DNA of 64,000 nucleotides, taken from Candidatus Hydrogenedentota bacterium. Its GTDB lineage: Bacteria > Hydrogenedentota > Hydrogenedentia > Hydrogenedentales > CAITNO01. A program made the translations under genes and the position numbers. The stretch spans positions 975-64,974 of the forward strand of contig JACFMU010000010.1 of assembly GCA_019455225.1 (NCBI GenBank), written 5' to 3'. How positions within the stretch are numbered: position 1 is the stretch's first letter; each line of letters starts with the position of its first letter. Below, piece after piece: positions 1 to 64,000 of this stretch. Under the pieces are notes generated by a model. The model did not search any database, was not told where the DNA came from, and saw nothing but the letters and a program-made list of their open reading frames with translations.

Positions 1-1
1 C

Positions 2-1318
2 GAAGTTATCCGGGCGGAGGTCGGGGTGATTGAGGCGCTGGGGGTGCGCGCCGTCACCAACTGCCGAATCGGCAAAGACATCCCGTTCCCGGAACTCCGG
101 AACCGCCACGACGCGGTGGTGATAGCGGTCGGGGCAAAGTGCTCCCGGAAGGTGACCGTGCCGGGCATGGAGGCGCCGGGGGTGATGGGCGGGGTTGAGT
201 TTTTACGGGATGTCGCCCTCGGGAACCCCCCCGAACTGGGCCGGCGTGTCGTCGTGATTGGCGGCGGGAACGTGGCCTACGACGTGGGCCGCACTGTGCT
301 GCGCCAAATATCCTTGGACGCCGCGCGCTCGGCCCTGCGCCGGCCCGGTGTTTCCGAGGTGCATTTGTGCTCGCTCGAATCGCTTGACGAGATGCCCGCG
401 GACGACATCGAAATCATCGAGGGTGACGAGGAGGGGATACTCCGCCACAACAGTGTGGGCCCCAAAGAGATACTTCTGGACAGTGGGGGGCGCGTCCAGG
501 GGGTCCGGTTCCGGCAGTGCCTGGGGGTCTTTGACGCGGACAGGCGTTTCAATCCGCAGTTTGACGACGCGCGGGTGACGGACATCGCCTGCGACAGCGT
601 GCTGCTGGCGGTGGGGCAGGCCTACGACGTGGGCTTTGTGGACGCCGCCCGGGACGGTCTTGAACTGCGGCCCAACGGGATGCTGGTCTGCGACCCGGAA
701 AGCGGCGAGACCGGCCAGCCCGACGTGTTTGTGGCGGGGGACCTCGCCTACGGCCCGAAACTGCTGATTCACGCGGTCGCCTCGGGCAAGGCCGTGGCGC
801 GGGGCGTTTACCGGCGCCTGATGGGTCGGGAGATTTCCCATGCGGACGTTTCCCTCCACTTCCCCATTCCCGATTATGCCCGCGAGAAGGATTACGAAAA
901 AATCCGCAGGGTAAAACCGGCAACCCTGCCCGCCGAAGAGCGGATCAAGGGCCACGACCTCCTTGTGGAGAAAGAACTGGGCGCCGAAGAGGCGCGCCTG
1001 GAGGCGTCGCGCTGCCTGAACTGCGGCGTCAACACCATATTCGACGGCGACCGGTGCGTTTTGTGCGGCGGCTGCGCGGAGGTCTGCCCCACGCTGTGCA
1101 TCCGCATCACTCCCGCGGAGGCGGCGGGCGCGACGGACCGCATGGCGGAGGCGGTCACCGCCCTGCTTGACGGATTTCCCGCCGGTCAGGCCTCCGCCTT
1201 CCTGAAGGACGAAACCCAGTGCATCCGGTGCGCCCTGTGCGCGGACCGGTGCCCCACCGGGGCGATAACCATGGAATCCTTCCACTTCGAGGAGAACCCC
1301 AAATGCCAGACCGTCTAG
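2..1318 (+). CDS. NAD(P)H-binding FAD oxidoreductase (GltD/glutamate-synthase-beta-like) with C-terminal 2x[4Fe-4S] ferredoxin domain; 5' end outside window; likely bc-complex accessory subunit
   Basis: Rossmann motif VVVIGGGNVAYDV and a second dinucleotide fold. The C-terminus has CLNCGVNTIFDGDRCVLCGGCAEVCP and CIRCALCADRCPTG, i.e. two CxxCxxCxxxCP clusters. The frame is open to base 2. It sits immediately upstream of and co-directional with the Rieske/cyt b genes. Confidence 0.75.
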   Translation, partial: EVIRAEVGVIEALGVRAVTNCRIGKDIPFPELRNRHDAVVIAVGAKCSRKVTVPGMEAPGVMGGVEFLRDVALGNPPELGRRVVVIGGGNVAYDVGRTVLRQISLDAARSALRRPGVSEVHLCSLESLDEMPADDIEIIEGDEEGILRHNSVGPKEILLDSGGRVQGVRFRQCLGVFDADRRFNPQFDDARVTDIACDSVLLAVGQAYDVGFVDAARDGLELRPNGMLVCDPESGETGQPDVFVAGDLAYGPKLLIHAVASGKAVARGVYRRLMGREISHADVSLHFPIPDYAREKDYEKIRRVKPATLPAEERIKGHDLLVEKELGAEEARLEASRCLNCGVNTIFDGDRCVLCGGCAEVCPTLCIRITPAEAAGATDRMAEAVTALLDGFPAGQASAFLKDETQCIRCALCADRCPTGAITMESFHFEENPKCQTV

Positions 1319-1770
1319 CCCCCGAACCTGTTCCCCGGCGCGACTTTCTGGGACTGGCCGGCACGGCCGCGGCCGGGCTGGCCGTGGCCGGGTCCCTTGC
1401 CGGACTGGCCCGCCTGCCCAAGCCCAGCGTGTTGCCCGAGGCGTCCCGCCGGTTCCGCGCGGGGAAACCCGAGGAATTCACGCCGGGGACGGTCAAGATT
1501 GTCCAGGAGCACAATGTCCGGCTCATCGGCACGGAGCAGGGGGTGGCGGCGCTGTCCCTTGTGTGCACCCATCTGGGCTGCATCGTCGCGGAGTCCCCGG
1601 AAGGCTTCAAGTGCCCCTGCCACGGGTCGAAGTTCACCCACGAGGGCAAAGTGACGGCGGGCCCCGCGCCGCGTCCGCTCCGCTGGCTGGCGGTTTCGCG
1701 GGCGGCCGACGGCAGCCTCGTGGTGGACAAGGATGTGGAAGTGGCCCCCAACCAGTTTTTCAAGGCTTGA
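1303..1770 (+). CDS. Rieske [2Fe-2S] iron-sulfur protein with Tat signal (bc-complex subunit)
   Basis: Twin-arginine motif RRDFLGLAG. Rieske boxes CTHLGC and CPCHGS. ATG at 1303 overlaps the upstream stop by 16 bp. Confidence 0.9.
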   Translation: MPDRLAPEPVPRRDFLGLAGTAAAGLAVAGSLAGLARLPKPSVLPEASRRFRAGKPEEFTPGTVKIVQEHNVRLIGTEQGVAALSLVCTHLGCIVAESPEGFKCPCHGSKFTHEGKVTAGPAPRPLRWLAVSRAADGSLVVDKDVEVAPNQFFKA

Positions 1771-1786
1771 AAGGAGCGTCTCATTC

Positions 1787-3334
1787 ATGGCATCCAACGG
1801 ACTGGGCACCTTTCTGGAAAACATGGCCGGACTTCCGCGCAATTTCGCCGCATCCCTGATACGGCACGGGGCGCCCACCTCGGACAGGGCGCGGTCCCAG
1901 ACGGTCTTCTCCAATTTTTTCCTCCACGTCCACTCGACCCGCGTCCATCCGGACTCCCTGCGTCCGGCGGCCACCTGGGGGCTGGGCGTGTCCCTTCTTT
2001 CACAGTTTGCCATACTCGCCGTGACGGGCGTGCTGCTCATGGTTTACTACAGCGCCTCCACGGAGCTGGCCTACAACTCCATCAAGGACCTGCATTACGT
2101 GGTGCCCACGGGCCGGTTCGTCCGGAACATCCACCGGTGGGCCGCGCATCTCATGGTGGCGTTTTTGTTCCTGCACATGGCGCGCGTGTTTTACACCTCG
2201 GCCTACAAGGGGCCGAGGGAGTTCAACTGGGTCGTGGGCATGGCGCTCATGGTGCTCACGCTGATGTTCTCCTTCACGGGGTATCTGCTTCCCTGGGACC
2301 AGCTCGCCTATTGGGCCGTCACCATCGGCGCGAACATCGCCGCCTCGCCCAACGAACTGGCCGAGGCACTCGGCCTGCCGCGGGTGTTTCACCTGGGCAG
2401 CCTGCAGAAAGAGCTTCTGCTGGGCGCCTCGAATGTGGGCCAGGAGGCCCTCACCCGCTTCTACCTGCTGCATGTTATGGTGCTGCCCATCCTGTTTCTC
2501 TGCGTGGCGGGGGTCCACCTGTGGCGCATCCGCAAGGACGGGGGTCTGGCGCGCCCGGAAGGCACCCCGACACCGGCGGGAAAAGGGGCGGGCACCATGT
2601 CCCCCACTCCCCGGAGCGCCGAGGAGGCGCCGGAAAAAAGCTACGGGCTGATGGCGGTTGTGCGGGACCGGTCCCCGCACACGGGGAAAAGCATGGACGA
2701 GACCGTCCCGGCCTGGCCCTATCTCATGCGCGCGGAGCTGCTGGTCTTCATGGCGAACATGCTGCTGTGCGTGGCGCTTGGGCTTCTTTTTGACGCGCCG
2801 CTCAAGGAGATGGCCAGTCCGGACATCCCCGAGAACCCGGCCAAGGCGCCCTGGTATTTCCTGGGACTGCAGGAGATGGTCTCCTATTCCGCCTTTGTGG
2901 GCGGCATCGTGATCCCCTCGATTGTGGTGTTCGGCCTGGCCCTCATTCCCTACCTTGACCGGGAGCGCGAGGCGTCGGGCGTGTGGTTCAGCGGGAGGCG
3001 CGGCGTCCGCGTCACCCTGCTGTCCGCGGTGGCGGGCACCGCGCTGGCCGTGGCCTCGGTGGCCTTTCCCGTGAACTATGGCTGGCTCCGCTCATGGTAT
3101 CCGGAGATCCCGCAACTGGTCATTATTTTGATCAATCCGGGCAGCCTGCTGACGGCGGCCTACGCCCTGTGGTCCGTGGCCGTGATCCAGCGGACCCGGT
3201 CCACCCGCATGGGCGCCGTGGCGCTTTTCACCTGCTTCCTGGCGGGCTTTATCGTGCTCACCTACGTCGGCACCAGTCTGCGCGGGCCCAACTGGGACTT
3301 CTACTGGAGCCAAAGCCAATGGCCGTCGCATTAA
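1787..3334 (+). CDS. Cytochrome b (fused cytochrome b6 + subunit IV-like, ~516 aa)
   Basis: Motifs HRWAAHLMV...FLHMARVFYTSAYKGPREFNWVVG...GYLLPWDQLAYWAVTIG are typical of PetB/cyt b6. The C-terminal half is a multi-TM extension. AAGGAG RBS before ATG 1787. Confidence 0.9.
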   Translation: MASNGLGTFLENMAGLPRNFAASLIRHGAPTSDRARSQTVFSNFFLHVHSTRVHPDSLRPAATWGLGVSLLSQFAILAVTGVLLMVYYSASTELAYNSIKDLHYVVPTGRFVRNIHRWAAHLMVAFLFLHMARVFYTSAYKGPREFNWVVGMALMVLTLMFSFTGYLLPWDQLAYWAVTIGANIAASPNELAEALGLPRVFHLGSLQKELLLGASNVGQEALTRFYLLHVMVLPILFLCVAGVHLWRIRKDGGLARPEGTPTPAGKGAGTMSPTPRSAEEAPEKSYGLMAVVRDRSPHTGKSMDETVPAWPYLMRAELLVFMANMLLCVALGLLFDAPLKEMASPDIPENPAKAPWYFLGLQEMVSYSAFVGGIVIPSIVVFGLALIPYLDREREASGVWFSGRRGVRVTLLSAVAGTALAVASVAFPVNYGWLRSWYPEIPQLVIILINPGSLLTAAYALWSVAVIQRTRSTRMGAVALFTCFLAGFIVLTYVGTSLRGPNWDFYWSQSQWPSH

Positions 3335-3347
3335 ACGGGGAGACACC

Positions 3348-4793
3348 GTGATGTCGGAAGAAAAAATCAAATCCCTTGACCACAGGCACAAATGGGCGCT
3401 GCTGGCGGTGAGCCTGGCCACGCTGGCGCTGCTGGCGGCGTCCGCCCTGAGCGAGAACGTGTTCGCCCCCTGGCGCATGGTGCGGGCCAAGTACGCCGCC
3501 ACGCTCGAGTCCAAGGCGGACGACGAGCAGGGGCGGCTGTTGGCGGCGGGGTTCAAGAACGAGATTGTCCAGAATGTCGTGCCCGAGCTGAACGTGGTGG
3601 ACCGCTGCGTCACCTGCCATCCGGGCCTGGACGATCCGCGCATGGCCGACGAGCCGCAGCCGTACCGCACGCATCCGGGCGACTATCTTGAGCATCACCC
3701 CCCCGAGCGCTACGGGTGCACCATCTGCCACCAGGGGCAGGGGCGCGCCACCGTGCTCGCCGACGCGAAGGCCTCGGATGTCCACTGGGACTATCCGCTG
3801 CTGCCCGGCGAGTTTGCGCAGTCAAGTTGCGCCATGTGCCACGCGCCCGACCAGCTCGGCGAGAGCGCCCCGCTGGCGGCGAGGGGATACGCGCTCTTTG
3901 TGGAGAACGGCTGCTTCGGCTGCCACAAAGTCGGCGGGGTCGGCGGGGCCATGGGTCCGGTGCTGGACCGCGTGGGGGTGAAGAAGAAGGCGGCGTACCC
4001 GTTCGCCCACATCGAGGGCGAGCGCACCATCGCCAACTGGCATGTCGAGCACCTGCTTGACCCCCAGAAGATAGTCCCGGACACGACGATGAAAAACTTC
4101 AACTTCTCCCGGGAGGACGCGGTGGCGATCACCAACTACATCCTTTCCCTGCGCGGCCTGGAGATACCCATGAGCTACATCCCCAGGGACCGCATCGCGT
4201 GGGAGTACAACAAGACCTTCCGCCCGACCCTCACCGGCAGGGACCTTTACGGGCGCTACTGCTCGGCCTGCCACCAGGACGGCATGGCCTCCCATTTTGA
4301 TCCGGTGCTGGGCCGCCACATACCCACGGTGAGAAACCCCGCCTTTCTGGCGTTCGCGACGGACGACTTTCTGCGGCAAACCATCGAGCGGGGCCGTCCG
4401 GGGCGGGACATGCCCGCATGGGGCGAAACGGCGGGCGGGCTGCGCGCCGATGAAATAGACAACCTGGTCGCCTATCTCCGGGAGGGCGCGCCCCTCTCGC
4501 CCGACTATGACGAGACCTACCGGGCGGCGGGCGACGCCGGCCGCGGCGGGCTCCTTTTCGAGCGGAACTGCTCGGGCTGCCACGGCGACCACGGGGAGGG
4601 CCTGAAGGCGCCCTCGCTCGCCAACACGGTGTTTCAGGAGACGGCGTCGGACGCGTATCTCCAGGCGACGATAAAGCACGGCCGCCACGGCACGGCCATG
4701 GCGGGCTTTGGCCAGGACTCTCCCTCATTTTCAGCGCTGACCGACAGGGAAGTCGGGGACCTTGTCATGTTCATCAGGGCCTTAAAACGATAA
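3348..4793 (+). CDS. Membrane-anchored hexaheme c-type cytochrome (bc-complex-associated)
   Basis: Six CxxCH motifs (CVTCH, CTICH, CAMCH, CFGCH, CSACH, CSGCH). N-terminal TM helix [19 protein letters not shown]. Confidence 0.85.
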
Positions 4794-4804
4794 AGGAACT
4801 TCCG

Positions 4805-7800
4805 ATGGCTGAGGAAAAGGAGACGCGCGGAGAAAGCACCCGGCGCGAGTTTCTGCGGCAGAGCGCCGCGCTCGGATTTGCGGCGTTTGTCTCGCAGGGC
4901 GCGCGCGCCTGGGGACTGGACACGGCCGCCAACCCGCTGGACAATTACCCGGACCGGGACTGGGAGAAGGTTTACCGCGACCTGTTCCAGCACGACAGCA
5001 CCTTCACCTTTTTGTGCGCGCCGAACGACACCCACAACTGTCTTCTGACGGCGTATATGAAAAACGGGATTCTGACCCGGATCAGCCCGACCTACCGGTA
5101 CGGCGAGGCGTCTGATTTGGACGGGAACAAAGCGTCGCACCGGTGGGATCCGCGCTGCTGCCAGAAGGGCCTCGCGCTGGTGCGCCGTTTTTACGGGGAC
5201 CGCCGCGTGAAGGGGCCCTGCGTCCGCAAGGGCTTCAAGGAGTGGGTGGACGCCGGATTTCCGCGGGACGCGGTGACGGGCGCGCCGCCGGAGCAGTACT
5301 TCCGGCGCGCGGAAGACTCCTGGCTCCAGTTGTCCTGGGACGAGGTGTCGGAGATTTCGGCGAAGGCGCTTCACAACATCGCCGAAGCTTATTCCGGGGA
5401 GGAGGGGGCAGGGCGCCTCAAGGCGCAGGGGCATTATTCGGACGAGATGATAGAGACCTGCCACGGGGCGGGCACGCAGGTGCTCAAGTTCCGCGGGGGG
5501 ATGCCCCTGCTCGGCACGCGGATATACGCGATGAACCGCTTCGCCAACGGCCTGGCGCTGCTGGACAACCACATCCGGAAGACCGGGCCGGAGGGGTCGT
5601 TCGGCGGCCGGGGATGGGACAGCTACTCGTGGCACACGGACCTGCCCCCGGGGCATCCCATGGTCACGGGCCAGCAGACGGTGGACTTTGACCTGTGCTC
5701 CGTGGAGCACTCCAAAATGGTCATCGTCTGGGGGATGAACTGGATTTGCACCAAGATGCCCGACAGCCACTGGCTGACGGAGGCCCGGATGAAGGGCGTG
5801 AAGGTGGTCGTCATCGCCTGCGAGTACAGCGCCACGGCGTCCAAGGGGGACGAGGTGCTTGTGGTGCGCCCGGGGACCACCCCGGCGCTGGCCCTTGGCC
5901 TGGCAGGCGTGATCATGCGGGAAAACCTGCAGGACACGGACTATGTGAAGAAGTACACGGACATGCCGCTGCTGGTCCGGCTGGACACGCGCGCCCTGCT
6001 CAGCGCGCAGGATGTCCTGGGCGGCGAACCGGCGCCCCTGACGAACTTCACCAAAGTGTTCGGGAAAGACGAGACGCCCCCGCCGCCCGTCAGGCAGAGC
6101 ACCCAGTGGATTCCCAAGGAGATGCGCGACGCGTGGGGGGACTTCATCGCGTGGGACACCCGGGAAAACAGGCCCGCCAGGGTCACCCGCGACGATGTGG
6201 GCGAAAACTTCACGCAACTGGGCGTCGAGCCCGCGCTCGAGGGCCGGTTCCAGGTCACCCTGCAGGACGGTAGCACCGTGGAGGCCGCGCCCATTTACGC
6301 GCTCATCAAGGAGCACCTGGAGCGCAACTACAATCCCCAGACGAGCTCGGGGATCACCTGGGCGCCGCCGGAGGCCATCGAGAAACTGGCGCGGGAGATA
6401 GCGAAGAACGCGCGCGCGACCATGTTCCCGGTCGGAATGGGCCCCAACCAGTTCTTCAACAACGACCTGAAGGACCGGTCCGTCTTTCTCCTGGCGGCGC
6501 TCACGGGCAACGTCGGGAACATTGGCGGGAACGTCGGCAGTTACGCCGGCAACTACCGCACCGCCCATTTCAACGGGTACCCCCAGTTCATTTACGAGAA
6601 CCCCTTCGACATCGAGACGGACCCCGCGAAGCCCGCGCGCGTCAAGTCCTACTGGAAGGGCGAGTCCGCCCACTTCTTCAATTACGGCGACCGCGAGCTC
6701 CGCGTGGGGAACAAGAATTTCACGGGGAAGGGCCACACCCCCACGCCGACCAAATCGGTCTGGCTCTCGAACTCGAACTCCATCATCGGCAACGCAAAAT
6801 GGCATTACGACCTCGTCTACAACACGCTTCCCAAGGTGGAGATGCTGGCCGTGTCGGACTGGTGGTGGACCGCGTCCTGCGAGTGGGCGGACATTGTCTT
6901 CGGCGTGGACTCCTGGGCGGAGATGAAAAGTCCGGACATGACCGCGTCGGTGACCAACCCCTTTCTGACTGTTTTCCCGGACACCCCCCTTCCGCGCCTC
7001 TTCGACACGCGCGGGGACATGGAGGTGCTGGCCCTGGTCAGCGACAAACTTGCGGCCATCACCGGCGACACGCGCTTCAGCGACCTGTGGCGGTACGCGC
7101 ACGGCGGGAAAACGCAGGTTTATCTCCAGCGCATATTGAACATGAGCAACTCCGCGGCGGGATACCAGATAGCCGACCTGCTGGGGAGCGCCAAGGAGGG
7201 CGTCCCCGCGCTGATGATGACCCGGACCACGCCCAGGTCGGTGGGGTTCGAGCAGGTCCATGAAAACAGGCCCTGGTACACCAAAACCGGCCGCCTCACC
7301 TTTTACATTGACGAGCGGGAGTTCATCGAAAACGGCGAGAACCTCCCCGTGCACCGGGAGCCCGTGGACTCGACGTTCCATGAGCCGAACGTGATTGTGT
7401 GCGCGCCCGACCCGCTGCTGAACCCGCTAACCCCGCGGGACTGCGGGTTTGCGGAGGACGACCTCGGGGTTGAAACACGGCAGGGCCGCCACGTGATCAA
7501 GCGCTGGGAGGATGTCTCCAAGACCAGCCACCCCCTGATGAAAGACGGCTTCAAGTTCATCATGCACACCCCGAAGTACCGGCACGGCGCGCACACCACG
7601 CCCATAGACACGGACATCATCGCGGTGTATTTCGGCCCCTTCGGGGACATTTTCCGGCATGACACGCGCAAGCCCTTCGTCACCGAGGGGTATGTGGACA
7701 TCAACCCCGGCGACGCCCGTGAAATCGGGGTGGATGACGGCGACTATGTCTGGATTGACGCGGACCCGTCCGACAGGCCCTTCCGAGGCCAGACCGCCGG

Positions 7801-8278
7801 GGACGGGCGCCTCAAGGTCAGCCGGCTTCTGGCGCGCGCCCGCTACTACAACGGCACCCCGAGGGGCGTCACCAGGATGTGGTTCAACATGTATGGGGCA
7901 ACGCCGGGCAGCGTGCGGGGCCAGCGCGAGCGCGGGGACGGGCTCGCAAAAAATCCGGATACCAATTACCAGGCCATGTTCCGCAGCGGATCGCACCAGA
8001 GCGGCACGCGGGCCTGGCTGAAGCCGACGCTGATGACGGACTCCCTGGTCCGCAAGGAGGGCATGGGGCACGCCATCAACAAGGGCTTCCTGGCCGACGT
8101 CCACTGCCCGACCGGCGCGCCCCGCGAGACCTTTGTGAAAATCACCAAGGCGGAGGACGGCGGCATCGGCGGGACGGGGAAGTGGAAGCCCCTGACCATG
8201 GGCATCCGCCCGACAAACGAGAGCGAGACGTTCAGGAAGTACCTGGACGGCGGATTCATAGAAGCGGCCGAACGCTGA
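4805..8278 (+). CDS. Periplasmic molybdopterin oxidoreductase alpha subunit, NarG/NxrA-type (type II DMSO-reductase family), Tat-exported, 1157 aa
   Basis: Tat motif [17 protein letters not shown]. The N-terminal Fe-S (FS0) region [20 protein letters not shown]...DPRCCQKG aligns with NarG HGVNCTGSCSWKIYVKNG...RGCPRG. Its length matches the NxrA/NarG size class. It is followed by the beta, gamma and delta genes. Confidence 0.85.
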
Positions 8279-8288
8279 GGATTGTGTC

Positions 8289-9416
8289 ATGGCCCAAGTA
8301 TTCAATTGGCAGATAGGCCGGGAAATGGACTACTGGTACACGGGGGTGCGTCCCGGCAGGCAGTTCGGCGCGGTCTTTGACATCAACAAGTGCATCGCGT
8401 GCCAGACCTGCACCGTGGCGTGCAAGACCACCTGGACCGGGGGCCGCGGCCAGGAGTACATGTTCTGGAACAACGTTGAAAGCAAGCCCTTCGGGTTCTA
8501 TCCCATCATGTGGGACGTGAAACTGCTCGAGATGCTGGGGCCCGGCGCGTGGCGGGAGGGCGTGTACGAGGGGCGGACCATCTTCGAGTCAGCGCCGGCG
8601 AAGGAGCGGGTGCTGGGCTGGAAGCCCACCGACTATGACTATGCCCACCCGAACCTGGGCGAGGACGAGGCGAGCAGCCCGGTGGACGGCGGGCTCATGA
8701 TGGAGGGGAAGCATGCGGCGTGGATGTTTTATCTGGCGAGAATCTGCAACCACTGCACCTATCCCGCCTGCCTTGCCGCATGCCCCCGCGGCGCCATTTA
8801 CAAGCGGAAAGAGGACGGCATTGTCCTGGTGAACCAGAAAAACTGCCGCGGCTACCAGGAGTGCGTGAAGGCGTGCCCCTACAAAAAAACCTTCTACAAC
8901 GCGGTCGAGGGGGTTTCCCAGAAATGCATCGCGTGCTATCCCGCCGTGGAGCGGGGGTTTCAGCCGCAGTGCTTCAAGGCGTGCATCGGCAAAATCCGAA
9001 TGCAGGGCTGGGCGCATCCGCCGGAGCGGGCCGAAGAGGACAATCCGATAGATTACCTGGTGCATGTCAGGAAACTGGCGCTGCCCCTGCTGCCCCAGCT
9101 CGGCCTGGAGCCGAATGTCTACTACATCCCGCCCGTTCACGCCTCGGACGCGTTTCTGGCCCAGATGTTCGGCCCCGCCGCGAAACAGGCCGTCCAGACC
9201 TATCTTGAAGCCCGGAACGACAAAGTTCTGGCCGGTCTTCTCACCCTGCTCGGGTCAACACACCGGACGGTTGATTATTTCAAAATCGAGGGCGACGAGG
9301 CCGTGGCCCTGGACGCGGAACGGTCCGAATTCTGCCGGGTGCCCATCAGTGAGCCCGTGGTCACCCGGAACGCCTACGATGAAATCGCGCAGGTGGGCCG
9401 CCACAACATTACCTGA
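8289..9416 (+). CDS. Molybdoenzyme beta subunit, NarH/NxrB-type, 4 Fe-S clusters
   Basis: Cys clusters [38 protein letters not shown] and CIACYPAV...CFKACIG. No signal peptide, consistent with a Tat hitch-hiker. Confidence 0.85.
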
Positions 9417-9450
9417 AGTGGAACAAGGAAGGACTGGACAGGTGAGCATC

Positions 9451-10353
9451 ATGAAGAAATCCGGGTTGGCCGCGCTGCTTTTGCTTCTCATGTCGTGCAC
9501 GAAAGTGCCGCCCGCCGCGCCGAACAGAATCATGGCGGGCTATTTGGAGGGTGATCTGGGCGCCCTGAGCATCGGGGACCCCCGGTGGGACGGCGCCGTG
9601 GAGACCCCCATACCGCTCAAACAGCAGCTCATCGCCCTGCCAAAGTCCGAGCAGGACGGGGTGGCGCAGATTGGTGTGCGGGCGTTTTACAACGGGGAAT
9701 GGGCCGCCTTTTTGCTGACCTGGAGCGACCCCACGCCGGACCATCTCACAAAGATGGGCAGTTTCAGCGACGCTGCCGCCATGGAGTTTCCCATGGAGCC
9801 GGGCGACCTGCCGGACAGCGCCATGGGCGGCGCGCCGGGAAGCGCGAAGCCGGTGCTGATTCACCAGTGGAAGGCCGTGTGGCAGGAGGCCGAGGCGGGG
9901 AACATCCAGGGCATAAAAACCTTCTATCCCAACACCTGGAGCGACGTGTATCTCTTCGAGATGCCGGGAACTCCGGAGGCGCGGGCGAAGATGGAGCGCA
10001 CCTTCACCACATCCGTGGCGGCGGAAAACCCCCTGGCACACCACGGCAAGGCGGTTCGCGACCTTGAGGCCGTCGGCTTTGGCTCGGTGAACCCGTCGGA
10101 GGAGCAACTGTCCAAGGGGAACGGCGAGTGGGCGGACGGGAAATGGCGCGTGCTTATTGTCAGGCCGGTGGCAAGGCTGCGGGGGGGGCTGGACACGACC
10201 CGGCTGCTCCACGCCGCCTTTGCGGTCTGGGACGGCGCCAAGGGCGAGGTGGGCGCGCGAAAGATGCAGAGCGCCTGGACGCCCCTGGAGTTCCTTAAAC
10301 CGGCGGCGCATGCCTCCAACCCCAAAGGCGGGAACAGCCGTGGACAACATTAA
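9451..10353 (+). CDS. Gamma subunit, EbdC/NxrC-like periplasmic heme-b protein with Sec/lipoprotein-type signal
   Basis: Signal LAALLLLLMSCT. The soluble domain has no TM helices, unlike NarI. Its position after the beta gene is as in type II enzymes (Ebd/Ser/Ddh/Nxr). Confidence 0.65.
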   Translation: MKKSGLAALLLLLMSCTKVPPAAPNRIMAGYLEGDLGALSIGDPRWDGAVETPIPLKQQLIALPKSEQDGVAQIGVRAFYNGEWAAFLLTWSDPTPDHLTKMGSFSDAAAMEFPMEPGDLPDSAMGGAPGSAKPVLIHQWKAVWQEAEAGNIQGIKTFYPNTWSDVYLFEMPGTPEARAKMERTFTTSVAAENPLAHHGKAVRDLEAVGFGSVNPSEEQLSKGNGEWADGKWRVLIVRPVARLRGGLDTTRLLHAAFAVWDGAKGEVGARKMQSAWTPLEFLKPAAHASNPKGGNSRGQH

Positions 10354-10933
10354 AGACAGCCCGTACGCGAAACTGGTTGGGGACGCGGCGGCCTACCGCC
10401 TGTTTTCCCTTGTCTTTCAGCCGCCGCATCCGGACCTGCCCGCGCAGATTGCCGCGCTGGGCCGAGAGGTCCGGGGGCCCGTGGCGGAATTGCCGAAAGC
10501 ATGCGGCAGCATGGATATGGAGGAGTATCACTTCATCCTCGGCCCGGCGGGCGGATGCTCCCCGTGCGAGTCGGAGTACCTCGGCGACAAGCTTGGGGGC
10601 AAGGGAAGCCTCATGGCGGATGTGGCGGGTTTTTATGACGCGTTTTCCTTTCCCCGCGACGCCGACACCCAGGAGAGGGTTGATCACATTGCGGTCGAGC
10701 TTTCCTTCATGAGTTTTCTCCTCCTCAAGACGGCCTATGCCGCGCACCGCGGCAACGCCCCCGGGGTGAACGTGTGCGCCGATGCGGGGGTCAAGTTCGC
10801 AAAGACCCATTTGCTGCCCTGGCTCAACCCCTTTCGGGAAAGGCTTGACACCGTGGCGCCCGGCTCGTTCTATGCGCGGGCGGCAACGGTGATGTGCGGC
10901 TGCCTGCCGGATGGATTCGGAACGGGTGACTGA
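10310..10933 (+). CDS. NarJ/TorD-family redox enzyme maturation chaperone (delta subunit)
   Basis: All-helical ~200-aa ORF overlapping the gamma gene stop. It is in the canonical position of the NarJ/EbdD/NxrD assembly chaperone. The start could also be GTG 10340. Confidence 0.7.
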   Translation: MPPTPKAGTAVDNIKDSPYAKLVGDAAAYRLFSLVFQPPHPDLPAQIAALGREVRGPVAELPKACGSMDMEEYHFILGPAGGCSPCESEYLGDKLGGKGSLMADVAGFYDAFSFPRDADTQERVDHIAVELSFMSFLLLKTAYAAHRGNAPGVNVCADAGVKFAKTHLLPWLNPFRERLDTVAPGSFYARAATVMCGCLPDGFGTGD

Positions 10934-12150
10934 TGCTGACTGACTGTCTGACTGGAATACGCCCCAAGCCCCGCACGGTCAAAGGCAAACCGTGGCCGGG
11001 GGGGATTTCCTTTGGCCGGGGGGAATGGTCGGGCGCATTTGGAGACATCGGCACGGACCTTCCCCTGCTGGTGGGCGTCATCCTGGTTTCCGGCATGGGT
11101 CCGGGGCGGGTGCTGCTGGTGTTCGGGCTGGCGCAAATCCTCTCCGGCCTGGTCTACCGCATGCCCATGCCCGTGCAGCCCCTAAAAGTTGTTGCGGTCC
11201 TGGTGATGGCCCAGGGCCTCCAGGGCAATGTGATCGCGGGCGGGGGACTCGCCATCGGGGTGGTCATGCTCGCGCTGACACTCACCGGCGCGCTGGACTT
11301 CCTGGCGCGGCTGGTTCCGGTGCCGGTGGTGCGCGGAATTCAGTGCGGACTGGGCGTCAAGCTGGCGCTGCTTGCCGCGGGGGACTATGTCATCGGCCAT
11401 GGCGCGCCGGGCATCCTTATGGCGTTTGCCGCGGTGCTGCTGCTGCCGGTGATGACGGGCCGCCCCAAGATTCCCGCATCGTTGGCCCTTCTGGCGTTGG
11501 GCGCGGCGGCGGCATGGCTCGGCGGGGCCGCCAACGGGGCCGGATGGCAACTGCCGCCGGCGGTTCAGCCGTGGTCCCTTCCGTCCACGGCGGACATCTG
11601 GGCCGGTTTTATCCTGCTGGCGCTTCCCCAGATTCCCCTGTCGCTGGGCAATTCAGTGCTTGCGACGCGCGAGCTGGCCATGGACTGGTTTCCCGAAGCC
11701 CGTGTGTCCGCCAAAAAAATCGGGTTCACGTATTCGCTGTTCAATATTGCCATCGCCTTTGTCGGCGGTGTGCCGGTGTGCCATGGGGCGGGGGGCATCG
11801 CGGGGCATTACGCCTTTGGCGCCCGCACCGGGGGTTCCGTGATTGTCTACGGTGGGTTCTTTGCGCTGCTGGGCGCCTGCGCGCTTCTCGGGCTGGGAAA
11901 TGTTCTGGCGCTGTTTCCGCTCCCCATATTGGGTGTGATTCTGGCCCGGGAAGGGCTCGCGCTCATGGGAAGGGTGCGGGGACTGGGGCATGACCCGGCG
12001 GCGCTGGCCACCGCGCTCCTCGTGTGCGTGCTGGCTGTGTTTCTTGCCAACGGGTTCCTGGCGGGCATGGTCGCCGGAACGCTCTTTTTTTGGGCATGCC
12101 GCAGGATGAGCATGCCCGGCGCCGCGTTGCCTGAAACGGAAACAGAGTGA
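10933..12150 (+). CDS. Polytopic membrane transporter, possibly MOT1/SulP-related molybdate transporter
   Basis: About 12 predicted TM segments. The N-terminal motif GAFGDIGTDLPLL resembles the GDLGT-IPI signature of MOT1-family molybdate transporters. It lies between the molybdoenzyme and Moco genes. Confidence 0.45.
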   Translation: MLTDCLTGIRPKPRTVKGKPWPGGISFGRGEWSGAFGDIGTDLPLLVGVILVSGMGPGRVLLVFGLAQILSGLVYRMPMPVQPLKVVAVLVMAQGLQGNVIAGGGLAIGVVMLALTLTGALDFLARLVPVPVVRGIQCGLGVKLALLAAGDYVIGHGAPGILMAFAAVLLLPVMTGRPKIPASLALLALGAAAAWLGGAANGAGWQLPPAVQPWSLPSTADIWAGFILLALPQIPLSLGNSVLATRELAMDWFPEARVSAKKIGFTYSLFNIAIAFVGGVPVCHGAGGIAGHYAFGARTGGSVIVYGGFFALLGACALLGLGNVLALFPLPILGVILAREGLALMGRVRGLGHDPAALATALLVCVLAVFLANGFLAGMVAGTLFFWACRRMSMPGAALPETETE

Positions 12151-12159
12151 GGGGCGCGC

Positions 12160-13269
12160 ATGGGAACAGGTGCTGAGATTCAGATGGAAGACGCCGGGAG
12201 CCGGCTGGAACGGCTCCCCGTGGCGCTTGTCGCAGGACACAGCGGCTCCGGCAAGACGACGCTCATCGAGCGGCTCGTGCCCCGGCTGATTGCCGGCGGG
12301 CTGAGGGTGGCCGTTGTCAAGCATGACGCGCACGGGCTGAACCTGGACCATCCGGGAAAGGACAGCGACCGGTTTTTCCGCGCGGGCGCGGCGGTGCTGG
12401 CCGGGGGACCGGGCGAGACCTTTCTCCGCATGCCGGGCACATGGGATTTGGAGGACGCCGCGCGCCGTCTGCTGCGGTCGAATGACCTGGTGCTTGTGGA
12501 GGGGCACAAAAACACGCGGGGACCCCTAAAAATCTGGCTGCGCGGCGGGGGAGAGGACGCGCCGCCGCCGGAGGCCGGGGACGCCGTGATGTGTCTTGAC
12601 CGGAACGAGCCGCGCGTTGCGATTGTCCACCGTTTTCTTCTGGAGTGGCTGGCGCGCCAATGGCTGCGCACCCCCGTGCGGGCGGGCGTTCTCATCGGCG
12701 GGAAGTCCTCGCGGATGGGCTCGCCGAAGCATCTGCTCCGCCACGGGGGGAAAAGCTGGGCGGCGCGTGTGGCGGCGGCCTTCGCCGGACACGCCGACTC
12801 CATCGTCCTGCTTGGGGCGGGGGACGCCCCCCCAGAGTTGGGTGAGTGCCCGCGGCTGCCGGATGTGCCCGGGTGCGCGGGCCCCATTGCGGGCATGCGC
12901 GCGGCCATGCGCTGGGACCCGGACGCGTCATGGATATTCGCGCCCTGCGACATGCCCCTTCTCACACCGGAAACCGTCGCCTGGATGCTTGCTCGGCGGA
13001 AGCCCGGAAGATGGGCGGTGATGCCCCGCCAAAGCCGTCAGGAACCGGCCGAGCCGCTGTTTGCCTGGTACGACTTCCGCGCGGCGGAATTGATGGAAAA
13101 GGTGTTAGCCCCGAGGGAATTGGCCGGATGGTCCCGCTCCCACACCGCGCTGATCCCGGGCGCGTTGGGGCGGGCGCTGAAAAACATGAACACGCCGCAT
13201 GACGCCGAAGGGCTCAGGGGCGCCCAGGACGGCCGCAACGCCCCGGCGGCGGCCGCGGGAGGTTTCTGA
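12160..13269 (+). CDS. mobA: MobB-MobA fusion (molybdopterin-guanine dinucleotide biosynthesis)
   Basis: N-terminal MobB P-loop VALVAGHSGSGKTTLIERL. C-terminal MobA-like GVLIGGKSSRMGSPKHLL...FAPCDMPLL. Confidence 0.8.
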   Translation: MGTGAEIQMEDAGSRLERLPVALVAGHSGSGKTTLIERLVPRLIAGGLRVAVVKHDAHGLNLDHPGKDSDRFFRAGAAVLAGGPGETFLRMPGTWDLEDAARRLLRSNDLVLVEGHKNTRGPLKIWLRGGGEDAPPPEAGDAVMCLDRNEPRVAIVHRFLLEWLARQWLRTPVRAGVLIGGKSSRMGSPKHLLRHGGKSWAARVAAAFAGHADSIVLLGAGDAPPELGECPRLPDVPGCAGPIAGMRAAMRWDPDASWIFAPCDMPLLTPETVAWMLARRKPGRWAVMPRQSRQEPAEPLFAWYDFRAAELMEKVLAPRELAGWSRSHTALIPGALGRALKNMNTPHDAEGLRGAQDGRNAPAAAAGGF

Positions 13270-13270
13270 C

Positions 13271-13732
13271 ATGCGCAAACTGTCGCATTTGAACAGCCAG
13301 GGCCGCGCCGTCATGGTGGATGTGGGGAACAAGGAGGTCCAGCGGCGAAACGCCGTAGCCGGGGGGAAGATCCGTCTGGCCGGGGAAACGGTGGCGCTTA
13401 TCCGGGACAGTCTTCTGAAGAAAGGGGACGTTTTGTGTGTCGCGGAAATCGCGGGGATACAGGCGGCCAAGCGGACCGCCGGCTTGATCCCACTCTGCCA
13501 TCCGCTACCCCTGACGGACATCAAAGTGACCGCGACCCTGGAGGATGACGGGGTTAGGGTGACGGGGAGTGTGTCCTGTCTGGGGAGGACGGGCGTGGAG
13601 ATGGAGGCGCTCACCGCCGTCAGCGCCGCGCTGCTGACGGTGTATGACATGTGCAAGGCCGTTGACAAGCACATGGTGATCGGGGACATCGCCCTTTTGA
13701 AGAAGACCAAGCAACCGGCTGGAGGGCGCTGA
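13271..13732 (+). CDS. moaC: Cyclic pyranopterin monophosphate synthase accessory protein MoaC
   Basis: LSHLNSQGRAVMVDVGNKEV...GLIPLCHPLPL...VEMEALTAVSAALLTVYDMCKA is typical of MoaC. Confidence 0.85.
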   Translation: MRKLSHLNSQGRAVMVDVGNKEVQRRNAVAGGKIRLAGETVALIRDSLLKKGDVLCVAEIAGIQAAKRTAGLIPLCHPLPLTDIKVTATLEDDGVRVTGSVSCLGRTGVEMEALTAVSAALLTVYDMCKAVDKHMVIGDIALLKKTKQPAGGR

Positions 13733-13735
13733 GTC

Positions 13736-14704
13736 ATGGCGGTTCACGCGCGGGAAAGTGTTTTTGCGGCAGCGGCCAGGGGGACGGTGGCGTCATTAAA
13801 CGTCTCGGAGTCCAAGGGCACCTGCAAAACGCCGGTTTCCGAGGTGCAGGTGACGGAGCTGGGGTTTGCCGGGGACGCCCATGCGGGCGGCTGGGGCAGG
13901 CAGGTCAGCCTGCTCTCCCTGGAAAGCGTGGGGCGCTTCGGCGGCATCGTCGGAAAAGAGTACAAGCCGGGCGATTTTGCCGAGAACATCACAACCATGG
14001 GGCTTGCGCTGGAAAAGACGGCCCTGCTTGACCGGTTCAGCGCCGCCGATGTGGAGCTTGAAGTCACCCAGTTGGGCAAAAAATGCCACGGCAAGGGCTG
14101 CGCCATCTTCCAGGGGGCGGGCAAATGCCTGATGCCCACGGAGGGGATTTTCACCCGCGTGCGAAGGGGCGGAACCCTGCGCGGGGGGGATGAGATACTC
14201 CACCACCCCAAACGGCTTCGTGTCCGTGTGATCACCCTGAGCGACCGCGCAAGCCGCGGGGTGTATGAGGACCGGAGCGGGCCCAGGATTGTGGAGCTGC
14301 TGGGAAGCCTGTTTGGCGGAAAACCGTGGGAAATGGACACGGACACGCGGCTGCTGCCGGACGACCCGCGGCTGCTGGACGAGGAACTGCGCGGGGCCTG
14401 CCTGGACGGCCTGGACGCGGTGTTCACCACCGGCGGCACGGGAATCGGGCCCAGGGACTGGACCCCCGATGTGGTCACCGCCATGGCCGACAAGACGATA
14501 CCGGGGATCATGGAGGCCGTCCGGATGAAATACGGCGCGGAAAACCCCGCCGCACTGCTCAGCCGGTCCGTGGCCGCAGTCGCGGGCGCCACCCTGATTT
14601 ACACGCTTCCCGGCTCCGTCCGGGCCGTGGAGGAATACCTGGGCGAAATCGCCAAGACCTTTAATCATCTTCTTCTGACCGTCCACGGCATTGACAGCCA
14701 CTGA
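13736..14704 (+). CDS. mogA: MOSC domain fused to MogA/MoaB-type molybdopterin adenylyltransferase
   Basis: N-terminal MOSC beta-barrel (GDFAENITTMG, KCHGKGC). The C-terminal region VITLSDRAS...GGTGIGPRDWTPDV matches MogA. Confidence 0.75.
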   Translation: MAVHARESVFAAAARGTVASLNVSESKGTCKTPVSEVQVTELGFAGDAHAGGWGRQVSLLSLESVGRFGGIVGKEYKPGDFAENITTMGLALEKTALLDRFSAADVELEVTQLGKKCHGKGCAIFQGAGKCLMPTEGIFTRVRRGGTLRGGDEILHHPKRLRVRVITLSDRASRGVYEDRSGPRIVELLGSLFGGKPWEMDTDTRLLPDDPRLLDEELRGACLDGLDAVFTTGGTGIGPRDWTPDVVTAMADKTIPGIMEAVRMKYGAENPAALLSRSVAAVAGATLIYTLPGSVRAVEEYLGEIAKTFNHLLLTVHGIDSH

Positions 14705-14781
14705 CGGCCCTTCGGCAACCATGGGCAACAGACCATCACCGGGCTCCGGCGCGGGAAGACACTTTCAGGAAAGCACGACGC

Positions 14782-15804
14782 ATGGCGGCGGCGGCCAAAA
14801 CAGTCAAATCGGTTGAGTCCGGCATGTTGCGCGACGGATGCGGCCGCGTTCATGACTATCTGCGCATTGCCGTGACGGACCGGTGCAACCTGCGGTGCCT
14901 GTACTGCATGCCCTCCGGTGTCAAATGCGCGGCGCCGGCCGAAACGCTGCTCACGGATGATGAGATTGTCCGGATCAGCCGCCTGTTCGCGCGGCTCGGG
15001 GTGGTCAAAATCCGCCTGACCGGCGGGGAGCCGCTGCTGCGGCCGGGGATTTCCGGCCTTGCGGCCAGACTCGCCGCCGTTTCCGGCATACACACGGTCG
15101 CCGTGACGACCAACGGGCTGCGCCTCGCCGAAAAGGTCCGCGCGCTCCGGGACGCCGGCGTGCGCGGAATCAATGTGAGCCTGGACAGTCTGCGCCCGGA
15201 GCGTTTCCGGCGGATTGCCGGCCATGACGGCCTGGCGCGCGTGCTGGACGGAATCGCGGCGGCGCTTGACTGCGGGATTCAGCCCCTCAAAATCAACATG
15301 GTGGTGATGGGCGGGCTGAACGACGATGAATTGTTGGACTTTGTGGAGCTCACCCGCAACAGCCCGGCATGCGTCAGGTTTATCGAGTTCATGCCGTTTC
15401 CGGGAAATCCCTGGTGCGACGCGCAGGTGGTCCCCCATGCGGCCATGCGGAAAGCCATCGAGTCCCGGCACCCCCTTGAGACGGTTTCCGGCACAGTCCG
15501 GGGGCGGGTCGCGAAAGAGTTCAGGGTGCCCGGTTTCAGGGGGTCCCTCGGCTTCATCACGCCGATGACGGACCATTTCTGCGGGGGCTGCTCCAGGCTC
15601 CGGCTCACTGCGGACGGTTCCCTGAAGACCTGCCTTTTTCATGCGCCCGAATTCAGCCTGCGCGACGCGATGCGCGGCGGGGCGGATGACGGGGACCTGG
15701 CGGACATGGTCCAGAGCGCGCTGAAGGGCAAGCCGCGCGCCCATGCGGAGGGCGCCGTCCTGGTCGCGGGGGGAGGCAGGAGCATGTTTCAGATTGGCGG
15801 TTGA
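14782..15804 (+). CDS. moaA: GTP 3',8-cyclase MoaA (radical SAM)
   Basis: CNLRCLYCM radical-SAM motif. C-terminal CGGCSRLRLTADGSLKTCLF cluster. Confidence 0.9.
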   Translation: MAAAAKTVKSVESGMLRDGCGRVHDYLRIAVTDRCNLRCLYCMPSGVKCAAPAETLLTDDEIVRISRLFARLGVVKIRLTGGEPLLRPGISGLAARLAAVSGIHTVAVTTNGLRLAEKVRALRDAGVRGINVSLDSLRPERFRRIAGHDGLARVLDGIAAALDCGIQPLKINMVVMGGLNDDELLDFVELTRNSPACVRFIEFMPFPGNPWCDAQVVPHAAMRKAIESRHPLETVSGTVRGRVAKEFRVPGFRGSLGFITPMTDHFCGGCSRLRLTADGSLKTCLFHAPEFSLRDAMRGGADDGDLADMVQSALKGKPRAHAEGAVLVAGGGRSMFQIGG

Positions 15805-15841
15805 CGGGCATTGGGTTGATTCGCGCGCAAGGAGCCGGACA

Positions 15842-17041
15842 ATGAAAAAAATGGTTCATCCTGACGAGGCGCTGGAAATGGTTCTAGCCGCCGCAAAACC
15901 AATGGCGCCCGCCCGCGTTCCCATTGAAAACGCAGCGGGGCTGGTTCTGGCCGAGGAGGTCGTCGCGGACCGCCCCTACCCCCCTTTCGACAGGGTGATG
16001 ATGGACGGTTATGCCGTCCGCCTTGCGGATGCGGGCAAAAGTGTTCAGGTGGGCGGGGAGGTTCGGGCGGGCGGCGCCGGGACGGTTGAAGTGGCATCCG
16101 GCAGGGCTGTGCGTGTCATGACCGGCGCGCCGTGCCCGCCCGGAACGGAGACGGTGGTCCCCGTGGAGGAGGTGGAGGAATCCGGCGCGGAGGCCATGCT
16201 TCCCGGCGGCCTGGAGCCGGGAAAGCATATTGCGCCCATGGGAAGCGAGTGCGGACAGGGGGAGGTTGTCGCCCGGAAAGGCTGGGAGATCACCCCGCTG
16301 GTGGTCGCAAATCTCGCCGCATACGGGTACACGGGCATTGGCGTCATTTCCCCCCCCGTGTGCGCTTTGGTCACCACGGGGGATGAGATTGTCCAGTGGG
16401 GGAGCGCCCCGGCGGCCCATCAGATTCGCAACGCCAACGCCCCCATGCTGGCGGTCCAACTGCGGGCGGCGGGCGTGCGGAAAATACTGCGCGGACACGC
16501 CGGCGACAGCATGGGGCAGTTGCGGGCGATGATGGCCCACACCGGACAGGCCGATGTCGTGGTGATTTCGGGCGGCGTCTCCATGGGGGCCTACGACATG
16601 GTGCCGGACGCGCTTCGCGGGCATGGCGTGGAGGTCCATTTTCACAAGGTGTCCCAAAAACCGGGAAAGCCGCTCCTGTTCGGCTCGAAAGACGGACGCC
16701 TGTACTTCGGGCTTCCGGGCAACCCCCTGGCGTGCCATGTGTGCCTCCACCGTTACGTGGTTCCGGCGGTCAGGAAAATGATGGGCAGGCCGGAAAGGGC
16801 GTGCGCGGTGCGGGGAAGGCTTGCGGCCCCACTTGCGAAGAACGGGGCGCGGACGCTGTTCCAGCTTTGCAGCACGGAATGGGACGGACGGCAATGGACA
16901 GTCACGCCGCTGGCGGGACGGGGTTCGGCGGACATCCATGCCGCCGCCCGCGCCAATTCATGTGTGCGCCTGGAGCCCGGCGCCCCGCAGCTCGCCTGCG
17001 GGGCGGAGGTGGAGGCGCAAATGACCGCGCCCGCGTTGTAG
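15842..17041 (+). CDS. moeA: Molybdopterin molybdotransferase MoeA
   Basis: The PYPPFDRVMMDGYAVR motif and a ~400-aa MoeA-like architecture including GNPLAC. Confidence 0.8.
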   Translation: MKKMVHPDEALEMVLAAAKPMAPARVPIENAAGLVLAEEVVADRPYPPFDRVMMDGYAVRLADAGKSVQVGGEVRAGGAGTVEVASGRAVRVMTGAPCPPGTETVVPVEEVEESGAEAMLPGGLEPGKHIAPMGSECGQGEVVARKGWEITPLVVANLAAYGYTGIGVISPPVCALVTTGDEIVQWGSAPAAHQIRNANAPMLAVQLRAAGVRKILRGHAGDSMGQLRAMMAHTGQADVVVISGGVSMGAYDMVPDALRGHGVEVHFHKVSQKPGKPLLFGSKDGRLYFGLPGNPLACHVCLHRYVVPAVRKMMGRPERACAVRGRLAAPLAKNGARTLFQLCSTEWDGRQWTVTPLAGRGSADIHAAARANSCVRLEPGAPQLACGAEVEAQMTAPAL

Positions 17042-17243
17042 GCGGGGCGCGGCCGGGGCATTCCGCAACGGGGATGGGCGGGCGAAACGGCGCGCGATTT
17101 CAACATCCGGACAGGGCTTGTTTTTCCACGGAAAATAGTGGATAATAACATCCATAATAAGGCGGCGGGTGTGCAGGACGGTGAACACGGTCCCGTGGCC
17201 GCGGCGCCGCCCAAGCCAAATCCGTCCGGGAGAGGGTCGGTCC

Positions 17244-17540
17244 ATGAACGGCACAATGCTTGTTGATTCGGGTCCAACGGCCAAGGAAGATTTTTACACG
17301 GGCCGCGACAGTTGCGGTCCGGCGCGGCGGACACGCGGCGAACTGGAAACACTTCTTCTGGACCATGTCGAGATGCTGTATCTCATCGCCCTCCGTTTTG
17401 CGGGGGACCGGCAGCGTGCGGGCAGCCTCGTTTCACGGACGATAGCGGCCGCGCTTCAGGCCCCGGAGCTCAACCAGCGCTTCACGCTTCCAAAGCCCTG
17501 GCTCATCTCAAAACTCAGGCAACTGCACTGCGGGCATTAG
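17244..17540 (+). CDS. Small hypothetical protein with sigma-70 region-2-like segment (no region 4)
   Basis: LETLLLDHVEMLYLIALRFAGDRQRAGSLVSRTIAAAL resembles ECF sigma region 2. The ORF is too short for a full sigma factor. Confidence 0.3.
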   Translation: MNGTMLVDSGPTAKEDFYTGRDSCGPARRTRGELETLLLDHVEMLYLIALRFAGDRQRAGSLVSRTIAAALQAPELNQRFTLPKPWLISKLRQLHCGH

Positions 17541-17627
17541 CCGGGCCCGCCACTCGGCGTTGAATCCGGAGGAGGCATGTCAACACATGGACAGGGTGGA
17601 CGAGATGGGAGAGTTCACTAAAAAACC

Positions 17628-18665
17628 TCACAACTGGGCCTTGTTCACCAGTTCCGCGCACTCGGGGTAATCCCAGGGGATTTCGGGGTAGTCCTGCCAC
17701 ATGCGCACGTCGCGGGTGAGTAGTCCGTACATGTCGGGACGGCGCTGGTGCATGGTGCGCAGGTGCTTGCGCTTCCAGCGCAGTTCGGCGAGGTTGACGG
17801 CGGCGCTGACGCAGGAGTCGCCCTGTTTCTTGATGCGGGGATAGAGGCGCATCTGCTCGTGGGGGTCGCTGTAACCGCCAACGGGGGCCACGCAGCCGGG
17901 TCCGGCGAATCCGGTGTTGAAGCCCGCGGTGATGTTGCCGCCGACCACGCATCCGTAGCACTGGGCGGCCATGATGCAGTGCGAGTCCTCGATCATGCCG
18001 TCCCGGCCGTTGATCCACAGGATGATTTCCGCGCCCATGTAGGAGGTGCAGCCCCAGGCCTCGGGGAAGTAGCCGTCGTAGCACTGCAGTATGCCCACGG
18101 GGCCGAAGTCGAGGTGGAACACCTTGAACTCGCTCCCGAGCACGCCCTGCGCCTCGCTGGCAGAGTCTCCGATGGGCGGCCAGAAATGCGGCGCGGGCCC
18201 GGACGCCGGATGGCTCTTCAGGTACCGCCCCACGAGGCTGCCGCCCCGGTCCACCACCCACGCGCTGGTGGACCACTTGTCCCCGTGCGCCTCGACGCAG
18301 CCGGTGATTGCGTTGATGCGATGCTCCCGCGCCAGGGCGAAGAAGCGCCGCGCCGCGTCGTCCTTCGGGGTGATGCGGTGCCCCAGCACATACTCTGGAA
18401 ACACCACCAGGTCCGCGCCGATGTCGGCGGCCTGGCGAAAGAAGGCGGGCATCCGCTCGATGGCGGGGGCAATGCCCTCGCCCGCGGTCAACTGCACCAG
18501 GGTGATGATTGCGCTGTCGCGCGTGCCCAGCGGGGCATCCGCCTCTTTGTTGGGGGCCGCACCGGCGGCGGCCATGCCCGCACCGGCGGCCATGCCCGCG
18601 CCCGCCGTCATGAACCCGCGCCGGGTCAGGGAACTGTCTTTTGGGGGCTGCTGTTGTCGGCTCAT
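17628..18665 (-). CDS. Carbon-nitrogen hydrolase (nitrilase-superfamily) with Tat signal
   Basis: Twin-arginine SLTRRGFMTAGAGMAAGAGMAAAGAAP. CN-hydrolase core with ...FPEYVLG... and ...CYDGYFPE.... AAGGAG RBS before ATG at 18665. Confidence 0.7.
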   Translation of the reverse strand: MSRQQQPPKDSSLTRRGFMTAGAGMAAGAGMAAAGAAPNKEADAPLGTRDSAIITLVQLTAGEGIAPAIERMPAFFRQAADIGADLVVFPEYVLGHRITPKDDAARRFFALAREHRINAITGCVEAHGDKWSTSAWVVDRGGSLVGRYLKSHPASGPAPHFWPPIGDSASEAQGVLGSEFKVFHLDFGPVGILQCYDGYFPEAWGCTSYMGAEIILWINGRDGMIEDSHCIMAAQCYGCVVGGNITAGFNTGFAGPGCVAPVGGYSDPHEQMRLYPRIKKQGDSCVSAAVNLAELRWKRKHLRTMHQRRPDMYGLLTRDVRMWQDYPEIPWDYPECAELVNKAQL

Positions 18666-18920
18666 GGGGCTTTCTCCTTGTTGCCGTGTCATCATAACGG
18701 AAAAAGTGGCGGGGCTGCGGTCTGCATGCCATAGCATGGACGGGGTGGACGGATGGGACGGGAAGAGAAACCACCGCAAGGAGCGAAGGGAACACGAAGA
18801 GGGGGAGGTTGGAGAAGGGGAGGATTGGCCACAAAAGGCACAGGAAGTACAAAAAAAAGGGGAACGGGACAGGGTGGACAGGAGACGCCGCAAATCACCG
18901 GCGGGAATGTCCCTGTCACG

Positions 18921-20441
18921 TCACCCGTACCAGGGACGTTTGCGGTCTTTGAGGTTGGCCAGCACGTCGAGGGCGGTGTTGACGTTGTTGACCACCTGGA
19001 AATCAAACATGCCCACGCAGAGGAAGTCGGCGCCGTGCTGGAGCGCCCAGTTGAACCCGTCCCGGGGGTCAATGGCGCCCGCCGCGAGGACCTTGAACCC
19101 CATGACGGGGATTTTGGCGCGCTCGACAAAGGCCACGTCCTTTTCGGGGAAGGCGCAGAACATGTTGTCGTGGTACTTGTTGTGGTCGGGGGAGTTTCCA
19201 CCCATCACCTCGTAGGAGGTCCGGTTTTCTACGGGATGGGCCGACCAGTACCGGTCATGGTGCAGGGTCTTCATGTAGTAGTCCGGAACCAGGCCCTGCT
19301 CCTCGCAGCGTATGAGGCCCTCGACGGAGTGCGCGCCCAGGCCGGCCACATAGCCCTGGCCGCGTATCTTGTCCATCATCTTCGCGATCACATCAAGCTG
19401 GTTGTCCCGGGACAGCACGTCCACCCAGTTCCCCTGAATCTGGAGGATGTCCGCCCCACAGTCCATGGCGGCGTTAATCTCGCGGAAGTAGTCGTTCTTC
19501 TCCATGTCGGGGGCCACCTGGGAAATGACCGTCATCTTGCTTCCCGTGGTCTTCTTGTACTTCTGGAGCACGGGGTTGGAGGGCCACCCGATGTTGATGG
19601 TGTTGATGCCCGCCTGCTCCGCCAGCATCAGGGTCTCAAAGATTTTCTTTTCCGTGTTGTACGCCAGGGAGAGGGCGGGCACATAAATCAGGTCGCGCGA
19701 GTGCGCCCAGCCGCCGATCAGGTTGCCCCCCATGACCAGCCGGCTGATCTCGAAATTGCCGATTTTCCCCTTTGGCAGGGTTCCGGCCAGGCTGCCGATG
19801 GACGGCACCTCCAGTTTGATGGTCGCCCCGGAGAACCCGTCCACACCGGTGTCCTGAAGTTCCCGGGACGCGCCGTATCCCATGACGCCGAGCACGGGCA
19901 GCGCGGCGAGGTGCTTCAGCGCCTCGCGGCGCGATTCGCCCGCGGCCTCCCCCGAACCGGCCGCCCGCCGCCGCCTGATGATGCCCGCCAGCCCATGCAG
20001 TCCGTACCCCCGCTCCCCGATGAAAAGGAGCGCCGCCAGCGCCAGGGCCTCGACAACATTCCTGTTCACCAGGTAAAGGGCGCCCTCCGTGCCGTCCGCA
20101 TGAGCGCCGCCAAAGGGGGGGTAGGCGAGGTAGTACAGCGCCAGCAGGGCGATGCCGGATACGGCGGCAAACCGGACCGCGACCCCCGCGAACAGCGCAA
20201 GGCCTATCAGGATTAGGCCGTACATGTTCAGCCGGTCCACCACGGCCAGGACCGCTTCGGTCGAGGCCATCCAGTGATACAGCCCCGACAGGGGCCCCCG
20301 GGCGTTTGCGAGAAAGCCTTTGGCGGTCCAGCCGGCGGATGCCCACTTTGACACCCCCTCGTACAGAAAATGCCAGCCAATGGCGCAGCGCAGGAAGGTT
20401 ACCGCCACTTTTTCCCATCCGGAAGCGTTGTCACGAGTCAT
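18921..20441 (-). CDS. DoxX-family membrane domain fused to uncharacterised ~330-aa soluble (TIM-barrel-like?) domain
   Basis: The N-terminal 170 aa has 4 TM helices (DoxX-like: WEKVAVTFLRCAIGWHFLYEG). The C-terminal domain has no motif I can name with confidence. Confidence 0.5.
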   Translation of the reverse strand: MTRDNASGWEKVAVTFLRCAIGWHFLYEGVSKWASAGWTAKGFLANARGPLSGLYHWMASTEAVLAVVDRLNMYGLILIGLALFAGVAVRFAAVSGIALLALYYLAYPPFGGAHADGTEGALYLVNRNVVEALALAALLFIGERGYGLHGLAGIIRRRRAAGSGEAAGESRREALKHLAALPVLGVMGYGASRELQDTGVDGFSGATIKLEVPSIGSLAGTLPKGKIGNFEISRLVMGGNLIGGWAHSRDLIYVPALSLAYNTEKKIFETLMLAEQAGINTINIGWPSNPVLQKYKKTTGSKMTVISQVAPDMEKNDYFREINAAMDCGADILQIQGNWVDVLSRDNQLDVIAKMMDKIRGQGYVAGLGAHSVEGLIRCEEQGLVPDYYMKTLHHDRYWSAHPVENRTSYEVMGGNSPDHNKYHDNMFCAFPEKDVAFVERAKIPVMGFKVLAAGAIDPRDGFNWALQHGADFLCVGMFDFQVVNNVNTALDVLANLKDRKRPWYG

Positions 20442-20484
20442 GGGGAAGGTCCCGCCTTGTGGCGCGCGCGGCGCCGGTTTTAGT

Positions 20485-22764
20485 TCACTGCACTGGCTCC
20501 GTTGCGGGTTGCTGCGGCACGTTGCCGTCGCATTCCGTCAGCACCCCCCGCCAGAACGCCTGTTCCTCTTCAAGACCGGCGGGCCAGGCCACCGCCAGTT
20601 TCTCCACAGCCGTGTCGGATCGGCCCATCCGAGCCAGCAGCATCATGCGGCGGGGAAGGGTTCCGCCGTCCCCCTCCGCCTCCAGCCACTGGTATTCCGC
20701 GTCCATGTCCGCCAGCACCTCCGTGAAGGGCGGTTTCGGCGACAGGGCGTGCCGGGGCGGCGCGTCCGGCGCCATTTCCGCCGCCATCTGCCAAGGCCAC
20801 AAGGCACTGCTGTGTTTTCCGGCCCGCCATCGGGCATCCCCCAGGGCATGCCAAAGCTCCGGCCAAACGAACGCCTCTATGGACGCATTTGTGCAGGTGT
20901 CCAGCAACTCAAGCGCAGCGGCAAAGTCGCCGCGTCCATAAGCCGCGCGGGCCATGCTAAAAAGGGCCACCGAGCCGGGGATTTCGACCACCCCGGCGCC
21001 GGGCAGCCGCTCCAGCAGAAAGCCGAGGTCCGCCGCCTTCACGGCCTCGCCGTAATAGGGCAGATGTTTAATGGGCTCTCCCACCTCGGACAAAGCGAAC
21101 ATGTCCTTAATTTTCTCGATGGACTGGACGGGGTCCAGGATGCGCGGATGTTCTTTTGCCGCCCCGGTAATGTCCAGAGCCTCCCGGTATTTCACCTCCG
21201 CGCCGTCCCAGTCGCCGCGCAGTTCCGCCGCCATGCCCCCCTCAAGGGCCTTGGCGTAGGCGTCCACCCGGGCGATGGTCCGGTGGTACTGGGTGATGTT
21301 CCAAGCCACAAGCGCCGCGAGCGCCGCCGTCCCCAGCGCGACGCCCCAGGGCCGCCTTTTGGTGTGGCACGGGCGTCCCGCCCGTGAAAAAACATGTCCA
21401 AGATTGGTCTGCGCGGTCTCCGCCTCCTGCGGGGCGCAGGGCGCGGCCAGCATGGCGGCCAGCACGGGAAAGAGGGAGAGCGCCTGGAAGGGCTGGATGG
21501 CCAGCATCCAGAAGAGGACCGCCGCCGTCGCGGCAAGGACCATGCCCAGCCGCCGCCGTTCCGGATCGTCCGAGCGCAGCAGCCCTGTCCAGATGCGGCG
21601 GAAGAGGGCGCCCCAGAACCAGAAGTACCCCGCGAGCCCCAGGATGCCCGTCTCGAAGAGCATCAGGAAGGGCATGCTGTGAATGGCGGTGCCCATCCAC
21701 AGGCGCGGGTCCGCCGCCCGGCCGATGACCTCAGGCGCCGCCCCCAGCCCGCAGCCCAGGAACCAGAACTCCGGCAGGAGTTTCCACGCCAGGCCGAACA
21801 CGTAGAGCCGTGAACGGTACGAGGGGTCGGGGCTGTTGAACCCGCGCAGGGCGCGGAAGACGAGCATCTCCAGATAGCCCCCGGCGTGGAGGAGCGCCAC
21901 CGCGGCCAGCGCAACGGACAGCGCCAGCCCCGCCGTCCGCCACGGGTGGCGCCGCCCCGCCGCGCGGAAACGCCATGCCAGCGCCGCCGCGCCCAGCGCC
22001 GCCACGGCGATGAGTCCGCTCCGCGAGAAAGAGACCAGCACGCCCCCGGCCAGCAGCGCGACCATCAAGACTGGAACGGCAAAGCGCGGAAGGCCGCCCC
22101 CGTCGCCGCGCCGCATGAAGAGCAGCGCCGCGGCGGGCAGGGAGAGCAGCATGGGCAGGATGGCCTGGTTGAAGTCCGGCGTGGCCGCCGCGATGCGGAC
22201 AAAGGCGCCGAAGCGCACGTCCTCCGTGAGGCGCCGCCCGAAATACTCCTGGGTGCCCGCCAGGGCCGGGGTGAGCCATCCCGCCGCGCAGGCCAAGGCC
22301 AGCGCCGCCACCAGCGCGGCGGAGCAGGCGAGGAGCCGCCATGCGGCGGCGTTGTCCTCCGGGCTGCGGAGCAGCGGCAGGGCGGCCAGGAAAAGCGCCA
22401 GATAAAAACCGTACTGTTCGAGCAGTCCCATGGTGGCGTGGATGTCATGGGAATGCACGGCGGACTGGGCGCAGGCGAGGGCCAGCAGCAAAATGGGGCC
22501 GATGAACCCACGAATGGCCAGAAAGTAGTCGCGGCCATATTTCTGAAGCATGGATTCTTGCCGCCATTCGCCCCCGACGGAGAGGATGACCCCCGCCGCC
22601 GCGGCATAGACGGCTGTGCCGACGAAGGGCAGCCGCTGGAAAATTTCCCACGGCCACGCCAGGAGAAACAGGGCCAAACAGAGCCCGCCCACGCCGGGAA
22701 AGAGCGGCGTGTTCAACAGCCGTGCGAGGCGGCCCCCCGCAACCGTGTCACTGTGCGGCGTCAC
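20485..22764 (-). CDS. O-antigen-ligase-like (Wzy_C) polytopic membrane protein with C-terminal TPR region
   Basis: About 12 TM helices with a large periplasmic loop, as in WaaL/O-antigen ligases. C-terminal TPR-like helical repeats. Confidence 0.6.
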   Translation of the reverse strand: MTPHSDTVAGGRLARLLNTPLFPGVGGLCLALFLLAWPWEIFQRLPFVGTAVYAAAAGVILSVGGEWRQESMLQKYGRDYFLAIRGFIGPILLLALACAQSAVHSHDIHATMGLLEQYGFYLALFLAALPLLRSPEDNAAAWRLLACSAALVAALALACAAGWLTPALAGTQEYFGRRLTEDVRFGAFVRIAAATPDFNQAILPMLLSLPAAALLFMRRGDGGGLPRFAVPVLMVALLAGGVLVSFSRSGLIAVAALGAAALAWRFRAAGRRHPWRTAGLALSVALAAVALLHAGGYLEMLVFRALRGFNSPDPSYRSRLYVFGLAWKLLPEFWFLGCGLGAAPEVIGRAADPRLWMGTAIHSMPFLMLFETGILGLAGYFWFWGALFRRIWTGLLRSDDPERRRLGMVLAATAAVLFWMLAIQPFQALSLFPVLAAMLAAPCAPQEAETAQTNLGHVFSRAGRPCHTKRRPWGVALGTAALAALVAWNITQYHRTIARVDAYAKALEGGMAAELRGDWDGAEVKYREALDITGAAKEHPRILDPVQSIEKIKDMFALSEVGEPIKHLPYYGEAVKAADLGFLLERLPGAGVVEIPGSVALFSMARAAYGRGDFAAALELLDTCTNASIEAFVWPELWHALGDARWRAGKHSSALWPWQMAAEMAPDAPPRHALSPKPPFTEVLADMDAEYQWLEAEGDGGTLPRRMMLLARMGRSDTAVEKLAVAWPAGLEEEQAFWRGVLTECDGNVPQQPATEPVQ

Positions 22765-23545
22765 CCGCGCTCTCCCCGGCGGAGGCTATCTCGGCCCGGA
22801 GCAACCGGGCCGCCTCCGCCATTTCCACCCCGTTCCGCGCCGTGTACTCGTCCAGCAGGCGCAGCGCCCCCGCGCTGTCGCCCCGGTTGTGCAGCAGTTT
22901 CGCCGCATGGTACGCGTTTCTGCCGCGCGGCGCCGCCGCATGGCCGCGCCGGTAGGCCGCCAGCGCGTCGTCGGGCCGGTCCAGCGCCTCCAGCGCCTGG
23001 CCCGCATGCCACCAGGCCGACGCCTGGTCGCCCGCGTTGCCCGCCTGTTCCGCCGTTTTCGCCCACGCCTCCGCCGCCTGCACCGTCTCTTCGGGGCGCA
23101 TCGCGGCGCCCAGGGCCTGGCACAGGAAGGCGTGCGCGGGAAGGTAGTCCGGATTCTCCGCCACGCACTCGCGGAGCGCGTCCACGGCCTCCTCCGGGCG
23201 GTTCTCGCGCAACAGCAGCTCGCCCAGCCAGCGCTGCGCCCATTTCCGCTGGTCCCGGCTTTCAAAGGTCATGCCCAGGGCCTTGCGGTAGCCCTCAATC
23301 GCCGCCTCCGCCAGCCCGCCCTGCTCCATCGCCCGCGCGCGGGCCGTCTCGATGTCCCCCAGCCGCCCGCTCATCCGGTCGGCGACGGCGCCGCCGTAAT
23401 TTCCCAGGAGCCACACCGCCGCCGCCAGCGCCACAAAGGCCGCCGCGCCCAGCACCGCCAGCCCGCCCTGCAGCCCGGCAAAGGCCTCCGGCGGGGGGGG
23501 TGCGGCTTCCGTGGATTCCGGCTGTGTCAAAGGCTCACTGCTCAT
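22748..23545 (-). CDS. Membrane-anchored TPR-repeat protein
   Basis: Single TM (LAVLGAAAFVALAAAVWLL) followed by TPR-like repeats. AGGAG RBS before ATG 23545. Confidence 0.6.
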   Translation of the reverse strand: MSSEPLTQPESTEAAPPPPEAFAGLQGGLAVLGAAAFVALAAAVWLLGNYGGAVADRMSGRLGDIETARARAMEQGGLAEAAIEGYRKALGMTFESRDQRKWAQRWLGELLLRENRPEEAVDALRECVAENPDYLPAHAFLCQALGAAMRPEETVQAAEAWAKTAEQAGNAGDQASAWWHAGQALEALDRPDDALAAYRRGHAAAPRGRNAYHAAKLLHNRGDSAGALRLLDEYTARNGVEMAEAARLLRAEIASAGESAGDAAQ

Positions 23546-23694
23546 GAAATACTCCTGGGACGGCGGGACATGTTTCGCCACCGTGGAAATCCTACACCAT
23601 CGGCCGCGCCGGGGCAACGCCGGGCATAAGGTGTGGACAGGATGGACGAGATGGACGGAGTGCTGCCTGCGGTGGCATCCCTGCCGGGGCTGCG

Positions 23695-24105
23695 CTATTT
23701 GTCCTCTTCCGGGGGGGAGGCTCCCTCCTCCACCGGGGGCAGCAGGTCTTTCAGTCCGGCGAAGGCCTGAAACCCCAAGGGCGGCGGCGCCGCCTCGAAC
23801 GCCGAGCCGCCGTAATACCCCCGCTGCTCCGCCGTGCCGTGCTCGGCGTCGTGGCAGTACAGGCAGAGCAGTTCCCAGTTGCTCCCGTCGGGCGGGTTGT
23901 TCATGTGGTCCCCGTCCTTGTGGTGTACGGTGAGTTCACGCAGGTTTTTCCCGGCGAACTCGCGTCCGCAGCGGCCGCAGATATGCGGGAACAGCTTCAT
24001 CGCCCGCTCGCGGTATCCCTGGTCACGGCTTTCCTGGTCGCGGCGGACACTGGCCAGCAGACGCGCCATGCGCTCCGGGTCGGGCTTGATGTTTCTCGGC
24101 GGCAT
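23695..24105 (-). CDS. yajD: YajD-like HNH nuclease family protein
   Basis: GYRERAMKLFPHICGRCGREFAGKNLRELTVHHKDGDHMNNPPDGSNWELLCLYCHDAEH matches E. coli YajD almost motif-for-motif. The longer track ORF merely reads through the upstream REP pair. Confidence 0.75.
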   Translation of the reverse strand: MPPRNIKPDPERMARLLASVRRDQESRDQGYRERAMKLFPHICGRCGREFAGKNLRELTVHHKDGDHMNNPPDGSNWELLCLYCHDAEHGTAEQRGYYGGSAFEAAPPPLGFQAFAGLKDLLPPVEEGASPPEEDK

Positions 24106-24216
24106 CGCTCTTGCGCGGCTCCTCTGGTTTGGGCCAATGCGCATAGCGTAGTGCATCAGGCGCGCCCGCGCAAAATTCAGGGATGGGAGGATGCACATTC
24201 GGGGACAGGCCTGCCT

Positions 24217-24276
24217 GGGAACGCCAATCTCCCGATTGGCCCGCCATAAGATGCCAATCAGGAGATTGGCGTTCCC
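24217..24276. repeat. REPIN-like inverted pair of the 24-27-bp REP unit (GGGAACGCCAATCTCCCGATTGGC ... GCCAATCAGGAGATTGGCGTTCCC)
   Basis: Two units in inverted orientation separated by 12 bp. Each unit contains a 7-bp stem hairpin, GCCAATC / GATTGGC. Confidence 0.9.
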
Positions 24277-24382
24277 GGGAGGTGCGCTCCCAGGCGGGCA
24301 CTCCGCGTTGAACGTCGCGTTCACAGGCCCTTATACTCCGGGGAGAGAGGGCTTTGGGCAATTTTACAGGAGGGCGTTTGCC

Positions 24383-26713
24383 ATGGCGGCATCATCCGGT
24401 TCCGCAGTTCCGCCGCACCGGTTCCGGTACCGCGCGCTTGTCGCGCTGGGTCTGGCGTTCGGCATGTTTGTGGCCTGGACCGGCCACCTGGCCCCGCCGC
24501 CGAAGCCCGCCTCGGCGGACGCGGCGCGGTTCTCCGCCGGACGGGCCATGGCCCATGTGCGGGAGATGGCCCGCGCGCCCCATCCGGCGGGCTCTCCGGA
24601 GAATGAACGGGTGCTGGGCTATATTGCGGAACAGCTCAGGGCGCTGGGCGCGGAGCCGCAACTCCAGGAGGTGATGGTGCACCGGGGGCCGGGCCAGGCG
24701 GCGACGGTGCGCAATTTGATGACGCGGCTGACCGGCACGGACAGCGGCGGGGCGGTGGTCCTGCTGGCGCATTATGACAGTGTGGCCTTCGGGCCGGGCG
24801 CGGCGGACGATGTGGCGGGCTGCGCGGCCCTGCTTGAAGCCTTGCGCGCGGTGAAGGCGGGGCCGCCGCCGAAGAACGACCTGATCTTCCTGTTCACCGA
24901 CGGCGAGGAGGGGCGCATCGCCGGGCATGCCGGGCTGCGCGGCGCCTACGGGTTCACCATGCACCACCCTTGGGCCAGGGAGGTGAAGGTGGCGGTGAAC
25001 TTCGACTGCCGGGGCAACCAGGGCCCGTCGTACATGTACGAGTGCAGCGCGCCGAACCGGTGGCTGGTGCGCCAGTTGAACCTTGCGGGCACGCGGCCCG
25101 TGGCCACCTCGGTGATGTTCGAGATTTACCGCCGGATGCCCCTGGCAAGCGACCTGACCGCATTCCTGGACGCGGGCATTCCGGGGATGAACTTCGCCTT
25201 CATCCACCGCCTGGCCCACTACCACACGGCGCTGGACACCCCGGAGAACCTGTCCCTGAAAAGCCTCCAGCACCACGGCGAGAACGCCCTCGGCATGGCG
25301 CGCCGGCTGGGAAATGTTGATTTGGACGGCGCGGGCGGGGGCGCGAACAGCGTCTATTTCTACCTGCCGCTGGCGGGCATGGTCCAGTACGGCCTGGTTT
25401 GGGTGTGGCCCCTGGCGGCGCTGGCGGCGGCACTCTACGCCGCCGTGGTCGTTGCGGGGTTGCGGCGCGGGCGCATGGACCCCGCAGGCATCGTGTACGG
25501 GCTGGGCCTCCACTTCACGGTGTGGCTGGTCTGCGCCCTCATCGGGCTGGCCATCTTCTGGCTCACGTACCAGAAGCGGGACTTCTATTTTGTGTACCCG
25601 TCCCTGGCGCTCACCGTCACGGCCCTGGCGGCCGCCGGGGGGCTCTTCTGCCTCGTCATGGGGCTGGCCCGGAAACGCCTCGGCCTGCTGAACCTCTGCG
25701 CGGCGGCCCTGCTCCCCTGGCTCTTCCTCCTCGCCGTAACCTCCTGGAAGGTGCCCGGCGCGAGCTACCTCTTCCTGATGCCGCTCCTCACCGCCGTGGC
25801 GGGGCTGTGGTGGATGGTGCTGCACCCGGAAGACCCCGAGCATCCCACCCTCTGGGGCGCGGCGATCCTCACCCTGCTGGGCATGCCCGCCCTGTTCTTC
25901 ATCACCGGCACGGCCCAGGGCCTCTACTCCGCCATACTCCTGCTGGGCGTGGCCGGACAGGTCAGCCTATTCCTGCTGCTGCTCGGCGCGGTGCTGCCGC
26001 AACTGGCCTGGATGGCCGGGGGGCACCTGCGCACCCTGTCCCTGGTCTTCCTCGCCGTCGGCGTCGCCGGGCTTTACGCCGCAGGCCCCCCCGACAAGTT
26101 CTCGCCGGAACGGCCCAGGCTCAACTCCCTCACCTACGCCCTGAACGCCGACACGGGCCAGGGCTTCTGGCTGAGCTGCGACGCGGCGCCGGACGAATGG
26201 ACCGCCCAAAAACTCGGCGACGCGCCCCGGCGCGAGGTCATCCACGACCTGCTGCCCCTGGCCACACGCGCGGACTACCTGCGCGCCGCCGCGCCGGAAT
26301 ACCCCCTCGTCCCGCCCTCCCTCGAGGTGCTCGGGGATGCCGTTGAAAACGGCGTCCGCACCCTGAAACTGCGCGTGGACTCGCCGCGCGGCGCGGAGGT
26401 GCTGGAGATGTGCGCCAACCCCGGACTGGAGGTGGTCGCGGCGCGCCTGAACGGCGCCCCCCTGCTGCCCGTCGAGGGCCGCTGGTTCCTGTGTTACAGC
26501 ATCTACCGGGGCGGCGGGCTGGAACTCGAACTCGATGTGGAGGAGGGCCGGACGGTCCAGCTTCAGTTGACCGATTTCAGTTATGGCCTGCCCGAAGAGG
26601 CCGGCGTCGCGCCCCGTCCCCCCCGCATGATCCCCAAGCCCAACACAGTGGACTTCAACCTCGACCCGCTGAAGACGGATGAGACCGTGGTGACCCGGAT
26701 GGTGAGGCTGTAG
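24383..26713 (+). CDS. M28-family Zn-aminopeptidase domain fused to polytopic membrane domain
   Basis: The motif VVLLAHYDSVAFGPGAADDVAG (metal-binding H/D) is typical of M28 peptidases. The C-terminal ~450 aa has at least 9 TM helices. AGGAGG RBS before ATG 24383. Confidence 0.7.
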   Translation: MAASSGSAVPPHRFRYRALVALGLAFGMFVAWTGHLAPPPKPASADAARFSAGRAMAHVREMARAPHPAGSPENERVLGYIAEQLRALGAEPQLQEVMVHRGPGQAATVRNLMTRLTGTDSGGAVVLLAHYDSVAFGPGAADDVAGCAALLEALRAVKAGPPPKNDLIFLFTDGEEGRIAGHAGLRGAYGFTMHHPWAREVKVAVNFDCRGNQGPSYMYECSAPNRWLVRQLNLAGTRPVATSVMFEIYRRMPLASDLTAFLDAGIPGMNFAFIHRLAHYHTALDTPENLSLKSLQHHGENALGMARRLGNVDLDGAGGGANSVYFYLPLAGMVQYGLVWVWPLAALAAALYAAVVVAGLRRGRMDPAGIVYGLGLHFTVWLVCALIGLAIFWLTYQKRDFYFVYPSLALTVTALAAAGGLFCLVMGLARKRLGLLNLCAAALLPWLFLLAVTSWKVPGASYLFLMPLLTAVAGLWWMVLHPEDPEHPTLWGAAILTLLGMPALFFITGTAQGLYSAILLLGVAGQVSLFLLLLGAVLPQLAWMAGGHLRTLSLVFLAVGVAGLYAAGPPDKFSPERPRLNSLTYALNADTGQGFWLSCDAAPDEWTAQKLGDAPRREVIHDLLPLATRADYLRAAAPEYPLVPPSLEVLGDAVENGVRTLKLRVDSPRGAEVLEMCANPGLEVVAARLNGAPLLPVEGRWFLCYSIYRGGGLELELDVEEGRTVQLQLTDFSYGLPEEAGVAPRPPRMIPKPNTVDFNLDPLKTDETVVTRMVRL

Positions 26714-26872
26714 GGCGCAACACCGCAATTCCACGCCTTTACACTGGGACACGAAGGCCATGGCAACTTCTGTTCAGCATAATTTCCATTACACCGGTAG
26801 ATGATGTTACAGTTTGGGGGAAACGTGTGACCAGGCCCCAAACGGCGCAAACGCCAGAACAAGGAGCATGCC

Positions 26873-27916
26873 ATGAAACGCGGAAACGGCTTTACTCTCA
26901 TTGAACTGCTGGTGGTCATTGCCATTATCGGGATTCTTGCGGCCATCCTGCTGCCGGCGCTGGCCCGCGCGCGCGAGGCGGCGCGGCGCTCCAGTTGCCA
27001 GAACAACCTCAAGCAGTGGGGCCTGGTGCTGAAAATGTACGGCAGCGAGGCCAGGGGCGCCTTCCCCCCGATTCAGGCGGTGCGCGACCGGCGTCCCTTT
27101 GGCGGCGCCGTGGAGCTTGGGCTTGCGGCGGGACCCGCGGTCAACACCATCTATCCCGAATACCTTGCGGACCCCAACATTGTCCTGTGCCCCTCGGACC
27201 CGGGCCTGAGCACCCACCGGCAGGACCTGTATTTCCAGCCCGGCAACCCGGAGAACCAGCGGCCGGACACGCCCCGGTTCGCCTATGAGCCGACCCTCAT
27301 CTCCGCCAGCTACATGTATCTGGGGTATGCCTTCGACAACATCGTCCCCGCGGAGCGGTCGAACGCCTTCCTCATCACGCAGGTGTTCACGGCGCTGGGC
27401 GCCACGTTCACCGGCAACCCCTGGATGCCCATCCAGATGGCCGGCGCCCTGGACGGACTGGTGGACCAGGCCGGCGGAATTGGCGCAATCGCCGGACTGG
27501 CCGGCAACCCCTTCGCCCTGGCCGCCGCGCTCGACCGGGACGCGGACATCAGCCGCGGCGGCCGTCCGGGATACGGCAACGGCGGCGGCAACACGGTATA
27601 CCGCCTGCGCGAGGGCATCGAGCGGTTCCTCATCACGGACATCAACAATCCCGGCGCGTCGAATGTGGCGCAGAGTTCCCTGTTCATCATGATGGACACC
27701 ATCTCCTCCGGCACGACCGAGGCCCTGTTCAACCACATCCCCGGCGGCTGCAATGTGCTGTACATGGACGGCCATGTTGAGTTTCTGCGCTACGTCCCGG
27801 TTCCCGGCCTGGAAGGCGCCGGCTCCTCCGCCGAGGCGACCCAGCGTCTGCGCGGCGGGAACTCCCCCGTGCTCGCGACAGTGGCCACGGTGGTCGCCGG
27901 CATCATGGGCGGATGA
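26873..27916 (+). CDS. Prepilin-type N-terminal cleavage/methylation domain + DUF1559 (H-X9-DG) protein
   Basis: N-terminus [31 protein letters not shown]-terminal [11 protein letters not shown] motif. This family is massively expanded in Planctomycetota and Verrucomicrobiota. Confidence 0.85.
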
Positions 27917-27944
27917 TAACCGCCTTTCGTCACGGATAGCGCAT

Positions 27945-28037
27945 AACTGGGAACGCCCTTCCTGGGAACGCCCTTTCTGGGAACGCCAATCTCCCGATTG
28001 GCTGTTTTAAGATGCCAATCAGGAGATTGGCGTTCCC
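27945..28037. repeat. REP cluster: two degenerate partial units followed by a full inverted REP pair
   Basis: ctgggaacgccctt, cctgggaacgcccttt, then a full forward unit at 27978, an 11-bp spacer and a reverse unit at 28014. Confidence 0.9.
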
Positions 28038-28134
28038 AGAAGAGTGCCGTTCCTAGGAGAGTGCTGTCCCTCTGGCAATGTCGCCGCCGGGGAGGGTATC
28101 ATGGTTGCCGGCAAAACAAGGGGATCCGGAATCC

Positions 28135-29868
28135 ATGTTTGAGCAAGTCTTCAAGAACGTTGACGATGTCCTGTGGAAAGAGGCCGGCTGCACCACGGAG
28201 CTGGACTACACCGAGCAGTCGTCGTGGCTACTTTTCCTGAAATACTTGGACGAACTGGAGCAGGACCGGGCAATGGAGGCGGAACTGGAGGGGCGGGCGT
28301 ATTCGTTCATACTCGACAGTCCGTACCGCTGGGAAAGCTGGGCCGCGCCCAAGGGTCCGGACGGGAAGGTTGACCACAACAGGGCGCTCACGGGCGACGA
28401 CCTGCGCGACTTCGTGAACCTGAAACTCTTCCCCTACCTGCACGGGTTCAAGCAGAAGGCCAGCGGGCCGAACACCATCGAGTACAAGATTGGCGAGATT
28501 TTCGGCGAGCTCAAGAACCGGATTCAGAGCGGCTACAACCTGCGCGAGATCATTGACCACATAGACGAACTGCGCTTCCGCTCGCAGACCGAGAAGCACG
28601 AGCTGTCGCACCTCTACGAGGCGAAGATCAGGAACATGGGCAACGCCGGGCGCAACGGCGGCGAGTACTACACCCCGCGCCCGCTCATCCGCGCCATTGT
28701 CCGGGTGGTGAAACCCAAAATCGGGGAAACCATCTACGATGGGGCCTGCGGCTCCGCGGGCTTCCTGTGCGAGGCTTTCGAGTATCTCAAAAACCCCGGG
28801 AACGACAATCCTGGGAACTACAATCTCCCGATTGGCTCGTCAAAATCTGCCAATCAGGAGATTGGCGTTCCCGGGGAAAGAGCCAATCAGGAGATTGGCG
28901 TTCCCAGGAGAAGCGCTACCGGGCTGAGCGTAAAAGACCTGCAAACGCTCCAGGAACGGACCTTCTACGGCAAGGAGAAGAAGAGCCTCGCCTACGTCAT
29001 CGCCATCATGAACATGATCCTCCACGGCATTGACGCGCCGAACATCCTCCACACGAACACGCTCACGGAGAACCTGGCCGACGTGCAGGAGAAGGACCGT
29101 TTCGACGTGATCCTCGCCAATCCGCCCTTTGGTGCCAAGGAGCGCAGGGAGGTCCAGCAGAACTTCCCCATCCGCACCGGCGATACCGCCTACCTCTTCC
29201 TACAGCACTTCATCAAGATGCTCCGGGCCGGGGGCCGCGCGGGCGTGGTCATCAAGAACACCTTCCTGTCCAACACGGACAACGCCTCCGTCAGCCTGCG
29301 CAGGCTGCTCCTCGAAAGCTGCAACCTGCACACCGTCCTCGACTGCCCCGGCGGCACCTTCTTGGGGGCGGGCGTGAAGACCGTCGTCCTCTTTTTCGAG
29401 AAGGGCGCGCCCACCCGGAAAATCTGGTACTACCAGCTCGACCCCGGACGCAGCCTCGGCAAGACCAACCCCCTCAACGACGACGACCTCGCCGAGTTCG
29501 TCGAACTGCAAAAGACCTGCGCCAACTCCCCCAAAAGCTGGACGGTGGACGCCGCGACCATAGACAAGACGACCTTTGACCTTTCCGTGAAGAACCCCAA
29601 CGGCGGCGAGGAGGTCATCCACCGCAGCCCGCTGGACATCTTGGACGAAATCGCCGCGCTGGACGCCGAAAGCGCCGAAGTGCTGGAAAACATCCGGGTG
29701 TTGCTCACCACCGACTCCGAAAACACCCCCTATGGGAACGCCTCCCCTGGGAACGCCAATCTCCCGATTGGCTCTTCTTCCTCCTCCACCCCTGAAAACG
29801 CCCATCACCCGGTTGGCGAACTGGGGGATGCCAATCGGGAGATTGGCGTTCCCAGGAGGGGAAAATGA
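28135..29868 (+). CDS. hsdM: Type I restriction-modification methyltransferase HsdM (N6-adenine), carrying in-frame REP insertions
   Basis: HsdM_N region (SWLLFLKYLDELE), motif I (YDGACGSAGFL) and motif IV (NPPFG). Repeat-derived peptides NPGNYNLPIGSSKSANQEIGVPGERANQEIGVP sit between motif I and the YGKE block. A second REP pair at the C-terminus precedes the stop. The stop overlaps the hsdS ATG (ATGA). Confidence 0.9.
   Translation: MFEQVFKNVDDVLWKEAGCTTELDYTEQSSWLLFLKYLDELEQDRAMEAELEGRAYSFILDSPYRWESWAAPKGPDGKVDHNRALTGDDLRDFVNLKLFPYLHGFKQKASGPNTIEYKIGEIFGELKNRIQSGYNLREIIDHIDELRFRSQTEKHELSHLYEAKIRNMGNAGRNGGEYYTPRPLIRAIVRVVKPKIGETIYDGACGSAGFLCEAFEYLKNPGNDNPGNYNLPIGSSKSANQEIGVPGERANQEIGVPRRSATGLSVKDLQTLQERTFYGKEKKSLAYVIAIMNMILHGIDAPNILHTNTLTENLADVQEKDRFDVILANPPFGAKERREVQQNFPIRTGDTAYLFLQHFIKMLRAGGRAGVVIKNTFLSNTDNASVSLRRLLLESCNLHTVLDCPGGTFLGAGVKTVVLFFEKGAPTRKIWYYQLDPGRSLGKTNPLNDDDLAEFVELQKTCANSPKSWTVDAATIDKTTFDLSVKNPNGGEEVIHRSPLDILDEIAALDAESAEVLENIRVLLTTDSENTPYGNASPGNANLPIGSSSSSTPENAHHPVGELGDANREIGVPRRGK
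28813..28905. repeat. Three REP units (1 forward, 2 reverse) inside hsdM coding sequence, frame preserved
   Basis: Variant forward unit CTGGGAACTACAATCTCCCGATTGGC, spacer TCGTCAAAATCT, then two GCCAATCAGGAGATTGGCGTTCCC units. Confidence 0.85.
29731..29853. repeat. REP pair (forward + exact reverse-complement unit) at 3' end of hsdM. The reverse unit abuts the hsdS RBS (gcgttcccAGGAGGGGAAAATG).
   Basis: Partial unit tatgggaacgcctcc, a full forward unit at 29747, a 57-bp spacer, and a reverse unit GCCAATCGGGAGATTGGCGTTCCC at 29830. Confidence 0.85.
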
Positions 29869-31007
29869 AAAAGGGGTGGGAGATTAAGACACTGGGCGAA
29901 GTGTGTGAAATCCTGGACCATAAGCGAAAGCCTGTTACCAAGCGGCACCGTGTTAGCGGTCAATACCCATACTATGGTGCAACCGGCATTCAGGATTATG
30001 TGGCCGACTATCTTTTTGATGAGCCACTTGTGTTGGTAGGTGAAGATGGCGCGAAGTGGGGGTCGGGTGAGTGTACGGCTTTTGCGGTAGAAGGAAAATG
30101 CTGGGTCAATAACCATGCTCATGTACTTCGACCATTTCGTGACATCGTCCTTGACAACTGGTTAATTCATTACCTAAATCATTCTGACTTGTCTGAGTAC
30201 GTGTCAGGCTTAACAGTTCCCAAGTTAAATCAAGGTAATCTTCGAGATATCCTCATCCCCCTCCCGCCCCTTGCCGAACAGCGGCGGATCGTGGGCATCC
30301 TCGACGAGGCGTTTGCGGGCATCGCCACCGCCAAGGCCAACGCCGAAAAGAACCTCCAAAACGCCCGCGCCCTCTTTGAAAGCCACCTGAACGCCGTCTT
30401 CACGCAGAAGGGCGAGGGATGGGTGGAGAGGAGGCTGGGGGATGTGTCAGAGGAGTTTGGGCGTGGCAAATCCAAGCATCGCCCACGAAATGATCCAAAG
30501 CTCTACGGCGGAAAATATCCATTTATTCAAACAGGTGATGTGCGTAACTGTGACCACAGAATTACAGCCTACACCCAAACGTACAATGCGATGGGGCTTG
30601 CCCAAAGCAAGTTATGGCCGAAAGGAACTCTCTGTATCACAATTGCAGCCAACATCGCGGAGACTGGTATTCTCGACTTTGACGCCTGTTTTCCCGACAG
30701 TGTCATTGGTGTCGTGGCGGATGAGAAGTCGACGAGCAATAAGTTTTTGGAATACCTTCTCCGAAGCTTCAAGACTCGGTTGCAAGCTCAGGGGAAAGGA
30801 AGCGCCCAAGACAACATCAACCTTGCCACTTTCGAAAATCAAGTTTTCCCATTTCCCGGAAGGCGGGTTCAAGACCAACTCGTCATTGAGCTCGACTCGT
30901 TACGAAAAGACACCCGCCGCCTCGAATCCGTCTACCAGCGCAAGGTTGCCGCACTGGAGGTGTTGAAGAAGTCGCTGCTGCATGAAGCGTTCACGGGGGC
31001 CTTATGA
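29865..31007 (+). CDS. hsdS: Type I R-M specificity subunit HsdS with two target-recognition domains of visibly lower G+C
   Basis: GWEIKTLGEVCEILD start. The central conserved helix is LPPLAEQRRIVGILDEAF...LFESHLNAVF and the C-terminal helix is ...LESVYQRKVAALEVLKKSLLHEAF. Both TRD-encoding segments are AT-richer than their surroundings. Confidence 0.85.
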   Translation: MKKGWEIKTLGEVCEILDHKRKPVTKRHRVSGQYPYYGATGIQDYVADYLFDEPLVLVGEDGAKWGSGECTAFAVEGKCWVNNHAHVLRPFRDIVLDNWLIHYLNHSDLSEYVSGLTVPKLNQGNLRDILIPLPPLAEQRRIVGILDEAFAGIATAKANAEKNLQNARALFESHLNAVFTQKGEGWVERRLGDVSEEFGRGKSKHRPRNDPKLYGGKYPFIQTGDVRNCDHRITAYTQTYNAMGLAQSKLWPKGTLCITIAANIAETGILDFDACFPDSVIGVVADEKSTSNKFLEYLLRSFKTRLQAQGKGSAQDNINLATFENQVFPFPGRRVQDQLVIELDSLRKDTRRLESVYQRKVAALEVLKKSLLHEAFTGAL

Positions 31008-32053
31008 CGCAGGAAAACACCGCTCCTGGGAACGCCAATCTCCCGATTGGCTCTTCAAAATCTGATGCTTCGACCCGGAGGGAAGAGGCCAATCGGGAGA
31101 TTGGCGTTCCCCGGAGGGAAGAGGCCAATCGGGAGATTGGCGTTCCCAGGGGGGAAGAGGCCAATCGGGAGATTGGCGTTCCCAGGGGGGAAGAGGCCAA
31201 TCAGGAGATTGGCGTTCCCAGGGGTGGCGTTCCAAGGGAGGAGGATGACGGAGAGGGCCGGTGGCGCAGCCGGGGTTATTTGCCGCATTTTGATAAGGCG
31301 GAGCGCGCGCAGCATGTGACGTTCCATTTGTCGGACAGTCTGCCGTGGCATGTCCTGAAACGGATGGAGGAGGAGGTCCGCGGATTGCCTGAGGATAAAC
31401 GGGATGTGGAACGGCGCAGGAAAGTGGAAAACTGGCTGGACGCGGGACATGGCTCGTGTGTGCTGCGTGTGCCGGAGGTCGCCCGGAAGGTGCAGGAGTC
31501 GCTGCTCTTTTTCGACGGACAGCGGTACCGCCTCATCGCGTGGGTGGTCATGCCAAACCATGTGCACACGCTTTTTGAACCGCTGCCCGGCTGGTCACTG
31601 AACAAGATTGTCGCGTCGTGGAAGAAGTTCACCGCGCGGATGATCCGCGATTATGAACGGGCGCATCCTGGGAACGGTCCTGGGAACGCGGATCCTGGGA
31701 ACGCCAATCTCCCGATTGGCATCTTCAATACGGCCAATCAGGAGATTGGCGTTCCCAGAGGAGAAGTTCCCGAGAAAATAAACGGGGTTTGGCATCGTGA
31801 GTTCTGGGACCGGTATGTCCGGGATGAACGGCATTTCGAGCGGGTGGTGGAATATATCCACGGGAATCCGGTGACGGCGGGGCTGGTGAAGGTGGCGGAG
31901 GATTGGCCGTGGGGGAGTGCGGGGGTGATTGGAAGGGCCAATCGGGAGATTGGCGTTCCCAAGGAGGAGGCTCCTCGGGGTGAGGGTGCCGGGGAAAGAG
32001 CCAATCAGGAGATTGGCGTTCCCAGGGAGGACGTTCCCAGGGAGGAGGAATAG
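31004..32053 (+). CDS. REP-associated tyrosine transposase (RAYT; IS200/Y1 HuH family). The core is about 31262-31934. The ORF is extended at both ends and interrupted internally by in-frame REP units.
   Basis: WRSRGYLPHFDKAERAQHVTFHLSDSLP is a RAYT N-terminal signature. The HuH motif is NHVHTLF. The C-terminal motif is EFWDRYVRDERHFERVVEYIHGNPVTAGLVKVAEDWPWGSA (Tyr motif plus NPV...DWPW). No IS ends are present. It is flanked by REPs, and its ATG overlaps the hsdS stop (ATGA). Confidence 0.75.
   Translation: MTQENTAPGNANLPIGSSKSDASTRREEANREIGVPRREEANREIGVPRGEEANREIGVPRGEEANQEIGVPRGGVPREEDDGEGRWRSRGYLPHFDKAERAQHVTFHLSDSLPWHVLKRMEEEVRGLPEDKRDVERRRKVENWLDAGHGSCVLRVPEVARKVQESLLFFDGQRYRLIAWVVMPNHVHTLFEPLPGWSLNKIVASWKKFTARMIRDYERAHPGNGPGNADPGNANLPIGIFNTANQEIGVPRGEVPEKINGVWHREFWDRYVRDERHFERVVEYIHGNPVTAGLVKVAEDWPWGSAGVIGRANREIGVPKEEAPRGEGAGERANQEIGVPREDVPREEE
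31025..31219. repeat. REP array: one forward unit then four reverse units arranged as a 36-bp-period tandem repeat (31088, 31124, 31160, 31196)
   Basis: (GGAAGAG)GCCAATCGGGAGATTGGCGTTCCC(AGGGGG) x4 encodes the peptide repeats EEANREIGVPRG. Confidence 0.9.
31677..31766. repeat. Two degenerate partial units plus a full REPIN (forward, 12-bp spacer, reverse) inside the RAYT core ORF
   Basis: cctgggaacggt, cctgggaacgcggat, then CCTGGGAACGCCAATCTCCCGATTGGC ATCTTCAATACG GCCAATCAGGAGATTGGCGTTCCC. Confidence 0.85.
31937..32023. repeat. Two reverse-orientation REP units at 3' end of RAYT ORF
   Basis: GCCAATCGGGAGATTGGCGTTCCC at 31937 and GCCAATCAGGAGATTGGCGTTCCC at 32000. Confidence 0.85.
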
Positions 32054-32172
32054 GGGGTTCTGTCTCACTGGTGAGGCATTCCGGGGCTTTTGTCTCTTTT
32101 TTGCGGTATTTTGAGACGCAAATGGAATATGATTGAGTCTTTGGGGTGGATAATTCGCCCCATGGAGCGGTT

Positions 32173-34662
32173 ATGAATGAAGCCGAAACGAGAGCCGAGC
32201 ACATTGATCCCGCGCTGAAGGCGGCGGGATGGGGTGTGGTGGAGGGCAGCCGCATTCTCCGGGAGCACCGGATCGCGCCGGGACGGCTGCAGGGGGGCGG
32301 GAAACGGCACAAGCCGGAGATCGCGGACTATGTGCTGGTGTACCGCAACCTGAAGCTGGCGGTGGTGGAGGCAAAGCCCTGGGGCGCGCCGTACACGGAG
32401 GGGGTGGCCCAGGCCAAGGAGTACGCGAAAAAACTGGCCGTCCGCTTCACCTATTCGACCAACGGGCAGAAGATTTACGGGATTGACATGGAAACGGGCA
32501 AGGAGGGGGATGTCGCCGACTATCCCGGCCCGGAGGCGCTGTGGACGCTGACCTTTGCGGAGCAGAACGAGTGGCGGGACCGCTTTGCCAAGGTGCCCTA
32601 TGAGGACAAGGGCGGCAGCCACTGCACGCGCTATTATCAGGACATCGCCATCCAGAACGTGATGGAGGCGATTGCGGGCGGGGAGGAGCGGATTCTGCTG
32701 ACGCTGGCCACGGGCACCGGAAAGACCTTCATCGCGTTCCAGATCGCGTGGAAGCTCTTCCACAGCCGCTGGACCCTGAACCGGGACGCCCAGCGGCGCC
32801 CGCGCATCCTCTTCCTGGCGGACCGCAACATTCTGGCGGACCAGGCGTACAACGCCTTTTCCGCGTTCCCGGAGGATGCGATGGTGCGGATTGCCCCGGA
32901 GGACATCCGCAAGAAGGGGAAGGTGCCCAAGAACGGGAGTATCTTCTTCACCATCTTCCAGACTTTCATGTGCGAAAATGGCAACACGACCTCTGGAAAC
33001 GCACTGCCCGGGAACGCCAATCTCCCGATTGGCTCTTCCTCCCCTGGGAACGCCAATCTCCCGATTGGCTCTTCAAAGTCTGCCAATCAGGAGATTGGCG
33101 TTCCCAGGGAGGACATTCCCAGGGAGGACGGCCCCGCGTATTACTTCGGCGGGTACCCGCAGGATTTCTTTGACCTGATCATCATTGACGAGTGCCACCG
33201 GGGCGGCGCGAACGATGAAAGCAGTTGGCGGGGCATCATGGAGTATTTTTCGCCCGCCGTGCAGTTGGGGCTGACCGCCACGCCGAAGCGGAAGGAGAAC
33301 GCGGACACCTACAAGTATTTTGGCGAGCCGGTGTTCGTGTATTCCCTGAAGGACGGCATCAACGACGGCTACCTCACGCCGTTCAAGGTGAGGCAGATAT
33401 CCACCACGCTGGACGAGTATGTGTACACCCCGGACGATGTGCTGGTCGAGGGCGAGGTCGAACAGGGGAAGCGGTACACGGAGAAGGACTTCAACAAGAT
33501 CATCGAGATAAAGGAGCGCGAGGCGTACCGGGTGGGGCTGTTCATGGAGATGATTGACCAGCGGGAAAAGACGCTGGTGTTCTGCGCCACACAATTGCAC
33601 GCGCTGGCCGTGCGCGACCTGGTCAACCAGATGAAGTCCGCCAAGGACCCGGACTACTGCCACCGGGTGACCGCTGACGACGGGAAGCTGGGCGACCAAT
33701 GGCTGCGCGACTTTCAGGACAACGAGAAGAGCGTTCCGACCATCCTGACCACCTCGCAGAAACTCTCCACCGGGGTGGACGCGCGCAATGTGCGCAACAT
33801 CGTGCTGATGCGCCCCGTCAACTCGATGATCGAGTTCAAGCAGATCATCGGGCGCGGCACCCGGCTCTATGACGGCAAGGACTACTTCACCATATACGAC
33901 TTCGTGAAGGCGCACCACCATTTCAGCGACCCGGAGTGGGACGGGGAACCTGCGGAACCGACGGGGCCGACAATAACGCGCGTGAAAGAGGACCCGCCGG
34001 AACCGCCGTACCCCGGCCCGGAGCCCCCGGAACCGCGCAAGGAGAAAATTCGGATTAAACTGGCCGACGGGAAGGAGCGCGCCATCCAGCACATGGCGGC
34101 GACCACTTTCTGGAGCCCGGACGGCACGCCGATGTCCGCCGCCCAGTTCCTCGAAAGCCTCTTCGGTGCGCTGCCGGACTTCTTTAAAAACGAGGACGAG
34201 TTGCGGGCCATATGGAGCGTTCCGGACACACGGAAGGCGTTTCTCCAAGGGTTGGCCGACAGGGGCTTTGGCCCGGAGCCGATGGCGGAGATGCAGCGGA
34301 TAATTGACGCCGAAAAGAGCGACCTCTTCGACGTGCTGGCCTATGTGGCGTTTGCCATGCCGACCGTCACCCGCGCGGAGCGCGCCGCCGCCGCCAGGAC
34401 CCGCCTGCATGGGCGCTTCACCGCGAAGCAGGAGGCCTTCCTCGACTTTGTGCTGTCCCATTATGTGCGCCAGGGCGTGGAGGAACTGGACCAGGAGAAA
34501 CTGGCCCCGTTGATCAGGCTCCGCTACAACAACGCCGTGGCCGACGCTGTCGCCGACCTGGGCAAACCCCATGAAATCAGGCGGATTTTTACCGGGTTCC
34601 AGAAGTACCTCTACCAGCCCGCCCATGGCGGCACACATCGGTACGGTTTCGCCTCCGCCTGA
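32173..34662 (+). CDS. hsdR: Type I restriction enzyme R subunit HsdR (helicase/nuclease) with in-frame REP insertion
   Basis: N-terminal nuclease region (AETRAEHIDPALKAAGW...YVLVYRNLKLAVVEAK). Helicase motif I is LATGTGKTF and DEAH-type motif II is IIIDECHRG. The repeat-derived peptide ALPGNANLPIGSSSPGNANLPIGSSKSANQEIGVP lies between motifs Ia and II. Confidence 0.85.
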   Translation: MNEAETRAEHIDPALKAAGWGVVEGSRILREHRIAPGRLQGGGKRHKPEIADYVLVYRNLKLAVVEAKPWGAPYTEGVAQAKEYAKKLAVRFTYSTNGQKIYGIDMETGKEGDVADYPGPEALWTLTFAEQNEWRDRFAKVPYEDKGGSHCTRYYQDIAIQNVMEAIAGGEERILLTLATGTGKTFIAFQIAWKLFHSRWTLNRDAQRRPRILFLADRNILADQAYNAFSAFPEDAMVRIAPEDIRKKGKVPKNGSIFFTIFQTFMCENGNTTSGNALPGNANLPIGSSSPGNANLPIGSSKSANQEIGVPREDIPREDGPAYYFGGYPQDFFDLIIIDECHRGGANDESSWRGIMEYFSPAVQLGLTATPKRKENADTYKYFGEPVFVYSLKDGINDGYLTPFKVRQISTTLDEYVYTPDDVLVEGEVEQGKRYTEKDFNKIIEIKEREAYRVGLFMEMIDQREKTLVFCATQLHALAVRDLVNQMKSAKDPDYCHRVTADDGKLGDQWLRDFQDNEKSVPTILTTSQKLSTGVDARNVRNIVLMRPVNSMIEFKQIIGRGTRLYDGKDYFTIYDFVKAHHHFSDPEWDGEPAEPTGPTITRVKEDPPEPPYPGPEPPEPRKEKIRIKLADGKERAIQHMAATTFWSPDGTPMSAAQFLESLFGALPDFFKNEDELRAIWSVPDTRKAFLQGLADRGFGPEPMAEMQRIIDAEKSDLFDVLAYVAFAMPTVTRAERAAAARTRLHGRFTAKQEAFLDFVLSHYVRQGVEELDQEKLAPLIRLRYNNAVADAVADLGKPHEIRRIFTGFQKYLYQPAHGGTHRYGFASA
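32994..33105. repeat. REP units inside hsdR (two forward, one reverse, plus a partial)
   Basis: Forward units at 33008 and 33043, spacer TCTTCAAAGTCT, reverse unit at 33082. Confidence 0.85.
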
Positions 34663-34780
34663 GCATCCCGCCTTTCCGTTGACTTTTTCGCGTTGTTGCG
34701 GTACTGTTCCGTTGTGTCCGGCGGTGGATGGCCGGGGACGGAAAGCAGCGCGCACGGCGACCAACTCACGGGAGGCCCGC

Positions 34781-36196
34781 ATGACCACAGGGGAAAACCG
34801 CACGCAGGGGGGGGCGCGCATGACCCGCCAGGACAAGGCGCGCATCTTCGCCCTGTTCGGACGCCACATCAACAAGAACCAGATCAAGTACCTGAGCGCG
34901 GGGCATCTGGACGTGTTCGAGTCCCGGCGCGAGGGGGTGGGCTTCACGGACCCCGTGTCGGGCCGGCAGATGTATGACTGCTTCACGGCGGCGGGCTGTT
35001 TCAATGTGTCGCGGCGGAACCCTGAGGTGGTGGCGGCGCTGGAAGCGGCGGCGGACGAGCTGGACATGGGCAGCCGCCTGCTGTCCTCGCCGGAACGGGA
35101 GGAGCTGGCGCGGCGGCTGGCGGCGCTGGCGCCGGAGGGGCTGGACCGGGTGCTCTTCGCGGCGGGCGGGGGCGAGGCGGTGGACTGCGCCCTGAAACTG
35201 GCGCGGGGCGCGACGGGCCGCGGCGGGATTGTCTCCACCGTGAAGGCCTACCACGGCCACACGGGCTTCGCCCTGAGCGCGAACGGCAAGGAGCATTACC
35301 GGCACTGTTTCGAGCCGCTGATGCCGGGCTTCTCGTTTGTCCCCTTCAACGATTTGGGCGCGATGACGGCGGCGGTGTCAAAGGACACTGCGGCGGTCAT
35401 CATCGAGCCGGTGCAGGGCGAGGCGGGCATCTTCCCCGCCACCGCAGAATACCTGCGGGGTCTGCGCGCGCTCTGCGACCGGCACGGCGCGCTGCTCATT
35501 TTCGACGAGATACAGACGGGCTTCGGGCGCACGGGGCGCGTGTTCGCCTCGGAGCATTCGGGGGTGGTCCCGGACCTGATGACGGTGGCCAAGTCCCTGG
35601 GCGGGGGACTCTGCGCGAACGCCGCGCTGCTCTACCGGGACACGCCCAGGCTGCGCGGCTTTGTGGAGGCGCACCCGGATTTCCATGAGACGTATGCGGG
35701 CGGCGGGGGCATCGCGTGCCGGGTCTCGCTGAAGGTGCTGGACTATCTGGAGAAGCACCGGCTCTGGGAGAACGCGGCGCGGCAGGGCGCGCGGCTGAAG
35801 GAGACCCTGGAGGGGCTGAAGCGCGAGAATCCCGGCATCATCCTCCATGTGCGGGGCCTGGGCCTGATGGTGGGGCTGGAGTACACCCACGAGTTCATGG
35901 GCCCCATGATGTCCGACGCGCTGGCAAAACGCGGGGTCTTCGCCGCCTACTCGGGGAACGCGCCGCAGGTGATGCGGTTCATGGTCCCCATCACGGTGTC
36001 GGACGCGGAGCTGGACGAGATTACCGCGGCAATTCGCGGGGCCGTGAAGGACATGAAGACCCTGCTGCCGCTCGCCCTGCTGGCGGCCAAAATTCCCGGG
36101 GTGCTGCGGCTGCTGAACAACGAGAAGATTCAGACAACCCTCTTCACCTATGTCAGAAAACTGGAAGCGCTGCTGCCGCGCGGCGGGGGGAACTGA
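34781..36196 (+). CDS. Class-III (PLP) aminotransferase
   Basis: Ornithine/acetylornithine/GABA-aminotransferase-like motifs: LIFDEIQTGFGRTG and TVAKSLGGG (PLP lysine). GGAGG RBS before ATG 34781. Confidence 0.8.
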   Translation: MTTGENRTQGGARMTRQDKARIFALFGRHINKNQIKYLSAGHLDVFESRREGVGFTDPVSGRQMYDCFTAAGCFNVSRRNPEVVAALEAAADELDMGSRLLSSPEREELARRLAALAPEGLDRVLFAAGGGEAVDCALKLARGATGRGGIVSTVKAYHGHTGFALSANGKEHYRHCFEPLMPGFSFVPFNDLGAMTAAVSKDTAAVIIEPVQGEAGIFPATAEYLRGLRALCDRHGALLIFDEIQTGFGRTGRVFASEHSGVVPDLMTVAKSLGGGLCANAALLYRDTPRLRGFVEAHPDFHETYAGGGGIACRVSLKVLDYLEKHRLWENAARQGARLKETLEGLKRENPGIILHVRGLGLMVGLEYTHEFMGPMMSDALAKRGVFAAYSGNAPQVMRFMVPITVSDAELDEITAAIRGAVKDMKTLLPLALLAAKIPGVLRLLNNEKIQTTLFTYVRKLEALLPRGGGN

Positions 36197-36200
36197 GGCC

Positions 36201-37355
36201 ATGGCAATGATTCTGGAGGGAAAACGGCAGGGCGCCCATTTCTTTGACACGGAGGGGCGGCGCTATCTGGACGCGGACAGTTCGGCGGGCATTTTCAACC
36301 TGGGCCGGAGACATCCGGAACTGGCGGCCGCGCTGAAAGCCGCCGTCCGCGAAACGGACCAGGGCAATTTCCCCATCATCAGCGAGGAGAAGGCCCTGCT
36401 CGCCGCCGCGCTGGCGGACTTCGTGCCCGGCCCGCTGGAGTGCAGCCTTTTCGGCGTGACGCGGGGCGAGGCCTTTGACGCGGCCTGCAAGGTGGCGCGG
36501 GGCCTCACGAAACGCCCGGGCCTCCTCGCCCTTGAGGGCGGCTGGCACGGCCACACGGGCTTCGCCATGAGCCTGTCCCGGCGGGAAGACCGGGACCTTT
36601 ACGGACCGCTGATGCCCGGCGCGGGCTTTCTACCCTTCGGCGACCTGGCGGCGGCGGAGCGCGCCGTGGGTCCGGACACGGCGGCGGTGTTCCTGGAGCC
36701 GGTGCAGGCGGAGAACGGCTGCCGGGCCGTGGACGCGGCCTACGCCAAGGGGCTGGCGGAGCTCTGCCGCGCGCGGGGCGCGCTGCTGGTCCTCGACGAG
36801 ACGCAGACGAATTTCGGGCGGACGGGGGCGCCGTTCTGCTTTGAACGGCTCGGCGCGGCGCCGGACATGCTCATTCTGGGCGAGGCCCTCGGCGGCGGCA
36901 TCTTCCCGATTACGGTGACCATGATGACCCCGCGGGTGAACCAGTTCATGAACGACCACCCGCTCATCCACCTGTCCACCTTCGGCGGCTCGGATGTGGG
37001 CTGCCGCGTGGCCCTGGCCGCGCTGGAACTGTACCGCCGCCTGGAGCCCTGGAAGAACGCCGCCGTCATGGGCGCGCGCCTGCGCGCGGCATGCGACGGG
37101 CTGGCGGGCCAATTTCCGTCCCTCCTGCAGGGGGTGGACGGCGCCGGACTGCTGCTGTCGCTGAAAACGGCCTCGCCCGAGGCCGCGCGGGCGCTCTGCG
37201 CCGCCTGCCTCGACGCGGGGCTTTTGGCGGCGCCGGGCAGGGTGGCGGCGGACACGGTGGTGCTGCGTCCCAGCCTGCTGCTCACGGAAGCGGAGACGGA
37301 TGAACTGGCGGCGGCGCTGGAGACGGCGCTGCGCGCGCTGGCGGCGGGCGCGTGA
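36201..37355 (+). CDS. Class-III (PLP) aminotransferase, paralogue
   Basis: LVLDETQTNFGRTG...LGEALGGG and the same fold. It overlaps its neighbours' stop and start codons. Confidence 0.8.
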   Translation: MAMILEGKRQGAHFFDTEGRRYLDADSSAGIFNLGRRHPELAAALKAAVRETDQGNFPIISEEKALLAAALADFVPGPLECSLFGVTRGEAFDAACKVARGLTKRPGLLALEGGWHGHTGFAMSLSRREDRDLYGPLMPGAGFLPFGDLAAAERAVGPDTAAVFLEPVQAENGCRAVDAAYAKGLAELCRARGALLVLDETQTNFGRTGAPFCFERLGAAPDMLILGEALGGGIFPITVTMMTPRVNQFMNDHPLIHLSTFGGSDVGCRVALAALELYRRLEPWKNAAVMGARLRAACDGLAGQFPSLLQGVDGAGLLLSLKTASPEAARALCAACLDAGLLAAPGRVAADTVVLRPSLLLTEAETDELAAALETALRALAAGA

Positions 37356-38557
37356 AGGCGCTGTACTTCGAGAACGACCCGCCGCGCTACGCGCTCTACC
37401 GCGCGGCGCGGATGGTCCACCCCTTTCCGAGGCTCGGCCCGCTGTCCCCGGTGCGGTATGCCGAAGTGCCGGAGCCGTCGCCGCCCAACGGCCGCTGGCT
37501 TCTGGTGCGGAACACGGCCTGCGGCCTCTGCGGCACGGACATCCATTTCCTGCTGATGGACATGTCGCCGAAGAGCTACTCGGCGGCCCTGCCGGGGATC
37601 AAGCGCAAGTACCTGGGCCATGAGGCCGCGGGCGTGGTGGAGGCGGCGGGCGCGGAGGCGGACGGGTTCCAGCCGGGCGACCGGGTGGCCCTGCGGCTGG
37701 ACTGGCCCTCGTGCGCGCAAATGGAGATCAGCCCGCCCTGCGGCCCGTGCGCGGCGGGCAGTTACATGCTCTGCGAGAATCTGGGTGCCGCCCCCATGCC
37801 GGAGGCCGTGGGCGGCGGCTTCTCCCCCCGCATGGCGGTGCACCGCAGCCAGCCCTTCAAAATCCCCGGCAGCGTGGGCGATGACGCGGCGGTGCTGCTG
37901 GAGCCCATGGCCTGCGCGGTCCACGGCGTGCTGAAGGCGGCGGACCGTCTGGCGCCGGGCGCGCGGGTGCTGGTCATCGGCGGCGGCACCATCGGTCTGC
38001 TGGCGGCGGCGGCGTGCCGCGCCCTGGCCCCCGGCGTGGAGGTGTTCCTGTCGGCGCGGTACCCGTTCCAGGCGCGGGCGGCGGAGGCCCTGGGCGCGCG
38101 GGTGCTGGACGGCGGCGGAAAACTCTTTTCCCAGTCCGCCGCCGCCACGGGCGGGCGGCACGCGCGCGGCCTTTTCGGCAACGAGATCGTGCTGGGCGGC
38201 TTTGACGCGGTGCTGGACAGCGTCGGCGGCGGGGAGAGTTTCGGGCAGGCCCTGCGCCTGGCCCGCGCGGGCGGCATGGTCGTCCTGCTGGGCATCAACT
38301 TCGCCCCCGCAAGCCTGGACTACTCGCCCGTGTGGGCCCGCGAGGTGCTGGTGACGGGCATCAACTGCCACGGCACCGAGCGCGACGGGCGCAGCTCCTT
38401 TGCGGTGGCGGCGGAGCTGCTGGCGGGCCTGCCGGAACTCCCCGGCCTGCTCATCACGCACCGCTTCCCCATGCGGGAATACCGGAAGGCCGTCCGGGCT
38501 TTCATGGACAAAGGCAAATCCGGGGCGATAAAGATTGTGCTGGATCACGGGGAGTAA
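37352..38557 (+). CDS. Zn-dependent medium-chain dehydrogenase/reductase (ADH/sorbitol-threonine-DH-like)
   Basis: CGLCGTDIHF catalytic Zn motif, structural Zn cysteines (C..C..C...C), GHEAAGVV, and an Rossmann fold VLVIGGGTIGL. Confidence 0.8.
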   Translation: MKALYFENDPPRYALYRAARMVHPFPRLGPLSPVRYAEVPEPSPPNGRWLLVRNTACGLCGTDIHFLLMDMSPKSYSAALPGIKRKYLGHEAAGVVEAAGAEADGFQPGDRVALRLDWPSCAQMEISPPCGPCAAGSYMLCENLGAAPMPEAVGGGFSPRMAVHRSQPFKIPGSVGDDAAVLLEPMACAVHGVLKAADRLAPGARVLVIGGGTIGLLAAAACRALAPGVEVFLSARYPFQARAAEALGARVLDGGGKLFSQSAAATGGRHARGLFGNEIVLGGFDAVLDSVGGGESFGQALRLARAGGMVVLLGINFAPASLDYSPVWAREVLVTGINCHGTERDGRSSFAVAAELLAGLPELPGLLITHRFPMREYRKAVRAFMDKGKSGAIKIVLDHGE

Positions 38558-38570
38558 GGGGGATGTCTTC

Positions 38571-38597
38571 CCTGGGAACGCCAATCTCCTGATTGGC
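38571..38597. repeat. REP unit, TCCT-loop variant (CCTGGGAACGCCAATCTCCTGATTGGC)
   Basis: Direct match to the repeat family, 13 bp after the dehydrogenase stop. Confidence 0.85.
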
Positions 38598-38621
38598 ATC
38601 CATGAAACAGGAACATCCCCC

Positions 38622-38697
38622 GGCGCTAAAGCGCCACCCCCTTCGGAAGGGGGAATTTGTGGGCGCTTGAACTTTTTGGTTGCTGTTTTTTTTGCTG
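38622..38697 (+). terminator. Putative intrinsic terminator: two tandem GC hairpins followed by a T-rich tract
   Basis: GGCGCTAAAGCGCC and CCCCCTTCGGAAGGGGG followed by ...CTTTTTGGTTGCTGTTTTTTTTGC. This is the only strongly AT-rich segment in the region. Confidence 0.6.
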
Positions 38698-38723
38698 TAA
38701 TGGGTGTCACACTGGAAAGAAGA

Positions 38724-38791
38724 GCCAATCAGGAGATTGGCGTTCCCAGGAAGCCGCAATGGGAAGAGCCTATCAGGAGATTGGCGTTCCC
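38724..38791. repeat. Two reverse-orientation REP units (the second has a gcCTatc variant)
   Basis: GCCAATCAGGAGATTGGCGTTCCC at 38724 and CCTATCAGGAGATTGGCGTTCCC at 38768. Confidence 0.85.
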
Positions 38792-38836
38792 AGGCGGGCT
38801 TTCCAAAAGGCATCTTGGACATTTTCTGGAGCAGGC

Positions 38837-39529
38837 ATGGCTGGCAACATTCTCCGCGCGGTGGTCTTCGACTTTGACGGGCTGATCCTGGACACGGAAA
38901 GCACGCTCTACGGGACGTGGGTGGAGACTTATGCCCGCTTCGGGTGCGAGCTGCCGCCGGACCTGTGGACGGCGAACATCGGCGGGTACTCGTATGAGAC
39001 GTTCCACCCGCTGGACCACCTGGAGGAGTGCCTGGGCCGGCCCATTGACCGGGACGCGGTGAACAACGCCCGGCGTGAGGTGTACCGCGCGCGGGTGCGG
39101 GTGCAGCCGCCCATGCCGGGCGCGGCGGAGGCAGTCCGCGCGGCGCGTGACCTGGGCCTGCGGCTGGGGGTGGCGTCCAGTTCGGAGCGGTCCTGGGTGG
39201 CGGGCCACCTGGAGCGCCTGGGCCTGCTGCCGCTCTTCGACGCGGTGGTCTGCGGGGACGAGGTGACGCGGGTGAAGCCGGACCCGGAACTTTACCGGGC
39301 CGTGCTGGATACACTGGGGGTGGACGCGCGGGCCGCCTTCGCGCTGGAGGACTCCCCCAAGGGGGTTGCCGCGGCCCGGGCCGCTTCCCTATACTGCGTG
39401 GCGGTGCCCAATCCGGTCACCCGCGTCATGGACCTGGGCGGCGCGGACCGGCTGCTTCCGGCGCTGGACGCCATGCCCTTTTCCGAACTGGTCCGGGACA
39501 TCGAGGAACACCTTTTCCGTGCGCTTTGA
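38837..39529 (+). CDS. HAD-superfamily hydrolase (HAD-IA, beta-phosphoglucomutase-like)
   Basis: Motif I VVFDFDGLILDTE. A later motif is ...VASSSER...LEDSPKGVAAARAA (K/D). Confidence 0.75.
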   Translation: MAGNILRAVVFDFDGLILDTESTLYGTWVETYARFGCELPPDLWTANIGGYSYETFHPLDHLEECLGRPIDRDAVNNARREVYRARVRVQPPMPGAAEAVRAARDLGLRLGVASSSERSWVAGHLERLGLLPLFDAVVCGDEVTRVKPDPELYRAVLDTLGVDARAAFALEDSPKGVAAARAASLYCVAVPNPVTRVMDLGGADRLLPALDAMPFSELVRDIEEHLFRAL

Positions 39530-40772
39530 ACTGTATGTCGCCCTCCGCTACCTGCGCGGCAAGCGCAAGACGCGGTTCATCAGCCTGATCACGTTCATCT
39601 CCGTGGCCGGGGTGAGCGTCGGCGTCATCGCGCTGATCGTCGTGATGAGCGTGATGACCGGCTTCGACAATGCCCTGCGCGAGACCATCATCGGGAACCG
39701 CGCCCACCTGACGGTGTTTCTGCCCGCGGGCCGCGAGATGGTTGACTACGAGCGGGCGATAGACGAGGTCCGGGCCATCGCGCCCGAGGTCACCGGCGCG
39801 GGCCCCATCATGCAGATCGAGGCGCTGCTGAAGCGGGACGGCCAGACGACGGGGGGCTTCATCCTGGGCGTGGACCCCGCGCGCGAGGCGGAGGTGACGG
39901 ACCTGGGAGAGAACCTCACGAAGAACGGCGGGCGCCTCTTCGGCTCGGGCAGGCTGCCGGGCGACAAGGAAATCGTGCTGGGCTACCGGCTCGCCCACCG
40001 CATCGGGGCGCGCATCGGCTCGGAGATCGCCGTGCTCACGGACAAGCCCACAGTGACGCCCTTCGGCATGCGCCCGGGCAACCAGGTCTACCTCACCGTG
40101 AGCGGCCTGTCCCAGGCCAAGATGTCCGACTTCGACAACCTCTACGCCTTTGTGGACATCAACACCGCGAAAATGCTGACGGGCCGCGCGGGCGTGGACG
40201 GCATCCACCTGAAACTGACGAACCCCTTCCTGGCCGACGCCGTGTCGCAGCGCGTCTCCGACCGGCTGCCCTACCGCGCCGAGACTTGGTACCAGAACCA
40301 GGAGGCCTTTTTCGAGGCGCTGAAGCAGGAAAAGGTCGCCATGTTCGTCATTCTGGTCTTCATCATCCTCGTGGCCGCGTTCAACATCACCAGCACGCTC
40401 ATCATGATCGTCATGGAGAAGCGGCGCGACATCGGCATCCTGCGCACCCTGGGCTCGAGCGGCTGGTCCATCCTGTGGCTCTTCGTGCTCGAGGGACTCC
40501 TCATCGGCGTGAGCGGCACCGTCATCGGCGTGGTCGCGGGCACCATCCTCGCCTACAACATCAACCCCGTCGCCGAGTTCATCGCCGGGCTCATGGGCGT
40601 GGACCTGTTCAACAGCACCATCTACTACTTCGACGGCATCCCCGTCGCCGTGGTCCCCTTCGACATTCTCTGGATCACCGTGTCCGCCGTGGCGCTCACC
40701 TTCCTCTCCACGCTTTATCCCGCGTGGAGCGCCTCGCGGCTCAACCCCGTGGACGCGCTGCGCTATGAGTAA
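39519..40772 (+). CDS. FtsX/MacB-type ABC permease, LolC/LolE-like
   Basis: ELYVALRYLRGKRK N-terminus. A TM helix, a large periplasmic domain and three C-terminal TM helices. The GTG start overlaps the HAD stop. Confidence 0.75.
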   Translation: MRFELYVALRYLRGKRKTRFISLITFISVAGVSVGVIALIVVMSVMTGFDNALRETIIGNRAHLTVFLPAGREMVDYERAIDEVRAIAPEVTGAGPIMQIEALLKRDGQTTGGFILGVDPAREAEVTDLGENLTKNGGRLFGSGRLPGDKEIVLGYRLAHRIGARIGSEIAVLTDKPTVTPFGMRPGNQVYLTVSGLSQAKMSDFDNLYAFVDINTAKMLTGRAGVDGIHLKLTNPFLADAVSQRVSDRLPYRAETWYQNQEAFFEALKQEKVAMFVILVFIILVAAFNITSTLIMIVMEKRRDIGILRTLGSSGWSILWLFVLEGLLIGVSGTVIGVVAGTILAYNINPVAEFIAGLMGVDLFNSTIYYFDGIPVAVVPFDILWITVSAVALTFLSTLYPAWSASRLNPVDALRYE

Positions 40773-41460
40773 GGCGGGCAACGGAAACATCATCGAGTGC
40801 CGGGGCGTGGCCAAGGCCTACCATGACGGCGCGCGCACCCTGGAGATACTCCGGGGCGTGGACCTGGCCGTGCCCGAGGGGAAAATCCTCGCCATCAGCG
40901 GGCCCTCCGGCGTGGGCAAGAGCACCCTGCTGCACATCATGGGCACCCTGGACAAGCCCACCGGCGGCGAGGTCCTCTTCCGGGGCGAGCCGCTCCACCG
41001 CATGGGCGCGGGCCGGGTCAACGCCATCCGCAACCGCGAGATAGGCTTCGTCTTCCAGTTCTACCACCTCCTGCCCGAGTTCACGGCGCTGGAAAACGTC
41101 ATGATGCCCTCCCTGTGCAAGAACGCCACCCGCCGCGCCTGCCGCGGGCGCGCCGAGGCCCTGCTGGAAAAGGTCGGCCTCACGGAGCGCATGACCCACA
41201 AGCCCGGCAAGCTCAGCGGCGGCGAACAGCAGCGCGTCGCCATCGCCCGCGCCCTCTTCAACAGCCCCGCCGTCGTCCTCACGGACGAGCCCACAGGCAA
41301 CCTCGACGAGCGCACGGGCCAGGAAATTGTCGAGCTCCTCTGGAACCTCAATGCGGACGACGGCGTCACCATCGTCCTGGTCACCCACGACGAGTCCCTC
41401 GCCCGCCGCGCCCACCACTGGACCGCCATCCACGGCGGCCATGCGGAGAAACGCGCGTAG
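40765..41460 (+). CDS. lolD: ABC transporter ATP-binding protein, LolD-like
   Basis: Walker A GPSGVGKST, signature LSGGEQQRVAIARAL, Walker B VVLTDEPTGNLD. Confidence 0.8.
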   Translation: MSKAGNGNIIECRGVAKAYHDGARTLEILRGVDLAVPEGKILAISGPSGVGKSTLLHIMGTLDKPTGGEVLFRGEPLHRMGAGRVNAIRNREIGFVFQFYHLLPEFTALENVMMPSLCKNATRRACRGRAEALLEKVGLTERMTHKPGKLSGGEQQRVAIARALFNSPAVVLTDEPTGNLDERTGQEIVELLWNLNADDGVTIVLVTHDESLARRAHHWTAIHGGHAEKRA

Positions 41461-41530
41461 CGGCGGCGTTTGCGTTCCACGCCGTTTTCGCCAATAATGC
41501 CTGCGGCAATGCCGCCAACGGAGACCCGCC

Positions 41531-42928
41531 ATGAACCCGATGCTCCTCCCCCTGCTTGTGCTGTCCGCCGCCACGCCGCCGCCCGCGCCGCTGTTGCCGG
41601 TGCCCACCCCGGCGCAGCTCGAATGGCAGCGCATGGAGTTCGGCATGTTCTGCCATTTCGGGATCAACACCTTCCACAACATGGAGTGGACGGACGGCAC
41701 GAAGGACCCGCAGACCTTCAACCCGGTGGAGTTCGACCCCGCGCAGTGGGCGGACACGGCGAAGAACGCGGGAATGAAGTACCTGGTCTTCACGGCGAAG
41801 CACCATGACGGGTTCGCGCTGTACCCGACGGAGCACAGCGCCTACAGCGTGAAGGCCAGCCCCTGGCGCGGCGGCAAGGGCGACGCCCTGCGCGAGGTGG
41901 CGGACACAACCCGCGCCGCCGGGCTCATGTTCGGGTTCTACCTGTCGCCGTGGGACCGGCACGAGCCGAAGTACGCGGATTCAAAGGCCTATGACGATCA
42001 TTTCAAGGCCATGCTCCGGGAAATCATCACGGGCTACGGGCCGGTGGGCGAGGTCTGGTTTGACGGCGCGGGCTCGGAGGGGCATGTCTACGACTGGGAC
42101 GGCTATTACGCCCTCATCCGCGAACTGGCGCCGCAGGCGCTCATCGCCATCTGCGGTCCGGACATCCGCTGGGTGGGCAATGAGGACGGCCTAGGCCCGG
42201 AGACGCTGTGGAACCCGCAGCCCTTCCAAATCCCCGTGCCCGGCGAGGCGCCCCGCACGGAAATGCGCTGGTGGCCCTCCGAGTGCGACGTGCCCATCCG
42301 CGAGGGGCAGTGGTTCTTCCACACGGACGGCGAGAAACACCTGCGCAGTCTGGAAAACCTGCTGGACATCTATTACCGCTCCATCGGCCACGGCGCGGCG
42401 CTGCTCATGAACCTCACGCCGGACCGGCGCGGGCTCCTGCCCGACGCGGATGTGGCGCGCCTGCTGGAACTGCGCGCCGTGCTGGATGAGACCTTCGCCG
42501 TGGACCTTGCGGCGGGCGCGGCAACCACGGCCAACAACACCCGCGGCGGTGACCCGGCCTTTGCGCCGGGAAAGGCTGTGGACGGCGACCAGGACAGTTA
42601 TTGGGCCGCCGATGACGGCGTCACAGACGGCTGGATTGAGTTGGACCTGGGCGGGGCAAAGACCTTTGACCGGGTGGTGCTCCAGGAGCAGATCGCCCTC
42701 GGGCAGCGGATCGAGGAGCATGCGGTCCACACGTGGGACGGCGCCGCATGGAACAGTGCCGCCACAGGCACCACCATCGGCTACAAGCGCATCCACTGCT
42801 TCCCGCCCGTCACCGCGTCAAAAATCAGGGTTGCCGTCACCAAAGCCAAAGCCTGCCCGACCCTGTCCCATGTGGGCGTGTTCAAGGCATCGCCAAGGGA
42901 CACGGGAGCGGTGGAGAAAAGAAACTGA
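41531..42928 (+). CDS. Secreted alpha-L-fucosidase (GH29) with C-terminal F5/8 type C (discoidin) domain
   Basis: Signal peptide. The motif FGMFCHFGINTF...KYLVFTAKHHDGFALYPT is typical of GH29. The C-terminal ~130 aa is discoidin-like. Confidence 0.8.
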   Translation: MNPMLLPLLVLSAATPPPAPLLPVPTPAQLEWQRMEFGMFCHFGINTFHNMEWTDGTKDPQTFNPVEFDPAQWADTAKNAGMKYLVFTAKHHDGFALYPTEHSAYSVKASPWRGGKGDALREVADTTRAAGLMFGFYLSPWDRHEPKYADSKAYDDHFKAMLREIITGYGPVGEVWFDGAGSEGHVYDWDGYYALIRELAPQALIAICGPDIRWVGNEDGLGPETLWNPQPFQIPVPGEAPRTEMRWWPSECDVPIREGQWFFHTDGEKHLRSLENLLDIYYRSIGHGAALLMNLTPDRRGLLPDADVARLLELRAVLDETFAVDLAAGAATTANNTRGGDPAFAPGKAVDGDQDSYWAADDGVTDGWIELDLGGAKTFDRVVLQEQIALGQRIEEHAVHTWDGAAWNSAATGTTIGYKRIHCFPPVTASKIRVAVTKAKACPTLSHVGVFKASPRDTGAVEKRN

Positions 42929-42970
42929 CTCCCCTTGTCGTGTCAGTGATACGCCCCTGAAAAACGGCAC

Positions 42971-43834
42971 TTATACGGGTTGGAACAGGGTCGCAGGCGA
43001 GATTTTTCGTTCCAGATTATTCAGGATTATGTCCAGATCAATCTTTGCCTTGGCCTGAAGACCCAGCGCGGTGGATATCCCGGCGCTGTCCGTGCTCATT
43101 CGTCCATCAAGACGGATGGCATAAGAGGCTCCTTTTCGCTCAAGACCGTAGGTGTGGAAATGCATGGCATCTCCTGCACGGGCCTGGTTGAGGTGCGAGA
43201 ATGAAAACTCCGTCTTCATGTAATCAAACAGGCAATCCTGAACAACCACAACAAGATGCCGTGAAAGATGCTCGAAAGTGTCAACCTTGTGGTGCAACTG
43301 CACAAGAATGGTTTTCGCGGTCATTTTCCAGTTCATGCCAAAAGGTTTGCGTGATTCTGTTGCAGCCGTGTCGCACGCAAATCCCATGTCCCGTAAAAAC
43401 CGTTCCCTGGCGGGCCACACTGTGCCCGTGGTGTCAAGCGTCTGAATCTCAATCCCCACGAAATCCACCGGTTTGTCGTTTCGCACCGAAACAAGGAAAT
43501 AATCAACACTGCCGCCCGGGACGGGGACCTCCGGCACCAGATGCAACTGATTGCCCGGCTCATGGCGCGTGAGGAGATGCAGGGAATCAACAAATATCTG
43601 CCGCCTTTCGAGAAACCGGTTCGGGCATATCAGAATGGGGCCGCACTCTTTTCCGTAACCCACGGAGCATGTTCCAATGGAGATGCCGGGCTGGCTCTTT
43701 CGGACCTTGTAACACCGCCTTTTTGTGAACGGGCATAACTGCCGCGAGATGATGTCTTCCCACGCTTTGCGTTTTGTGGAGCGCGTGTCATGGCCAAAGA
43801 GTTCCAAAATTGCGCTCATAGCAGTGTCCAACAC
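42971..43834 (-). CDS. Putative type II restriction endonuclease (partner of adjacent methyltransferase)
   Basis: No recognisable motif. The call rests on a 19-bp overlap with the MTase gene, shared lower G+C, and the typical R-M size. Confidence 0.4.
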   Translation of the reverse strand: MLDTAMSAILELFGHDTRSTKRKAWEDIISRQLCPFTKRRCYKVRKSQPGISIGTCSVGYGKECGPILICPNRFLERRQIFVDSLHLLTRHEPGNQLHLVPEVPVPGGSVDYFLVSVRNDKPVDFVGIEIQTLDTTGTVWPARERFLRDMGFACDTAATESRKPFGMNWKMTAKTILVQLHHKVDTFEHLSRHLVVVVQDCLFDYMKTEFSFSHLNQARAGDAMHFHTYGLERKGASYAIRLDGRMSTDSAGISTALGLQAKAKIDLDIILNNLERKISPATLFQPV

Positions 43835-44937
43835 CTGTTTTCAGCCATACGGACATAGTCGCCGGAAATGTCTATCCCCACAGATTTGCGCCCGAGTTGA
43901 AGGGCAACCAGGTTCGTTGTCCCTGTTCCGCAAAATGGGTCGAGCGCCATGCCGCCTGCCGGACAGGTCGCTAGAATGGGAATTCTGCAAAGGTCCTCCG
44001 GGTAGGGTGCGAAATGGGCACCGCGCATTTGCGTGTCTTCCGGGATAATCTCCCAGACATCACCCGGCTTGCTCCCATTGGGATGATATTTCAGGAAATA
44101 GAAACCCTTATCGCGAAGCTCCTTGGCGCGCCCGGACAAGTTCTCGGAGTCTGAATGCGTGGTCCGCTGCTGTCCCCTGATAATCATTCGAAAATCCGAG
44201 ATTTCCCTGTTTCTGACCTGGTCCAGCATGCCTTCCAACGCCGCCAGGGCATTTGCCTTCTCATCTTCGGAGAGCGCTGTTGACAACTCGATCTGCCGTT
44301 TGTACCTCACACCGCTCACCCCCGTGGCGGAGATGACGGCGCCGTTCACGACCTGCGCCTGCCTTGGCGTGCTTCTGACTGCGTCAACATCATAGTAATA
44401 ACCATTGGCGTTTTTCACAAAATGGAACAGCGGTTCATGAATGTTGCGGAGTCTGTCTTTTGAGTTGTCCGGCCCCCCTTTTACCTTGTTCCACACCACT
44501 TGATTGCGCAGTATCCACCCCTGTCCATCCATCATGGCTATCGCGACACGCCACGGAATCCCCAACAACTGCTTGCTCTCATAGCTGTCGCCGACATTAA
44601 GCCAAAAGGAGCCCGAGGGCTTCAAAACCCTGCGCACCTCCCCAAACACTTCCAGCAGCGCTCGGACATACTCTTCCGGACTGTCCTCAAGGCCAATCCC
44701 GCCATTGCTGTATTCGCGCTTCTTCCAGTACGGGGGGCTTGTCATGCAAAAGTCAACGCTGGATTCGGGCAGAACCGAAAGGACACCGCAGGCTTCCCCG
44801 GTAAAAAACAGCGGGCGAAGGGCGGCGCCCTGGACATACTCCCGAAACGCTCCAGCCACGAGGGCCTCCCGCTCCTTTGCCGGAGAAATGCGCCGCATCC
44901 TGTTGAGTGTGTCTGTGTGAATGGATGGGTTCTGCAT
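43816..44937 (-). CDS. DNA N4/N6 methyltransferase (beta-class, ParB-like-free)
   Basis: Motif IV (SPPY) precedes motif I (DPFCGTGTT), which is the beta-class order. Lower G+C than the flanks. Confidence 0.8.
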   Translation of the reverse strand: MQNPSIHTDTLNRMRRISPAKEREALVAGAFREYVQGAALRPLFFTGEACGVLSVLPESSVDFCMTSPPYWKKREYSNGGIGLEDSPEEYVRALLEVFGEVRRVLKPSGSFWLNVGDSYESKQLLGIPWRVAIAMMDGQGWILRNQVVWNKVKGGPDNSKDRLRNIHEPLFHFVKNANGYYYDVDAVRSTPRQAQVVNGAVISATGVSGVRYKRQIELSTALSEDEKANALAALEGMLDQVRNREISDFRMIIRGQQRTTHSDSENLSGRAKELRDKGFYFLKYHPNGSKPGDVWEIIPEDTQMRGAHFAPYPEDLCRIPILATCPAGGMALDPFCGTGTTNLVALQLGRKSVGIDISGDYVRMAENRCWTLL

Positions 44938-45156
44938 GATAATCAAAGCACCGCCATACTGTTTTGCATGCTGGTCAAGGCTGTGATCGGCTCCGGGCAA
45001 ATGGCCGTGCCGGCTTCCTGTCCCGGTGTCACGTCATATATCAGCGCGGTTAAGCCGACAACAACACAACAACGACACCTTTAATTTTTAAGGATGATAA
45101 CATAGCGGCGGCATCTTGGGAGGACGAGAGCACGATTGGAAATCGCCTGGGTAATG

Positions 45157-45519
45157 TCACCCCTTCGGCTTCCTTGACCTTCCGGCGCGTTTCTTGGGTG
45201 GCGGGGCGTCGTCCTCGGCCTCGGCGGCGAGGAGGAGGAAGAGGTCGGAGATCATCTCCCTTCCGGCGAGGCGGTTGATGCGGCGGATAATTTCCCATTT
45301 GCAGTAGGCGAAGGTGTTCATCCAGGCGGTGTCGTCCACGGCCACCTTCAGCACTTTGTCCTTCACGCCGACGGGCCGGCCATGGCCCGCGAGCTGCTGT
45401 CCGGCGACGGCGGGCCAGTGCTCCCAGATGCGGGCCTCGTCCAGCACCCTGCCCAGGGGGGTGGTGCGGGCCAGTTTGCGCAGGATGTCCTTGATGTTCG
45501 CCGGGTCATTCTCTTTCAA
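45157..45519 (-). CDS. DUF721/DciA-like protein
   Basis: A ~120-aa protein with WEHWPAVAG...VKDKVLKVAVDDTAWMNTF, immediately downstream of recF, as in conserved recF-DUF721-gyrB neighbourhoods. Confidence 0.6.
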   Translation of the reverse strand: MKENDPANIKDILRKLARTTPLGRVLDEARIWEHWPAVAGQQLAGHGRPVGVKDKVLKVAVDDTAWMNTFAYCKWEIIRRINRLAGREMISDLFLLLAAEAEDDAPPPKKRAGRSRKPKG

Positions 45520-46579
45520 GGCGGCCGCCCTCCATGCGGAACATGTCCGGCGCGGGCACGCCCCCCCGCAGGGGGTGCTCCGGCTGGGTGGTGGTGATGA
45601 GGGACTGCACGCCCTCCGGCACGGCGGCGAAGAGGCGCCGGGCGCGCTCCGGATCGAGCTCGGCGAGCACCTCGTCGAGCATGAGCACGGGCCAGACTCC
45701 GGCGCGGCGGCGCACCAGTTCCACCTCGGCCAGTTTCAGGGCGAGCACGGCGGACTTCTGCTGTCCCTGCGAGCCGAAGACCCGCGCGGGCTGCCCGTCT
45801 ATGAGCAGTTCCAGGTCGTCCCGGTGGGGGCCGCGCCCGGTCATGCGCTGGCGCAGGTCGGCGGCGCGGGCGCGGGCCAGTGTCGCGGCGAGGTCCTCCG
45901 CGCGGCGCACGTCGGGCAGGTAGGCCATGGACAGGGACTCGTTCCCCGCGATGGTCCGGTAGACCCCCTCGGCCAGTTCCGACAGCTCGGCGACAAAGGC
46001 CGCGCGCGCCTCCATCAGCGTCTGCCCGTGCCGGACCAGTTGAACGTCCCACACGTCCAGCATTTCCCCGTCGGGCGCGGCGGCGCGCAGCAGCTCGTTC
46101 CGCTGGCGCAGCGCCTGCCGGTACTGCTGGAGCGCCGCCAGATAGACCGGCTGGAGTTGGGAGAGTTCCATGTCCATGAGGCGGCGGCGCACCGATGCGG
46201 AGCCCTTCACCAGCGCCACGTCGTCCGGGCAGAACAGCACCACCTTGAGGCGTCCCAGCAGGTCGCTCAGGCGGCCCTGGGCGACGCCGTTCACCTTGAA
46301 GCGCTTTGCGCCGTTCCACCAGTTCGCCTCGATGTCGAGGCTTTCCCCGTCGTGCTCCGCCTCAATCCGCACGTGGAACCGGTCCTCCCCGTGCCGGACC
46401 AGTTCCGTCTCCGCTGCGGTGCGGTGGCTTTTCGTGGTGGCGGCGTAGAGCACCGCCTCCAGGAGCGTGGTCTTCCCCTGGGCGTTCTGGCCGTGGATGA
46501 CGTTCACCCCCGGCCCCGGCGTGAAGTCCACCGAGGTCAGGCTCCTGAAGTTCCGGCAGATGACGCGGGTGAGGCGCAT
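45506..46579 (-). CDS. recF: DNA replication and repair protein RecF
   Basis: MRLTRVICRNFRS...NVIHGQNAQGKTTLLEA Walker A and the SMC-like signature. Confidence 0.9.
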   Translation of the reverse strand: MRLTRVICRNFRSLTSVDFTPGPGVNVIHGQNAQGKTTLLEAVLYAATTKSHRTAAETELVRHGEDRFHVRIEAEHDGESLDIEANWWNGAKRFKVNGVAQGRLSDLLGRLKVVLFCPDDVALVKGSASVRRRLMDMELSQLQPVYLAALQQYRQALRQRNELLRAAAPDGEMLDVWDVQLVRHGQTLMEARAAFVAELSELAEGVYRTIAGNESLSMAYLPDVRRAEDLAATLARARAADLRQRMTGRGPHRDDLELLIDGQPARVFGSQGQQKSAVLALKLAEVELVRRRAGVWPVLMLDEVLAELDPERARRLFAAVPEGVQSLITTTQPEHPLRGGVPAPDMFRMEGGRLERE

Positions 46580-46947
46580 GCGCTGGGGCTCACATTCCCG
46601 CAACGGCGGGTATGGTGTTGATTTTGGCGGGTGCGGACATGGGGGAACGCCTCCGGGTTGATGGCCGGCCCATTATAGCCGTTGCGGAAACCAATGCCCA
46701 ACAGAAACACGGAACCGATGCCGTGCTAACTTGGAGACACACCGCTGAAAATCTACCGGATTTATAGAAATTCGTGAAACACCGGTTTTTCTCTTTGACG
46801 GGGGAATATGCTATGCTGGACCGGTTGACAGGCCAGTGGCAGTGGTGTGTTTCGGCGTCGCCGCCCGTTGTGTTCAGGAATGCGCATGGTGCCTTTCCAG
46901 CGGCGAATGCCGGCCTGCCAGGGACTTATTTTCAAGGGAGACGGGTC

Positions 46948-49353
46948 ATGAGACATTGGAACAGAAAACTGGGGCGGCGGCTGGTGATGCTGGCGGTGGT
47001 GTTCGCGGTGCTTGCCGGCGGCGCGGTGCCCGCCCAGGCGGAGCGCATCCCCCGCGTGATGTACATCGGGGACAGTTGGACGGGCTTCCTGTGGGCGTTC
47101 CGCACGCTTCGGGACGTGCTTCCGGAGTACGGCCTGGGCCGCTGGGTCGAGGTGGGCGCGCGCACGGCGGTCATGGGCTCAAAGGCCTTCGAGTGGCTGA
47201 CCCCGGCGCGTCTTGGGGTGGTGGCCGAGGAGCTGGCCAACAACCCGAACGTGGACGTGGTCGTGGTGACCCTGGGCGGCAACGACTTCTCGGGCGGCAC
47301 GAAGAACGTGATTCCGGGAAACATGGGCCGCGAGGTGGACTATTACGACTGGTATTATGACAACTACGACACGGTGGACCGGAATTTTAACAACAACTGG
47401 GCCAGTTGGAAGACCTGGTATCAGACGGGGTCCAACGCCGGCGAGAATTTCGCCGAGAAGTTCTGCCCCCCGGCCTCCGGCTGCTGGGACCGCGACCTGC
47501 TGATGAACAAGGTCAAGGGCGAAATCAAGCAACTGGTGCAGTACATCCTTGACCTGCGCCCGGACCTCCGCGTGGTCATCGTGGGCTACGACTATCCCGC
47601 CCGCTGGCCCAAGAGCCGCATGCCCCAGAACATGAACGGGGTGCGCCTCCAGAACGAGGGCCTGTTCAGCATGGAACTCACCAAGTTCGAAATCGCCCAA
47701 GAGCTGGCCTCCTCCGGATACGCGGGCCGGGTCCGCTTTGTGCAGAACCTCGGCATGATGCAGCACACCTATGGCGCGTACAAGGGCAACGAGCGGGCCA
47801 ACACCCCCTGGGCCGGCGTGGTGAACCCGAACATCGCCCCCGGCACTCTGCCGCTCCCCGGCAGCGGCGACACCTGGCAGGTGGGCGGCGACCCGGACTG
47901 CCTCGCCCCGCTCGACTCGTACATTGACCTGGACATCCACCTCACGGCGCCGGGCTACGAGGTCATCGCGCGGCGCTTCCTGGACGACTGTGTGGCCGAG
48001 TGGCTGAACTATCCGAAGGTGCTGTCCATCCTCCCCGACGAGGGCAAGGCCGCGCAGTTGAAGTTCACCGTGACCTTCTCGCACCCCGTGACCGGCGTGG
48101 ACGCCTCGGACTTCGAGGTCTTCCTCGGCGCGGACAAGGCCATGTCCATCGTGGGCGTGACGGGTTCCGGCGACACCTACCGGGTGACGGCCGACCCCGG
48201 CGGCGCCTCGGGCAATGTGCTCATCCGCGTGGTGGACAATGACAGCATCGCCCGCTCGGACAACAGCGTGAAGCTCGGCGGACCCGGCGCGGGGAACGGC
48301 CTCTTCGAGTACAACGGCACCTACGAGCACGCCGACATCGTCCGCCCCGGCGACGACGACTTCACCGCCGCCATCAACTACCTGTACCTGAACTCGCGCG
48401 CCTATGAGGACCTGCTCTTCGGGTTCAGCTTCAACCCGGCGGTCTTCGACGCGAACGGCAACGTGTTCCTCGAGGGCAACATCTCGAGCGAGCCCTACAT
48501 CATCCCCGGCAACGGCCTGCTGGACGTGTACGAGTTCACGCTCATCCAGTGGTGCGTCCAGAACCCCGGACTTGACCTCAGCGGCCGCGGCGGAATCAAC
48601 GCGGCGGAGGTGGCCGCCGCATGGCGGAGCAACATCACCGCGATGCAGACCACCCTCGGCGGCGACGGCGGCCTGGCCGACCTGATCCTGCCCGGGCTCG
48701 ACACCATCCTCACGGGCTACATGACCCTGGGCGACCCGAACTCGACGCTGCTTCCCTCGGTGCTGGTGCCCATGCTGGCCGAACTGAAGGACCAGGGATT
48801 CCCCGTCAACATCGGCGCGTTCATCCCCACGGACTACACGGGATTCGCCGCACTCCTCGGCAAGGACGGTGACGCGGACAAGGACGGCTGGTCGAACGAG
48901 CAGGAGTACGCCTATTTCGCCTGCGAGGGCGCCCTGGCCTACGCCGCCGCCGCCCTGAACCCGAACCTCAAGCCGAAAACCGGCGAGGGCCGCTTTGAGG
49001 AGGGAGGCGCACTGCGCGTGGCCATCCTGAGCACCGGCGCGCTTTCCCCGGCCTACAACTCGACCTACCAGTGGTACCGCGACGGGGTCGCGCTCCAGGA
49101 CAACGGCCGCATTTCCGGCAGCAACACCCGCTGCCTGAACATCCTCTCCACGAATGTGGCCGACACCGGCGCCTACACCTGCGTCTACCAGAAGAAGGGC
49201 GCGGTCAATCCCAAGGACCGCGTGACCGAGACCTACGGTCCCATCCAGGTCCGCACGGTGAAACAGTTGCCCGTCGCGGGTGGTCTGGGTCTGGCGGCTC
49301 TTGCCCTGGCGACGGCCCTGGGCGGCCTGGCCGCGGTGCGCCGCAGGAAATAG
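46948..49353 (+). CDS. Secreted SGNH/GDSL-family hydrolase with Ig-like domain and C-terminal hydrophobic/Arg-rich anchor
   Basis: Signal peptide. YIGDSWT (GDS block) and GGNDF. An I-set-like Ig motif is YTCVYQ. The C-terminal tail is GLGLAALALATALGGLAAVRRRK. Confidence 0.6.
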   Translation: MRHWNRKLGRRLVMLAVVFAVLAGGAVPAQAERIPRVMYIGDSWTGFLWAFRTLRDVLPEYGLGRWVEVGARTAVMGSKAFEWLTPARLGVVAEELANNPNVDVVVVTLGGNDFSGGTKNVIPGNMGREVDYYDWYYDNYDTVDRNFNNNWASWKTWYQTGSNAGENFAEKFCPPASGCWDRDLLMNKVKGEIKQLVQYILDLRPDLRVVIVGYDYPARWPKSRMPQNMNGVRLQNEGLFSMELTKFEIAQELASSGYAGRVRFVQNLGMMQHTYGAYKGNERANTPWAGVVNPNIAPGTLPLPGSGDTWQVGGDPDCLAPLDSYIDLDIHLTAPGYEVIARRFLDDCVAEWLNYPKVLSILPDEGKAAQLKFTVTFSHPVTGVDASDFEVFLGADKAMSIVGVTGSGDTYRVTADPGGASGNVLIRVVDNDSIARSDNSVKLGGPGAGNGLFEYNGTYEHADIVRPGDDDFTAAINYLYLNSRAYEDLLFGFSFNPAVFDANGNVFLEGNISSEPYIIPGNGLLDVYEFTLIQWCVQNPGLDLSGRGGINAAEVAAAWRSNITAMQTTLGGDGGLADLILPGLDTILTGYMTLGDPNSTLLPSVLVPMLAELKDQGFPVNIGAFIPTDYTGFAALLGKDGDADKDGWSNEQEYAYFACEGALAYAAAALNPNLKPKTGEGRFEEGGALRVAILSTGALSPAYNSTYQWYRDGVALQDNGRISGSNTRCLNILSTNVADTGAYTCVYQKKGAVNPKDRVTETYGPIQVRTVKQLPVAGGLGLAALALATALGGLAAVRRRK

Positions 49354-49448
49354 CGTCTTAGGGGTATCCCAAAGCCGCCGGCCGGACTGGCCGGCGGCTT
49401 TTTCTGTTTCTTACGCCCGCGTGGGTTGTTCCTACTGGATGGACATAA

Positions 49449-49520
49449 GGGACGGAAGGGACCGAAGGGACCGAAGGGACCGAGTGGACAGAGTGGACAG
49501 AGTGGACAGAGTGAACTGGG
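49449..49520. repeat. Eight consecutive 9-bp units (AGGGACCGA x4, GTGGACAGA x3-4), followed at 49530-49568 by opposing GTCCGTGNCC units
   Basis: Direct reading of the sequence. Perfect 9-bp periodicity. Confidence 0.9.
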
Positions 49521-49672
49521 TAGTCCGTGCCAGTCCGTGTCCGTCCGTGTCCGTCCGCGTCGTGTCTTTTCTCGGTGCGGGGCTTGTGGTACCATAGGGT
49601 CAGGATGACCCATCCATGCGGGGCCGCGCGGGTGCGCAAATTGCCAAAATTGCCGCGGCCGGGGACGAAAGC

Positions 49673-49987
49673 ATGTCTGAAACCAACCCGAAAACACGGT
49701 CCGACACCGCCCTCTGTGACAAGCAGGAGACGGCGGAGCCGCCGCTGTACCGGGTGCTGCTGCTGAACGACGACTACACGACCATGGAATTTGTGGTAAA
49801 AATCCTTCAGGACGTGTTCCGCAAGCCCCATGACGAGGCGACAAAGATTATGTTGTCGGTGCACAGGCATGGCACGGGGCTTGCCGGTGTTTACGTGAAG
49901 CAGATTGCGGAAACCAAGTGCGCGACGGTGCATCGTCTTGCCCGCGCCGAGGGGTTTCCCCTGCGCTGCGCCATGGAGCCGGAATAG
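49673..49987 (+). CDS. clpS: ATP-dependent Clp protease adaptor ClpS
   Basis: The core LYRVLLLNDDYTTMEFVVKILQDVF...ATKIMLSVHRHG is canonical ClpS. Confidence 0.85.
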   Translation: MSETNPKTRSDTALCDKQETAEPPLYRVLLLNDDYTTMEFVVKILQDVFRKPHDEATKIMLSVHRHGTGLAGVYVKQIAETKCATVHRLARAEGFPLRCAMEPE

Positions 49988-50021
49988 GCCGGACGGCGCG
50001 AAAGGAAAGAGCAAGGAAATC

Positions 50022-52382
50022 ATGTTGAGCCGTGAACTGGAGGTTGCCCTGGGGCTGGCGCTTCAGGAGGCCCGCTCGCGGCGGCACGAGTATCTGTGCG
50101 TGGAGCATGTCCTCTACGCCCTGACCTTGGACCGCCGCGGGGCGGAAATCATCGAGTCGTGCGGCGGGAACGTCAAGGCGCTGCGCGGCGCGCTGGAGAC
50201 TTTTTTCAACCGGAGCCTGGAGGCGGCGCCGGAGGGCGCCCGCGTCTCCCTGCAGCAGACCGAGGCCCTCGAGCGGATGATGCAGCGCGCCTTTCTGCAC
50301 GTCCAGTTCTCCGGCAAGAAATCCGTGGACGCGGGGGACATTCTCGCCGCCATCCTCGAGGAGGATGACCTGCACGCGGCCCATTTCCTCCGCCGCCAGG
50401 GCATCACCCGCCTAGACGTGCTGGACCACATCTCGCACGGCGTGGTGAAGGAGCGGGGCGGGGACGGCGGGCCGCTGGTGCCCGGCGGCGCCCAGTTCGG
50501 TGCGGCCCCGCCCGCTGCGAACGACCCCGGCGACGGGCTGGACGACCTGGAGGAGGAGGACGACGAGGAGGATGAGGAGGAGGACGGCGGGGAGCGCGGG
50601 AAGCCCGCGCCCAGCGCGCTGGACACCTTCACCGTCTCCCTGAGCCGGAAGGCCGCCGAGGGAAAGCTGGACCCGCTCATCGGCCGGGACCGTGAAATCC
50701 GCCGGGCCCTTCGGGTGCTCTGCCGCCGCAGGAAAAACAACCCCGTCTTTGTGGGCGAGCCGGGAACGGGCAAGACGGCCATGGCGGAGGGGCTGGCCCT
50801 GCGCCTGTATGAGGCCGCGCTGGGCCGCTGCCGGGTCCATGTGCCGGAGGAGCTCAGGAACGCCGAAATCCTCTCGCTCGACGTGGCCGGGATGCTGGCG
50901 GGCACCAAGTTCCGGGGTGACTTCGAGCAGCGGGTGAAGGCGGTGGTGCGCGAGGCGGCCCGGCGGCCCGGGGTCATCCTGTTCATAGACGAAATCCACA
51001 CCCTGGTGGGCGCGGGCGCCACGTCGGAGTCCACCATGGACGCCTCGGCGATCCTGAAGCCCGCCCTGGCCTCGGGCGAGCTGCGATGCATCGGCGCGAC
51101 GACCCACGGCGACTTCAAGAACCACTTCGAGAAGGACCACGCCCTGGCGCGGCGCTTCCAGAAAATTGACATCAACGAGCCGACCGTCGGCGAGACGGTC
51201 CAGATACTCAAGGGGCTCCAGTCCCGCTACGAGGAGCACCACGGCATCCGCTACACCGAGTCCGCCCTGACGGCGGCGGCGGAGCTCTCGGCGCGCCACC
51301 TGAACGACCGGTTCCTCCCGGACAAGGCGATTGACCTGCTGGACGAGGCGGGCGCCGGGGCGCGCACGGACGGGCCGGCGCGGCGGAAGACCATCCGCCC
51401 CCGCGACATCGAGCAGGTGGTCTCGGAACTGGCCCAGATTCCCGCGCGGAGCGTCTCCGGCACGGACAAGGAGCGCCTGGGCACCCTTGAGACCGAGCTG
51501 ACGGCGTCGGTGTTCGGGCAGGACGAGGCCATCGCGCAGGTGGTGCGGGCCGTGAAGCGGGCGCGGGCCGGACTCGGCCGGCCGGACAAGCCCATCGGCT
51601 CCTTCCTGTTCACCGGGCCCACGGGTGTCGGGAAAACCGAGGTGGCCCGCCGCCTCGCCGAGGTGCTGGGCAACCATTTCGCCCGCTACGACATGAGCGA
51701 GTACATGGAGAAGCACGCCGTGTCGCGGCTGATCGGCGCGCCCCCGGGCTATATCGGCTTTGACCAGGGCGGGCTGCTGGTGGACGAAATCCGCCGCCAC
51801 CCCTACACGGTGCTGCTCCTGGACGAGATCGAGAAGGCGCACCCGGACCTCTTCGGCATCCTGCTGCAGGTGATGGACAACGCCGCCCTCACGGACAACG
51901 CGGGCCGCAAGGCGGACTTCCGCAACGTCATCCTCATCATGACCTCGAACGCGGGCGCGCGGGAGATGGCCGCGTCCAGCATCGGCTTCAACGCGGGCCC
52001 CGGCGATGCGGCGGGCAAGGGCATGAAGGCCATAGAGAAGGCGCTCACCCCCGAGTTCCGCAACCGCCTCGACGGGATCATGACCTTCAACCCGCTGCCC
52101 ATGCCGGTGGTGATGATGGTCGTGGACAAGTTCATCCGGCAGTTGAACCGGCAGCTCGCGGAGCGCCGCGTCACCCTCGCGCTCTCGGACGAGGTGCGCC
52201 GGTGGATTGCCGAGACGGGCTACGACCCCAAGTTCGGCGCGCGGCCCCTGGCCCGGAAAATCGAGCAGGAAATCGAGACGCCCCTGGCGGATGAAATCCT
52301 CTTCGGGAAACTCGAGCGCGGCGGCGTGGTCACGGTGCTCCTGAAAGACGGAAAGCCCGTGTTCGAGGCGGTCTCCGCATGA
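50022..52382 (+). CDS. clpA: ATP-dependent Clp protease ATP-binding subunit ClpA
   Basis: ClpA N-domain. Two AAA+ modules with Walker A motifs GEPGTGKT and GPTGVGKT. It is adjacent to clpS. Confidence 0.9.
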   Translation: MLSRELEVALGLALQEARSRRHEYLCVEHVLYALTLDRRGAEIIESCGGNVKALRGALETFFNRSLEAAPEGARVSLQQTEALERMMQRAFLHVQFSGKKSVDAGDILAAILEEDDLHAAHFLRRQGITRLDVLDHISHGVVKERGGDGGPLVPGGAQFGAAPPAANDPGDGLDDLEEEDDEEDEEEDGGERGKPAPSALDTFTVSLSRKAAEGKLDPLIGRDREIRRALRVLCRRRKNNPVFVGEPGTGKTAMAEGLALRLYEAALGRCRVHVPEELRNAEILSLDVAGMLAGTKFRGDFEQRVKAVVREAARRPGVILFIDEIHTLVGAGATSESTMDASAILKPALASGELRCIGATTHGDFKNHFEKDHALARRFQKIDINEPTVGETVQILKGLQSRYEEHHGIRYTESALTAAAELSARHLNDRFLPDKAIDLLDEAGAGARTDGPARRKTIRPRDIEQVVSELAQIPARSVSGTDKERLGTLETELTASVFGQDEAIAQVVRAVKRARAGLGRPDKPIGSFLFTGPTGVGKTEVARRLAEVLGNHFARYDMSEYMEKHAVSRLIGAPPGYIGFDQGGLLVDEIRRHPYTVLLLDEIEKAHPDLFGILLQVMDNAALTDNAGRKADFRNVILIMTSNAGAREMAASSIGFNAGPGDAAGKGMKAIEKALTPEFRNRLDGIMTFNPLPMPVVMMVVDKFIRQLNRQLAERRVTLALSDEVRRWIAETGYDPKFGARPLARKIEQEIETPLADEILFGKLERGGVVTVLLKDGKPVFEAVSA

Positions 52383-52885
52383 GTGATCCGGCGAAAGGGG
52401 ACGGGGCCGCGCCGGTCATCCGCCATGAGACGGCGGGCGGCGTGGTGGTCAACGGCGCCGGGCGCGTGCTGGTGCTCCTGCGCGACGTGTGGCGTGACGG
52501 CGGCGCCGTGCATGAAATCCGCCTGCCCAAGGGCCACATAGACGCGGGCGAGACCCCCGAACAGGCGGCGGTTCGCGAGGTGCGCGAGGAGTCCGGATAC
52601 CGGGGGCTGGAGATTGTTGCTGACCTGGGCGAGTCAGAAAGCCGCTACGCGTTCCGGGGATGCCGCCATGAGCGCCGGGAACGGTACTACCTCATGCGCC
52701 TCACAGACCCGGAACGCGGCGACCCACAGCCCATGGGCGCCGAAGAAGCGCTCTTCGAGCCCGCGTGGCTCGCGCCGGAGGACGCCGCGCAGCGGCTCAC
52801 CTATCCGAGCGAGCGGGACTTTGTCCGCAGGGCCATGGAGCGGCTGGCGGGTGCGGCGGCGGACCGGGACTCAACGGGCGGATAA
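52379..52885 (+). CDS. NUDIX hydrolase
   Basis: The Nudix box is GHIDAGETPEQAAVREVREESG. Confidence 0.75.
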   Translation: MSDPAKGDGAAPVIRHETAGGVVVNGAGRVLVLLRDVWRDGGAVHEIRLPKGHIDAGETPEQAAVREVREESGYRGLEIVADLGESESRYAFRGCRHERRERYYLMRLTDPERGDPQPMGAEEALFEPAWLAPEDAAQRLTYPSERDFVRRAMERLAGAAADRDSTGG

Positions 52886-53800
52886 GAACCGCACCGCGTC
52901 CCCCGGATAGTCCGTGAAGAGGCCGTCCACGCCGAAATCCACATAAAACGCCCGCAGTTCCTCCTCGAACGAGCCGTACTTCGGCGCCACCAGGTCCCTG
53001 CGGAGGGTGTAGGGGTGCACCTTGAGTCCCGCCGCGTGCGCGCGCTTCACCAGGTCCGGGTCCTTCTCCACGCGCCGCCGGTCCGGGCCGATGCCGTTTG
53101 CATATTCGGCAATCGCCTTCAGTCCCTCGTCCGCCACGAGCGTGTTCTGGATGGAGCTGTCCGAAATCAGTTGGATTTGGGGCAGTTCCGAGCCCAGTTC
53201 CTGGCGCATTTTCTTGAGCGGGCCGGGATCAAAGCACTGCACAAAGATATTCGCGCCCGGCCCCTTGTAGCCGTACTTGGCGCAGATTTCCAGGAACGCC
53301 CCCTCCATTTCCAGGCCCTCCTTGCGGTGGAAGACCGGGTCCTTCAGCTCGGGATAAATCCCCGCCTCGCGCCCCGTGGTTTTGTTCATGCCCTGCACCA
53401 GCTCGATGGCCTCCTCAAACGTCGGGATTTGGAAGGACGCGGCGCCTTTCGGGAACCGGTTCGGCAGCCGCTCCACCGCGCGCATGGTCCGGATTTCCGC
53501 CAGCGTGAAGTCCGCCGCATACCAGCGCCCGTCCGCGCGCGCGCGGTCCGGGAAGACCTCCGCCACGTTTGTGGTGTCATCCAGGTGGATGTCGTGCCGG
53601 CAGATGAAGGCCCCATCCTTCGTCCGGACCAGGTCCTGCTCGATGTAGTCCGCGCCAAGCGCGTGCGCCGCGGCGTAGGCCACCAGCGTGTGCTCCGGCA
53701 CAAACCCGCTCGCGCCCCGGTGCGCGATGACCACCTGCTGCGCGTGGGCGGCGAGTGAAAGAAGGAAGAGAACCGCCAGAAACGGCATCATTCTGTTCAT
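52871..53800 (-). CDS. Secreted glycerophosphodiester phosphodiesterase (GDPD)
   Basis: Signal peptide followed by VIAHRGASGFVPEHT (HR(G) catalytic motif), EQDLVRTKDG and FxCRHD. Confidence 0.8.
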   Translation of the reverse strand: MNRMMPFLAVLFLLSLAAHAQQVVIAHRGASGFVPEHTLVAYAAAHALGADYIEQDLVRTKDGAFICRHDIHLDDTTNVAEVFPDRARADGRWYAADFTLAEIRTMRAVERLPNRFPKGAASFQIPTFEEAIELVQGMNKTTGREAGIYPELKDPVFHRKEGLEMEGAFLEICAKYGYKGPGANIFVQCFDPGPLKKMRQELGSELPQIQLISDSSIQNTLVADEGLKAIAEYANGIGPDRRRVEKDPDLVKRAHAAGLKVHPYTLRRDLVAPKYGSFEEELRAFYVDFGVDGLFTDYPGDAVRFLSAR

Positions 53801-53834
53801 TGAAAGACTCCTGTGTGAGCGGCGGGCCGCACGG

Positions 53835-53875
53835 CTATGGACAGTATGGACAGTATGGACGGCATGGACGGCACG
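53835..53875. repeat. 9-bp tandem units TATGGACAG x2 / TATGGACGG / CATGGACGG
   Basis: Direct reading of the sequence. Confidence 0.85.
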
Positions 53876-53983
53876 ACGCAACGCGCCTTGACAGGGGGAC
53901 TGGCTCCCAGCGTGCGTTTAAGCGGTGGTGTCTCAATCACACGGTTTGTGCAACCGGCGCCCATGCCCGAAACCTTGTTCCCC

Positions 53984-56356
53984 TCACCGCCTGATGAGCC
54001 ACACCTCGGCGACGCGGGACCGCTGGCGCCAGGGGGTCTCCTTTTCGTCCTCCGGGTGGTCCCAGGTCACGGTCAGTTTGCGGTCTTTCAGAAGTTCGGC
54101 GGGCACGGCGTATTCCTTGATTTCGCCGAGGCCGCGCCCGTCAATCTCCGGCCGAAGCCGCACGCCGTCCGCGGACAGGATTTCCTGGCCGTAGCCGCAG
54201 GTGCGCACACGGTATGCGGCGTCCGGATCGAGGCCCTCGTAGACCGCCGCCTCGGGCCAGTCCATGGTGAGCTGCCACGAGAGGCGCTGGCGGCTCTTGC
54301 CGTCGTCCCACCACCAGAAGAGCGGCTCGGGCCGGGCCTCCTCCGCCGGGTTGCTGAAGAAAACCTCGCTGCGCTGAATCCGGGGGGACTTCGCGGTGTT
54401 GCCAATGTCGTCGTAGAAACTGCCCGGGCCGGGATGCTCCCACAGGGCGATTTCACGGAGGCGGGCCACTTTGTCCGCCTCCACCGCCATTTCAGCCACC
54501 TTCTTGAACTCGTCCTCAAGCCACCAGCGGTTGTTCAGGGGGATGTCAATGAAGTCCAGCGACGCGCCGCGCTCGGCGCCGCTGGCGCCGTATTTCTCCA
54601 CGCTCGACTGGAGGCCGATGGAGTGGAAAAGGTCGTTGTAAAGCTCGATGACACGCTCGCGCAGGCTCTCCAGAGGGGGCTCCGTGTCGGCACGGCCCAG
54701 TATGGCGAGGGCCTCCTCCATGGCCGGTCCCGCGCCCAGGGTGTCCGCGCGGAGCAGCGCGGCGTTGGCCTCGCTTTCCAGGGCGGTCTCATTCAGCAGG
54801 CGCGCGCGGACAAGGGCGTCGTAATATGCCCGGACCAGGCACATCTGCCAGCGCCAGTTGCCCGCCAGTTCCGGTGCAAGGGACTCCAGTTCGCGCCACA
54901 GCCGCAGGGTGCCCATCACGGCGCCGTTGTCCGCGAGGCTGCCGCGCCAGTTGTTCTCCAGGGCGGAAATGCCGTCCGCGGCCATATACGTGACTCCGGG
55001 ACCGAAGAAGACCCGCGTGTAGTCCATGAGTATGTCCCGAAGCGGCGTGGCGGGGTCCCAGGCCAGCGCGCTCCAGACGGTCTTGTTCACGTCGTCATGC
55101 ACGCCGTCCGAGTAGGAGATGAACCCGTCGCAGTAGGGCTGGAACCAGTTGTGGATGTAGGCGTACTGCGCGGGGCGGGGGTTGATGGCCTCGCGCCCGA
55201 GGGTCAGGGCGTAGGCCTGGTCCCACCAGGGCACGGGGTACTGGCAGAGCTTGTTGTGCGTGATGTCGGGGTACATGCGCAGGCCGTAGTGCTTCGGCAG
55301 GCGGTTGCGCAGCAGGGCGATGGGCGGGCTGGACGGCCCCTCGCAGAGCCCGCCCAGCCAGGGCAGGCGGTTCGCGTTGAGGAAGTCGAGGACATAATCC
55401 GTCTGCGCCTCGGTGAACCCCTGGAGGGAGAGCCAGATTTTGGCCTTGGGATGCGCCTTCAGCAGCAGTTTCGAGAGGTCCTCCAGGAAGGGCAGGACCA
55501 GTTCCGGGGGATTGTCGCCCGGGTCGCCGCCGGGGAAGAAGATGCCCGTCAATTCGGGGCAGTCCCGGTAGAGGTCCTCGTGCCGCTTCAGCAGCTCGTC
55601 CCGCTTCTCCGTGTCGTTCAGGTCGAAAGTGGCCGGGGTCCACACCCAGTATTCCAGCCCGTACCGGGCGCATATTTTGCTCATGGCGATGTTCATGTCG
55701 CGCCGGTCCATCTTCATCAGCGGGGCGCGGCGGTCATCCTGGAAGGGGATGTTCTCGATGGCGTTCGCGCCGAAAAAGGCCAGTTCGCGGATGTACTGGT
55801 CGAACTGTGCCGCGTCCCAGGCGTCCCACGAGTTGGCCGCGGCGCGGTAGCCCAACTGGTGCCCCCGTATCGGCGAGACCGGGCTGGTCGTGAAGTTCAG
55901 CGGCCCCGCGAGGCCCAGGCGGCCCGAGCCCCATTCCAGCTTGCGCAGCAGCGCCCCCGCGCCATACAGGACACCGCGCGGGTCCGCGCCCACCACCCAC
56001 ACCACGGGCATGCCCGAGGCGGTGGTGTCGGTGAAGAGGCCGAAGGCGTCTGTCTTGTCCGGGACACCCGCCGGGATGTCATGGCTCCAGCCCTCCACCC
56101 GCGCTTCGGAGGTCAGGGCGATGACGGGCCGGTCGTCCGGCCAGGTGCTGCGCCGCTCCAGGGTGACGCCCGTCCGTTTCGCCACCTCCTCGACGAGCAC
56201 GACGGCGGCGGACTCCTCCGCGGCGGGCAGCTCCCCCGGACGCGACACCAGCACGGCGTTGTTCAGGGAAAGGGGCGCGGCCGCCGCCGCACCAAGCGCC
56301 GAGAGAAGCGCCGCGGCAAGACAGGGCAGGAGACATGCGGTTTTGAAAAAAGTCAT
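53984..56356 (-). CDS. Secreted large hydrolase-like protein (possible glycoside-hydrolase fold, family unassigned)
   Basis: Signal peptide MMTFFKTACLLPCLAAALLSALGAAAA. A ~780-aa multi-domain protein. I cannot assign a CAZy family from motifs alone. Confidence 0.35.
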   Translation of the reverse strand: MTFFKTACLLPCLAAALLSALGAAAAAPLSLNNAVLVSRPGELPAAEESAAVVLVEEVAKRTGVTLERRSTWPDDRPVIALTSEARVEGWSHDIPAGVPDKTDAFGLFTDTTASGMPVVWVVGADPRGVLYGAGALLRKLEWGSGRLGLAGPLNFTTSPVSPIRGHQLGYRAAANSWDAWDAAQFDQYIRELAFFGANAIENIPFQDDRRAPLMKMDRRDMNIAMSKICARYGLEYWVWTPATFDLNDTEKRDELLKRHEDLYRDCPELTGIFFPGGDPGDNPPELVLPFLEDLSKLLLKAHPKAKIWLSLQGFTEAQTDYVLDFLNANRLPWLGGLCEGPSSPPIALLRNRLPKHYGLRMYPDITHNKLCQYPVPWWDQAYALTLGREAINPRPAQYAYIHNWFQPYCDGFISYSDGVHDDVNKTVWSALAWDPATPLRDILMDYTRVFFGPGVTYMAADGISALENNWRGSLADNGAVMGTLRLWRELESLAPELAGNWRWQMCLVRAYYDALVRARLLNETALESEANAALLRADTLGAGPAMEEALAILGRADTEPPLESLRERVIELYNDLFHSIGLQSSVEKYGASGAERGASLDFIDIPLNNRWWLEDEFKKVAEMAVEADKVARLREIALWEHPGPGSFYDDIGNTAKSPRIQRSEVFFSNPAEEARPEPLFWWWDDGKSRQRLSWQLTMDWPEAAVYEGLDPDAAYRVRTCGYGQEILSADGVRLRPEIDGRGLGEIKEYAVPAELLKDRKLTVTWDHPEDEKETPWRQRSRVAEVWLIRR

Positions 56357-56382
56357 CATGGGTTCCTTCTGATGGTTGCGGC

Positions 56383-57414
56383 TCAGGCCTTTCGGGGCGT
56401 CCACGTTTCCTCGCCGCCGGCCAGGGTCTCAAGAAAGGCGGCCTCCCGCTCCGCCAGCCGGTCAATCCACGGCTGCGCGCCGCAGGGCCGGTGTATCCCG
56501 TTTTCGTCCATCCATTGGACGGTCTCCCGCACGCCGTCCTCCCACGGTTTCAGGTCCGTGAACTCCGGCACGTCGGCCTTCAGCGCGGCGTTCGAGTAGG
56601 CCGCGTTGTACTGGAAGTTTTCCCGGAGCATCTGCGTCTGGTCTTTGGGCGCGCCCGCCGCGATTTGGCGCGTGGTCATGGGCACGATGTTCGCCTCGCG
56701 GCCCAGGGCGCGGGCCATGCGCTTGTGGAAATTCCGCCAGTTCATGATCTCGTCGCCGACGACGTTGTAGGCCCTGCCGAGGGTGGCCGGACGGCCCAGC
56801 GCGCCAACAAAGCCCTTGGCCACGTCGTCCACATGCCCCGGCTGCCACAGGCCGCGCCCGTCGCCGGGCACGATGATGGGCCGCCCCTCGCGGATTCGGC
56901 TCACCAGGCAGGGGTTGTACCCCCAGATGTCCAGCAGGGGCTGTCCCGGCCCGTAGCAGTGGGACGGGCGGAATATGGTCACGGGAAACCCGTCCTTCCC
57001 GAAGGCCGCCATGAACACCGCCTCGGCCGCGCTCTTGCCGCGCCCATACTCGCTCACCGGCTTGTGCGGCTCGTCCTCCGTCGCGGGGATGCTGTCCAGC
57101 GGCCCGCCATAGACGCACACGGTGCTGCAGAAGAGATACTGCCCGGTCTTTCCCGAAAACACCTCCACCGCGTGCCGCGCCCGCCCCGCGTCATAGGTGA
57201 TCATGTCAATCACCGCGTCCGCGTTCACGCCGCGAACCTTCTCCGCAAACGCCGTGTTGTCGCCCCGGTCCCCCTTGATGACGCGCGCCTCCCCGCGGAG
57301 ACGGGGCGACGTGGTGCCCCGGTTGAACAGCACCGGCTCATGGCCGCAGTCCAGCAGACGGTTCACAATGGCCGTGCTGATTAATCCAGTTCCGCCGATG
57401 ACAAGCACGCGCAT
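56383..57414 (-). CDS. NAD-dependent epimerase/dehydratase (extended SDR)
   Basis: MRVLVIGGTGLIS Rossmann motif and a YxxxK catalytic dyad (YGRGK). Confidence 0.8.
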   Translation of the reverse strand: MRVLVIGGTGLISTAIVNRLLDCGHEPVLFNRGTTSPRLRGEARVIKGDRGDNTAFAEKVRGVNADAVIDMITYDAGRARHAVEVFSGKTGQYLFCSTVCVYGGPLDSIPATEDEPHKPVSEYGRGKSAAEAVFMAAFGKDGFPVTIFRPSHCYGPGQPLLDIWGYNPCLVSRIREGRPIIVPGDGRGLWQPGHVDDVAKGFVGALGRPATLGRAYNVVGDEIMNWRNFHKRMARALGREANIVPMTTRQIAAGAPKDQTQMLRENFQYNAAYSNAALKADVPEFTDLKPWEDGVRETVQWMDENGIHRPCGAQPWIDRLAEREAAFLETLAGGEETWTPRKA

Positions 57415-57543
57415 GGTTTGATTCCTTGTGTCCGGGTTCCGGGAAAAGGAGCATCCGCCACCATGATAACCCAAGACAGTGGAGAATGGACAACGGATAA
57501 TGGACAGCGGGACGGAATGGACAGGGCGGACAGGGTGGGCGGG

Positions 57544-58206
57544 TTAACGCCGACAGCAGGCGCCGCCGGGGTTCCACGCGCCCACGGCCAGCAGCATCTG
57601 CGCCGTGTAGTACGCCGCCAGACTCGCCAAAAGGCTCGCGGGCGTGGCCGCCGCGTAGCGCGCGTGCATGTACAGGAAGCCCGCCAGCACGAGGCATGCG
57701 GCCCCCGCGAAGGCCGTGCGGTTTTTGGCCACCACGCCGCCCGCCAGCGCGGTGATTATGGTGGCCAGCACGGCGTAGGCCCAGAACACCGGCACCTCCT
57801 CGCGGGGGGACACCTCGCCCGAGAGCCAGCCGAAGAGCGCGGCGTTCACCGCCAGCGCCGCCACCCCCGCAATGAGGACGTGTTTCCAGCGCGGCCGGTC
57901 AAGGAGAAACCCGACGGGCAGGAAGAGGTGCGCCAGAATCATGGTGGCCAGTTGCACCACCATGTCCCCGCGCCCAAAAGTTCCCGCCGCCAGCATGGCC
58001 AGCAGCATGGCGATCACCATGCGCCCGTAACAGGCCGACAGCCCCCGGAGAAGCAGGGCGCCCAACAGGGCCACCGGGGCATACAGCCCCAGGACCCTGC
58101 CCGGGTCGCCCCTAAGTCCGGCCCACATGGCCAGGGGAATCAGGGCCGCCATAAAAACGGCCAGCCCAAACCGCCACTTCGCCGAGGCGACAAACTTGTT
58201 GTTCAT
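57544..58206 (-). CDS. Hypothetical polytopic membrane protein
   Basis: About 6 TM helices. AGGAG RBS before ATG 58206. No diagnostic motifs. Confidence 0.4.
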   Translation of the reverse strand: MNNKFVASAKWRFGLAVFMAALIPLAMWAGLRGDPGRVLGLYAPVALLGALLLRGLSACYGRMVIAMLLAMLAAGTFGRGDMVVQLATMILAHLFLPVGFLLDRPRWKHVLIAGVAALAVNAALFGWLSGEVSPREEVPVFWAYAVLATIITALAGGVVAKNRTAFAGAACLVLAGFLYMHARYAAATPASLLASLAAYYTAQMLLAVGAWNPGGACCRR

Positions 58207-58502
58207 GGGTTGCTCCTGCGGACATTGTAAGAAGAAAACTATTCCGTCGCAAAAAAGATGGCGGGTACAGCCACCTGCGCGGACACGATCAGGTTCTCCG
58301 GGACATGGCCATGGGCCGCGCCGTTGGCAGTCCCCCGCGCTTTTGCCAAGGGGACTGGCAACGGTTGCGCCGACGGCCCGGTACCATATCCACACCCCAA
58401 CTTCGCAACCGGTGCCTGTACCCGCCGCCCTATCCACCGTTTATTAAATGAAAACGCCGCGCCCCGGCGCATCCGGGACGCGGCGCGGCGTCATGCGTCA
58501 GT

Positions 58503-59903
58503 TTAGCAGGGCAGCTCCCAGCCCTTGCGGTATTCCTTGCTCACAATCTGCTCCGGATTGGCGGTGTTGGTGACCACGCCCTTCACATTGTCCCAGTGCA
58601 GCTTCTCGCCGGACTTCACCACGAGGTTGCCGAACTGGACCATCTCGGTGAAGGGGCCCGCGTACTCGAAATTCGAGCAGGGGAGTTTGCCCGTCTTGCA
58701 GCCGCGAATCCAGTCGAAATAGGGGCTCTCGTCCGGGATGCGCTCGATGGTCTCGTCGGGGAACTTGTAGTCCTTCATGTGCTCGACGGGCAGCAGGCGC
58801 GGCTCGCCGCCGTATTCGCCCGCCGTCAGCACGCACTTGTCGCCGACGAAGAACGAGCCGTTCAGGTCCTTGTCGCCGAGCACCGCGTCCGCGGGGACGT
58901 TCGCCGGGCGCGCGGGCCGGTTGTAGACGGGCTGCCCCGCCGCGTCCGGCTCGTGCCCGTCGTACCAGTAGACGTCCACCGGCGGCATGCTCCCCCGCGC
59001 CGGGAAGGAGTACTTGATGGTCGTGACCACCGGGAAGGTCTGGGAGTTGCGCCCGCGCTGCATCACCACCTCGACGGTGTAGTCCGTCGCCTCGACCAGT
59101 TTCAGCGCCATGTAGGCCGGGTCCATGATGTGGCAGGCCATGTCGCCCAGGGAACCGCCGCCGAAGTCCAGCCAGGCGCGCCAGTCGTGCGGGGCGAGCT
59201 TGTGGTTGTACGGGCGCCAGGGCGCGCAGCCGATCCAGCGGTCCCAGTCAAGGTTTTCGGGCGTCTTCTCCGGGGGCAGGGGCTCCGTCATCCCCTGGTT
59301 GTCCCACACCGGGCGGTGCGTCCAGATGTGCGCCTCGCGCACGTCGCCGATGGCGCCGCTCCAGATCATCTCGCACAGGGTGCGCACGCCGTTCCCGCAG
59401 TGGCCCTGGTTGCCCATCTGCGACATCACCCCCGTCTCCTTCGCCGTGTTCTTCAGCAGGCGCGCCTCGGCGACGGTGTGCGTCAGCGGCTTCTGCACGT
59501 AGACGTGCTTGCCCATCTTCATGGCCATGTACGCCGCCGGGGCGTGGGTGTGGTCCGGCGTCGAGATGGTCACCGCGTCAATCTCGGGCATCGCCTCGAG
59601 CATGTTGCGGTAGTCTTTGAACTTCTTCGCGTTGGGCAGGCGGTAGAAGGCCTCCTCCGCGCGGTCCCAGTCCACGTCGCACAGGGCCACCACGTTCTCG
59701 CCCAGCTTGTGGCAGCTCATGATGTCCGACGTGCCCTTGCCGCCCGCGCCGATGGCGGCAATGTTCAGCTTCTCGTTCGGCGACTCCTTGCCCGGCACCA
59801 CCCGCGCCGTGTTCGGCTTGTCGGCGGCCCCCGCCGCGCCCACCGCCACAGTGGTGGTGGCCGCCGCGATGAACGCCCTGCGTGTAAGCATTCCCTGATC
59901 CAT
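58503..59903 (-). CDS. Gfo/Idh/MocA-family oxidoreductase with Tat signal
   Basis: Tat motif LTRRAFIAAATTTVAVGAAGA. Rossmann motif NIAAIGAGGKG. The EKP-like motif is VYVQKPL. Confidence 0.8.
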   Translation of the reverse strand: MDQGMLTRRAFIAAATTTVAVGAAGAADKPNTARVVPGKESPNEKLNIAAIGAGGKGTSDIMSCHKLGENVVALCDVDWDRAEEAFYRLPNAKKFKDYRNMLEAMPEIDAVTISTPDHTHAPAAYMAMKMGKHVYVQKPLTHTVAEARLLKNTAKETGVMSQMGNQGHCGNGVRTLCEMIWSGAIGDVREAHIWTHRPVWDNQGMTEPLPPEKTPENLDWDRWIGCAPWRPYNHKLAPHDWRAWLDFGGGSLGDMACHIMDPAYMALKLVEATDYTVEVVMQRGRNSQTFPVVTTIKYSFPARGSMPPVDVYWYDGHEPDAAGQPVYNRPARPANVPADAVLGDKDLNGSFFVGDKCVLTAGEYGGEPRLLPVEHMKDYKFPDETIERIPDESPYFDWIRGCKTGKLPCSNFEYAGPFTEMVQFGNLVVKSGEKLHWDNVKGVVTNTANPEQIVSKEYRKGWELPC

Positions 59904-60012
59904 TGACCAATTCCTTTGTTGGGGTTGAGGGGAAAAACACAAACTTGCGGACATGATAGCACGCCGCCGTTTTGACCTCCACATGCCGCAATTTGGGGTT
60001 TTACAAATGCGC

Positions 60013-60209
60013 TCCCCCCCCTGCCCCCCCGCAAGCAGGGGGGAATAAGTGGGAGTGCAAGCAGGGGGGATAAAAGAGACGCAAGCAATGGAGATAAAAT
60101 AGATGCAAGCAGGGGCAGCAGTGAGTCAAGCGTAGTGAAGTGCCGTGTCATCTAGGCCAAACCCATGACTCTCCAATCCCCCCTGCTTGCGGGGGGGCAG
60201 GGGGGGGGA
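60013..60209. mobile_element. MITE-like element: ~32-bp G/C-homopolymer terminal inverted repeats enclosing four ~24-bp direct repeats (GCAAGCAGGGGGGA + 10-12 nt)
   Basis: The left terminal repeat CCCCCCCCTGCCCCCCCGCAAGCAGGGGGG is the reverse complement of the right one, TCCCCCCTGCTTGCGGGGGGGCAGGGGGGGGG. Internal repeats start near 60031, 60057, 60081 and 60105. Confidence 0.55.
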
Positions 60210-60304
60210 TACTACCAGCAATGCCCAATATTGCGGCGGCGAAACTTGCCCCCCGCGCGTCCGGTCTATTCCCCGTTGAAAAGCAACCCCAAAGGAGCCC
60301 CGCC

Positions 60305-61639
60305 ATGCGCCGCTTTTTCCCGCTTTGTGCGCTGTTATTGGTTTTGTGCCTCGGTTTTTCCGCCTGCCAGACCGCCGGCAAGGCCCCGGACGCCGCAAAG
60401 GCCCCGGCGGACGGCGGCTCGTTCAATGTGTCCGCCACGGCCACGGCGGACGACGCGAAACTGGCGGACAAGCCGAAAGAGGAGGCCCCGGCGCCTCTCC
60501 CGGCGGACCACTGGCTCGCGGGCACCAGCGACGCGCCGGATATGGTCCCCGCCACCATCGCGGCGCCCGCGCCGCGCGTGCTGCTGCGCGAGCACGGCCC
60601 GGCCTATCTGGAACAAATCGGCGACGAGCGGGTGCTTCACCTCAAGGGCACCCACTATGACATGGGCTTCCAGCACGGTGCGCTGATGAAGGACGAGATC
60701 ATGGAGGCCTCGGCCAAGATTCTGGCCGTGGGCAACTTGTCCTGGAAGGGGAATTTCCAGGCGAGCCTGGACGAGGCGTGGAACCGCACCAGCCCCTTCC
60801 TCCCGGAGAAGTACAAGGAGGAAATCCGGGGCATGGCCGACGCGACGGGGCTCTCGGTGCAGCAGGTGCAGAACTTCACCATCTTCCCCGAGCTCTTCCA
60901 CTGCAGCGGCTTCGCCCTGTGGGGCACGGCCACGGCGGACGGCGAGCTCCTGCACGGGCGCGTGCTGGACTACATGCGCTCGGCGGGGCTGGACAAGTAT
61001 TCCCTGATCATCATCCAGGAGCCGGAGGGCGCGAACGCCTTTGTGAACGTCGCCTATTCGGGCATGATCGGCAGCGTCACCGGCATGAACGACCGGCAGA
61101 TCGGCGTGGGCGAGATGGGCGGCGGCGGCGCTGAGAAATGGGACGGCATGCCCATGACCTTCCTCATCCGCGAGTGCCTGGAGTCCGGCAGCGTGCTGGA
61201 CGACGTGGTGCGCATCATGCGCGACACGGCGCGGACCTGCCAGTACTACTATGTCATCAGCGACGCCAAGGCGGAGAACGGCCGGGGCATGGCCTACGGC
61301 GTGGCCGCGGAGACCGACGGCATCCAGTTCATCGGCCCGAACGAGTTCCACCCGCAGCTTCCCCTGCCGGTGGAGGACGCGGTGCTCCTCTCGGCGGGCG
61401 ACCGCTACCGGGTGCTGGCGGAGCGCGCGAAAAAGATGCACGGGCAGTTCACCCCGCAACTGGCGCTGGACCTGATGGCCCGGGGCGTCTCCATGACCAG
61501 CAACATGCACAACGCCCTCTTCAAGCCGAAGACCATGGAGCTGTGGGTGGCGAACTCCACCGTGCGCCAGCCCGCCTGCAACCGCGCCTACCGCCACTAC
61601 GACATCCGCGCCCTGATGGCCTCAAAGCCGGGGAAATAA
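60305..61639 (+). CDS. Lipoprotein, C45-family (acyl-CoA:6-APA acyltransferase-like) peptidase/acyltransferase fold
   Basis: Lipobox LGFSAC. The motif FHCSGFALWG resembles the autoproteolytic Cys-nucleophile region of C45/Ntn proteins. A low-complexity Ala/Pro linker follows the signal. Confidence 0.5.
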   Translation: MRRFFPLCALLLVLCLGFSACQTAGKAPDAAKAPADGGSFNVSATATADDAKLADKPKEEAPAPLPADHWLAGTSDAPDMVPATIAAPAPRVLLREHGPAYLEQIGDERVLHLKGTHYDMGFQHGALMKDEIMEASAKILAVGNLSWKGNFQASLDEAWNRTSPFLPEKYKEEIRGMADATGLSVQQVQNFTIFPELFHCSGFALWGTATADGELLHGRVLDYMRSAGLDKYSLIIIQEPEGANAFVNVAYSGMIGSVTGMNDRQIGVGEMGGGGAEKWDGMPMTFLIRECLESGSVLDDVVRIMRDTARTCQYYYVISDAKAENGRGMAYGVAAETDGIQFIGPNEFHPQLPLPVEDAVLLSAGDRYRVLAERAKKMHGQFTPQLALDLMARGVSMTSNMHNALFKPKTMELWVANSTVRQPACNRAYRHYDIRALMASKPGK

Positions 61640-61906
61640 CCCCCGGACACGCCGCCGCGGGCACCTTTTCCTGCTCTTGCTTTTGCTCTTCATCTTGCTC
61701 CCGCTTAAAATCCCCCAACGATTTCGGATTCCGCACCCCGGACCCCGCCCAGCCGGGGTCCGGCGGCCCCGGTTGTGCTACACTTTCCGCGCCGTCCGTC
61801 CCCCGGGGCGCCGCTCCGGGAATGCGCCCCGGCACGGCGGCGTTCCGATTTATTGGCAGTCCGGCGCGACGGCCGCAAGCAGTAAAACAACACAAGGAGC
61901 GGATCC

Positions 61907-64000
61907 ATGCTGTTTGACCTTGACATGATTCAGGCGGTGTACGCGCGGATGGCGGGACGTGTGGCGGCGGCGCGGGAGGTTGTCGGGCGCCCCCTGACAC
62001 TGGCGGAGAAAATCCTGTACGCGCACCTGTGGGACGGAACGCCGGACCGCGCCTTTGCCCGCGGGGTGGATTATGTGGACTTCGCCCCGGACCGGGTGGC
62101 CATGCAGGACGCCACGGCGCAGATGGCGCTGCTCCAGTTCATGTCGGCGGGACGCGCCCGCGCGGCCGTGCCCAGCACGGTCCACTGCGACCACCTGATC
62201 CAGGCGAAAACGGGCGCGGCGGCGGACCTGGCCGAGGCGGTCACGGCGAACAAAGAGGTCTACGATTTCCTCGCCTCCGTGTCGAACAAGTACGGCATCG
62301 GCTTCTGGAAGCCCGGCGCGGGCATCATCCACCAGGTGGTCCTGGAAAACTACGCCTTCCCCGGCGGCATGATGATCGGCACCGACTCGCACACACCGAA
62401 CGCGGGCGGCCTGGGCATGGTGGCCATCGGCGTGGGCGGCGCGGACGCCGTGGACGTGATGGCGGGCATGGCCTGGGAACTGAAGTTCCCGAAGCTCATC
62501 GGCGTGAAACTGACGGGCAAGTTAAGCGGCTGGGCCTCGCCCAAGGACATCATCCTGAAGGTCGCGGGCATCCTCACCGTGAAGGGCGGCACGGGCGCCA
62601 TTGTCGAGTATTTCGGCGGGGGCTCCGAGGCCATGTCCTGCACGGGCAAGGGGACCGTCTGCAACATGGGCGCGGAAATCGGCGCCACCACCTCGCTCTT
62701 CGCCTTTGACGAGTCCATGGTCCGCTACCTGGAGTCCACGGGCCGCGCCGACGTGGCCGCGGCGGCGAAGGCCGCGGCGGACTGTCTGCGCCCCGACCCG
62801 GAGGTCTACGCGGACCCGGCGGCCTATTACGACCAGTTGATCGAGATCAACCTCAGCGAACTGGAGCCGCTGCTGAACGGGCCGTTCACGCCCGACCTGG
62901 CCACGCCCGTGTCGAAAATGCGCGCCGTGATGGCGGAGAAGGGCTGGCCCGAAAAGGTCGAGGTCGCCCTCATCGGCTCCTGCACCAACTCCTCCTACGA
63001 GGACATGGCCCGCTGCGCCTCCATCGCGCGCCAGGCGAAAGAGAAGAACATCGAGGCGAAGGCCGAGTTCACCATCACCCCCGGCTCGGAACTGGTCCGC
63101 CACACCCTGGAGAAGGACGGACTGCTGGAGGACTTCGCGGGCATCGGCGGCGTGGTCCTGGCGAACGCCTGCGGGCCCTGCATCGGCCAGTGGGCGCGCC
63201 ACCGCTCCGGCCCGGCGGACGAGCCGAACACCATTGTCACCTCCTTCAACCGGAATTTCGCCAAGCGCAACGACGGCAACCCGAAGACCCACGCCTTTGT
63301 GGCCTCGCCGGAGATGGTGACGGCCCTGGCGCTCTCGGGCGACCTGGGCTTCAACCCCGCCGTGGACGCCCTGCTGAACCGCGACGGCGTGCCGGTGAAA
63401 CTGGACCCGCCCGCGGGGGACGAGCTGCCCCGCAACGGCTTCTCCTGTGACGACCCGGGCTACCAGGCGCCCGCCGAGGACGGAAGCGGCGTCGCCGTGA
63501 TTGTCCGCCCCGACTCGGACCGCCTCCAGCTCCTGGAGCCCTTCGCCGCGAACGCGGGCGACCTGCGCGGGCTGAAACTGCTCCTGAAGGCCAAGGGCAA
63601 ATGCACCACGGACCACATCTCCATGGCCGGGCCGTGGCTGAAGTACCGGGGCCACCTGGACAACATCTCGAACAACTGCTTCATCGGTGCCATCAACGCC
63701 TTCAACGACAAGGCGAACACCGTGAAGAACCCCGTCACCGGCGAATACGGCGAGGTGCCCGCCACGGCCCGCGCCTGCAAGGCGGCGGGGATTGGCACGG
63801 TGGTCGTGGGCGACGAGAACTACGGCGAGGGCTCCTCGCGCGAGCACGCCGCCATGGAGCCGCGCCACCTCGGCGTGCGGGCTGTGCTGGTCCGCAGTTT
63901 CGCCCGCATCCACGAGACGAACCTGAAGAAGCAGGGCATGCTCGCCGTCACCTTCGCGAACCCGGCGGACTACGACAGGATTCAGGAGGACGACACCATT
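61907..64000 (+). CDS. Aconitate hydratase (mitochondrial-type aconitase), 3' end outside window
   Basis: The motifs [33 protein letters not shown] and SFNRNF are canonical aconitase cluster-ligand and active-site motifs. AAGGAG RBS. It is not in the ORF track because no stop occurs before the window ends. Confidence 0.85.

Follow-up and report, generated by a model that had tools for sequence, protein, structure and literature searches.

The eight genes that open our window, a 64,000-nucleotide stretch of contig JACFMU010000010.1 from a Candidatus Hydrogenedentota bacterium, probably encode a quinol-oxidising Rieske/cytochrome b module that drives periplasmic nitrate respiration. Its role is most likely nitrate respiration, not nitrite oxidation. 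We document which genes the locus holds, how closely they are linked, which cofactor motifs and export signals their products carry, and how widely the string is conserved across phyla; the physical complex, nitrate as the substrate, and the direction in which its flavoprotein works are what we infer from it.

Tightly linked genes for a Rieske/cytochrome b module and a molybdoenzyme

All eight genes lie on the + strand at window positions 1-10933. Measured junctions range from -16 to +34 nt (in gene order, -16, +16, +16, +11, +10, +34 and -14 nt), which confirms the co-directional, tightly linked string, and the gene content, that the first-pass annotation had described. A promoter and terminator scan of the gene string gave no signal above shuffled expectation and none internal to the string. 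The extent of the string had been drawn too short, however: past 10933 it continues with six more co-directional genes for molybdate uptake and cofactor supply (10933..17041), encoding a MOT1-type molybdate transporter (Pfam MFS_MOT1 4.5e-49), a MobB-MobA fusion (MobB/NTP_transf_3), MoaC (1.1e-52), a MOSC-MoaB/Mog protein (MoCF_biosynth/MOSC), MoaA (Radical_SAM plus Mob_synth_C) and MoeA (MoeA_N). Similar Moco genes are also found downstream of the cluster at locus L083.

The first gene (1..1318; ORF 26-1318) encodes a GltD-like FAD flavoprotein that binds NAD(P) and has a 2x[4Fe-4S] ferredoxin domain at its C-terminus (Pyr_redox_2 1.3e-16; two Fer4, 9.2e-12; NCBIfam PRK12771 'NAD(P)-binding protein' 2e-69, profile positions 198-563). 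It is cut by the window start, and about 200 codons of its 5' end lie outside. At locus L087, where the DNA is 99.65% identical to window positions 1-7770, the complete flavoprotein has 631 aa, with GSGPAG and GGGNVA motifs, an N-terminal Fer4_20 domain and two CxxCxxCxxxC motifs. The flavoprotein is cytoplasmic. Overlapping its gene by 16 nt is that of a Tat-exported Rieske [2Fe-2S] protein (1303..1770; Pfam Rieske 4.5e-11) with a twin-arginine motif (PRRDFL), one transmembrane anchor and the box II sequence CPCHGSKF, a Ser/Phe pair. Its top PDB matches are 9rk4 (3.8e-20) and 9rk3, which we take to be the pair of Kuenenia Rieske structures from Hauser et al. because titles and SKY/SGF box II pairs match.

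The third gene (1787..3334) encodes a fused cytochrome b6 and subunit IV-like protein of 515 aa (Pfam Cytochrome_B 2e-36) whose best PDB matches are cytochrome b6 (2.8e-35). By alignment and motif counts, the b6 part keeps the four haem-b His ligands and has Gly at the haem-cn Cys position; the Qo motif is APWYF, and hydropathy places five hydrophobic helices in the C-terminal half. It is followed by a cytochrome c (3351..4793; Pfam Cytochrome_CBB3, Cytochrom_C), anchored by a single N-terminal transmembrane helix and bearing six CXXCH motifs, which is presumed to be the electron link from the Rieske protein to the molybdoenzyme. The hexahaem description given earlier holds in the window, but most relatives are heptahaem. 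The Rieske matches, the b6-type cytochrome b with its five-helix subunit IV part, the multihaem c and the GltD-like protein with four FeS sites together bear out the earlier description of the module as anammox-style.

The molybdoenzyme falls in a sister clade of proven nitrite oxidoreductases

The alpha subunit (4805..8278, 1157 aa) is a molybdopterin protein of the periplasmic NXR/NAR-like type, carries the Tat motif TRREFL and is identical to protein P0001 of the NCBI entry 'Candidatus Hydrogenedens sp.'. Residues 12-1153, and thus its full length, align with Kuenenia NxrA (7B04_B; 6.5e-263, 878 bits), and the next-best PDB matches are PcrA (173 bits), EbdA (151) and NarG (138). The clustering with non-nitrogen type II enzymes that had been named at the outset as a refutation is not what these scores indicate (878 bits for NxrA against 173 for PcrA and 151 for EbdA). 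The NxrA/NarG-type assignment stands as regards this full-length match, but in a neighbour-joining tree the protein lies outside the proven-NXR clade, in a sister clade (clade B) with about 40% identity to it, and residues in the active-site vicinity differ. Aligned with proven NXRs, it keeps C71, N74, D75, C79, H277, D279 and K924, and so retains the FS0 Cys/Asn/Asp motif (3Cys/1Asp), the substrate-coordinating Asn74 and the Mo-ligand Asp279.

The beta subunit (8289..9416, 375 aa) is NxrB/NarH-like, with Cys groups for four FeS clusters (Fer4_11 3.6e-29; NCBIfam DMSO_red_II_bet 1.9e-75); it has no signal peptide and is presumably co-exported with alpha. A haem-b gamma subunit of the NxrC/EbdC-like type (9451..10353; Pfam EB_dh 3.4e-20) matches 7B04_C (1.3e-12) and 2IVF_C (1.2e-07), has a Sec/lipoprotein-type signal with the lipobox-like LMSC, and carries MG and RK motifs at the Met/Lys haem-ligand positions. 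The last of the eight genes (10340..10933) encodes a NarJ/TorD-type assembly chaperone (Nitrate_red_del 4e-15; NCBIfam DMSO_red_II_cha 1.8e-13; 197 aa in the gene call of locus L082).

Clade-B alpha subunits invariantly have T278, T316, M545 and Q549 where proven NXRs have G, N, E and H, and this counts against the nitrate reading. It also lends some weight to an alternative that we regard as unlikely, in which the clade-B enzyme acts on another high-potential oxyanion (chlorate/perchlorate, selenate) or some other substrate, with the Rieske/b module still the donor. Type II DMSO-reductase enzymes are diverse in substrate, PcrA and EbdA being the next-best PDB matches here, and for a Zixibacteria enzyme in which three of five conserved substrate residues are absent, Castelle et al. 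proposed a different substrate and a new type of enzyme; we take that enzyme to belong to clade B because a Zixibacteria alpha falls there. Weighing on the other side are the retained Asn74 and Asp279, Thr316, which matches Thr259 of E. coli NarG, and a very wide environmental distribution that suits nitrate better than rare oxyanions. Nitrate is likewise what Thermogutta terrifontis respires (see below), and the Rrf2, Crp/Fnr, RIC-like and qNor neighbours of the cluster point to N-oxides.

Conservation and neighbourhood of the gene string

The first-pass annotation had proposed a synteny search. Of 61 related loci whose upstream DNA extends for at least 5.3 kb, 58 have all eight genes, unchanged in order and strand. 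The arrangement is far beyond chance. Hosts include Acidobacteriota, Planctomycetota, Binatia, Myxococcota, Zixibacteria and others; the full eight-gene cluster is present in the Thermoguttaceae MAG L008, and the cultured isolate Thermopirellula anaerolimosa carries the cluster. The cytochrome c gene lies directly 5' of alpha in 58/61 full and 15/19 truncated loci, with a median of 30 nt between matches.

The gene linkage suggests that both modules may form one physical supercomplex. A competing view, which we also consider unlikely, is that they are co-transcribed but separate complexes linked by diffusion or co-regulation, the Rieske/b part being a general complex III and the flavoprotein unrelated to nitrate. 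The adjacent Rieske/b genes of T. terrifontis are indeed its only annotated complex III and are also assigned to the aerobic chain; some alpha relatives (loci L085 and L086) have no adjacent Rieske/b module; and Kuenenia NXR is soluble or tubule-forming rather than Rieske/b-bound. Against this, the gene order and a 10-30 nt spacing of cytochrome c and alpha stay fixed from phylum to phylum, although the cluster is otherwise passed between them horizontally, and a second NXR-Rieske/b linkage, with a different gene order, occurs in the Kuenenia-type clade. Since order and spacing are kept and a linkage arose a second time, selection for a functional partnership is suggested.

Neighbouring genes among the related loci encode Rrf2 regulators (in about 27 loci), Crp/Fnr regulators (in 14) and hemerythrin/RIC-like proteins (in about 19). 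In Thermopirellula anaerolimosa a qNor gene adjoins the cluster, and the window's own species encodes an Rrf2 protein with a Cys cluster motif 5' of the gene string. Such neighbours are typical of N-oxide-responsive anaerobic regulons. The remaining gene content of the window is of the heterotroph type, and within the window there are no CO2-fixation or oxidase genes and no nitrite reductase; the lack of a nitrite reductase weighs against the nitrate reading.

This context bears on the reading of the enzyme as a nitrite oxidoreductase, in which nitrite electrons would pass through alpha, beta, gamma and the multihaem c to an oxidase, or backwards through the Rieske/b complex to quinol or NAD(P)H. 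We judge it improbable, the least favoured of the readings weighed here. In its favour, alpha resembles NXRs in length, Tat export, 3Cys/1Asp FS0, His277 and Lys924, Kuenenia NXR is bidirectional, and published trees group related sequences with those of nitrite oxidisers; Suarez et al. read the Planctomycetota homologues as putative nitrite oxidoreductases. Yet alpha sits in its own clade at the roughly 40% identity given above, the hosts belong overwhelmingly to heterotrophic phyla, autotrophy and oxidase genes are absent from the window, anaerobic or NO-responsive regulators and qNor are the neighbours, and a cultured carrier of the same gene order, T. terrifontis, respires nitrate. Taking electrons at +430 mV up to NAD(P)+ (-320 mV) by way of the Qo site and b haems would also mean working against the redox gradient and the membrane potential alike. 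The earlier idea of pushing nitrite electrons uphill to NAD(P)+ thus appears thermodynamically implausible, with the context pointing to nitrate reduction; of the two directions originally offered, the quinol-to-nitrate option is the one that the context favours.

Proposed electron path

Regulator and qNor neighbours, thermodynamics and heterotrophic hosts favour a flow from quinol to nitrate via the Rieske/b complex, and the cofactor and topology signatures of every subunit fit such a chain. The b6f-like Rieske/cytochrome b complex would oxidise menaquinol, and the high-potential electron would pass from the Rieske cluster through the multihaem cytochrome c, the gamma haem b and the beta FeS chain to the Mo site of alpha. 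There, in the periplasm, nitrate would be reduced to nitrite, a reaction that Kuenenia NxrA has been shown to carry out besides nitrite oxidation. Because the enzyme faces the periplasm, no nitrate/nitrite antiporter would be needed, and the Rieske/b complex would conserve energy by releasing protons at its Qo site.

The low-potential electron would travel via both b haems to the cytoplasmic face, where the GltD-like flavoprotein would be attached. The flavoprotein may take up this electron and reduce NAD(P)+, a nitrate-driven quinol bifurcation as proposed for the anammox complexes, or it may pass electrons from NAD(P)H to the b-haem/Qn side. The combined energetics of quinol-to-nitrate and quinol-to-NAD(P)+ transfer are favourable, as computed for the anammox scheme. 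The cytochrome b is without the haem-cn Cys used in the anammox models, so the anammox electron path is not simply transferable.

Comparison with known systems

The fusion of the two modules had initially been thought undescribed at the operon level. This claim of novelty is weakened: the arrangement is conserved over many phyla, is present in a cultured isolate, has its order repeated near the Nar of T. terrifontis, and has established counterparts in haloarchaeal Rieske/cytochrome b-Nar clusters. T. terrifontis grows by nitrate respiration, and its only annotated Nar is THTE_1509-1506, preceded in the same order by Rieske, cytochrome b and cytochrome c genes. In strain R1, the order of THTE_1512-1506 (Rieske, cytochrome b, cytochrome c, NarG, NarH, 'NarI', TorD) is identical to that of the window, orthology being drawn from this order and a published tree rather than from sequence comparison; in that tree, its NarG is placed in the periplasmic NXR-type clade. 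The T. terrifontis authors proposed that Nar receives electrons from complex III and mentioned the matching order only in passing, annotating the enzyme as a cytoplasmic NarGHI and leaving the flavoprotein gene undiscussed.

The haloarchaeal clusters offer a precedent for a Rieske/b-to-nitrate path, in that nitrate-dependent growth is antimycin-sensitive. As in the window, Rieske and cytochrome b genes lie directly 5' of those for a Tat-exported, outward-facing NarG/NarH-type enzyme (narB-narC-...-narG-narH, pNar); the pNar enzyme has a soluble cytochrome b partner, and a like path from quinol through Rieske/b to nitrate was proposed. In haloarchaea the cytochrome b belongs to the actinobacterial/Thermus bc type, whereas the window complex is b6f-like, and the haloarchaeal Rieske protein is a low-potential one (Gly/Phe) rather than Ser/Phe. 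The haloarchaeal cluster has neither the cytochrome c nor the flavoprotein, where the window has a multihaem c and a GltD-like subunit. The two clusters are analogous solutions rather than orthologues.

The Rieske/b complexes of Kuenenia stuttgartiensis (Kuste4569-4574, Kustd1480-1485) share these parts with the window: besides the Rieske protein there is a cytochrome b of the b6 type with a subunit IV part of five helices, a hexa- or octahaem c anchored in the membrane and, on the cytoplasmic side, a GltD/Nfn-like FAD flavoprotein carrying four FeS sites. In both, the end of the cluster encodes a periplasmic catalytic partner. The flavoprotein and cytochrome b were likened by description, not by sequence. 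The Rieske box II of Kustd1480 has the same Ser/Phe pair. The partner in Kuenenia is an HAO-like octahaem protein, in the window a molybdoenzyme (alpha, beta, gamma and chaperone). The fusion of cytochrome b6 and subunit IV into one polypeptide, the Gly in place of the haem-cn Cys and the non-anammox, heterotrophic hosts likewise set the present system apart.

The molybdoenzyme itself resembles Kuenenia NXR-ABC (7B04) and the NxrA of Nitrospira, Nitrospina and anammox bacteria in its full-length alignment, Tat export, 3Cys/1Asp FS0, substrate Asn, Mo-ligand Asp, His277 and Lys924. It differs from them in its separate clade on the neighbour-joining tree, at about 40% identity, with T278, T316, M545 and Q549 replacing G, N, E and H. 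Its beta subunit has fewer residues than that of Kuenenia NXR, and in this comparison no NXR-T or tubule genes were seen with the window's system. Both gamma subunits are of the EB_dh type, with Met/Lys motifs.

Gene content and linkage of the cluster

ORF listing together with Pfam and NCBIfam scans places eight genes in the same direction on the + strand at positions 1-10933. The first four encode a GltD-like flavoprotein (26-1318; Pyr_redox_2 and two 4Fe-4S ferredoxin motifs), a Rieske protein with the twin-arginine motif PRRDFL (1303-1770), a fused cytochrome b6/subunit IV of 515 aa (1787-3334), and a cytochrome c with six CXXCH motifs and one N-terminal helix (3351-4793). They are followed by a 1157-aa molybdopterin alpha subunit with the twin-arginine motif TRREFL at residue 12 (4805-8278), a beta subunit (8289-9416; Fer4_11), a gamma subunit (9451-10353; EB_dh, 3.4e-20) and a NarJ/TorD-type chaperone (10340-10933). 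The gaps at successive junctions are -16, +16, +16, +11, +10, +34 and -14 nt. These ORFs, domain matches and gaps confirm the eight-gene content and the tight linkage described in the first-pass annotation. The string runs past 10933: molybdenum cofactor (Moco) and molybdate genes continue on the + strand to 17041, encoding a MOT1-type molybdate transporter, a MobB-MobA fusion, MoaC, MOSC-MoaB, MoaA and MoeA. A promoter/terminator consensus scan inside the string gave no signal beyond shuffled expectation, and a single transcript is thus neither backed nor contradicted.

The flavoprotein ORF in the window covers only positions 198-563 of the 566 in the PRK12771 profile, indicating that the gene is cut by the window start. 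Its missing 5' end is present in a separate assembly of the same species (L087), which is 99.65% identical across 7,770 nt. In L087 the complete flavoprotein is 631 aa long and has a Cys-rich domain of the GltD type at its N-terminus, the dinucleotide motifs GSGPAG and GGGNVA, and two CxxCxxCxxxC motifs at its C-terminal end. Upstream of its gene, an Rrf2 regulator is transcribed divergently. Between the two, at L087 1777-3867, sits a gene for a 696-aa secreted protein without a Pfam match, which has a long Asp-rich run of thrombospondin-type-3-like repeats (DxDxDGxxD) and is anchored by a transmembrane segment at its C-terminus. An assembly chimera as the source of the linkage was rejected, as the junctions recur in the independent assemblies L081, L082 and L087-L089 and in about 60 other genomes.

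Conservation of the arrangement across genomes

An NCBI protein from a 'Candidatus Hydrogenedens sp.' MAG has the same sequence as the window alpha, and at least 588 species genomes of a GTDB-based collection hold relatives at 61-66% identity. We compared the window proteins with the best 80 loci by tblastn. Of the 61 loci whose sequence reaches 5.3 kb or more upstream of alpha, 58 carry the four genes of the Rieske/cytochrome b (Rieske/b) module, namely flavoprotein, Rieske protein, cytochrome b and cytochrome c, on the same strand in the window order, and the flavoprotein is likewise the first cluster gene in 58 of 61. Among truncated loci, the cytochrome c gene is directly upstream of alpha in 15 of 19; the cytochrome c and alpha matches lie a median of 30 nt apart. 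The joining of a bc complex to an NXR-type enzyme in one operon had been proposed as unique, which is wrong: the order is kept in these 58 loci and in many phyla. Hosts include Acidobacteriota (Blastocatellia, Bryobacterales, Vicinamibacterales), Planctomycetota and Binatia, as well as Myxococcota/Desulfobacterota, Zixibacteria, Eisenbacteria and Acidimicrobiia. Between phyla, alpha subunits of the main group share 80-87% identity, which implies that the whole cluster was passed on horizontally.

The window copy is one divergent member of this widespread family, with six rather than seven haems and 64% alpha identity to the main group. Seven CXXCH motifs are present in 60 of the 67 relatives in the L001-L080 comparison of related loci (552 aa in Thermopirellula) versus six in the 480-aa cytochrome c of the window; one haem domain was apparently lost in the lineage of the window.

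In the isolate Thermopirellula anaerolimosa the cluster is complete and its gene ends overlap. Two Rrf2 regulators and a qNor-type NO reductase are encoded ahead of it, and Moco biosynthesis genes come after it. When the flanking ORFs of all loci were clustered, Rrf2 regulators appeared at about 27 loci, Crp/Fnr regulators at 14 and hemerythrin/RIC-like proteins at about 19. Thermogutta terrifontis grows by nitrate respiration; cytochrome c, cytochrome b and Rieske genes precede its Nar genes (THTE_1509-1506) in the same order as in the cluster, and its NarG groups with periplasmic NXR-type sequences in the published tree. On this gene order and tree, Thermogutta is probably also a cultured heterotroph with this architecture. 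A search seeded with a Thermoguttaceae alpha returned T. anaerolimosa and not T. terrifontis among its best 120 matches.

Identity of the molybdoenzyme

Against the PDB, alpha matches Kuenenia stuttgartiensis NxrA end to end (7B04_B, E 6.5e-263, 878 bits), with lower scores for PcrA (173 bits), EbdA (151 bits) and E. coli NarG (138 bits). It thus does not group with ethylbenzene dehydrogenase or (per)chlorate-type enzymes, and the initial assignment as an NXR/NAR-type enzyme is borne out. The gamma subunit, with the N-terminus MKKSG...LMSC, matches both Kuenenia NxrC and EbdC and carries MG and RK motifs at the positions of the Met/Lys haem ligands.

We placed alpha in a neighbour-joining tree built from a 49-sequence alignment, without bootstraps and with no sequence named Nitrospira. 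Its references were a Kuenenia sequence reconstructed out of the PDB alignment, together with relatives of that sequence and a 'Nitrospinota' MAG; Gaiellaceae, SAR202 and similar family members (representatives at 50% clustering) served as extra taxa only. The window alpha groups with the relatives P0002-P0004 (70-81% identity) within a large clade B (63-66%). Its identity to clade K (Kuenenia, other anammox bacteria, the Nitrospinota MAG, NC10 and many others) is 40-42%, and to the outgroups 30-33%. Since the tree has neither support values nor Nitrospira, the split between clades B and K rests mainly on the identity gap and on diagnostic residues.

These residues were listed from a 2025 review and Chicano et al. 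The FS0 motif C-x2-N-D-x3-C is shared (C71, N74, D75 and C79 in the window; C67, N70, D71 and C75 in Kuenenia), with FS0 Asn74 as the substrate Asn. The Mo ligand Asp279 corresponds to Kuenenia D275, and His277 and Lys924 are also common to the two enzymes. In contrast, the window and clade B have Thr278 where clade K has Gly (Kuenenia Gly274), Thr316 for Asn (Asn312; Thr259 in E. coli NarG), Met545 for Glu (Glu527; Ala542 in E. coli NarG) and Gln549 for His (His531). All four are invariant in 20 clade-B sequences, where the 21 clade-K sequences carry G, N, E and H. Tree position and the four differing shell residues both set the window alpha apart from proven NXRs. Suarez et al. read Planctomycetota homologues as putative nitrite oxidoreductases; we regard a true nitrite oxidoreductase as very unlikely here. 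The divergent active-site shell of clade B would also be compatible with a reductase for another oxyanion, which we consider improbable. Castelle et al. described a Zixibacteria enzyme that lacks three of five conserved substrate residues; since a Zixibacteria alpha falls in clade B, their enzyme is presumably a member of the same clade.

One Planctomycetota contig (L038, JACPTZ010000120.1, 74,128 bp) apparently carries two alpha genes. The first belongs to clade B (63% identity to the window) and stands behind a divergent Rieske/b module, and the second, P0504, is 66% identical to Kuenenia NxrA. The genome would hold two NXR-like paralogues from different clades.

The Rieske/cytochrome b module

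The top PDB matches of the Rieske protein are 9rk4 (3.8e-20) and 9rk3 (2.4e-15), whose entry titles and box II pairs (SKY/SGF) agree with the two Rieske proteins of Kuenenia described by Hauser et al., with measured potentials of +303 and +335 mV. Box II reads CPCHGSKF in the window, and its Ser/Phe pair is near-universal among the related loci. The cytochrome b is b6-like: b6 is its best PDB match, all four haem-ligand His are kept, and the Qo motif APWYF is invariant. Ahead of the first helix it has 18 inserted residues that include a conserved FLH.H motif, and the C-terminal half contains five hydrophobic segments (residues 317-494); five helices are reported for anammox subunit IV proteins. 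At the haem-cn Cys position (b6 Cys35) the window has Gly (TWGLG), with no Cys in the N-terminal region, in an alignment with b6, of which residues 36-210 were confirmed by the PDB match. The module has the architecture of the Kuenenia complexes Kuste4569-4573/Kustd1480-1485, to which the cytochrome b, flavoprotein and cytochrome c are likened by architecture.

A second Rieske/b subtype lies beside clade-B alpha genes at six related loci (L001-L004, L038 and L052). Its cytochrome b is 40-49% identical to that of the window, over a tblastn match that spans the b6 part only, and has Tyr at the haem-cn Cys position. The pairing of this subtype with clade-B alpha genes suggests that the partnership is retained while the module diverges or is swapped.

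The T. terrifontis authors suggested an involvement of complex III, and the Rieske/b genes next to Nar are the only complex III annotated in that organism. A sole annotated complex III would fit module and molybdoenzyme being separate complexes that are merely co-transcribed, as would the absence of the module beside some alpha relatives. We judge this unlikely, since the clade-K locus L084 independently gained a Rieske-b6-subunit IV-multihaem set downstream of nxrA-C-B-narJ, suggesting repeated selection for a partnership of Rieske/b module and molybdoenzyme. In L084 (15965-19450), genes for an Rrf2 regulator and a protein resembling cupredoxins come before nxrA-nxrC-nxrB-narJ, and genes for a Rieske protein, a split cytochrome b6, subunit IV and a multihaem cytochrome c of large size come after. 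This locus is a second NXR-Rieske/b linkage, in an order unlike that of the window.

Remainder of the window

The rest of the window is of housekeeping/heterotroph type (peptidase, fucosidase, aminotransferases, ABC exporter, Clp ATPase), and no CO2-fixation or oxidase genes were found within the 64 kb. A low-GC island at 28078-34662 (0.56-0.61, compared with about 0.66 in the rest) holds the genes of a type I restriction-modification system, namely HsdM, HsdS (padloc Specificity_I, 7.8e-117) and HsdR, with an ORF at 31004-32053 between HsdS and HsdR that weakly matches an IS200-like Y1 transposase; the island was probably acquired horizontally. On the - strand at 45157-46603, in a GC-poor stretch (42-46 kb), a 365-aa AAA/SMC-type ATPase (padloc mad3, 9.4e-29) also matches the N-termini of GajA/PtuA models and is followed by a 120-aa ORF without a match. 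These two may form a small defence gene pair.

Proposed electron flow and its direction

We lean towards reading the locus as a periplasmic nitrate reductase coupled to the Rieske/b module, with a low-potential branch linked to NAD(P). Menaquinol would be oxidised at Qo, and the high-potential electron would pass from the Rieske protein via the multihaem cytochrome c, the gamma haem b and the beta FeS chain to the alpha Mo site, where periplasmic nitrate would be reduced. The second electron would travel through the b haems to the cytoplasmic face, the predicted site of the flavoprotein. There, NAD(P)H could be made by quinol bifurcation, or NAD(P)H electrons could be fed to the Qn side. Because haem cn is lacking, the path of the Kuenenia model cannot simply be copied.

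Several observations make nitrate reduction more likely than nitrite oxidation: the Rrf2, Crp/Fnr, RIC-like and qNor genes nearby; the heterotrophic host range and window content; and T. terrifontis, a nitrate respirer with the same gene order and a NarG that groups with the periplasmic NXR type. The haloarchaeal Rieske/cytochrome b-Nar cluster is a further precedent, as nitrate-dependent growth is antimycin-sensitive there. A calculation for the anammox scheme shows that electron transfer from quinol to nitrate (about +500 mV) can cover the cost of transfer from quinol to NAD(P)+ (about -250 mV). Nitrite electrons sent to NAD(P)+ via Qo and the b haems would instead run against both redox potential and membrane potential. 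The reverse transport from nitrite to NAD(P)+ offered in the first-pass annotation is thus disfavoured on neighbours, hosts, T. terrifontis and thermodynamics; of that interpretation as a whole, the architecture stands, while uniqueness and the nitrite-oxidiser option do not.

For the nitrate reductase, a quinol-based bifurcating machine is a tentative possibility, which we find rather doubtful: nitrate reduction would pull one menaquinol electron downhill, and the other would be driven across the b haems and along the FeS chain in the GltD-like subunit, yielding NAD(P)H. Such a route would amount to pmf-independent reverse electron flow.

Implications

Clade-B genes are routinely scored 'nxrA' or 'narG' in metagenome surveys, and genes of this type have been used to propose nitrite oxidation in Planctomycetota and Zixibacteria. 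Their wiring to a quinol-oxidising Rieske/b module, along with the anaerobic/NO-responsive regulators, argues that most such genes are nitrate reductases. If so, nitrogen-cycle inference shifts for many genomes, as at least 588 species genomes contain an alpha relative. What the anammox Rieske/b complexes with NAD(P) oxidoreductase do is debated, and anammox bacteria are not genetically manipulable. The same architecture in cultured heterotrophs (Thermopirellula, probably Thermogutta), linked to a defined high-potential reductase, makes the bifurcation hypothesis approachable. If true, bifurcation would occur widely, among Acidobacteriota, Planctomycetota, Binatia and further phyla, and be testable in cultured carriers, which would become the first tractable model for the anammox complexes. 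The value of the locus therefore lies not in singularity but in its bearing on 'nxrA' calls in many phyla and in its cultured models.

Comparison with known systems

Haloarchaeal Rieske/b-fed periplasmic Nar, anammox NAD(P)-reductase Rieske/b complexes and periplasmic NXR-type enzymes are already known. The literature searched, which covered papers outside subscription, contains no description of the flavoprotein-Rieske/b-NXR-like cluster as a unit, and mentions the gene order only in passing, for T. terrifontis.

As in the periplasmic NxrABC enzymes, alpha has a Tat signal, beta has none, and gamma is of the EB_dh type with its own signal. The window alpha falls outside the clade of proven NXRs, at 40-42% identity, in the bootstrap-free neighbour-joining tree that contained no named Nitrospira. 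The module resembles the anammox Rieske/b complexes in a Rieske protein nearest to Kuste4569/Kustd1480-type structures with Ser in box II, a b6-type cytochrome b with a five-helix subunit IV, a membrane-anchored hexa- or octahaem c (hexahaem here) in place of cytochrome f/c1, and a cytoplasmic GltD/Nfn-like FAD/NAD(P) subunit with an FeS chain encoded in the cluster. An anammox-style bc complex, as first described, is right in architecture, with two differences from the anammox complexes: the window cytochrome b lacks the haem-cn Cys, and b6 and subunit IV are fused, whereas the anammox proteins are split. The HAO-like octahaem partner of the anammox complexes is here a molybdoenzyme. In the haloarchaeal systems, too, genes for a Rieske protein and a cytochrome b stand directly before Tat-NarG/NarH, whose partner is a soluble cytochrome b. 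Their cytochrome b is of the actinobacterial/Thermus bc type, their Rieske protein is a low-potential Gly/Phe form, and cytochrome c is absent, whereas the window has a b6-type cytochrome b, a Ser/Phe Rieske protein and a hexahaem c. The Rieske/b-fed periplasmic Nar solution is thereby extended from haloarchaea to many bacterial phyla.

What the first reader, a model, noticed from the sequence alone, without database searches (positions are those of the whole stretch)
4805..10353. Periplasmic (Tat) NxrA-size alpha subunit paired with a short NxrB-like beta and soluble EbdC-like gamma: candidate nitrite oxidoreductase
The alpha subunit is 1157 aa, the NxrA/NarG size class. Ebd/Ser/Clr alpha subunits are roughly 910-980 aa. 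It carries a twin-arginine leader, so the active site faces the periplasm, as in Nitrospira, Nitrospina and anammox NXR. This is unlike the cytoplasmic E. coli NarGHI. The gamma subunit is a signal-peptide-bearing soluble heme-b protein, not a NarI-like membrane anchor. The beta subunit (375 aa) is shorter than Nitrospira NxrB (~430 aa). A His-containing N-terminal Fe-S (FS0) motif is present: CAPNDTHNC ... DPRCCQKG. From sequence alone the direction (NO2- oxidation versus NO3- reduction) and even the substrate are not decidable.
Basis: partly seen in the sequence, partly recalled or inferred. Interest (0 to 1): 0.7.

Follow-up and report, generated by a model that had tools for sequence, protein, structure and literature searches.

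The report
Periplasmic NXR-like nitrate reductase module
The genes are real and encode an exported molybdenum enzyme related to nitrite oxidoreductase, but it belongs to a widespread sister group whose only cultured members breathe nitrate, so it is most likely a nitrate reductase fed by its own cytochrome bc-type complex rather than a marker of a new nitrite oxidiser.

Summary
The three ORFs exist as described: alpha 4805-8278 (1157 aa, Tat leader), beta 8289-9416 (375 aa), and an EbdC-like gamma ending at 10353. Two details are wrong. The FS0 cluster is 3Cys/1Asp (C71/D75/C79/C119), as in Kuenenia NXR, not His-ligated. The gamma is a lipoprotein (conserved Cys16), not a soluble protein.

The finding is the core of a larger same-strand cluster: NfnB-like NAD(P) oxidoreductase, Rieske, cytochrome b, hexahaem c, alpha, beta, gamma, NarJ-like delta, then molybdate transport and Mo-cofactor genes.

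Kuenenia NXR is the closest solved structure, but at only about 40% identity. The alpha is 63-65% identical to enzymes of Thermogutta terrifontis, Thermostilla marina and Thermopirellula anaerolimosa. In an NJ tree it sits in a 100%-supported sister clade ("B") to the anammox/Nitrospinota NXR clade ("A").

Clade B loci across more than 10 phyla share the eight-gene module and a 375-aa beta. The two clade A loci inspected differ (beta 423 aa, cytochrome c-EB_dh gamma, no bc module).

Best reading (about 0.6): a quinol-dependent periplasmic respiratory nitrate reductase. Nitrite oxidation is not excluded. It is a new member of a known, uncharacterised kind.

The parts
2..1318 (+). C-terminal 438 aa of an NfnB/GltD-like NAD(P) oxidoreductase (FAD/NAD(P) domain plus two C-terminal CxxCxxCxxxC [4Fe-4S] motifs). 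The gene is cut by the window start. Homologues are 631-644 aa and have an N-terminal Fer4_20 domain.
   Evidence: Pyr_redox_2, Fer4; NF009410 235 bits. (frame open from nt 2; L001 homologue 631 aa). (best PDB relatives are NfnB-like modules; Fer4_20 present in L001 and Thermogutta). (Cys motifs).
1303..1770 (+). Rieske [2Fe-2S] protein with a Tat-like PRRDFL anchor and the motif CTHLGC...CPCH-GS-K-F (Ser/Phe second sphere). The ORF extends to 1219; the ATG at 1303 is the likely start.
   Evidence: PF00355. (motif, TM segment). (GSxF is typical of the family). PMC12954380 for the Ser/Phe pairing in Kustd1480.
1787..3334 (+). Fused cytochrome b plus subunit-IV-like membrane protein (515 aa from the ATG at 1787; the ORF extends to 1733). 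About 9 predicted TM segments and no CxGG haem c_n motif.
   Evidence: Cytochrome_B; ExtP 230 bits plus ExtQ 57 bits. (TM count; CxGG 0 of 71; family median 516 aa).
3348..4793 (+). Membrane-anchored hexahaem cytochrome c (6 CxxCH, one N-terminal TM). Most relatives have 7 CxxCH.
   Evidence: Cytochrome_CBB3, Cytochrom_C, multihaem families..
4805..8278 (+). Alpha subunit, 1157 aa. Tat leader. FS0 ligands C71/D75/C79/C119. Substrate-positioning N74. Mo ligand D279 within the motif HTDLPPGHP.
8289..9416 (+). Beta subunit, 375 aa, with four Cys groups (three [4Fe-4S] plus one [3Fe-4S]-type CxxYxxCxxxC). It has no signal peptide and is presumably co-exported with alpha.
   Evidence: sequence. (Fer4_11; TIGR03478 254 bits). 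(KsNXR-B 361 bits, with internal deletions). (375 aa is the clade norm).
9451..10353 (+). Gamma subunit, 300 aa. EbdC/NxrC-like haem b protein with a lipoprotein-type signal (Cys16) and conserved axial ligands Met125 and Lys271.
10340..10933 (+). Delta: a NarJ/TorD-family assembly chaperone, 197 aa, overlapping the end of gamma.
   Evidence: PF02613; TIGR03482 51 bits. (same gene called in GCA_012515115.1).
10933..12150 (+). MOT1-family (MFS) molybdate transporter.
   Evidence: PF16983, 166 bits.
12160..17041 (+). Molybdenum cofactor genes on the same strand: MobB-MobA fusion (12160-13269), MoaC (13199-13732), MOSC-MoaB/Mog (13736-14704), MoaA (14782-15804), MoeA (15743-17041).

Best explanation
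The locus encodes a Tat-exported, periplasm-facing molybdoenzyme of the NXR/Nar branch of the type II DMSO reductase family. It belongs to a distinct, widely transferred sister clade of the validated nitrite oxidoreductases, here called clade B or 'Thermogutta-type'. Its most likely physiological role is respiratory nitrate reduction.

Proposed electron path (inferred):
1. Quinol is oxidised at the co-encoded Rieske/cytochrome b complex.
2. One electron passes through the Rieske cluster and the membrane-anchored hexahaem cytochrome c.
3. It then reaches the lipid-anchored haem b of gamma (Met/Lys ligated), the four Fe-S clusters of beta and FS0 (3Cys/1Asp) of alpha.
4. It arrives at Mo-bisMGD, liganded by D279, where nitrate is reduced to nitrite in the periplasm.

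Energy would be conserved by the bc-type complex. The second quinol electron either returns to the quinone pool (Q cycle) or passes through the cytoplasmic NfnB-like subunit to or from NAD(P). Delta inserts the cofactor before export. The downstream molybdate transporter and Mo-cofactor genes supply the cofactor.

Shown here: gene content, cofactor-ligand conservation, clade membership and synteny. Inferred: substrate, direction, the electron path, and the role of the NAD(P) module.
For: 1. The alpha is 63-65% identical to Thermogutta terrifontis THTE_1509, Thermostilla marina and Thermopirellula anaerolimosa, but 39-41% identical to anammox, NC10 and Nitrospinota NXR-clade proteins. Clade B has 100% bootstrap support, and clade A with its two stem sequences also has 100%.
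2. T. terrifontis and T. marina carry the same module: Rrf2 regulator, NAD(P) oxidoreductase, Rieske, cytochrome b, multihaem c, alpha, a 375-aa beta, EB_dh gamma and delta. Thermoguttaceae grow anaerobically with nitrate (PMC12288469). The T. terrifontis genome paper names this cluster as its respiratory nitrate reductase, next to complex III genes (PMC5673643).
3. The eight-gene module is conserved in nearly all of 80 related loci with enough flank. These come from Acidobacteriota, Binatia, Planctomycetota, Myxococcota, Acidimicrobiia, Zixibacteria and others, none a known nitrite oxidiser.
4. A Rieske/cytochrome b complex feeding a periplasmic Nar through a soluble b-type cytochrome has been proposed for haloarchaea and Methanoperedens (PMC3509893; PMC4683180).
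5. Related loci often carry Rrf2, Crp/Fnr, ScdA/YtfE-type Fe-S repair and YwiC-like genes. This gene set suggests an anaerobic nitrate-respiration and nitrosative-stress regulon.
6. The residues flanking the Mo-ligand Asp are DLPPG in clade B, as in the pNar/Ser/Clr-like outgroups, whereas clade A has DQAPG.
7. The two clade A loci inspected (one Planctomycetes, one Nitrospinota) have a different architecture: a 423-aa beta, a cytochrome c-EB_dh fused gamma, and no bc module.
Against: - No enzyme of clade B has been purified or knocked out. The link to nitrate respiration rests on the physiology of cultured relatives and on genome annotation.
- The closest solved homologue, KsNXR, works in both directions (PMC8387239). 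Clade B shares features with it that could support high-potential electron transfer away from nitrite: 3Cys/1Asp FS0, Met/Lys haem b, and a Ser/Phe Rieske like the +335 mV Kustd1480.
- An NAD(P)-linked bc complex would also suit reverse electron flow in a lithotroph.
- Nitrospira, Nitrospina gracilis, Nitrotoga, Hydrogenobaculum and Beggiatoa sequences could not be retrieved, so their position relative to clade B is untested here.
- An Rrf2 regulator also precedes a clade A locus, so it does not indicate direction.
- The 64-kb window has no nitrite reductase, NarK or oxidase genes to fix the physiology.
Confidence: 0.6

Rival explanations
1. It is a true nitrite oxidoreductase. Nitrite is oxidised in the periplasm, and electrons leave through gamma and the hexahaem cytochrome to a terminal oxidase. 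The NAD(P)-linked Rieske/cytochrome b complex runs in reverse to make quinol and NAD(P)H for growth or for supplementary energy.
For: - The best solved homologue is KsNXR, for all three subunits.
- The alpha has a Tat leader, 3Cys/1Asp FS0 and conserved N74 and D279.
- The gamma has Met/Lys haem b ligation, which Chicano 2021 says likely contributes to a high potential.
- Published MAG surveys have proposed NXR-like genes of Planctomycetota and Verrucomicrobiota as putative nitrite oxidases.
Against: - Identity to the NXR clade is only about 40%, and placement in the separate clade has 100% support.
- The cultured clade members are organotrophic facultative anaerobes that respire nitrate.
- The clade is spread through hundreds of heterotroph MAGs.
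- The architecture differs from the clade A loci inspected.
- The window contains no oxidase, nirK or CO2-fixation genes.
Confidence: 0.13
2. The whole eight-gene module is one electron-bifurcating machine. Quinol oxidation at Qo sends one electron downhill to nitrate through the NXR-like enzyme. The other goes uphill through the b haems and the NfnB-like Fe-S/FAD subunit to NAD(P)+. This is the scheme proposed for the anammox Kuste4569-74 and Kustd1480-85 complexes. It is a special case of the nitrate-reducing reading.
For: - The NAD(P) oxidoreductase gene sits first in the module in about 60 loci, and its end overlaps the Rieske gene in the window, L083 and L084.
- Its domain set (Fer4_20, FAD/NAD(P), 2x[4Fe-4S]) matches NfnB-type bifurcation modules.
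- The module shares a Ser/Phe Rieske, a hexahaem c and a 5-TM-like subunit IV part with the anammox complexes.
- The published energetics for nitrite at +380 mV are favourable. They apply even more favourably to nitrate at about +430 mV (own knowledge).
Against: - The cytochrome b lacks the CxGG haem c_n motif that is conserved in cytochrome b subfamilies G and L. Subfamily G is the one co-occurring with NAD(P)-binding oxidoreductases (0 of 71).
- Orthology to Kuste4570/Kustd1483 was not tested.
- The subunit could equally feed NAD(P)H electrons in.
- There is no biochemical evidence, even for the anammox complexes.
Confidence: 0.15
3. The enzyme acts on another oxyanion or substrate, for example chlorate, perchlorate, selenate, or a detoxification reaction, not the nitrate/nitrite couple.
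For: Type II DMSO reductases change substrate with few residue changes. All curated NCBIfam models score far below their cutoffs (TIGR03479 313 bits against 985). One clade A relative carries the automatic name 'perchlorate reductase'.
Against: - The substrate-positioning Asn and the Mo-ligand Asp are conserved with NXR/Nar.
- The nearest characterised relatives all handle nitrate or nitrite.
- Nitrate respiration in Thermoguttaceae has this cluster as its named reductase.
Confidence: 0.08

Closest known systems
Kuenenia stuttgartiensis nitrite oxidoreductase NXR-ABC (PDB 7B04; Chicano et al. 2021)
   Same: - Full-length homology of alpha (878 bits), beta (361 bits) and gamma (51 bits).
- Tat export.
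- FS0 with 3Cys/1Asp, plus the Asn70 and Asp275 equivalents.
- Four Fe-S groups in beta.
- Met/Lys haem b in an EbdC-like gamma.
- A NarJ-like chaperone.
   Different: - Alpha identity is only about 40%, and the protein sits in a separate, 100%-supported clade.
- The beta is 375 aa against 410 aa, with internal deletions.
- The gamma is a 300-aa lipoprotein.
- No NXR-T-like gene was recognised in the window (not tested directly).
- The residues next to the Mo-ligand Asp are DLPPG, not DQAPG.
- The enzyme is encoded behind a Rieske/cytochrome b/NAD(P) module.
Thermogutta terrifontis THTE_1506-1512 ('NarGHI' plus adjacent complex III; Elcheninov et al. 2017) and the Thermostilla marina homologue
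   Same: - Same clade, with 63-64% alpha identity.
- Same gene order: NAD(P) oxidoreductase, Rieske, cytochrome b, multihaem c, alpha, a 375-aa beta, EB_dh gamma, delta.
- Tat motif on alpha.
   Different: - The window enzyme belongs to a divergent subclade with P0002-P0004.
- It has a hexahaem rather than a roughly 550-aa heptahaem cytochrome.
- Mo-cofactor and molybdate transporter genes are appended.
- The published annotation as a cytoplasmic NarGHI does not fit. The alpha has a Tat motif. The gene at the position the paper calls NarI (my mapping from gene order) encodes an EB_dh-family protein.
Haloarchaeal Rieske/cytb-pNar cluster and the Methanoperedens Nar
   Same: A periplasm-facing, Tat-exported NarG-like alpha with a periplasmic b-type cytochrome (Orf7/EbdC-like) and NarJ. 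Electrons are proposed to come from quinol through a Rieske/cytochrome b complex.
   Different: - This is an analogous layout, not orthology. A haloarchaeal representative (Halorussus P0143) is 29% identical and falls among the outgroups.
- The haloarchaeal clusters have no cytochrome c gene, and their Rieske has low-potential Gly/Phe residues.
- No NAD(P) oxidoreductase is described for them.
Anammox NAD(P)-linked Rieske/cytochrome b complexes (Kuste4569-4574, Kustd1480-1485)
   Same: - A Rieske protein with Ser/Phe, as in Kustd1480.
- A b6-like cytochrome b with an enlarged subunit-IV part.
- A hexahaem cytochrome c.
- A cytoplasmic FAD/NAD(P) subunit with about four Fe-S clusters.
   Different: - Cytochrome b and subunit IV are fused here.
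- There is no CxGG haem c_n motif and no HAO-like octahaem partner.
- The partner here is an NXR-like molybdoenzyme.
- Sequence orthology was not tested.
E. coli-type cytoplasmic NarGHI
   Same: Same superfamily and size class of alpha, an Asp Mo ligand, a DLPP-type motif after the Asp (own recollection for E. coli), and a NarJ-type chaperone.
   Different: NarG has no Tat export, a His-ligated FS0 and a NarI dihaem membrane anchor that oxidises quinol directly. It scores 138 bits against 878 bits for KsNXR.

Membership tests
Type II DMSO reductase family (Nar/Nxr/Ebd/Ser/Clr/Pcr-type heterotrimers) | Asp side chain as the protein ligand of Mo-bisMGD in alpha | tested here: met
   D279 aligns with KsNXR Asp275. 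All 24 sequences displayed in the alignment have Asp at this column (residue role from PMC8387239).
Type II DMSO reductase family (Nar/Nxr/Ebd/Ser/Clr/Pcr-type heterotrimers) | N-terminal FS0 [4Fe-4S] motif (H/C)x3(C/D)x3C...C | tested here: met
   C71-x3-D75-x3-C79...C119.
Type II DMSO reductase family (Nar/Nxr/Ebd/Ser/Clr/Pcr-type heterotrimers) | Fe-S beta subunit, EbdC-like haem b gamma with Met/Lys ligands, and a NarJ/TorD-like chaperone | tested here: met
   Fer4_11 and four Cys groups in beta. EB_dh domain with Met125 and Lys271 invariant or nearly so. PF02613 for the chaperone.
Type II DMSO reductase family (Nar/Nxr/Ebd/Ser/Clr/Pcr-type heterotrimers) | Score above the curated NCBIfam cutoffs (TIGR03479, 03478, 03477) | tested here: not met
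   Scores against cutoffs: 313 vs 985, 254 vs 481 and 95 vs 170 bits. For TIGR03479, KsNxrA (339 bits) and the T. terrifontis alpha (300 bits) also fall below the cutoff. The alpha model therefore does not cover the NXR-like branch.
Periplasmic nitrite oxidoreductase (anammox/Nitrospina/Nitrospira lineage) | Placement of alpha inside the clade that holds physiologically or biochemically validated NXRs | tested here: not met
   Identity to Kuenenia, Brocadia, Scalindua and a Nitrospinota MAG is 39-41%. The sister clade is separated with 100% bootstrap. Caveat: Nitrospira and Nitrospina gracilis sequences were not obtainable. Published values place them 54-62% from each other and from Kuenenia (PMC3578206).
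Periplasmic nitrite oxidoreductase (anammox/Nitrospina/Nitrospira lineage) | Tat-exported alpha with a non-His FS0 (3Cys/1Asp) | tested here: met
   Some clade A members have a fourth Cys in place of the Asp.
Periplasmic nitrite oxidoreductase (anammox/Nitrospina/Nitrospira lineage) | Beta of about 410-430 aa and NXR-type accessory genes | tested here: not met
   The beta is 375 aa. For comparison: Kuenenia 410 aa, Nitrospina 425 aa, and 423 aa in two clade A loci. No Pfam match to a cytochrome bd-type oxidase was seen in the window. NXR-T was not tested directly.
Periplasmic nitrite oxidoreductase (anammox/Nitrospina/Nitrospira lineage) | Host oxidises nitrite for energy | not testable with these tools
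   Only 64 kb of a MAG named Candidatus Hydrogenedens sp. is available.
Thermogutta-type periplasmic NXR-like enzymes (unnamed clade B) | Monophyly with the T. terrifontis, T. marina and Thermopirellula enzymes | tested here: met
   63-65% identity. Clade B core has 100% bootstrap support.
Thermogutta-type periplasmic NXR-like enzymes (unnamed clade B) | Eight-gene module: NAD(P) oxidoreductase, Rieske, cytochrome b, multihaem c, alpha, a 375-aa beta, lipoprotein EB_dh gamma, delta | tested here: met
   All eight genes are present in this order in the window. The same order is found in L083, L084 and most of the 80 loci.
Thermogutta-type periplasmic NXR-like enzymes (unnamed clade B) | Supports anaerobic nitrate respiration | not testable with these tools
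   This rests on the reported physiology of Thermoguttaceae. No genetics or enzymology is available.
Archaeal-type pNar coupled to Rieske/cytochrome b | Tat alpha, periplasmic b-type cytochrome, and adjacent Rieske and cytochrome b genes | tested here: met
   The architecture matches the description in PMC3509893 and PMC4683180.
Archaeal-type pNar coupled to Rieske/cytochrome b | Orthology of alpha to haloarchaeal pNarG | tested here: inconclusive
   The only haloarchaeal sequence at hand (Halorussus P0143) is 29% identical and groups with the outgroups. Whether it is the pNarG of the published clusters is unknown.
Cytoplasmic NarGHI | No signal peptide, His-ligated FS0, NarI membrane anchor | tested here: not met
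   The alpha has a Tat leader and a Cys at the His position. The gamma is an EB_dh protein, not NarI. The TIGR01580 narG model scores 164 bits against a cutoff of 1084.
Anammox-type NAD(P)-linked Rieske/cytochrome b complex | Rieske, b6-like cytochrome b with enlarged subunit IV, multihaem c, and an FAD/NAD(P) subunit with several Fe-S clusters in one operon | tested here: met
   compared with the description in PMC12954380.
Anammox-type NAD(P)-linked Rieske/cytochrome b complex | CxGG motif for covalent haem c_n in cytochrome b (subfamilies G and L) | tested here: not met
   0 of 71 family members, the window copy included. The motif is described in PMC5600118.
Anammox-type NAD(P)-linked Rieske/cytochrome b complex | Sequence orthology to Kuste4569-4573 or Kustd1480-1485 | not tested

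The most novel reading that the evidence does not exclude
The conserved eight-gene module may be a self-contained electron-bifurcating supercomplex. It would oxidise quinol, reduce periplasmic nitrate through an NXR-like enzyme, and use that driving force to reduce NAD(P)+ on the cytoplasmic side. This is the mechanism proposed but never demonstrated for the anammox Rieske/cytochrome b complexes. Here the module occurs in cultivable Thermoguttaceae and in hundreds of soil, groundwater and wastewater heterotrophs.
Probability: 0.15. Interest if true: 0.75.

Novelty: new member of a known kind. Interest (0 to 1): 0.4.

Why it matters
Genes of this clade are routinely labelled narG/nxrA ('nitrate reductase / nitrite oxidoreductase alpha subunit') in metagenome annotations. 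Some studies have read NXR-like genes of this kind as evidence of new nitrite oxidisers in Planctomycetota and Verrucomicrobiota.

The clade is separate from the validated NXRs. It has its own architecture and cultured nitrate-respiring members. This argues for caution in nitrogen-cycle gene surveys, and it points to a possibly major, unstudied type of periplasmic nitrate reductase in Acidobacteriota-rich soils and wastewater.

The clade also offers cultivable organisms (Thermogutta, Thermostilla) for two open questions. The first is what sets the catalytic direction in NXR/Nar enzymes. The second is what NAD(P)-linked Rieske/cytochrome b complexes do.

Tried and rejected
1. Gamma haem ligand. 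I first read the gamma alignment as showing the axial Met replaced by Gln/Glu. Counting residues in the EbdC and KsNXR-C alignments showed that the true ligand, EbdC Met108 (= Ks Met155), aligns with the invariant Met125. The idea was dropped.
2. Placement of Nitrospira and Nitrospina. The 50%-identity representative search and three cluster look-ups were meant to locate these NxrA sequences. They returned no named Nitrospira or Nitrospina gracilis sequence, so those taxa are missing from the tree.
3. Rrf2 as a marker of nitrate respiration. This is weakened, because an Rrf2 gene also precedes a clade A locus.
4. Literature on Hydrogenedentes. Searches for Hydrogenedentes with nitrite oxidoreductase gave nothing specific.
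5. Other RNA genes. No tRNA or Rfam matches were found in the window.
6. Physiological markers in the window. No nirK/nirS/nrfA, narK, terminal oxidase or CO2-fixation genes were found in the 64 kb or conserved near the relatives' loci. Genome context does not settle the direction.
7. Identity with anammox bc complexes. Equating the bc module with the anammox subfamily G complexes was rejected, because the CxGG motif is absent.

Full report
**1. What is in the sequence**

The window is about 66% GC. They run at 4805-8278 (1157 aa), 8289-9416 (375 aa) and 9064-10353. Their third-position GC is 0.78-0.89, typical of genuine genes here.

- The alpha starts with a twin-arginine leader, STRREFLRQ...ARAW.
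- The true gamma starts at 9451 (MKKSGLAALLLLLMSC...; 300 aa). Public gene calls use the same start.
- A NarJ/TorD-family chaperone (10340-10933) overlaps the end of gamma.
- Upstream on the same strand lie four genes:
  - an NfnB/GltD-like NAD(P) oxidoreductase, cut by the window start;
  - a Rieske protein;
  - a fused cytochrome b/subunit-IV-like protein with about 9 predicted TM segments;
  - a membrane-anchored cytochrome c with six CxxCH motifs.
- Downstream follow a MOT1-type molybdate transporter, MobB-MobA, MoaC, MOSC-MoaB, MoaA and MoeA.

The finding is therefore the catalytic core of a cluster of about 17 kb and 15 genes on one strand.

**2. Cofactor sites**

I rebuilt the Kuenenia NXR-A sequence from the PDB alignments. 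Its numbering reproduces the published residues exactly. The structure paper was read (PMC8387239).

- *Alpha.* By alignment, the window alpha has FS0 ligands C71, D75, C79 and C119. It also has the substrate-positioning N74 and the Mo ligand D279. This is the 3Cys/1Asp FS0 of KsNXR.
- *Beta.* It has all four Cys groups, including a CxxYxxCxxxC [3Fe-4S]-type group.
- *Gamma.* It keeps both haem b ligands. Met125 corresponds to EbdC Met108 and Ks Met155 (73 of 73 homologues). Lys271 corresponds to EbdC Lys201 and Ks Lys305 (71 of 73). A lipobox Cys16 is conserved in 67 of 73. The gamma is therefore probably lipid-anchored rather than soluble.

**3. Where the alpha belongs**

*Database matches.*
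- The alpha is identical to a protein of a MAG named Candidatus Hydrogenedens sp..
- Kuenenia NXR is the best solved homologue for all three subunits: 878, 361 and 51 bits. This is far above PcrA (173 bits), EbdA (151) and NarG (138).
- All curated NCBIfam models score below cutoff. For the alpha model (TIGR03479) the same is true of KsNxrA and the Thermogutta alpha.

*Pairwise identities.*
- The window alpha is 39-41% identical to Kuenenia, Brocadia, Scalindua, NC10 and Nitrospinota proteins. Those are 62-85% identical to each other.
- It is 63-65% identical to the enzymes of Thermogutta terrifontis, Thermostilla marina and Thermopirellula anaerolimosa.

*NJ tree (62 sequences, 1126 columns, 200 bootstraps).*

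| Grouping | Bootstrap support |
|---|---|
| Clade B core (window, Thermoguttaceae, Acidobacteriota, Binatia, Planctomycetota, Zixibacteria and others) | 100% |
| Clade A (anammox, Nitrospinota, NC10 and others) plus two stem sequences | 100% |
| A and B together against TIGR03479-type outgroups | 100% |

Within clade B the window forms a 100%-supported subclade with P0002-P0004 (71-81% identity).

*Caveat.* Nitrospira and Nitrospina gracilis sequences could not be retrieved. Published identities place them 54-62% from each other and from Kuenenia, with Nitrospira at the base of the NXR branch (PMC3578206).

**4. Architecture separates the clades**

- Among 80 related loci from GTDB species genomes, out of 482 species with a relative, the eight-gene module is conserved wherever the flanks suffice. 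Its order is NAD(P) oxidoreductase, Rieske, cytochrome b, multihaem c, alpha, beta, gamma, delta.
- The median beta in these loci is 375 aa.
- T. terrifontis R1 and T. marina have exactly this module, preceded by an Rrf2 regulator.
- Two clade A loci look different. They have a 423-aa beta, a cytochrome c-EB_dh fused gamma, a small ORF after alpha and no bc module.
- One clade A planctomycete locus (L051) does have a divergent bc module, so the association is not exclusive to clade B.
- Next to the Mo ligand, clade B reads HTDLPPGHP, like the pNar/Ser/Clr-type outgroups. Clade A reads HGDQAPGHP.

**5. Function**

*The case for nitrate reduction.*
- No clade B enzyme has been characterised. However, Thermoguttaceae are chemoorganotrophic facultative anaerobes that use nitrate as an electron acceptor.
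- The T. terrifontis genome paper assigns nitrate respiration to THTE_1507-1509 and notes the adjacent complex III genes. That paper calls the enzyme a cytoplasmic NarGHI. This does not fit the Tat motif on alpha. It also does not fit the EB_dh-family gene at the position the paper calls NarI (my mapping from gene order).
- A Rieske/cytochrome b complex feeding a periplasmic Nar through a b-type cytochrome has been proposed for haloarchaea and Methanoperedens.
- Relatives' loci frequently carry Rrf2 (22 loci), Crp/Fnr (18), ScdA/YtfE-type repair proteins (18), YwiC-like proteins (14) and an AlgE-like porin (17). I read this set, from general knowledge, as characteristic of anaerobic nitrate-respiration and nitrosative-stress regulons.

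I therefore favour a quinol-dependent periplasmic nitrate reductase, with a probability of about 0.6.

*What keeps other readings open.* KsNXR is reversible. The shared 3Cys/1Asp FS0, Met/Lys haem b and Ser/Phe Rieske keep nitrite oxidation possible (about 0.13). A different substrate is unlikely but not excluded (about 0.08).

**6. The NAD(P) module**

- The first gene is an NfnB/GltD-type subunit with Fer4_20, an FAD/NAD(P) domain and two C-terminal [4Fe-4S] motifs.
- Together with the Ser/Phe Rieske, the hexahaem c and the enlarged subunit-IV part, it recalls the anammox Kuste4569-74 and Kustd1480-85 complexes. For those, quinol-driven bifurcation to NAD(P)+ and a high-potential acceptor has been proposed.
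- Here the obvious high-potential partner is nitrate. This is the most novel reading the data allow.
- The cytochrome b lacks the CxGG haem c_n motif of subfamilies G and L (0 of 71).
- Orthology to the anammox subunits was not tested.

**7. Prior knowledge and verdict**

NXR-like genes in Planctomycetota and Verrucomicrobiota have been reported, and sometimes read as putative nitrite oxidases. T. terrifontis appears in published NarG/NxrA trees as a nitrate reducer.

The window locus is thus a new member of a known but uncharacterised kind. The rest of the window holds ordinary heterotroph genes and two restriction-modification islands. It contains no nitrogen-cycle, oxidase or CO2-fixation markers.

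Noticed in passing
window 28078-34662: A low-GC island (0.56-0.61, against about 0.66 overall) carries a type I restriction-modification system: HsdM 28078-29868, HsdS 29865-31007 and HsdR 32146-34662. An ORF with a weak IS200-like Y1 transposase match (31004-32053) sits between hsdS and hsdR.
   Followed up: partly
window 42971-45000 (- strand): A second low-GC stretch (about 0.60) holds a likely type II restriction-modification pair: a NotI-like endonuclease (42971-43834) and an N4/N6 DNA methylase (43816-45000).
   Followed up: partly
window 26873-27916: A prepilin-type N-methylation motif plus a DUF1559 protein. This combination is, from my own knowledge, typical of Planctomycetota/PVC genomes, although the matching public protein is filed under Candidatus Hydrogenedens. 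The taxonomic assignment of the contig was not checked further.
   Followed up: no
L083 (Thermogutta terrifontis CP018477.1) 10001-15477: The published description of THTE_1507-1509 as a cytoplasmic NarGHI looks wrong. The alpha has an SRRDFL twin-arginine leader. The gene at the position the paper calls NarI (my mapping from gene order) encodes a 286-aa EB_dh-family protein with a lipoprotein-type signal.
   Followed up: partly
L036, L043, L046-L048, L053, L063, L075 and others, between alpha and beta: In Pyrinomonadaceae and 'Chloracidobacterium' MAG loci, an extra 165-aa multi-TM protein with no Pfam match is inserted directly after alpha. These loci also carry a 168-aa protein with no Pfam match about 2.5 kb downstream of alpha, and a DUF7009 gene further downstream.
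   Followed up: no
L085 7306-8880 and L086 7080-8349: In clade A non-anammox loci (Planctomycetes, Nitrospinota MAGs), the gamma subunit is a fusion of c-type cytochrome domains with EB_dh. A conserved ORF of 93-98 aa lies between alpha and the 423-aa beta.
   Followed up: no
17 related loci (e.g. L004-L006, L019, L023), mostly 2.5-3 kb downstream of alpha; also L084 16606-17741: An AlgE-like (Alginate_exp) outer-membrane beta-barrel gene lies on the same strand as the operon, mostly just downstream of it. It may be an anion porin bringing the substrate into the periplasm.
   Followed up: no
window 3348-4793 versus relatives: The window's cytochrome c has 6 CxxCH motifs in 481 aa, and the L001 homologue has a similar length (480 aa). 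Fifty-eight of 63 homologues have 7 CxxCH in about 553 aa. The window copy has therefore lost one haem domain.
   Followed up: partly

Follow-up and report, generated by a model that had tools for sequence, protein, structure and literature searches.

The STRR sequences of heterocystous cyanobacteria consist of 7-bp units repeated in tandem. They occur at many intergenic loci, are lineage specific, exist in several variants, and have no assigned function. Bacteria also carry MITEs, such as the Correia, ERIC, and RUP elements. Tandem units of this size are found in operators as well. Ribbon-helix-helix proteins bind tandem 7- to 8-bp units, and the operators of MetJ and omega are built from 8-bp and 7-bp units, respectively.

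Here, we examined tandem arrays of a 9-bp unit in a stretch of 64,000 nucleotides from a Candidatus Hydrogenedentota bacterium, called the window below, in which a first-pass annotation had listed six arrays. These arrays are noncoding short tandem repeats with the consensus RTGGACRGN, and they lie in gene spacers. We give about even weight to the view that they constitute a species-restricted family.

Results

A family of 9-bp tandem repeats in gene spacers

With the two-unit model RTGGACRGNRTGGACRG and up to 2 mismatches, 19 matches were found in the 64-kb window, against 0.73 ± 0.75 expected from dinucleotide-preserving shuffles. Eighteen of the 19 were on the + strand. Seventeen were intergenic, in seven sites, although noncoding DNA makes up roughly 5% of the window. 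The motif was therefore nonrandom and strand biased within the window, as the first-pass annotation had claimed. GGAC-GGAC spacings of 9, 18, 27, and 36 bp occurred 25, 26, 16, and 18 times on the + strand versus 4, 2, 3, and 4 times on the − strand. For pentamer triple chains, 28 of the 30 with period 9 were inside the arrays, and periods of 6 to 8 and 10 to 12 gave 0 to 7. Independently, TRF reported period-9 arrays at 49447 to 49513 and 53836 to 53869. No other core built period-9 arrays in the window, where the TGGAC arrays are the only such short-period family, with one unit dispersed over seven intergenic loci per 64 kb.

The units are direct repeats without internal dyad symmetry. The GGAC core is common to the arrays, and the remaining positions differ between them. 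Units within one array resemble each other more than units from different arrays, a signature of local duplication. TGGAC is read on the + strand in all seven arrays (two-sided P of about 0.016 if independent); this strand has about three quarters of the window's coding sequence. An Rfam scan of the window gave zero matches at the gathering threshold. Literature searches gave no paper with the array strings and nothing relevant on 9-bp or nonanucleotide intergenic repeats or on repeats of Hydrogenedentes.

Genomic context of the seven sites

Of the units at site 1 (17587 to 17613, + strand; ATGGACAGG GTGGACGAG ATGGGAGAG), two are good and one is decayed. The site lies in an 87-bp spacer between convergent genes, a small + strand ORF ending at 17540 and a − strand CN-hydrolase gene ending at 17628, and is identical in strain L492 (97.4% identity). 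Site 2 (18736 to 18762, + strand; ATGGACGGG GTGGACGGA TGGGACGGG) precedes the − strand CN-hydrolase gene, whose start (18665) is 70 to 100 bp away. It forms one end of a tract of about 190 nt that is purine rich on the + strand and thus pyrimidine rich in the sense of this gene. A seventh site, site 2b (18864 to 18882, + strand; CGGGACAGG GTGGACAGG), lies 39 bp downstream of the stop codon of a DoxX-like gene (18921, − strand). Together with an inverted partner unit, TGTCCCTGTC (18908 to 18917), its units form the stem of a terminator-like hairpin (18851 to 18919, − strand) followed by U8. The predicted fold had −28.7 kcal/mol and a z score of −3.1, with 1 of 200 shuffles equally stable; the U8 run was read off the sequence. 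Site 3 (23632 to 23659, + strand; TGTGGACAG GATGGACGA GATGGACGG) separates the stop codon of an HNH gene (23695) from a TPR gene that starts at 23545; both genes are on the − strand.

Site 4 is composed of two arms. Arm 1 (49439 to 49513, + strand) contains eight units in two homogeneous blocks, three to four copies of AAGGGACCG and then three of GAGTGGACA; it is positioned past the intrinsic terminator of the upstream + strand gene, and clpS follows about 160 bp farther downstream. Directly after it, arm 2 (49522 to 49561, − strand) has a period of 10 with 4.0 copies and 90% matches. Here, AGTCCGTGTC is repeated four times on the + strand (GTCCGTGTCC four times), so that GGAC is read on the − strand. 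Folding of the two arms as a hairpin was not significant (z score of −0.97). Site 5 (53836 to 53872, + strand; TATGGACAG twice, TATGGACGG, and CATGGACGG) lies 35 bp upstream of the start of a GDPD gene (53800, − strand) and has no room for a promoter. It is at the edge of a 141-bp segment in whose place two related strains have a toxin-antitoxin-like cassette. Neither the window nor related loci had a second copy of the 100-bp unique sequence beside this site. Site 6 (57474 to 57542, + strand) has about seven units, several of them decayed, at spacings of 14, 8, 9, 9, and 9 bp. It spans from the stop codon of a YhhN-like gene (57544, − strand) to just upstream of a −10-like TATCAT (57463 to 57468, − strand) that precedes an epimerase gene.

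The flanking genes (encoding CN-hydrolase, DoxX-like, TPR, HNH, ClpS, GDPD, epimerase, and YhhN-like proteins) are functionally unrelated. They show no association with oriC, dnaA, or dnaN, and no rep or par gene is nearby. No terminal repeats, target duplications, or shared sequence outside the arrays were found in the flanks of the seven arrays, which thus show no sign of spread by transposition. The same window also contains a separate REP-like family and an IS200-like Y1 transposase gene, which indicates that this genome tolerates extragenic repeats. The RAYT-like Y1_Tnp ORF (31004 to 32053) is flanked by CTGGGAACGCCAATCTCC repeats and not by TGGAC arrays.

The six arrays listed in the first-pass annotation were all real, within 1 to 10 bp of the positions given there, and site 2b has to be added to them. 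A GC3 frame map, as well as genes called independently on public contigs from the same organism, confirmed that they lie between genes. The description of the arrays as always lying in the same strand orientation holds for 18 of the 19 dimer matches but is not strict, because of the opposite-orientation array at site 4 and the inverted unit at site 2b. Five sites had been assigned to − strand genes and one to + strand genes. One site does flank + strand genes, but site 1 is between convergent genes. Since the sole site flanking + strand genes carries both orientations, the window does not establish that array orientation is independent of gene orientation.

Comparison with strains and relatives

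A strain with 97 to 99% identity retains the arrays, and the arrays are identical in independent assemblies. In strain L492 (97.4% identity), four arrays are identical. They are therefore inherited and not assembly artifacts. Among the strain assemblies compared, unit number varied by one unit at site 6, where strain L002 lacks one exact 9-bp unit (57519 to 57527), and four other arrays were invariant. The strain comparison at site 6 also gave 5 substitutions, 3 of them at core positions. An initial comparison had indicated hypermutability of the arrays, with an about 19-fold excess. This was rejected: the changes at site 6 fall in a 660-bp tract that itself diverges by about 2.6%, and four other arrays show no change in the strain with 97.4% identity, so that there is no clear substitution excess.

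Next, related genomes were compared. Seven related genomes, of which 127 kb were compared, had no array with three GGAC units, where about 8 to 10 would be expected at the density of the window; these genomes were picked by protein homology, and the motif was not a criterion. Arrays were missing from every sampled relative with ≤90% DNA identity, the orthologous sites 5 and 6 included, and in a relative at about 90% the homology stops at the array edges. As would be expected of STRR-like repeats, the arrays are thus lineage restricted and not conserved at orthologous positions. A relative without the array has kept the TATCAT ahead of the epimerase gene. Conservation among relatives, a comparison proposed in the first-pass annotation, was therefore not found. 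The annotation had pointed to a sequence-specific binder; a conserved regulator of this kind is not supported, given this absence, the unrelated flanking genes, and the TATCAT kept in the array-less relative.

Similar arrays in other genomes

Comparable arrays are patchily distributed. They occur in PVC, Hydrogenedentota, Sumerlaeota, Chlorobi, and other phyla, and inverted pairs are frequent among them. Such pairs fold into long hairpins with z scores of −12.6 (followed by a U-run) and −9.5. In one genome, L025, the paired arrays are the arms of a two-copy palindromic element of about 210 bp, whose copies share the GGAC core and vary at other positions. At four PVC loci, arrays flank a gene for a four-helix bundle plus suffix domain (TIGR02436/TIGR04258, PF05635), and at two of the four (L018 and L102) they are in frame within the linker of the gene. 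Match counts were rejected as a measure of cross-phylum conservation, since two permuted cores, GGTCA and GCAGT, each gave at least 120 matches at period 9 in viral contigs. Arrays of these permuted cores had spacer variability and inverted-partner rates similar to those of TGGAC arrays.

The G-rich array strand agreed with the local GC skew in 41 cases and disagreed in 19, or 36 and 20 after stricter masking (P = 0.04; other genomes). In co-directional spacers of other genomes, 12 arrays were in the TGGAC sense versus 12 in the GTCCA sense, and arrays closest to a stop codon tended to be G rich in the RNA. Divergent, promoter-only spacers of other genomes held 3 arrays versus about 6 expected, which was not significant. 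A strand-biased architectural motif, as proposed initially, thus draws weak support from the skew agreement; orientation relative to transcription was evenly split.

RNA properties of the arrays

In the gene sense, the RNA of site 6 was less structured than 199 of 200 shuffles, and solo-array RNAs had fold z scores of +1.2 to +2.0, i.e., they were unstructured. Over the initial 100 nt after four of the stop codons, the C-G skew ranged from +0.15 to +0.31. Unstructured, untranslated RNA that is YC rich with more C than G, as in a Rut site, was found in the sense of − strand genes only; the + strand genes of the window have no GTCCA arrays.

Discussion

The reading that we favor, at roughly even probability, is that the arrays are young, fast-turnover extragenic repeat DNA of the STRR/REP type and not the operators of a regulon. 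Slipped-strand mispairing would lengthen and shorten the arrays. Their seeding or spread may have been as palindromic paired-array elements, solo arrays then being half-elements or in situ expansions. A phenotypic effect, if any, would be generic and exerted at the RNA level. Paired units could form hairpin terminators, as predicted for site 2b with its U8, and solo arrays in five − strand gene contexts could give C-rich, G-poor, structure-free YC-repeat RNA after stop codons, similar to Rut sites. Neutral slippage alone leaves unexplained the shared GGAC core and the absence of other cores from the window, and the single orientation of the seven + strand arrays is not predicted by a purely neutral model.

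An origin by chance or from the composition of a 66% G+C genome, for example, from a codon-like CTG-GAC periodicity, can be set aside with near certainty. GGAC pairs at 3-bp multiples are common in coding DNA, and in control scans of large databases, arbitrary cores also gave 9-bp arrays in abundance, but the excess of dimer matches, their concentration in noncoding DNA, and the failure of any other core to form arrays refute it. Also very improbable is a replication-oriented, strand-polar signal that follows the leading strand independently of genes (KOPS-, Chi-, or Ter-like, or a DnaA-box cluster). The seven arrays do read TGGAC on the strand with most of the coding sequence, the G-rich strand agrees with GC skew in other genomes, and some units contain GGACAGGG, one mismatch from the E. 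coli KOPS GGGNAGGG. However, many loci, sites 4 and 2b among them, also carry inverted partners, the skew association is weak, and the known polar motifs are single 8-mers, mostly in genes, rather than tandem arrays in spacers and, in contrast to these arrays, are conserved among relatives. The units do not match DnaA boxes (TTWTNCACA, or the high-GC form TTGTCCACA with ≤1 mismatch). For the complement TGTGGACAA of the high-GC box, 21 matches with ≤1 mismatch were found versus 9.1 expected; one was an array unit (23632 to 23640) and the rest were scattered in coding DNA, which bears out the earlier remark that the DnaA-box resemblance is weak. Absence of the arrays from orthologous sites in relatives also speaks against a conserved DnaA titration locus. 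Several regulatory roles were rejected as well. For −35-like promoter elements (TGGACA versus TTGACA) or fixed-distance activator sites, the distance from the array to the candidate −10 varies (19 to 41 nt); only one consensus promoter-like match overlaps an array (57473 to 57501, + strand). For a CsrA-type GGA sponge RNA, the loci are too numerous, and at five of six sites the array runs antisense to the neighboring genes. For G-quadruplexes, G3 tracts are present in some arrays only, and the conservation of the A and the C is left without an explanation.

Two functional readings come closer. The arrays might be selected Rho-dependent terminators or insulators, whose (CYGUCCAYN)n RNA would offer spaced YC for Rho loading and block read-through. 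In five of the six spacers after − strand genes, the array is C rich in the gene sense and lies 0 to 110 nt past the stop codon, and the sixth spacer has a strong intrinsic terminator in its place; a scan of 27 kb gave only two such terminators. The array RNA is unusually unstructured, and its features agree with those of mapped Rut sites, which are reported to be YC rich, G poor, and unstructured (PMC9499579). We nevertheless consider this reading improbable. Arrays of other genomes split 12:12 in their orientation to transcription, the + strand genes of the window lack GTCCA arrays, relatives have the same gene ends without arrays, and the conserved GGAC is unexplained because Rut sites require no fixed pentamer. 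The Rut-like reading does not generalize to other genomes. Somewhat less doubtful, though still unlikely, are platforms for a patchily distributed, horizontally acquired DNA- or RNA-binding protein, one protomer of which would contact each 9-bp unit through GGAC, much as ribbon-helix-helix proteins do on their tandem 7- to 8-bp units; candidate binders include four-helix-bundle (23S-rRNA-IVS/Avd-like) proteins. A shared core with variable remaining positions, in the window and in the two L025 copies, and the patchy distribution both fit a mobile binder. The arrays at four-helix-bundle genes of four PVC loci exceed, by our rough estimate, what is expected for a rare family. On the other hand, tblastn of the 64-kb window found no four-helix-bundle gene, the distance to promoters or start codons is not conserved, the arrays are dispensable at orthologous sites, 3 of the 5 substitutions in the one informative strain comparison hit core positions, and a 9-bp period places successive sites on different helix faces. 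It is also improbable, in our judgment, that the RTGGAC 9-mer arrays are recognition or terminal repeats of an undescribed element or protein system spreading horizontally across phyla. Such a system, perhaps linked to the four-helix-bundle families TIGR02436/TIGR04258, would seed palindromic pairs, leave solo arrays, and prefer the leading strand.

If the arrays are plain lineage-specific extragenic repeats, their value is modest. They would mark recently remodeled intergenic regions and be candidate strain-typing VNTRs, and they should not be annotated as regulatory sites. If the GGAC core and the 9-bp period instead reflect a specific protein or mobile element, they would point to an uncharacterized repeat or mobile system in several poorly studied phyla. 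The link to IVS-like four-helix-bundle genes, if true, would give a testable function to a very common gene family annotated as hypothetical.

Comparison with known systems

With plasmid and phage iterons, DnaA clusters, and ribbon-helix-helix operators, the arrays share short head-to-tail units and opposed subarrays (as in oriC and omega operators). They differ in occurring at many unrelated loci rather than in one control region, and in contrast to iterons they are flanked by metabolic or housekeeping genes, with no replication initiator gene or origin adjacent. Rut sites are similar in being YC rich, G poor, and unstructured, as the arrays are in the − strand gene sense 0 to 110 nt after stop codons, but Rut sites have no consensus pentamer or period, and arrays elsewhere are not consistently C rich in transcripts. 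Copy number at site 6 differs between strains by one whole unit, as it can at VNTRs and contingency loci, yet of the five arrays that could be compared, four do not vary at 2.6% divergence. Unlike contingency loci, they lie not in ORFs or in the −35/−10 spacer but upstream of a candidate −10 or after stop codons. Paired arrays in other genomes resemble the small palindromic insertions of MITEs (the element of about 210 bp in L025 and the in-frame linker arrays of L018 and L102). The window arrays are without the terminal inverted repeats, target duplications, and conserved internal sequence of MITEs, features that are partly present in L025.

REP/BIME sequences and REPINs, which are mobilized by RAYTs (IS200-like Y1 transposases), are also extragenic, species specific, and of high copy number, are located between co-directional or convergent genes, form hairpins as inverted doublets, and are linked to transcript-end effects. 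REPs, however, are imperfect palindromes of 20 to 40 nt, whereas the arrays are tandem 9-mers. As in STRR sequences, short tandem units occur in several variants at many intergenic loci of one lineage. The arrays differ from the 7-bp cyanobacterial STRR in their 9-bp unit with a GGAC core, in their occurrence in Hydrogenedentota, and in sometimes forming inverted pairs.

Nine-base-pair arrays in the window

The first-pass annotation had described six intergenic arrays of a TGGAC-containing 9-bp unit, always on the same strand. A search for chains of GGAC at 9-bp spacing recovered all six on the + strand, within 1 to 10 bp of the positions claimed: site 1 (17587-17613), site 2 (18736-18762), site 3 (23632-23659), site 4 (49439-49513), site 5 (53836-53872), and site 6 (57474-57542). 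The same search gave a seventh, two-unit site, 2b (18864-18882, +), and other chains of two or three members each within coding DNA. GGAC spacings of 9, 18, 27, and 36 bp numbered 25, 26, 16, and 18 on the + strand and 4, 2, 3, and 4 on the - strand. A count over all pentamers that occur three times with constant spacing gave 30 cases at period 9, 28 of them in the arrays, and 0 to 7 cases at periods 6 to 8 and 10 to 12. A two-unit model, RTGGACRGNRTGGACRG with at most 2 mismatches, had 19 matches in the window (18 on the + strand and 17 within the seven sites), a frequency well above the 0.73 ± 0.75 expected from dinucleotide-preserving shuffles. The longer arrays were detected independently by TRF, which also reported an inverted arm adjoining site 4 (49522-49561, opposite orientation, period 10). 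Because of these results, the arrays are considered real and non-random; chance was rejected on the match count and on the share of period-9 pentamer chains lying in the arrays. The single-strand claim held for the six arrays but not for the inverted arm of site 4 or the inverted partner unit of site 2b.

Gene context and other features of the window

The window (65.7% G+C) matches contigs of the MAG GCA_012515115.1, and the closest named homologues of one of its proteins were from Candidatus Hydrogenedentes; from these names, at no more than 64% identity, the organism probably belongs to Hydrogenedentota. In both gene maps used, a GC3 frame map and independent gene calls on public contigs with identical proteins, every array lay between genes, in agreement with the annotation. 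Site 1 is in the spacer of convergent genes, and sites 2, 2b, 3, 5, and 6 are in spacers of co-directional - strand genes. Site 4 is between + strand genes, 3' of a strong intrinsic terminator and 5' of clpS-clpA. No common feature was found among the flanking genes in the window (CN-hydrolase, DoxX-like, Wzy/TPR, HNH, Ig-domain protein, ClpS, GDPD, epimerase, and YhhN-like). DnaA boxes, plasmid or phage iterons, and a regulon operator were each rejected as the identity of the arrays. Among consensus sigma-70-like matches, just one overlaps an array: AAGACA-17-GATAAT (9/12; 57473-57501, +), which lies inside site 6 and is directed antisense into the YhhN-like gene. The 255-bp DoxX-like/CN-hydrolase spacer (18666-18920) is strongly purine-rich on the + strand over its whole length (purine skew, +0.36); therefore, the - strand transcript would contain a polypyrimidine stretch of about 190 nt that has arrays at each end.

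A second repeat family, CTGGGAACGCCAATCTCC, is unrelated to the TGGAC arrays. It spans 24215-38793, is densest at 27977-33107, and with its inverted partner occurs 24 times, mostly as inverted pairs, versus 0.11 expected, including a 36-bp tandem block of four copies (31080-31224). The copies lie around an ORF (31004-32053, +) that encodes an IS200-like Y1 transposase domain and is located between hsdS and hsdR of a type I restriction-modification system, an arrangement similar to that of REP/RAYT (REPtron) systems. Some copies are inside predicted hsdM, hsdS, and hsdR ORFs. A NotI-like restriction endonuclease gene adjoins an N6/N4 DNA methylase gene as a type II restriction-modification pair (42971-45000, -), followed by a RecF/SMC-like AAA ATPase gene (45506-46603). 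A 24-bp tandem repeat, CGCAAGCAGGGGGGATAAAAGAGA (60030-60115; 3.5 copies, 77% matches), is in the divergent GFO/IDH/MocA oxidoreductase/AAT-family gene spacer.

Arrays in a close strain and in relatives

A close strain from SRR27370451 shares 97.4 to 99.7% DNA identity with the window. Its arrays at sites 1, 2, 2b, and 3 were identical to those of the window. At site 6, exactly one 9-bp unit was missing and five substitutions were present, three at core positions, including an adjacent AC/GT double change. Since these substitutions fall in a 660-bp tract that is itself about 2.6% divergent and other arrays were unchanged, there was no clear excess of substitutions in arrays overall, and an approximately 19-fold hypermutability was dropped. 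Site 5 is the place of an insertion/deletion polymorphism: the close strain (L002:4350-5527) and a relative of about 90% identity (L485:11954-13108) have a two-gene cassette between the K and GDPD genes, where the window has the array and 100 bp of unique DNA (53838-53978), and homology picks up again exactly at the array edge. For the larger cassette gene, Pfam gave a weak zeta toxin match in L002 and none in L485.

In L485, the region upstream of the epimerase gene had no array and kept a TATCAT -10-like element; in relatives of 72 to 76% identity, the YhhN-like/epimerase gap is just 19 bp. Seven related genomes (L124, L485-L489, and L493; 127 kb), picked by protein homology and not by motif, contained no arrays of three GGAC units, versus about 8 to 10 expected at the window density, and hardly any other period-9 arrays. 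The absence of arrays from the relatives sampled, including at the epimerase-upstream position, indicates an array family confined to one species-level lineage and turning over at individual sites.

Arrays in other genomes

A scan of 185,579 species genomes for the exact pattern gave at least 120 loci. Among the matches listed, about a third were from Actinobacteria, mostly perfect CTGGACGGN-type repeats inside ORFs, and 41 were from Verrucomicrobiota/Lentisphaerae, Planctomycetota, Chlamydiae, Hydrogenedentota, Sumerlaeota, and Poribacteria, which are small phyla in the collection scanned. Also among the matches listed, several MAGs matched two to five times, several 8-kb loci had further independent arrays, the RTGGAC core in these loci was constant with the remaining unit positions variable, and many arrays formed convergent pairs, (TGGAC-N4)n and then (N4-GTCCA)n. 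Paired arrays formed long hairpins in L025, a Chlamydiae MAG (z = -12.6, followed by a U-run), and at locus L039 (z = -9.5). The L025 pair makes up the arms of a two-copy MITE-like palindrome of about 210 bp (3330-3540 and 5660-5830), with ACATGTTCACGCAATGCGTCAACTTAAGGGAA as its terminal inverted repeat; between copies, the TGGAC cores are fixed and the spacer bases differ. As a control, period-9 arrays of the permuted cores GGTCA and GCAGT were equally easy to find in viral contigs. Raw match counts are therefore uninformative on whether TGGAC is special; the evidence that counts is limited to the taxon skew, the multi-match genomes, and the pair architecture.

Four Verrucomicrobia/Lentisphaerae genomes had TGGAC/GTCCA arrays directly 5' of a gene of the "four helix bundle plus suffix domain" type (L014:3100-4100, L018:4400-5420, L079:5300-6100, and L102:5040-5900) of the families TIGR02436/TIGR04258 and PF05635, the 23S-rRNA intervening-sequence (IVS) protein. 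L079 had inverted-orientation arrays downstream of the gene as well, and in L018 and L102 a paired array lay in frame in the protein linker, at the same position in both. A search of the window turned up no gene of this kind; this association, seen outside it, is the strongest lead. Oligosphaera ethanolica (L048:4950-6300) and L067 (1-500) carry a repeated noncoding element, about 650 bp long, whose 5' part has degenerate TGGAC 9-mers; both L048 copies include a match to the Rfam family Acido-Lenti-1 RNA (RF01687; 40.3 bits versus a gathering threshold of 37).

Orientation and possible RNA-level effects

The G-rich strand of arrays in other genomes agreed with the local GC skew by 41:19, or 36:20 (P = 0.04) with 500 bp around the arrays masked. 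Orientation relative to transcription was 12:12 in co-directional spacers. A 17:6 trend placed TGGAC-sense arrays just 3' of the upstream stop and GTCCA-sense arrays 40 to 140 bp before the next start; thus, arrays there tend to point into the spacer. The window departs from this trend, with all arrays reading TGGAC on the + strand, which has most genes. Array orientation in the 64-kb window may reflect a replication-related bias.

Read in the sense of - strand genes, solo arrays give C-rich, G-poor RNA beginning 0 to 110 nt after stops, with a C-G skew of +0.15 to +0.31 after four of five stop codons. This RNA folded worse than shuffled controls (z = +2.0 at site 6, where 199 of 200 shuffles were the more stable) and matches the reported properties of Rut sites, which are YC-rich, G-poor, and unstructured (PMC9499579). 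Site 2b and its inverted partner form a predicted hairpin (-28.7 kcal/mol; z = -3.1) followed by U8, the same shape as an intrinsic terminator; strong canonical terminators numbered only two in the 27 kb scanned. Such putative Rut-like and terminator-like effects are plausible consequences of the arrays. They are not established as their raison d'être because arrays in other genomes are not consistently oriented so as to be C-rich in the transcript, the same genes end without an array in relatives, and no GTCCA arrays accompany the + strand genes of the window.

Interpretation

The reading with the best support is that the arrays form a lineage-specific family of dispersed short tandem repeats. 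Judging from the sequence comparisons, the arrays appear to change by whole units and to be gained or lost over short evolutionary distances. Neutral slippage does not explain the common GGAC core at a 9-bp period, a feature that leaves room for two alternatives: a dedicated protein binding the arrays or a mobile system behind them. As a family of dispersed repeats, the short tandem arrays of the window are comparable to the STRR heptamers of cyanobacteria, and the paired form is comparable to REPIN- or MITE-like palindromic elements.
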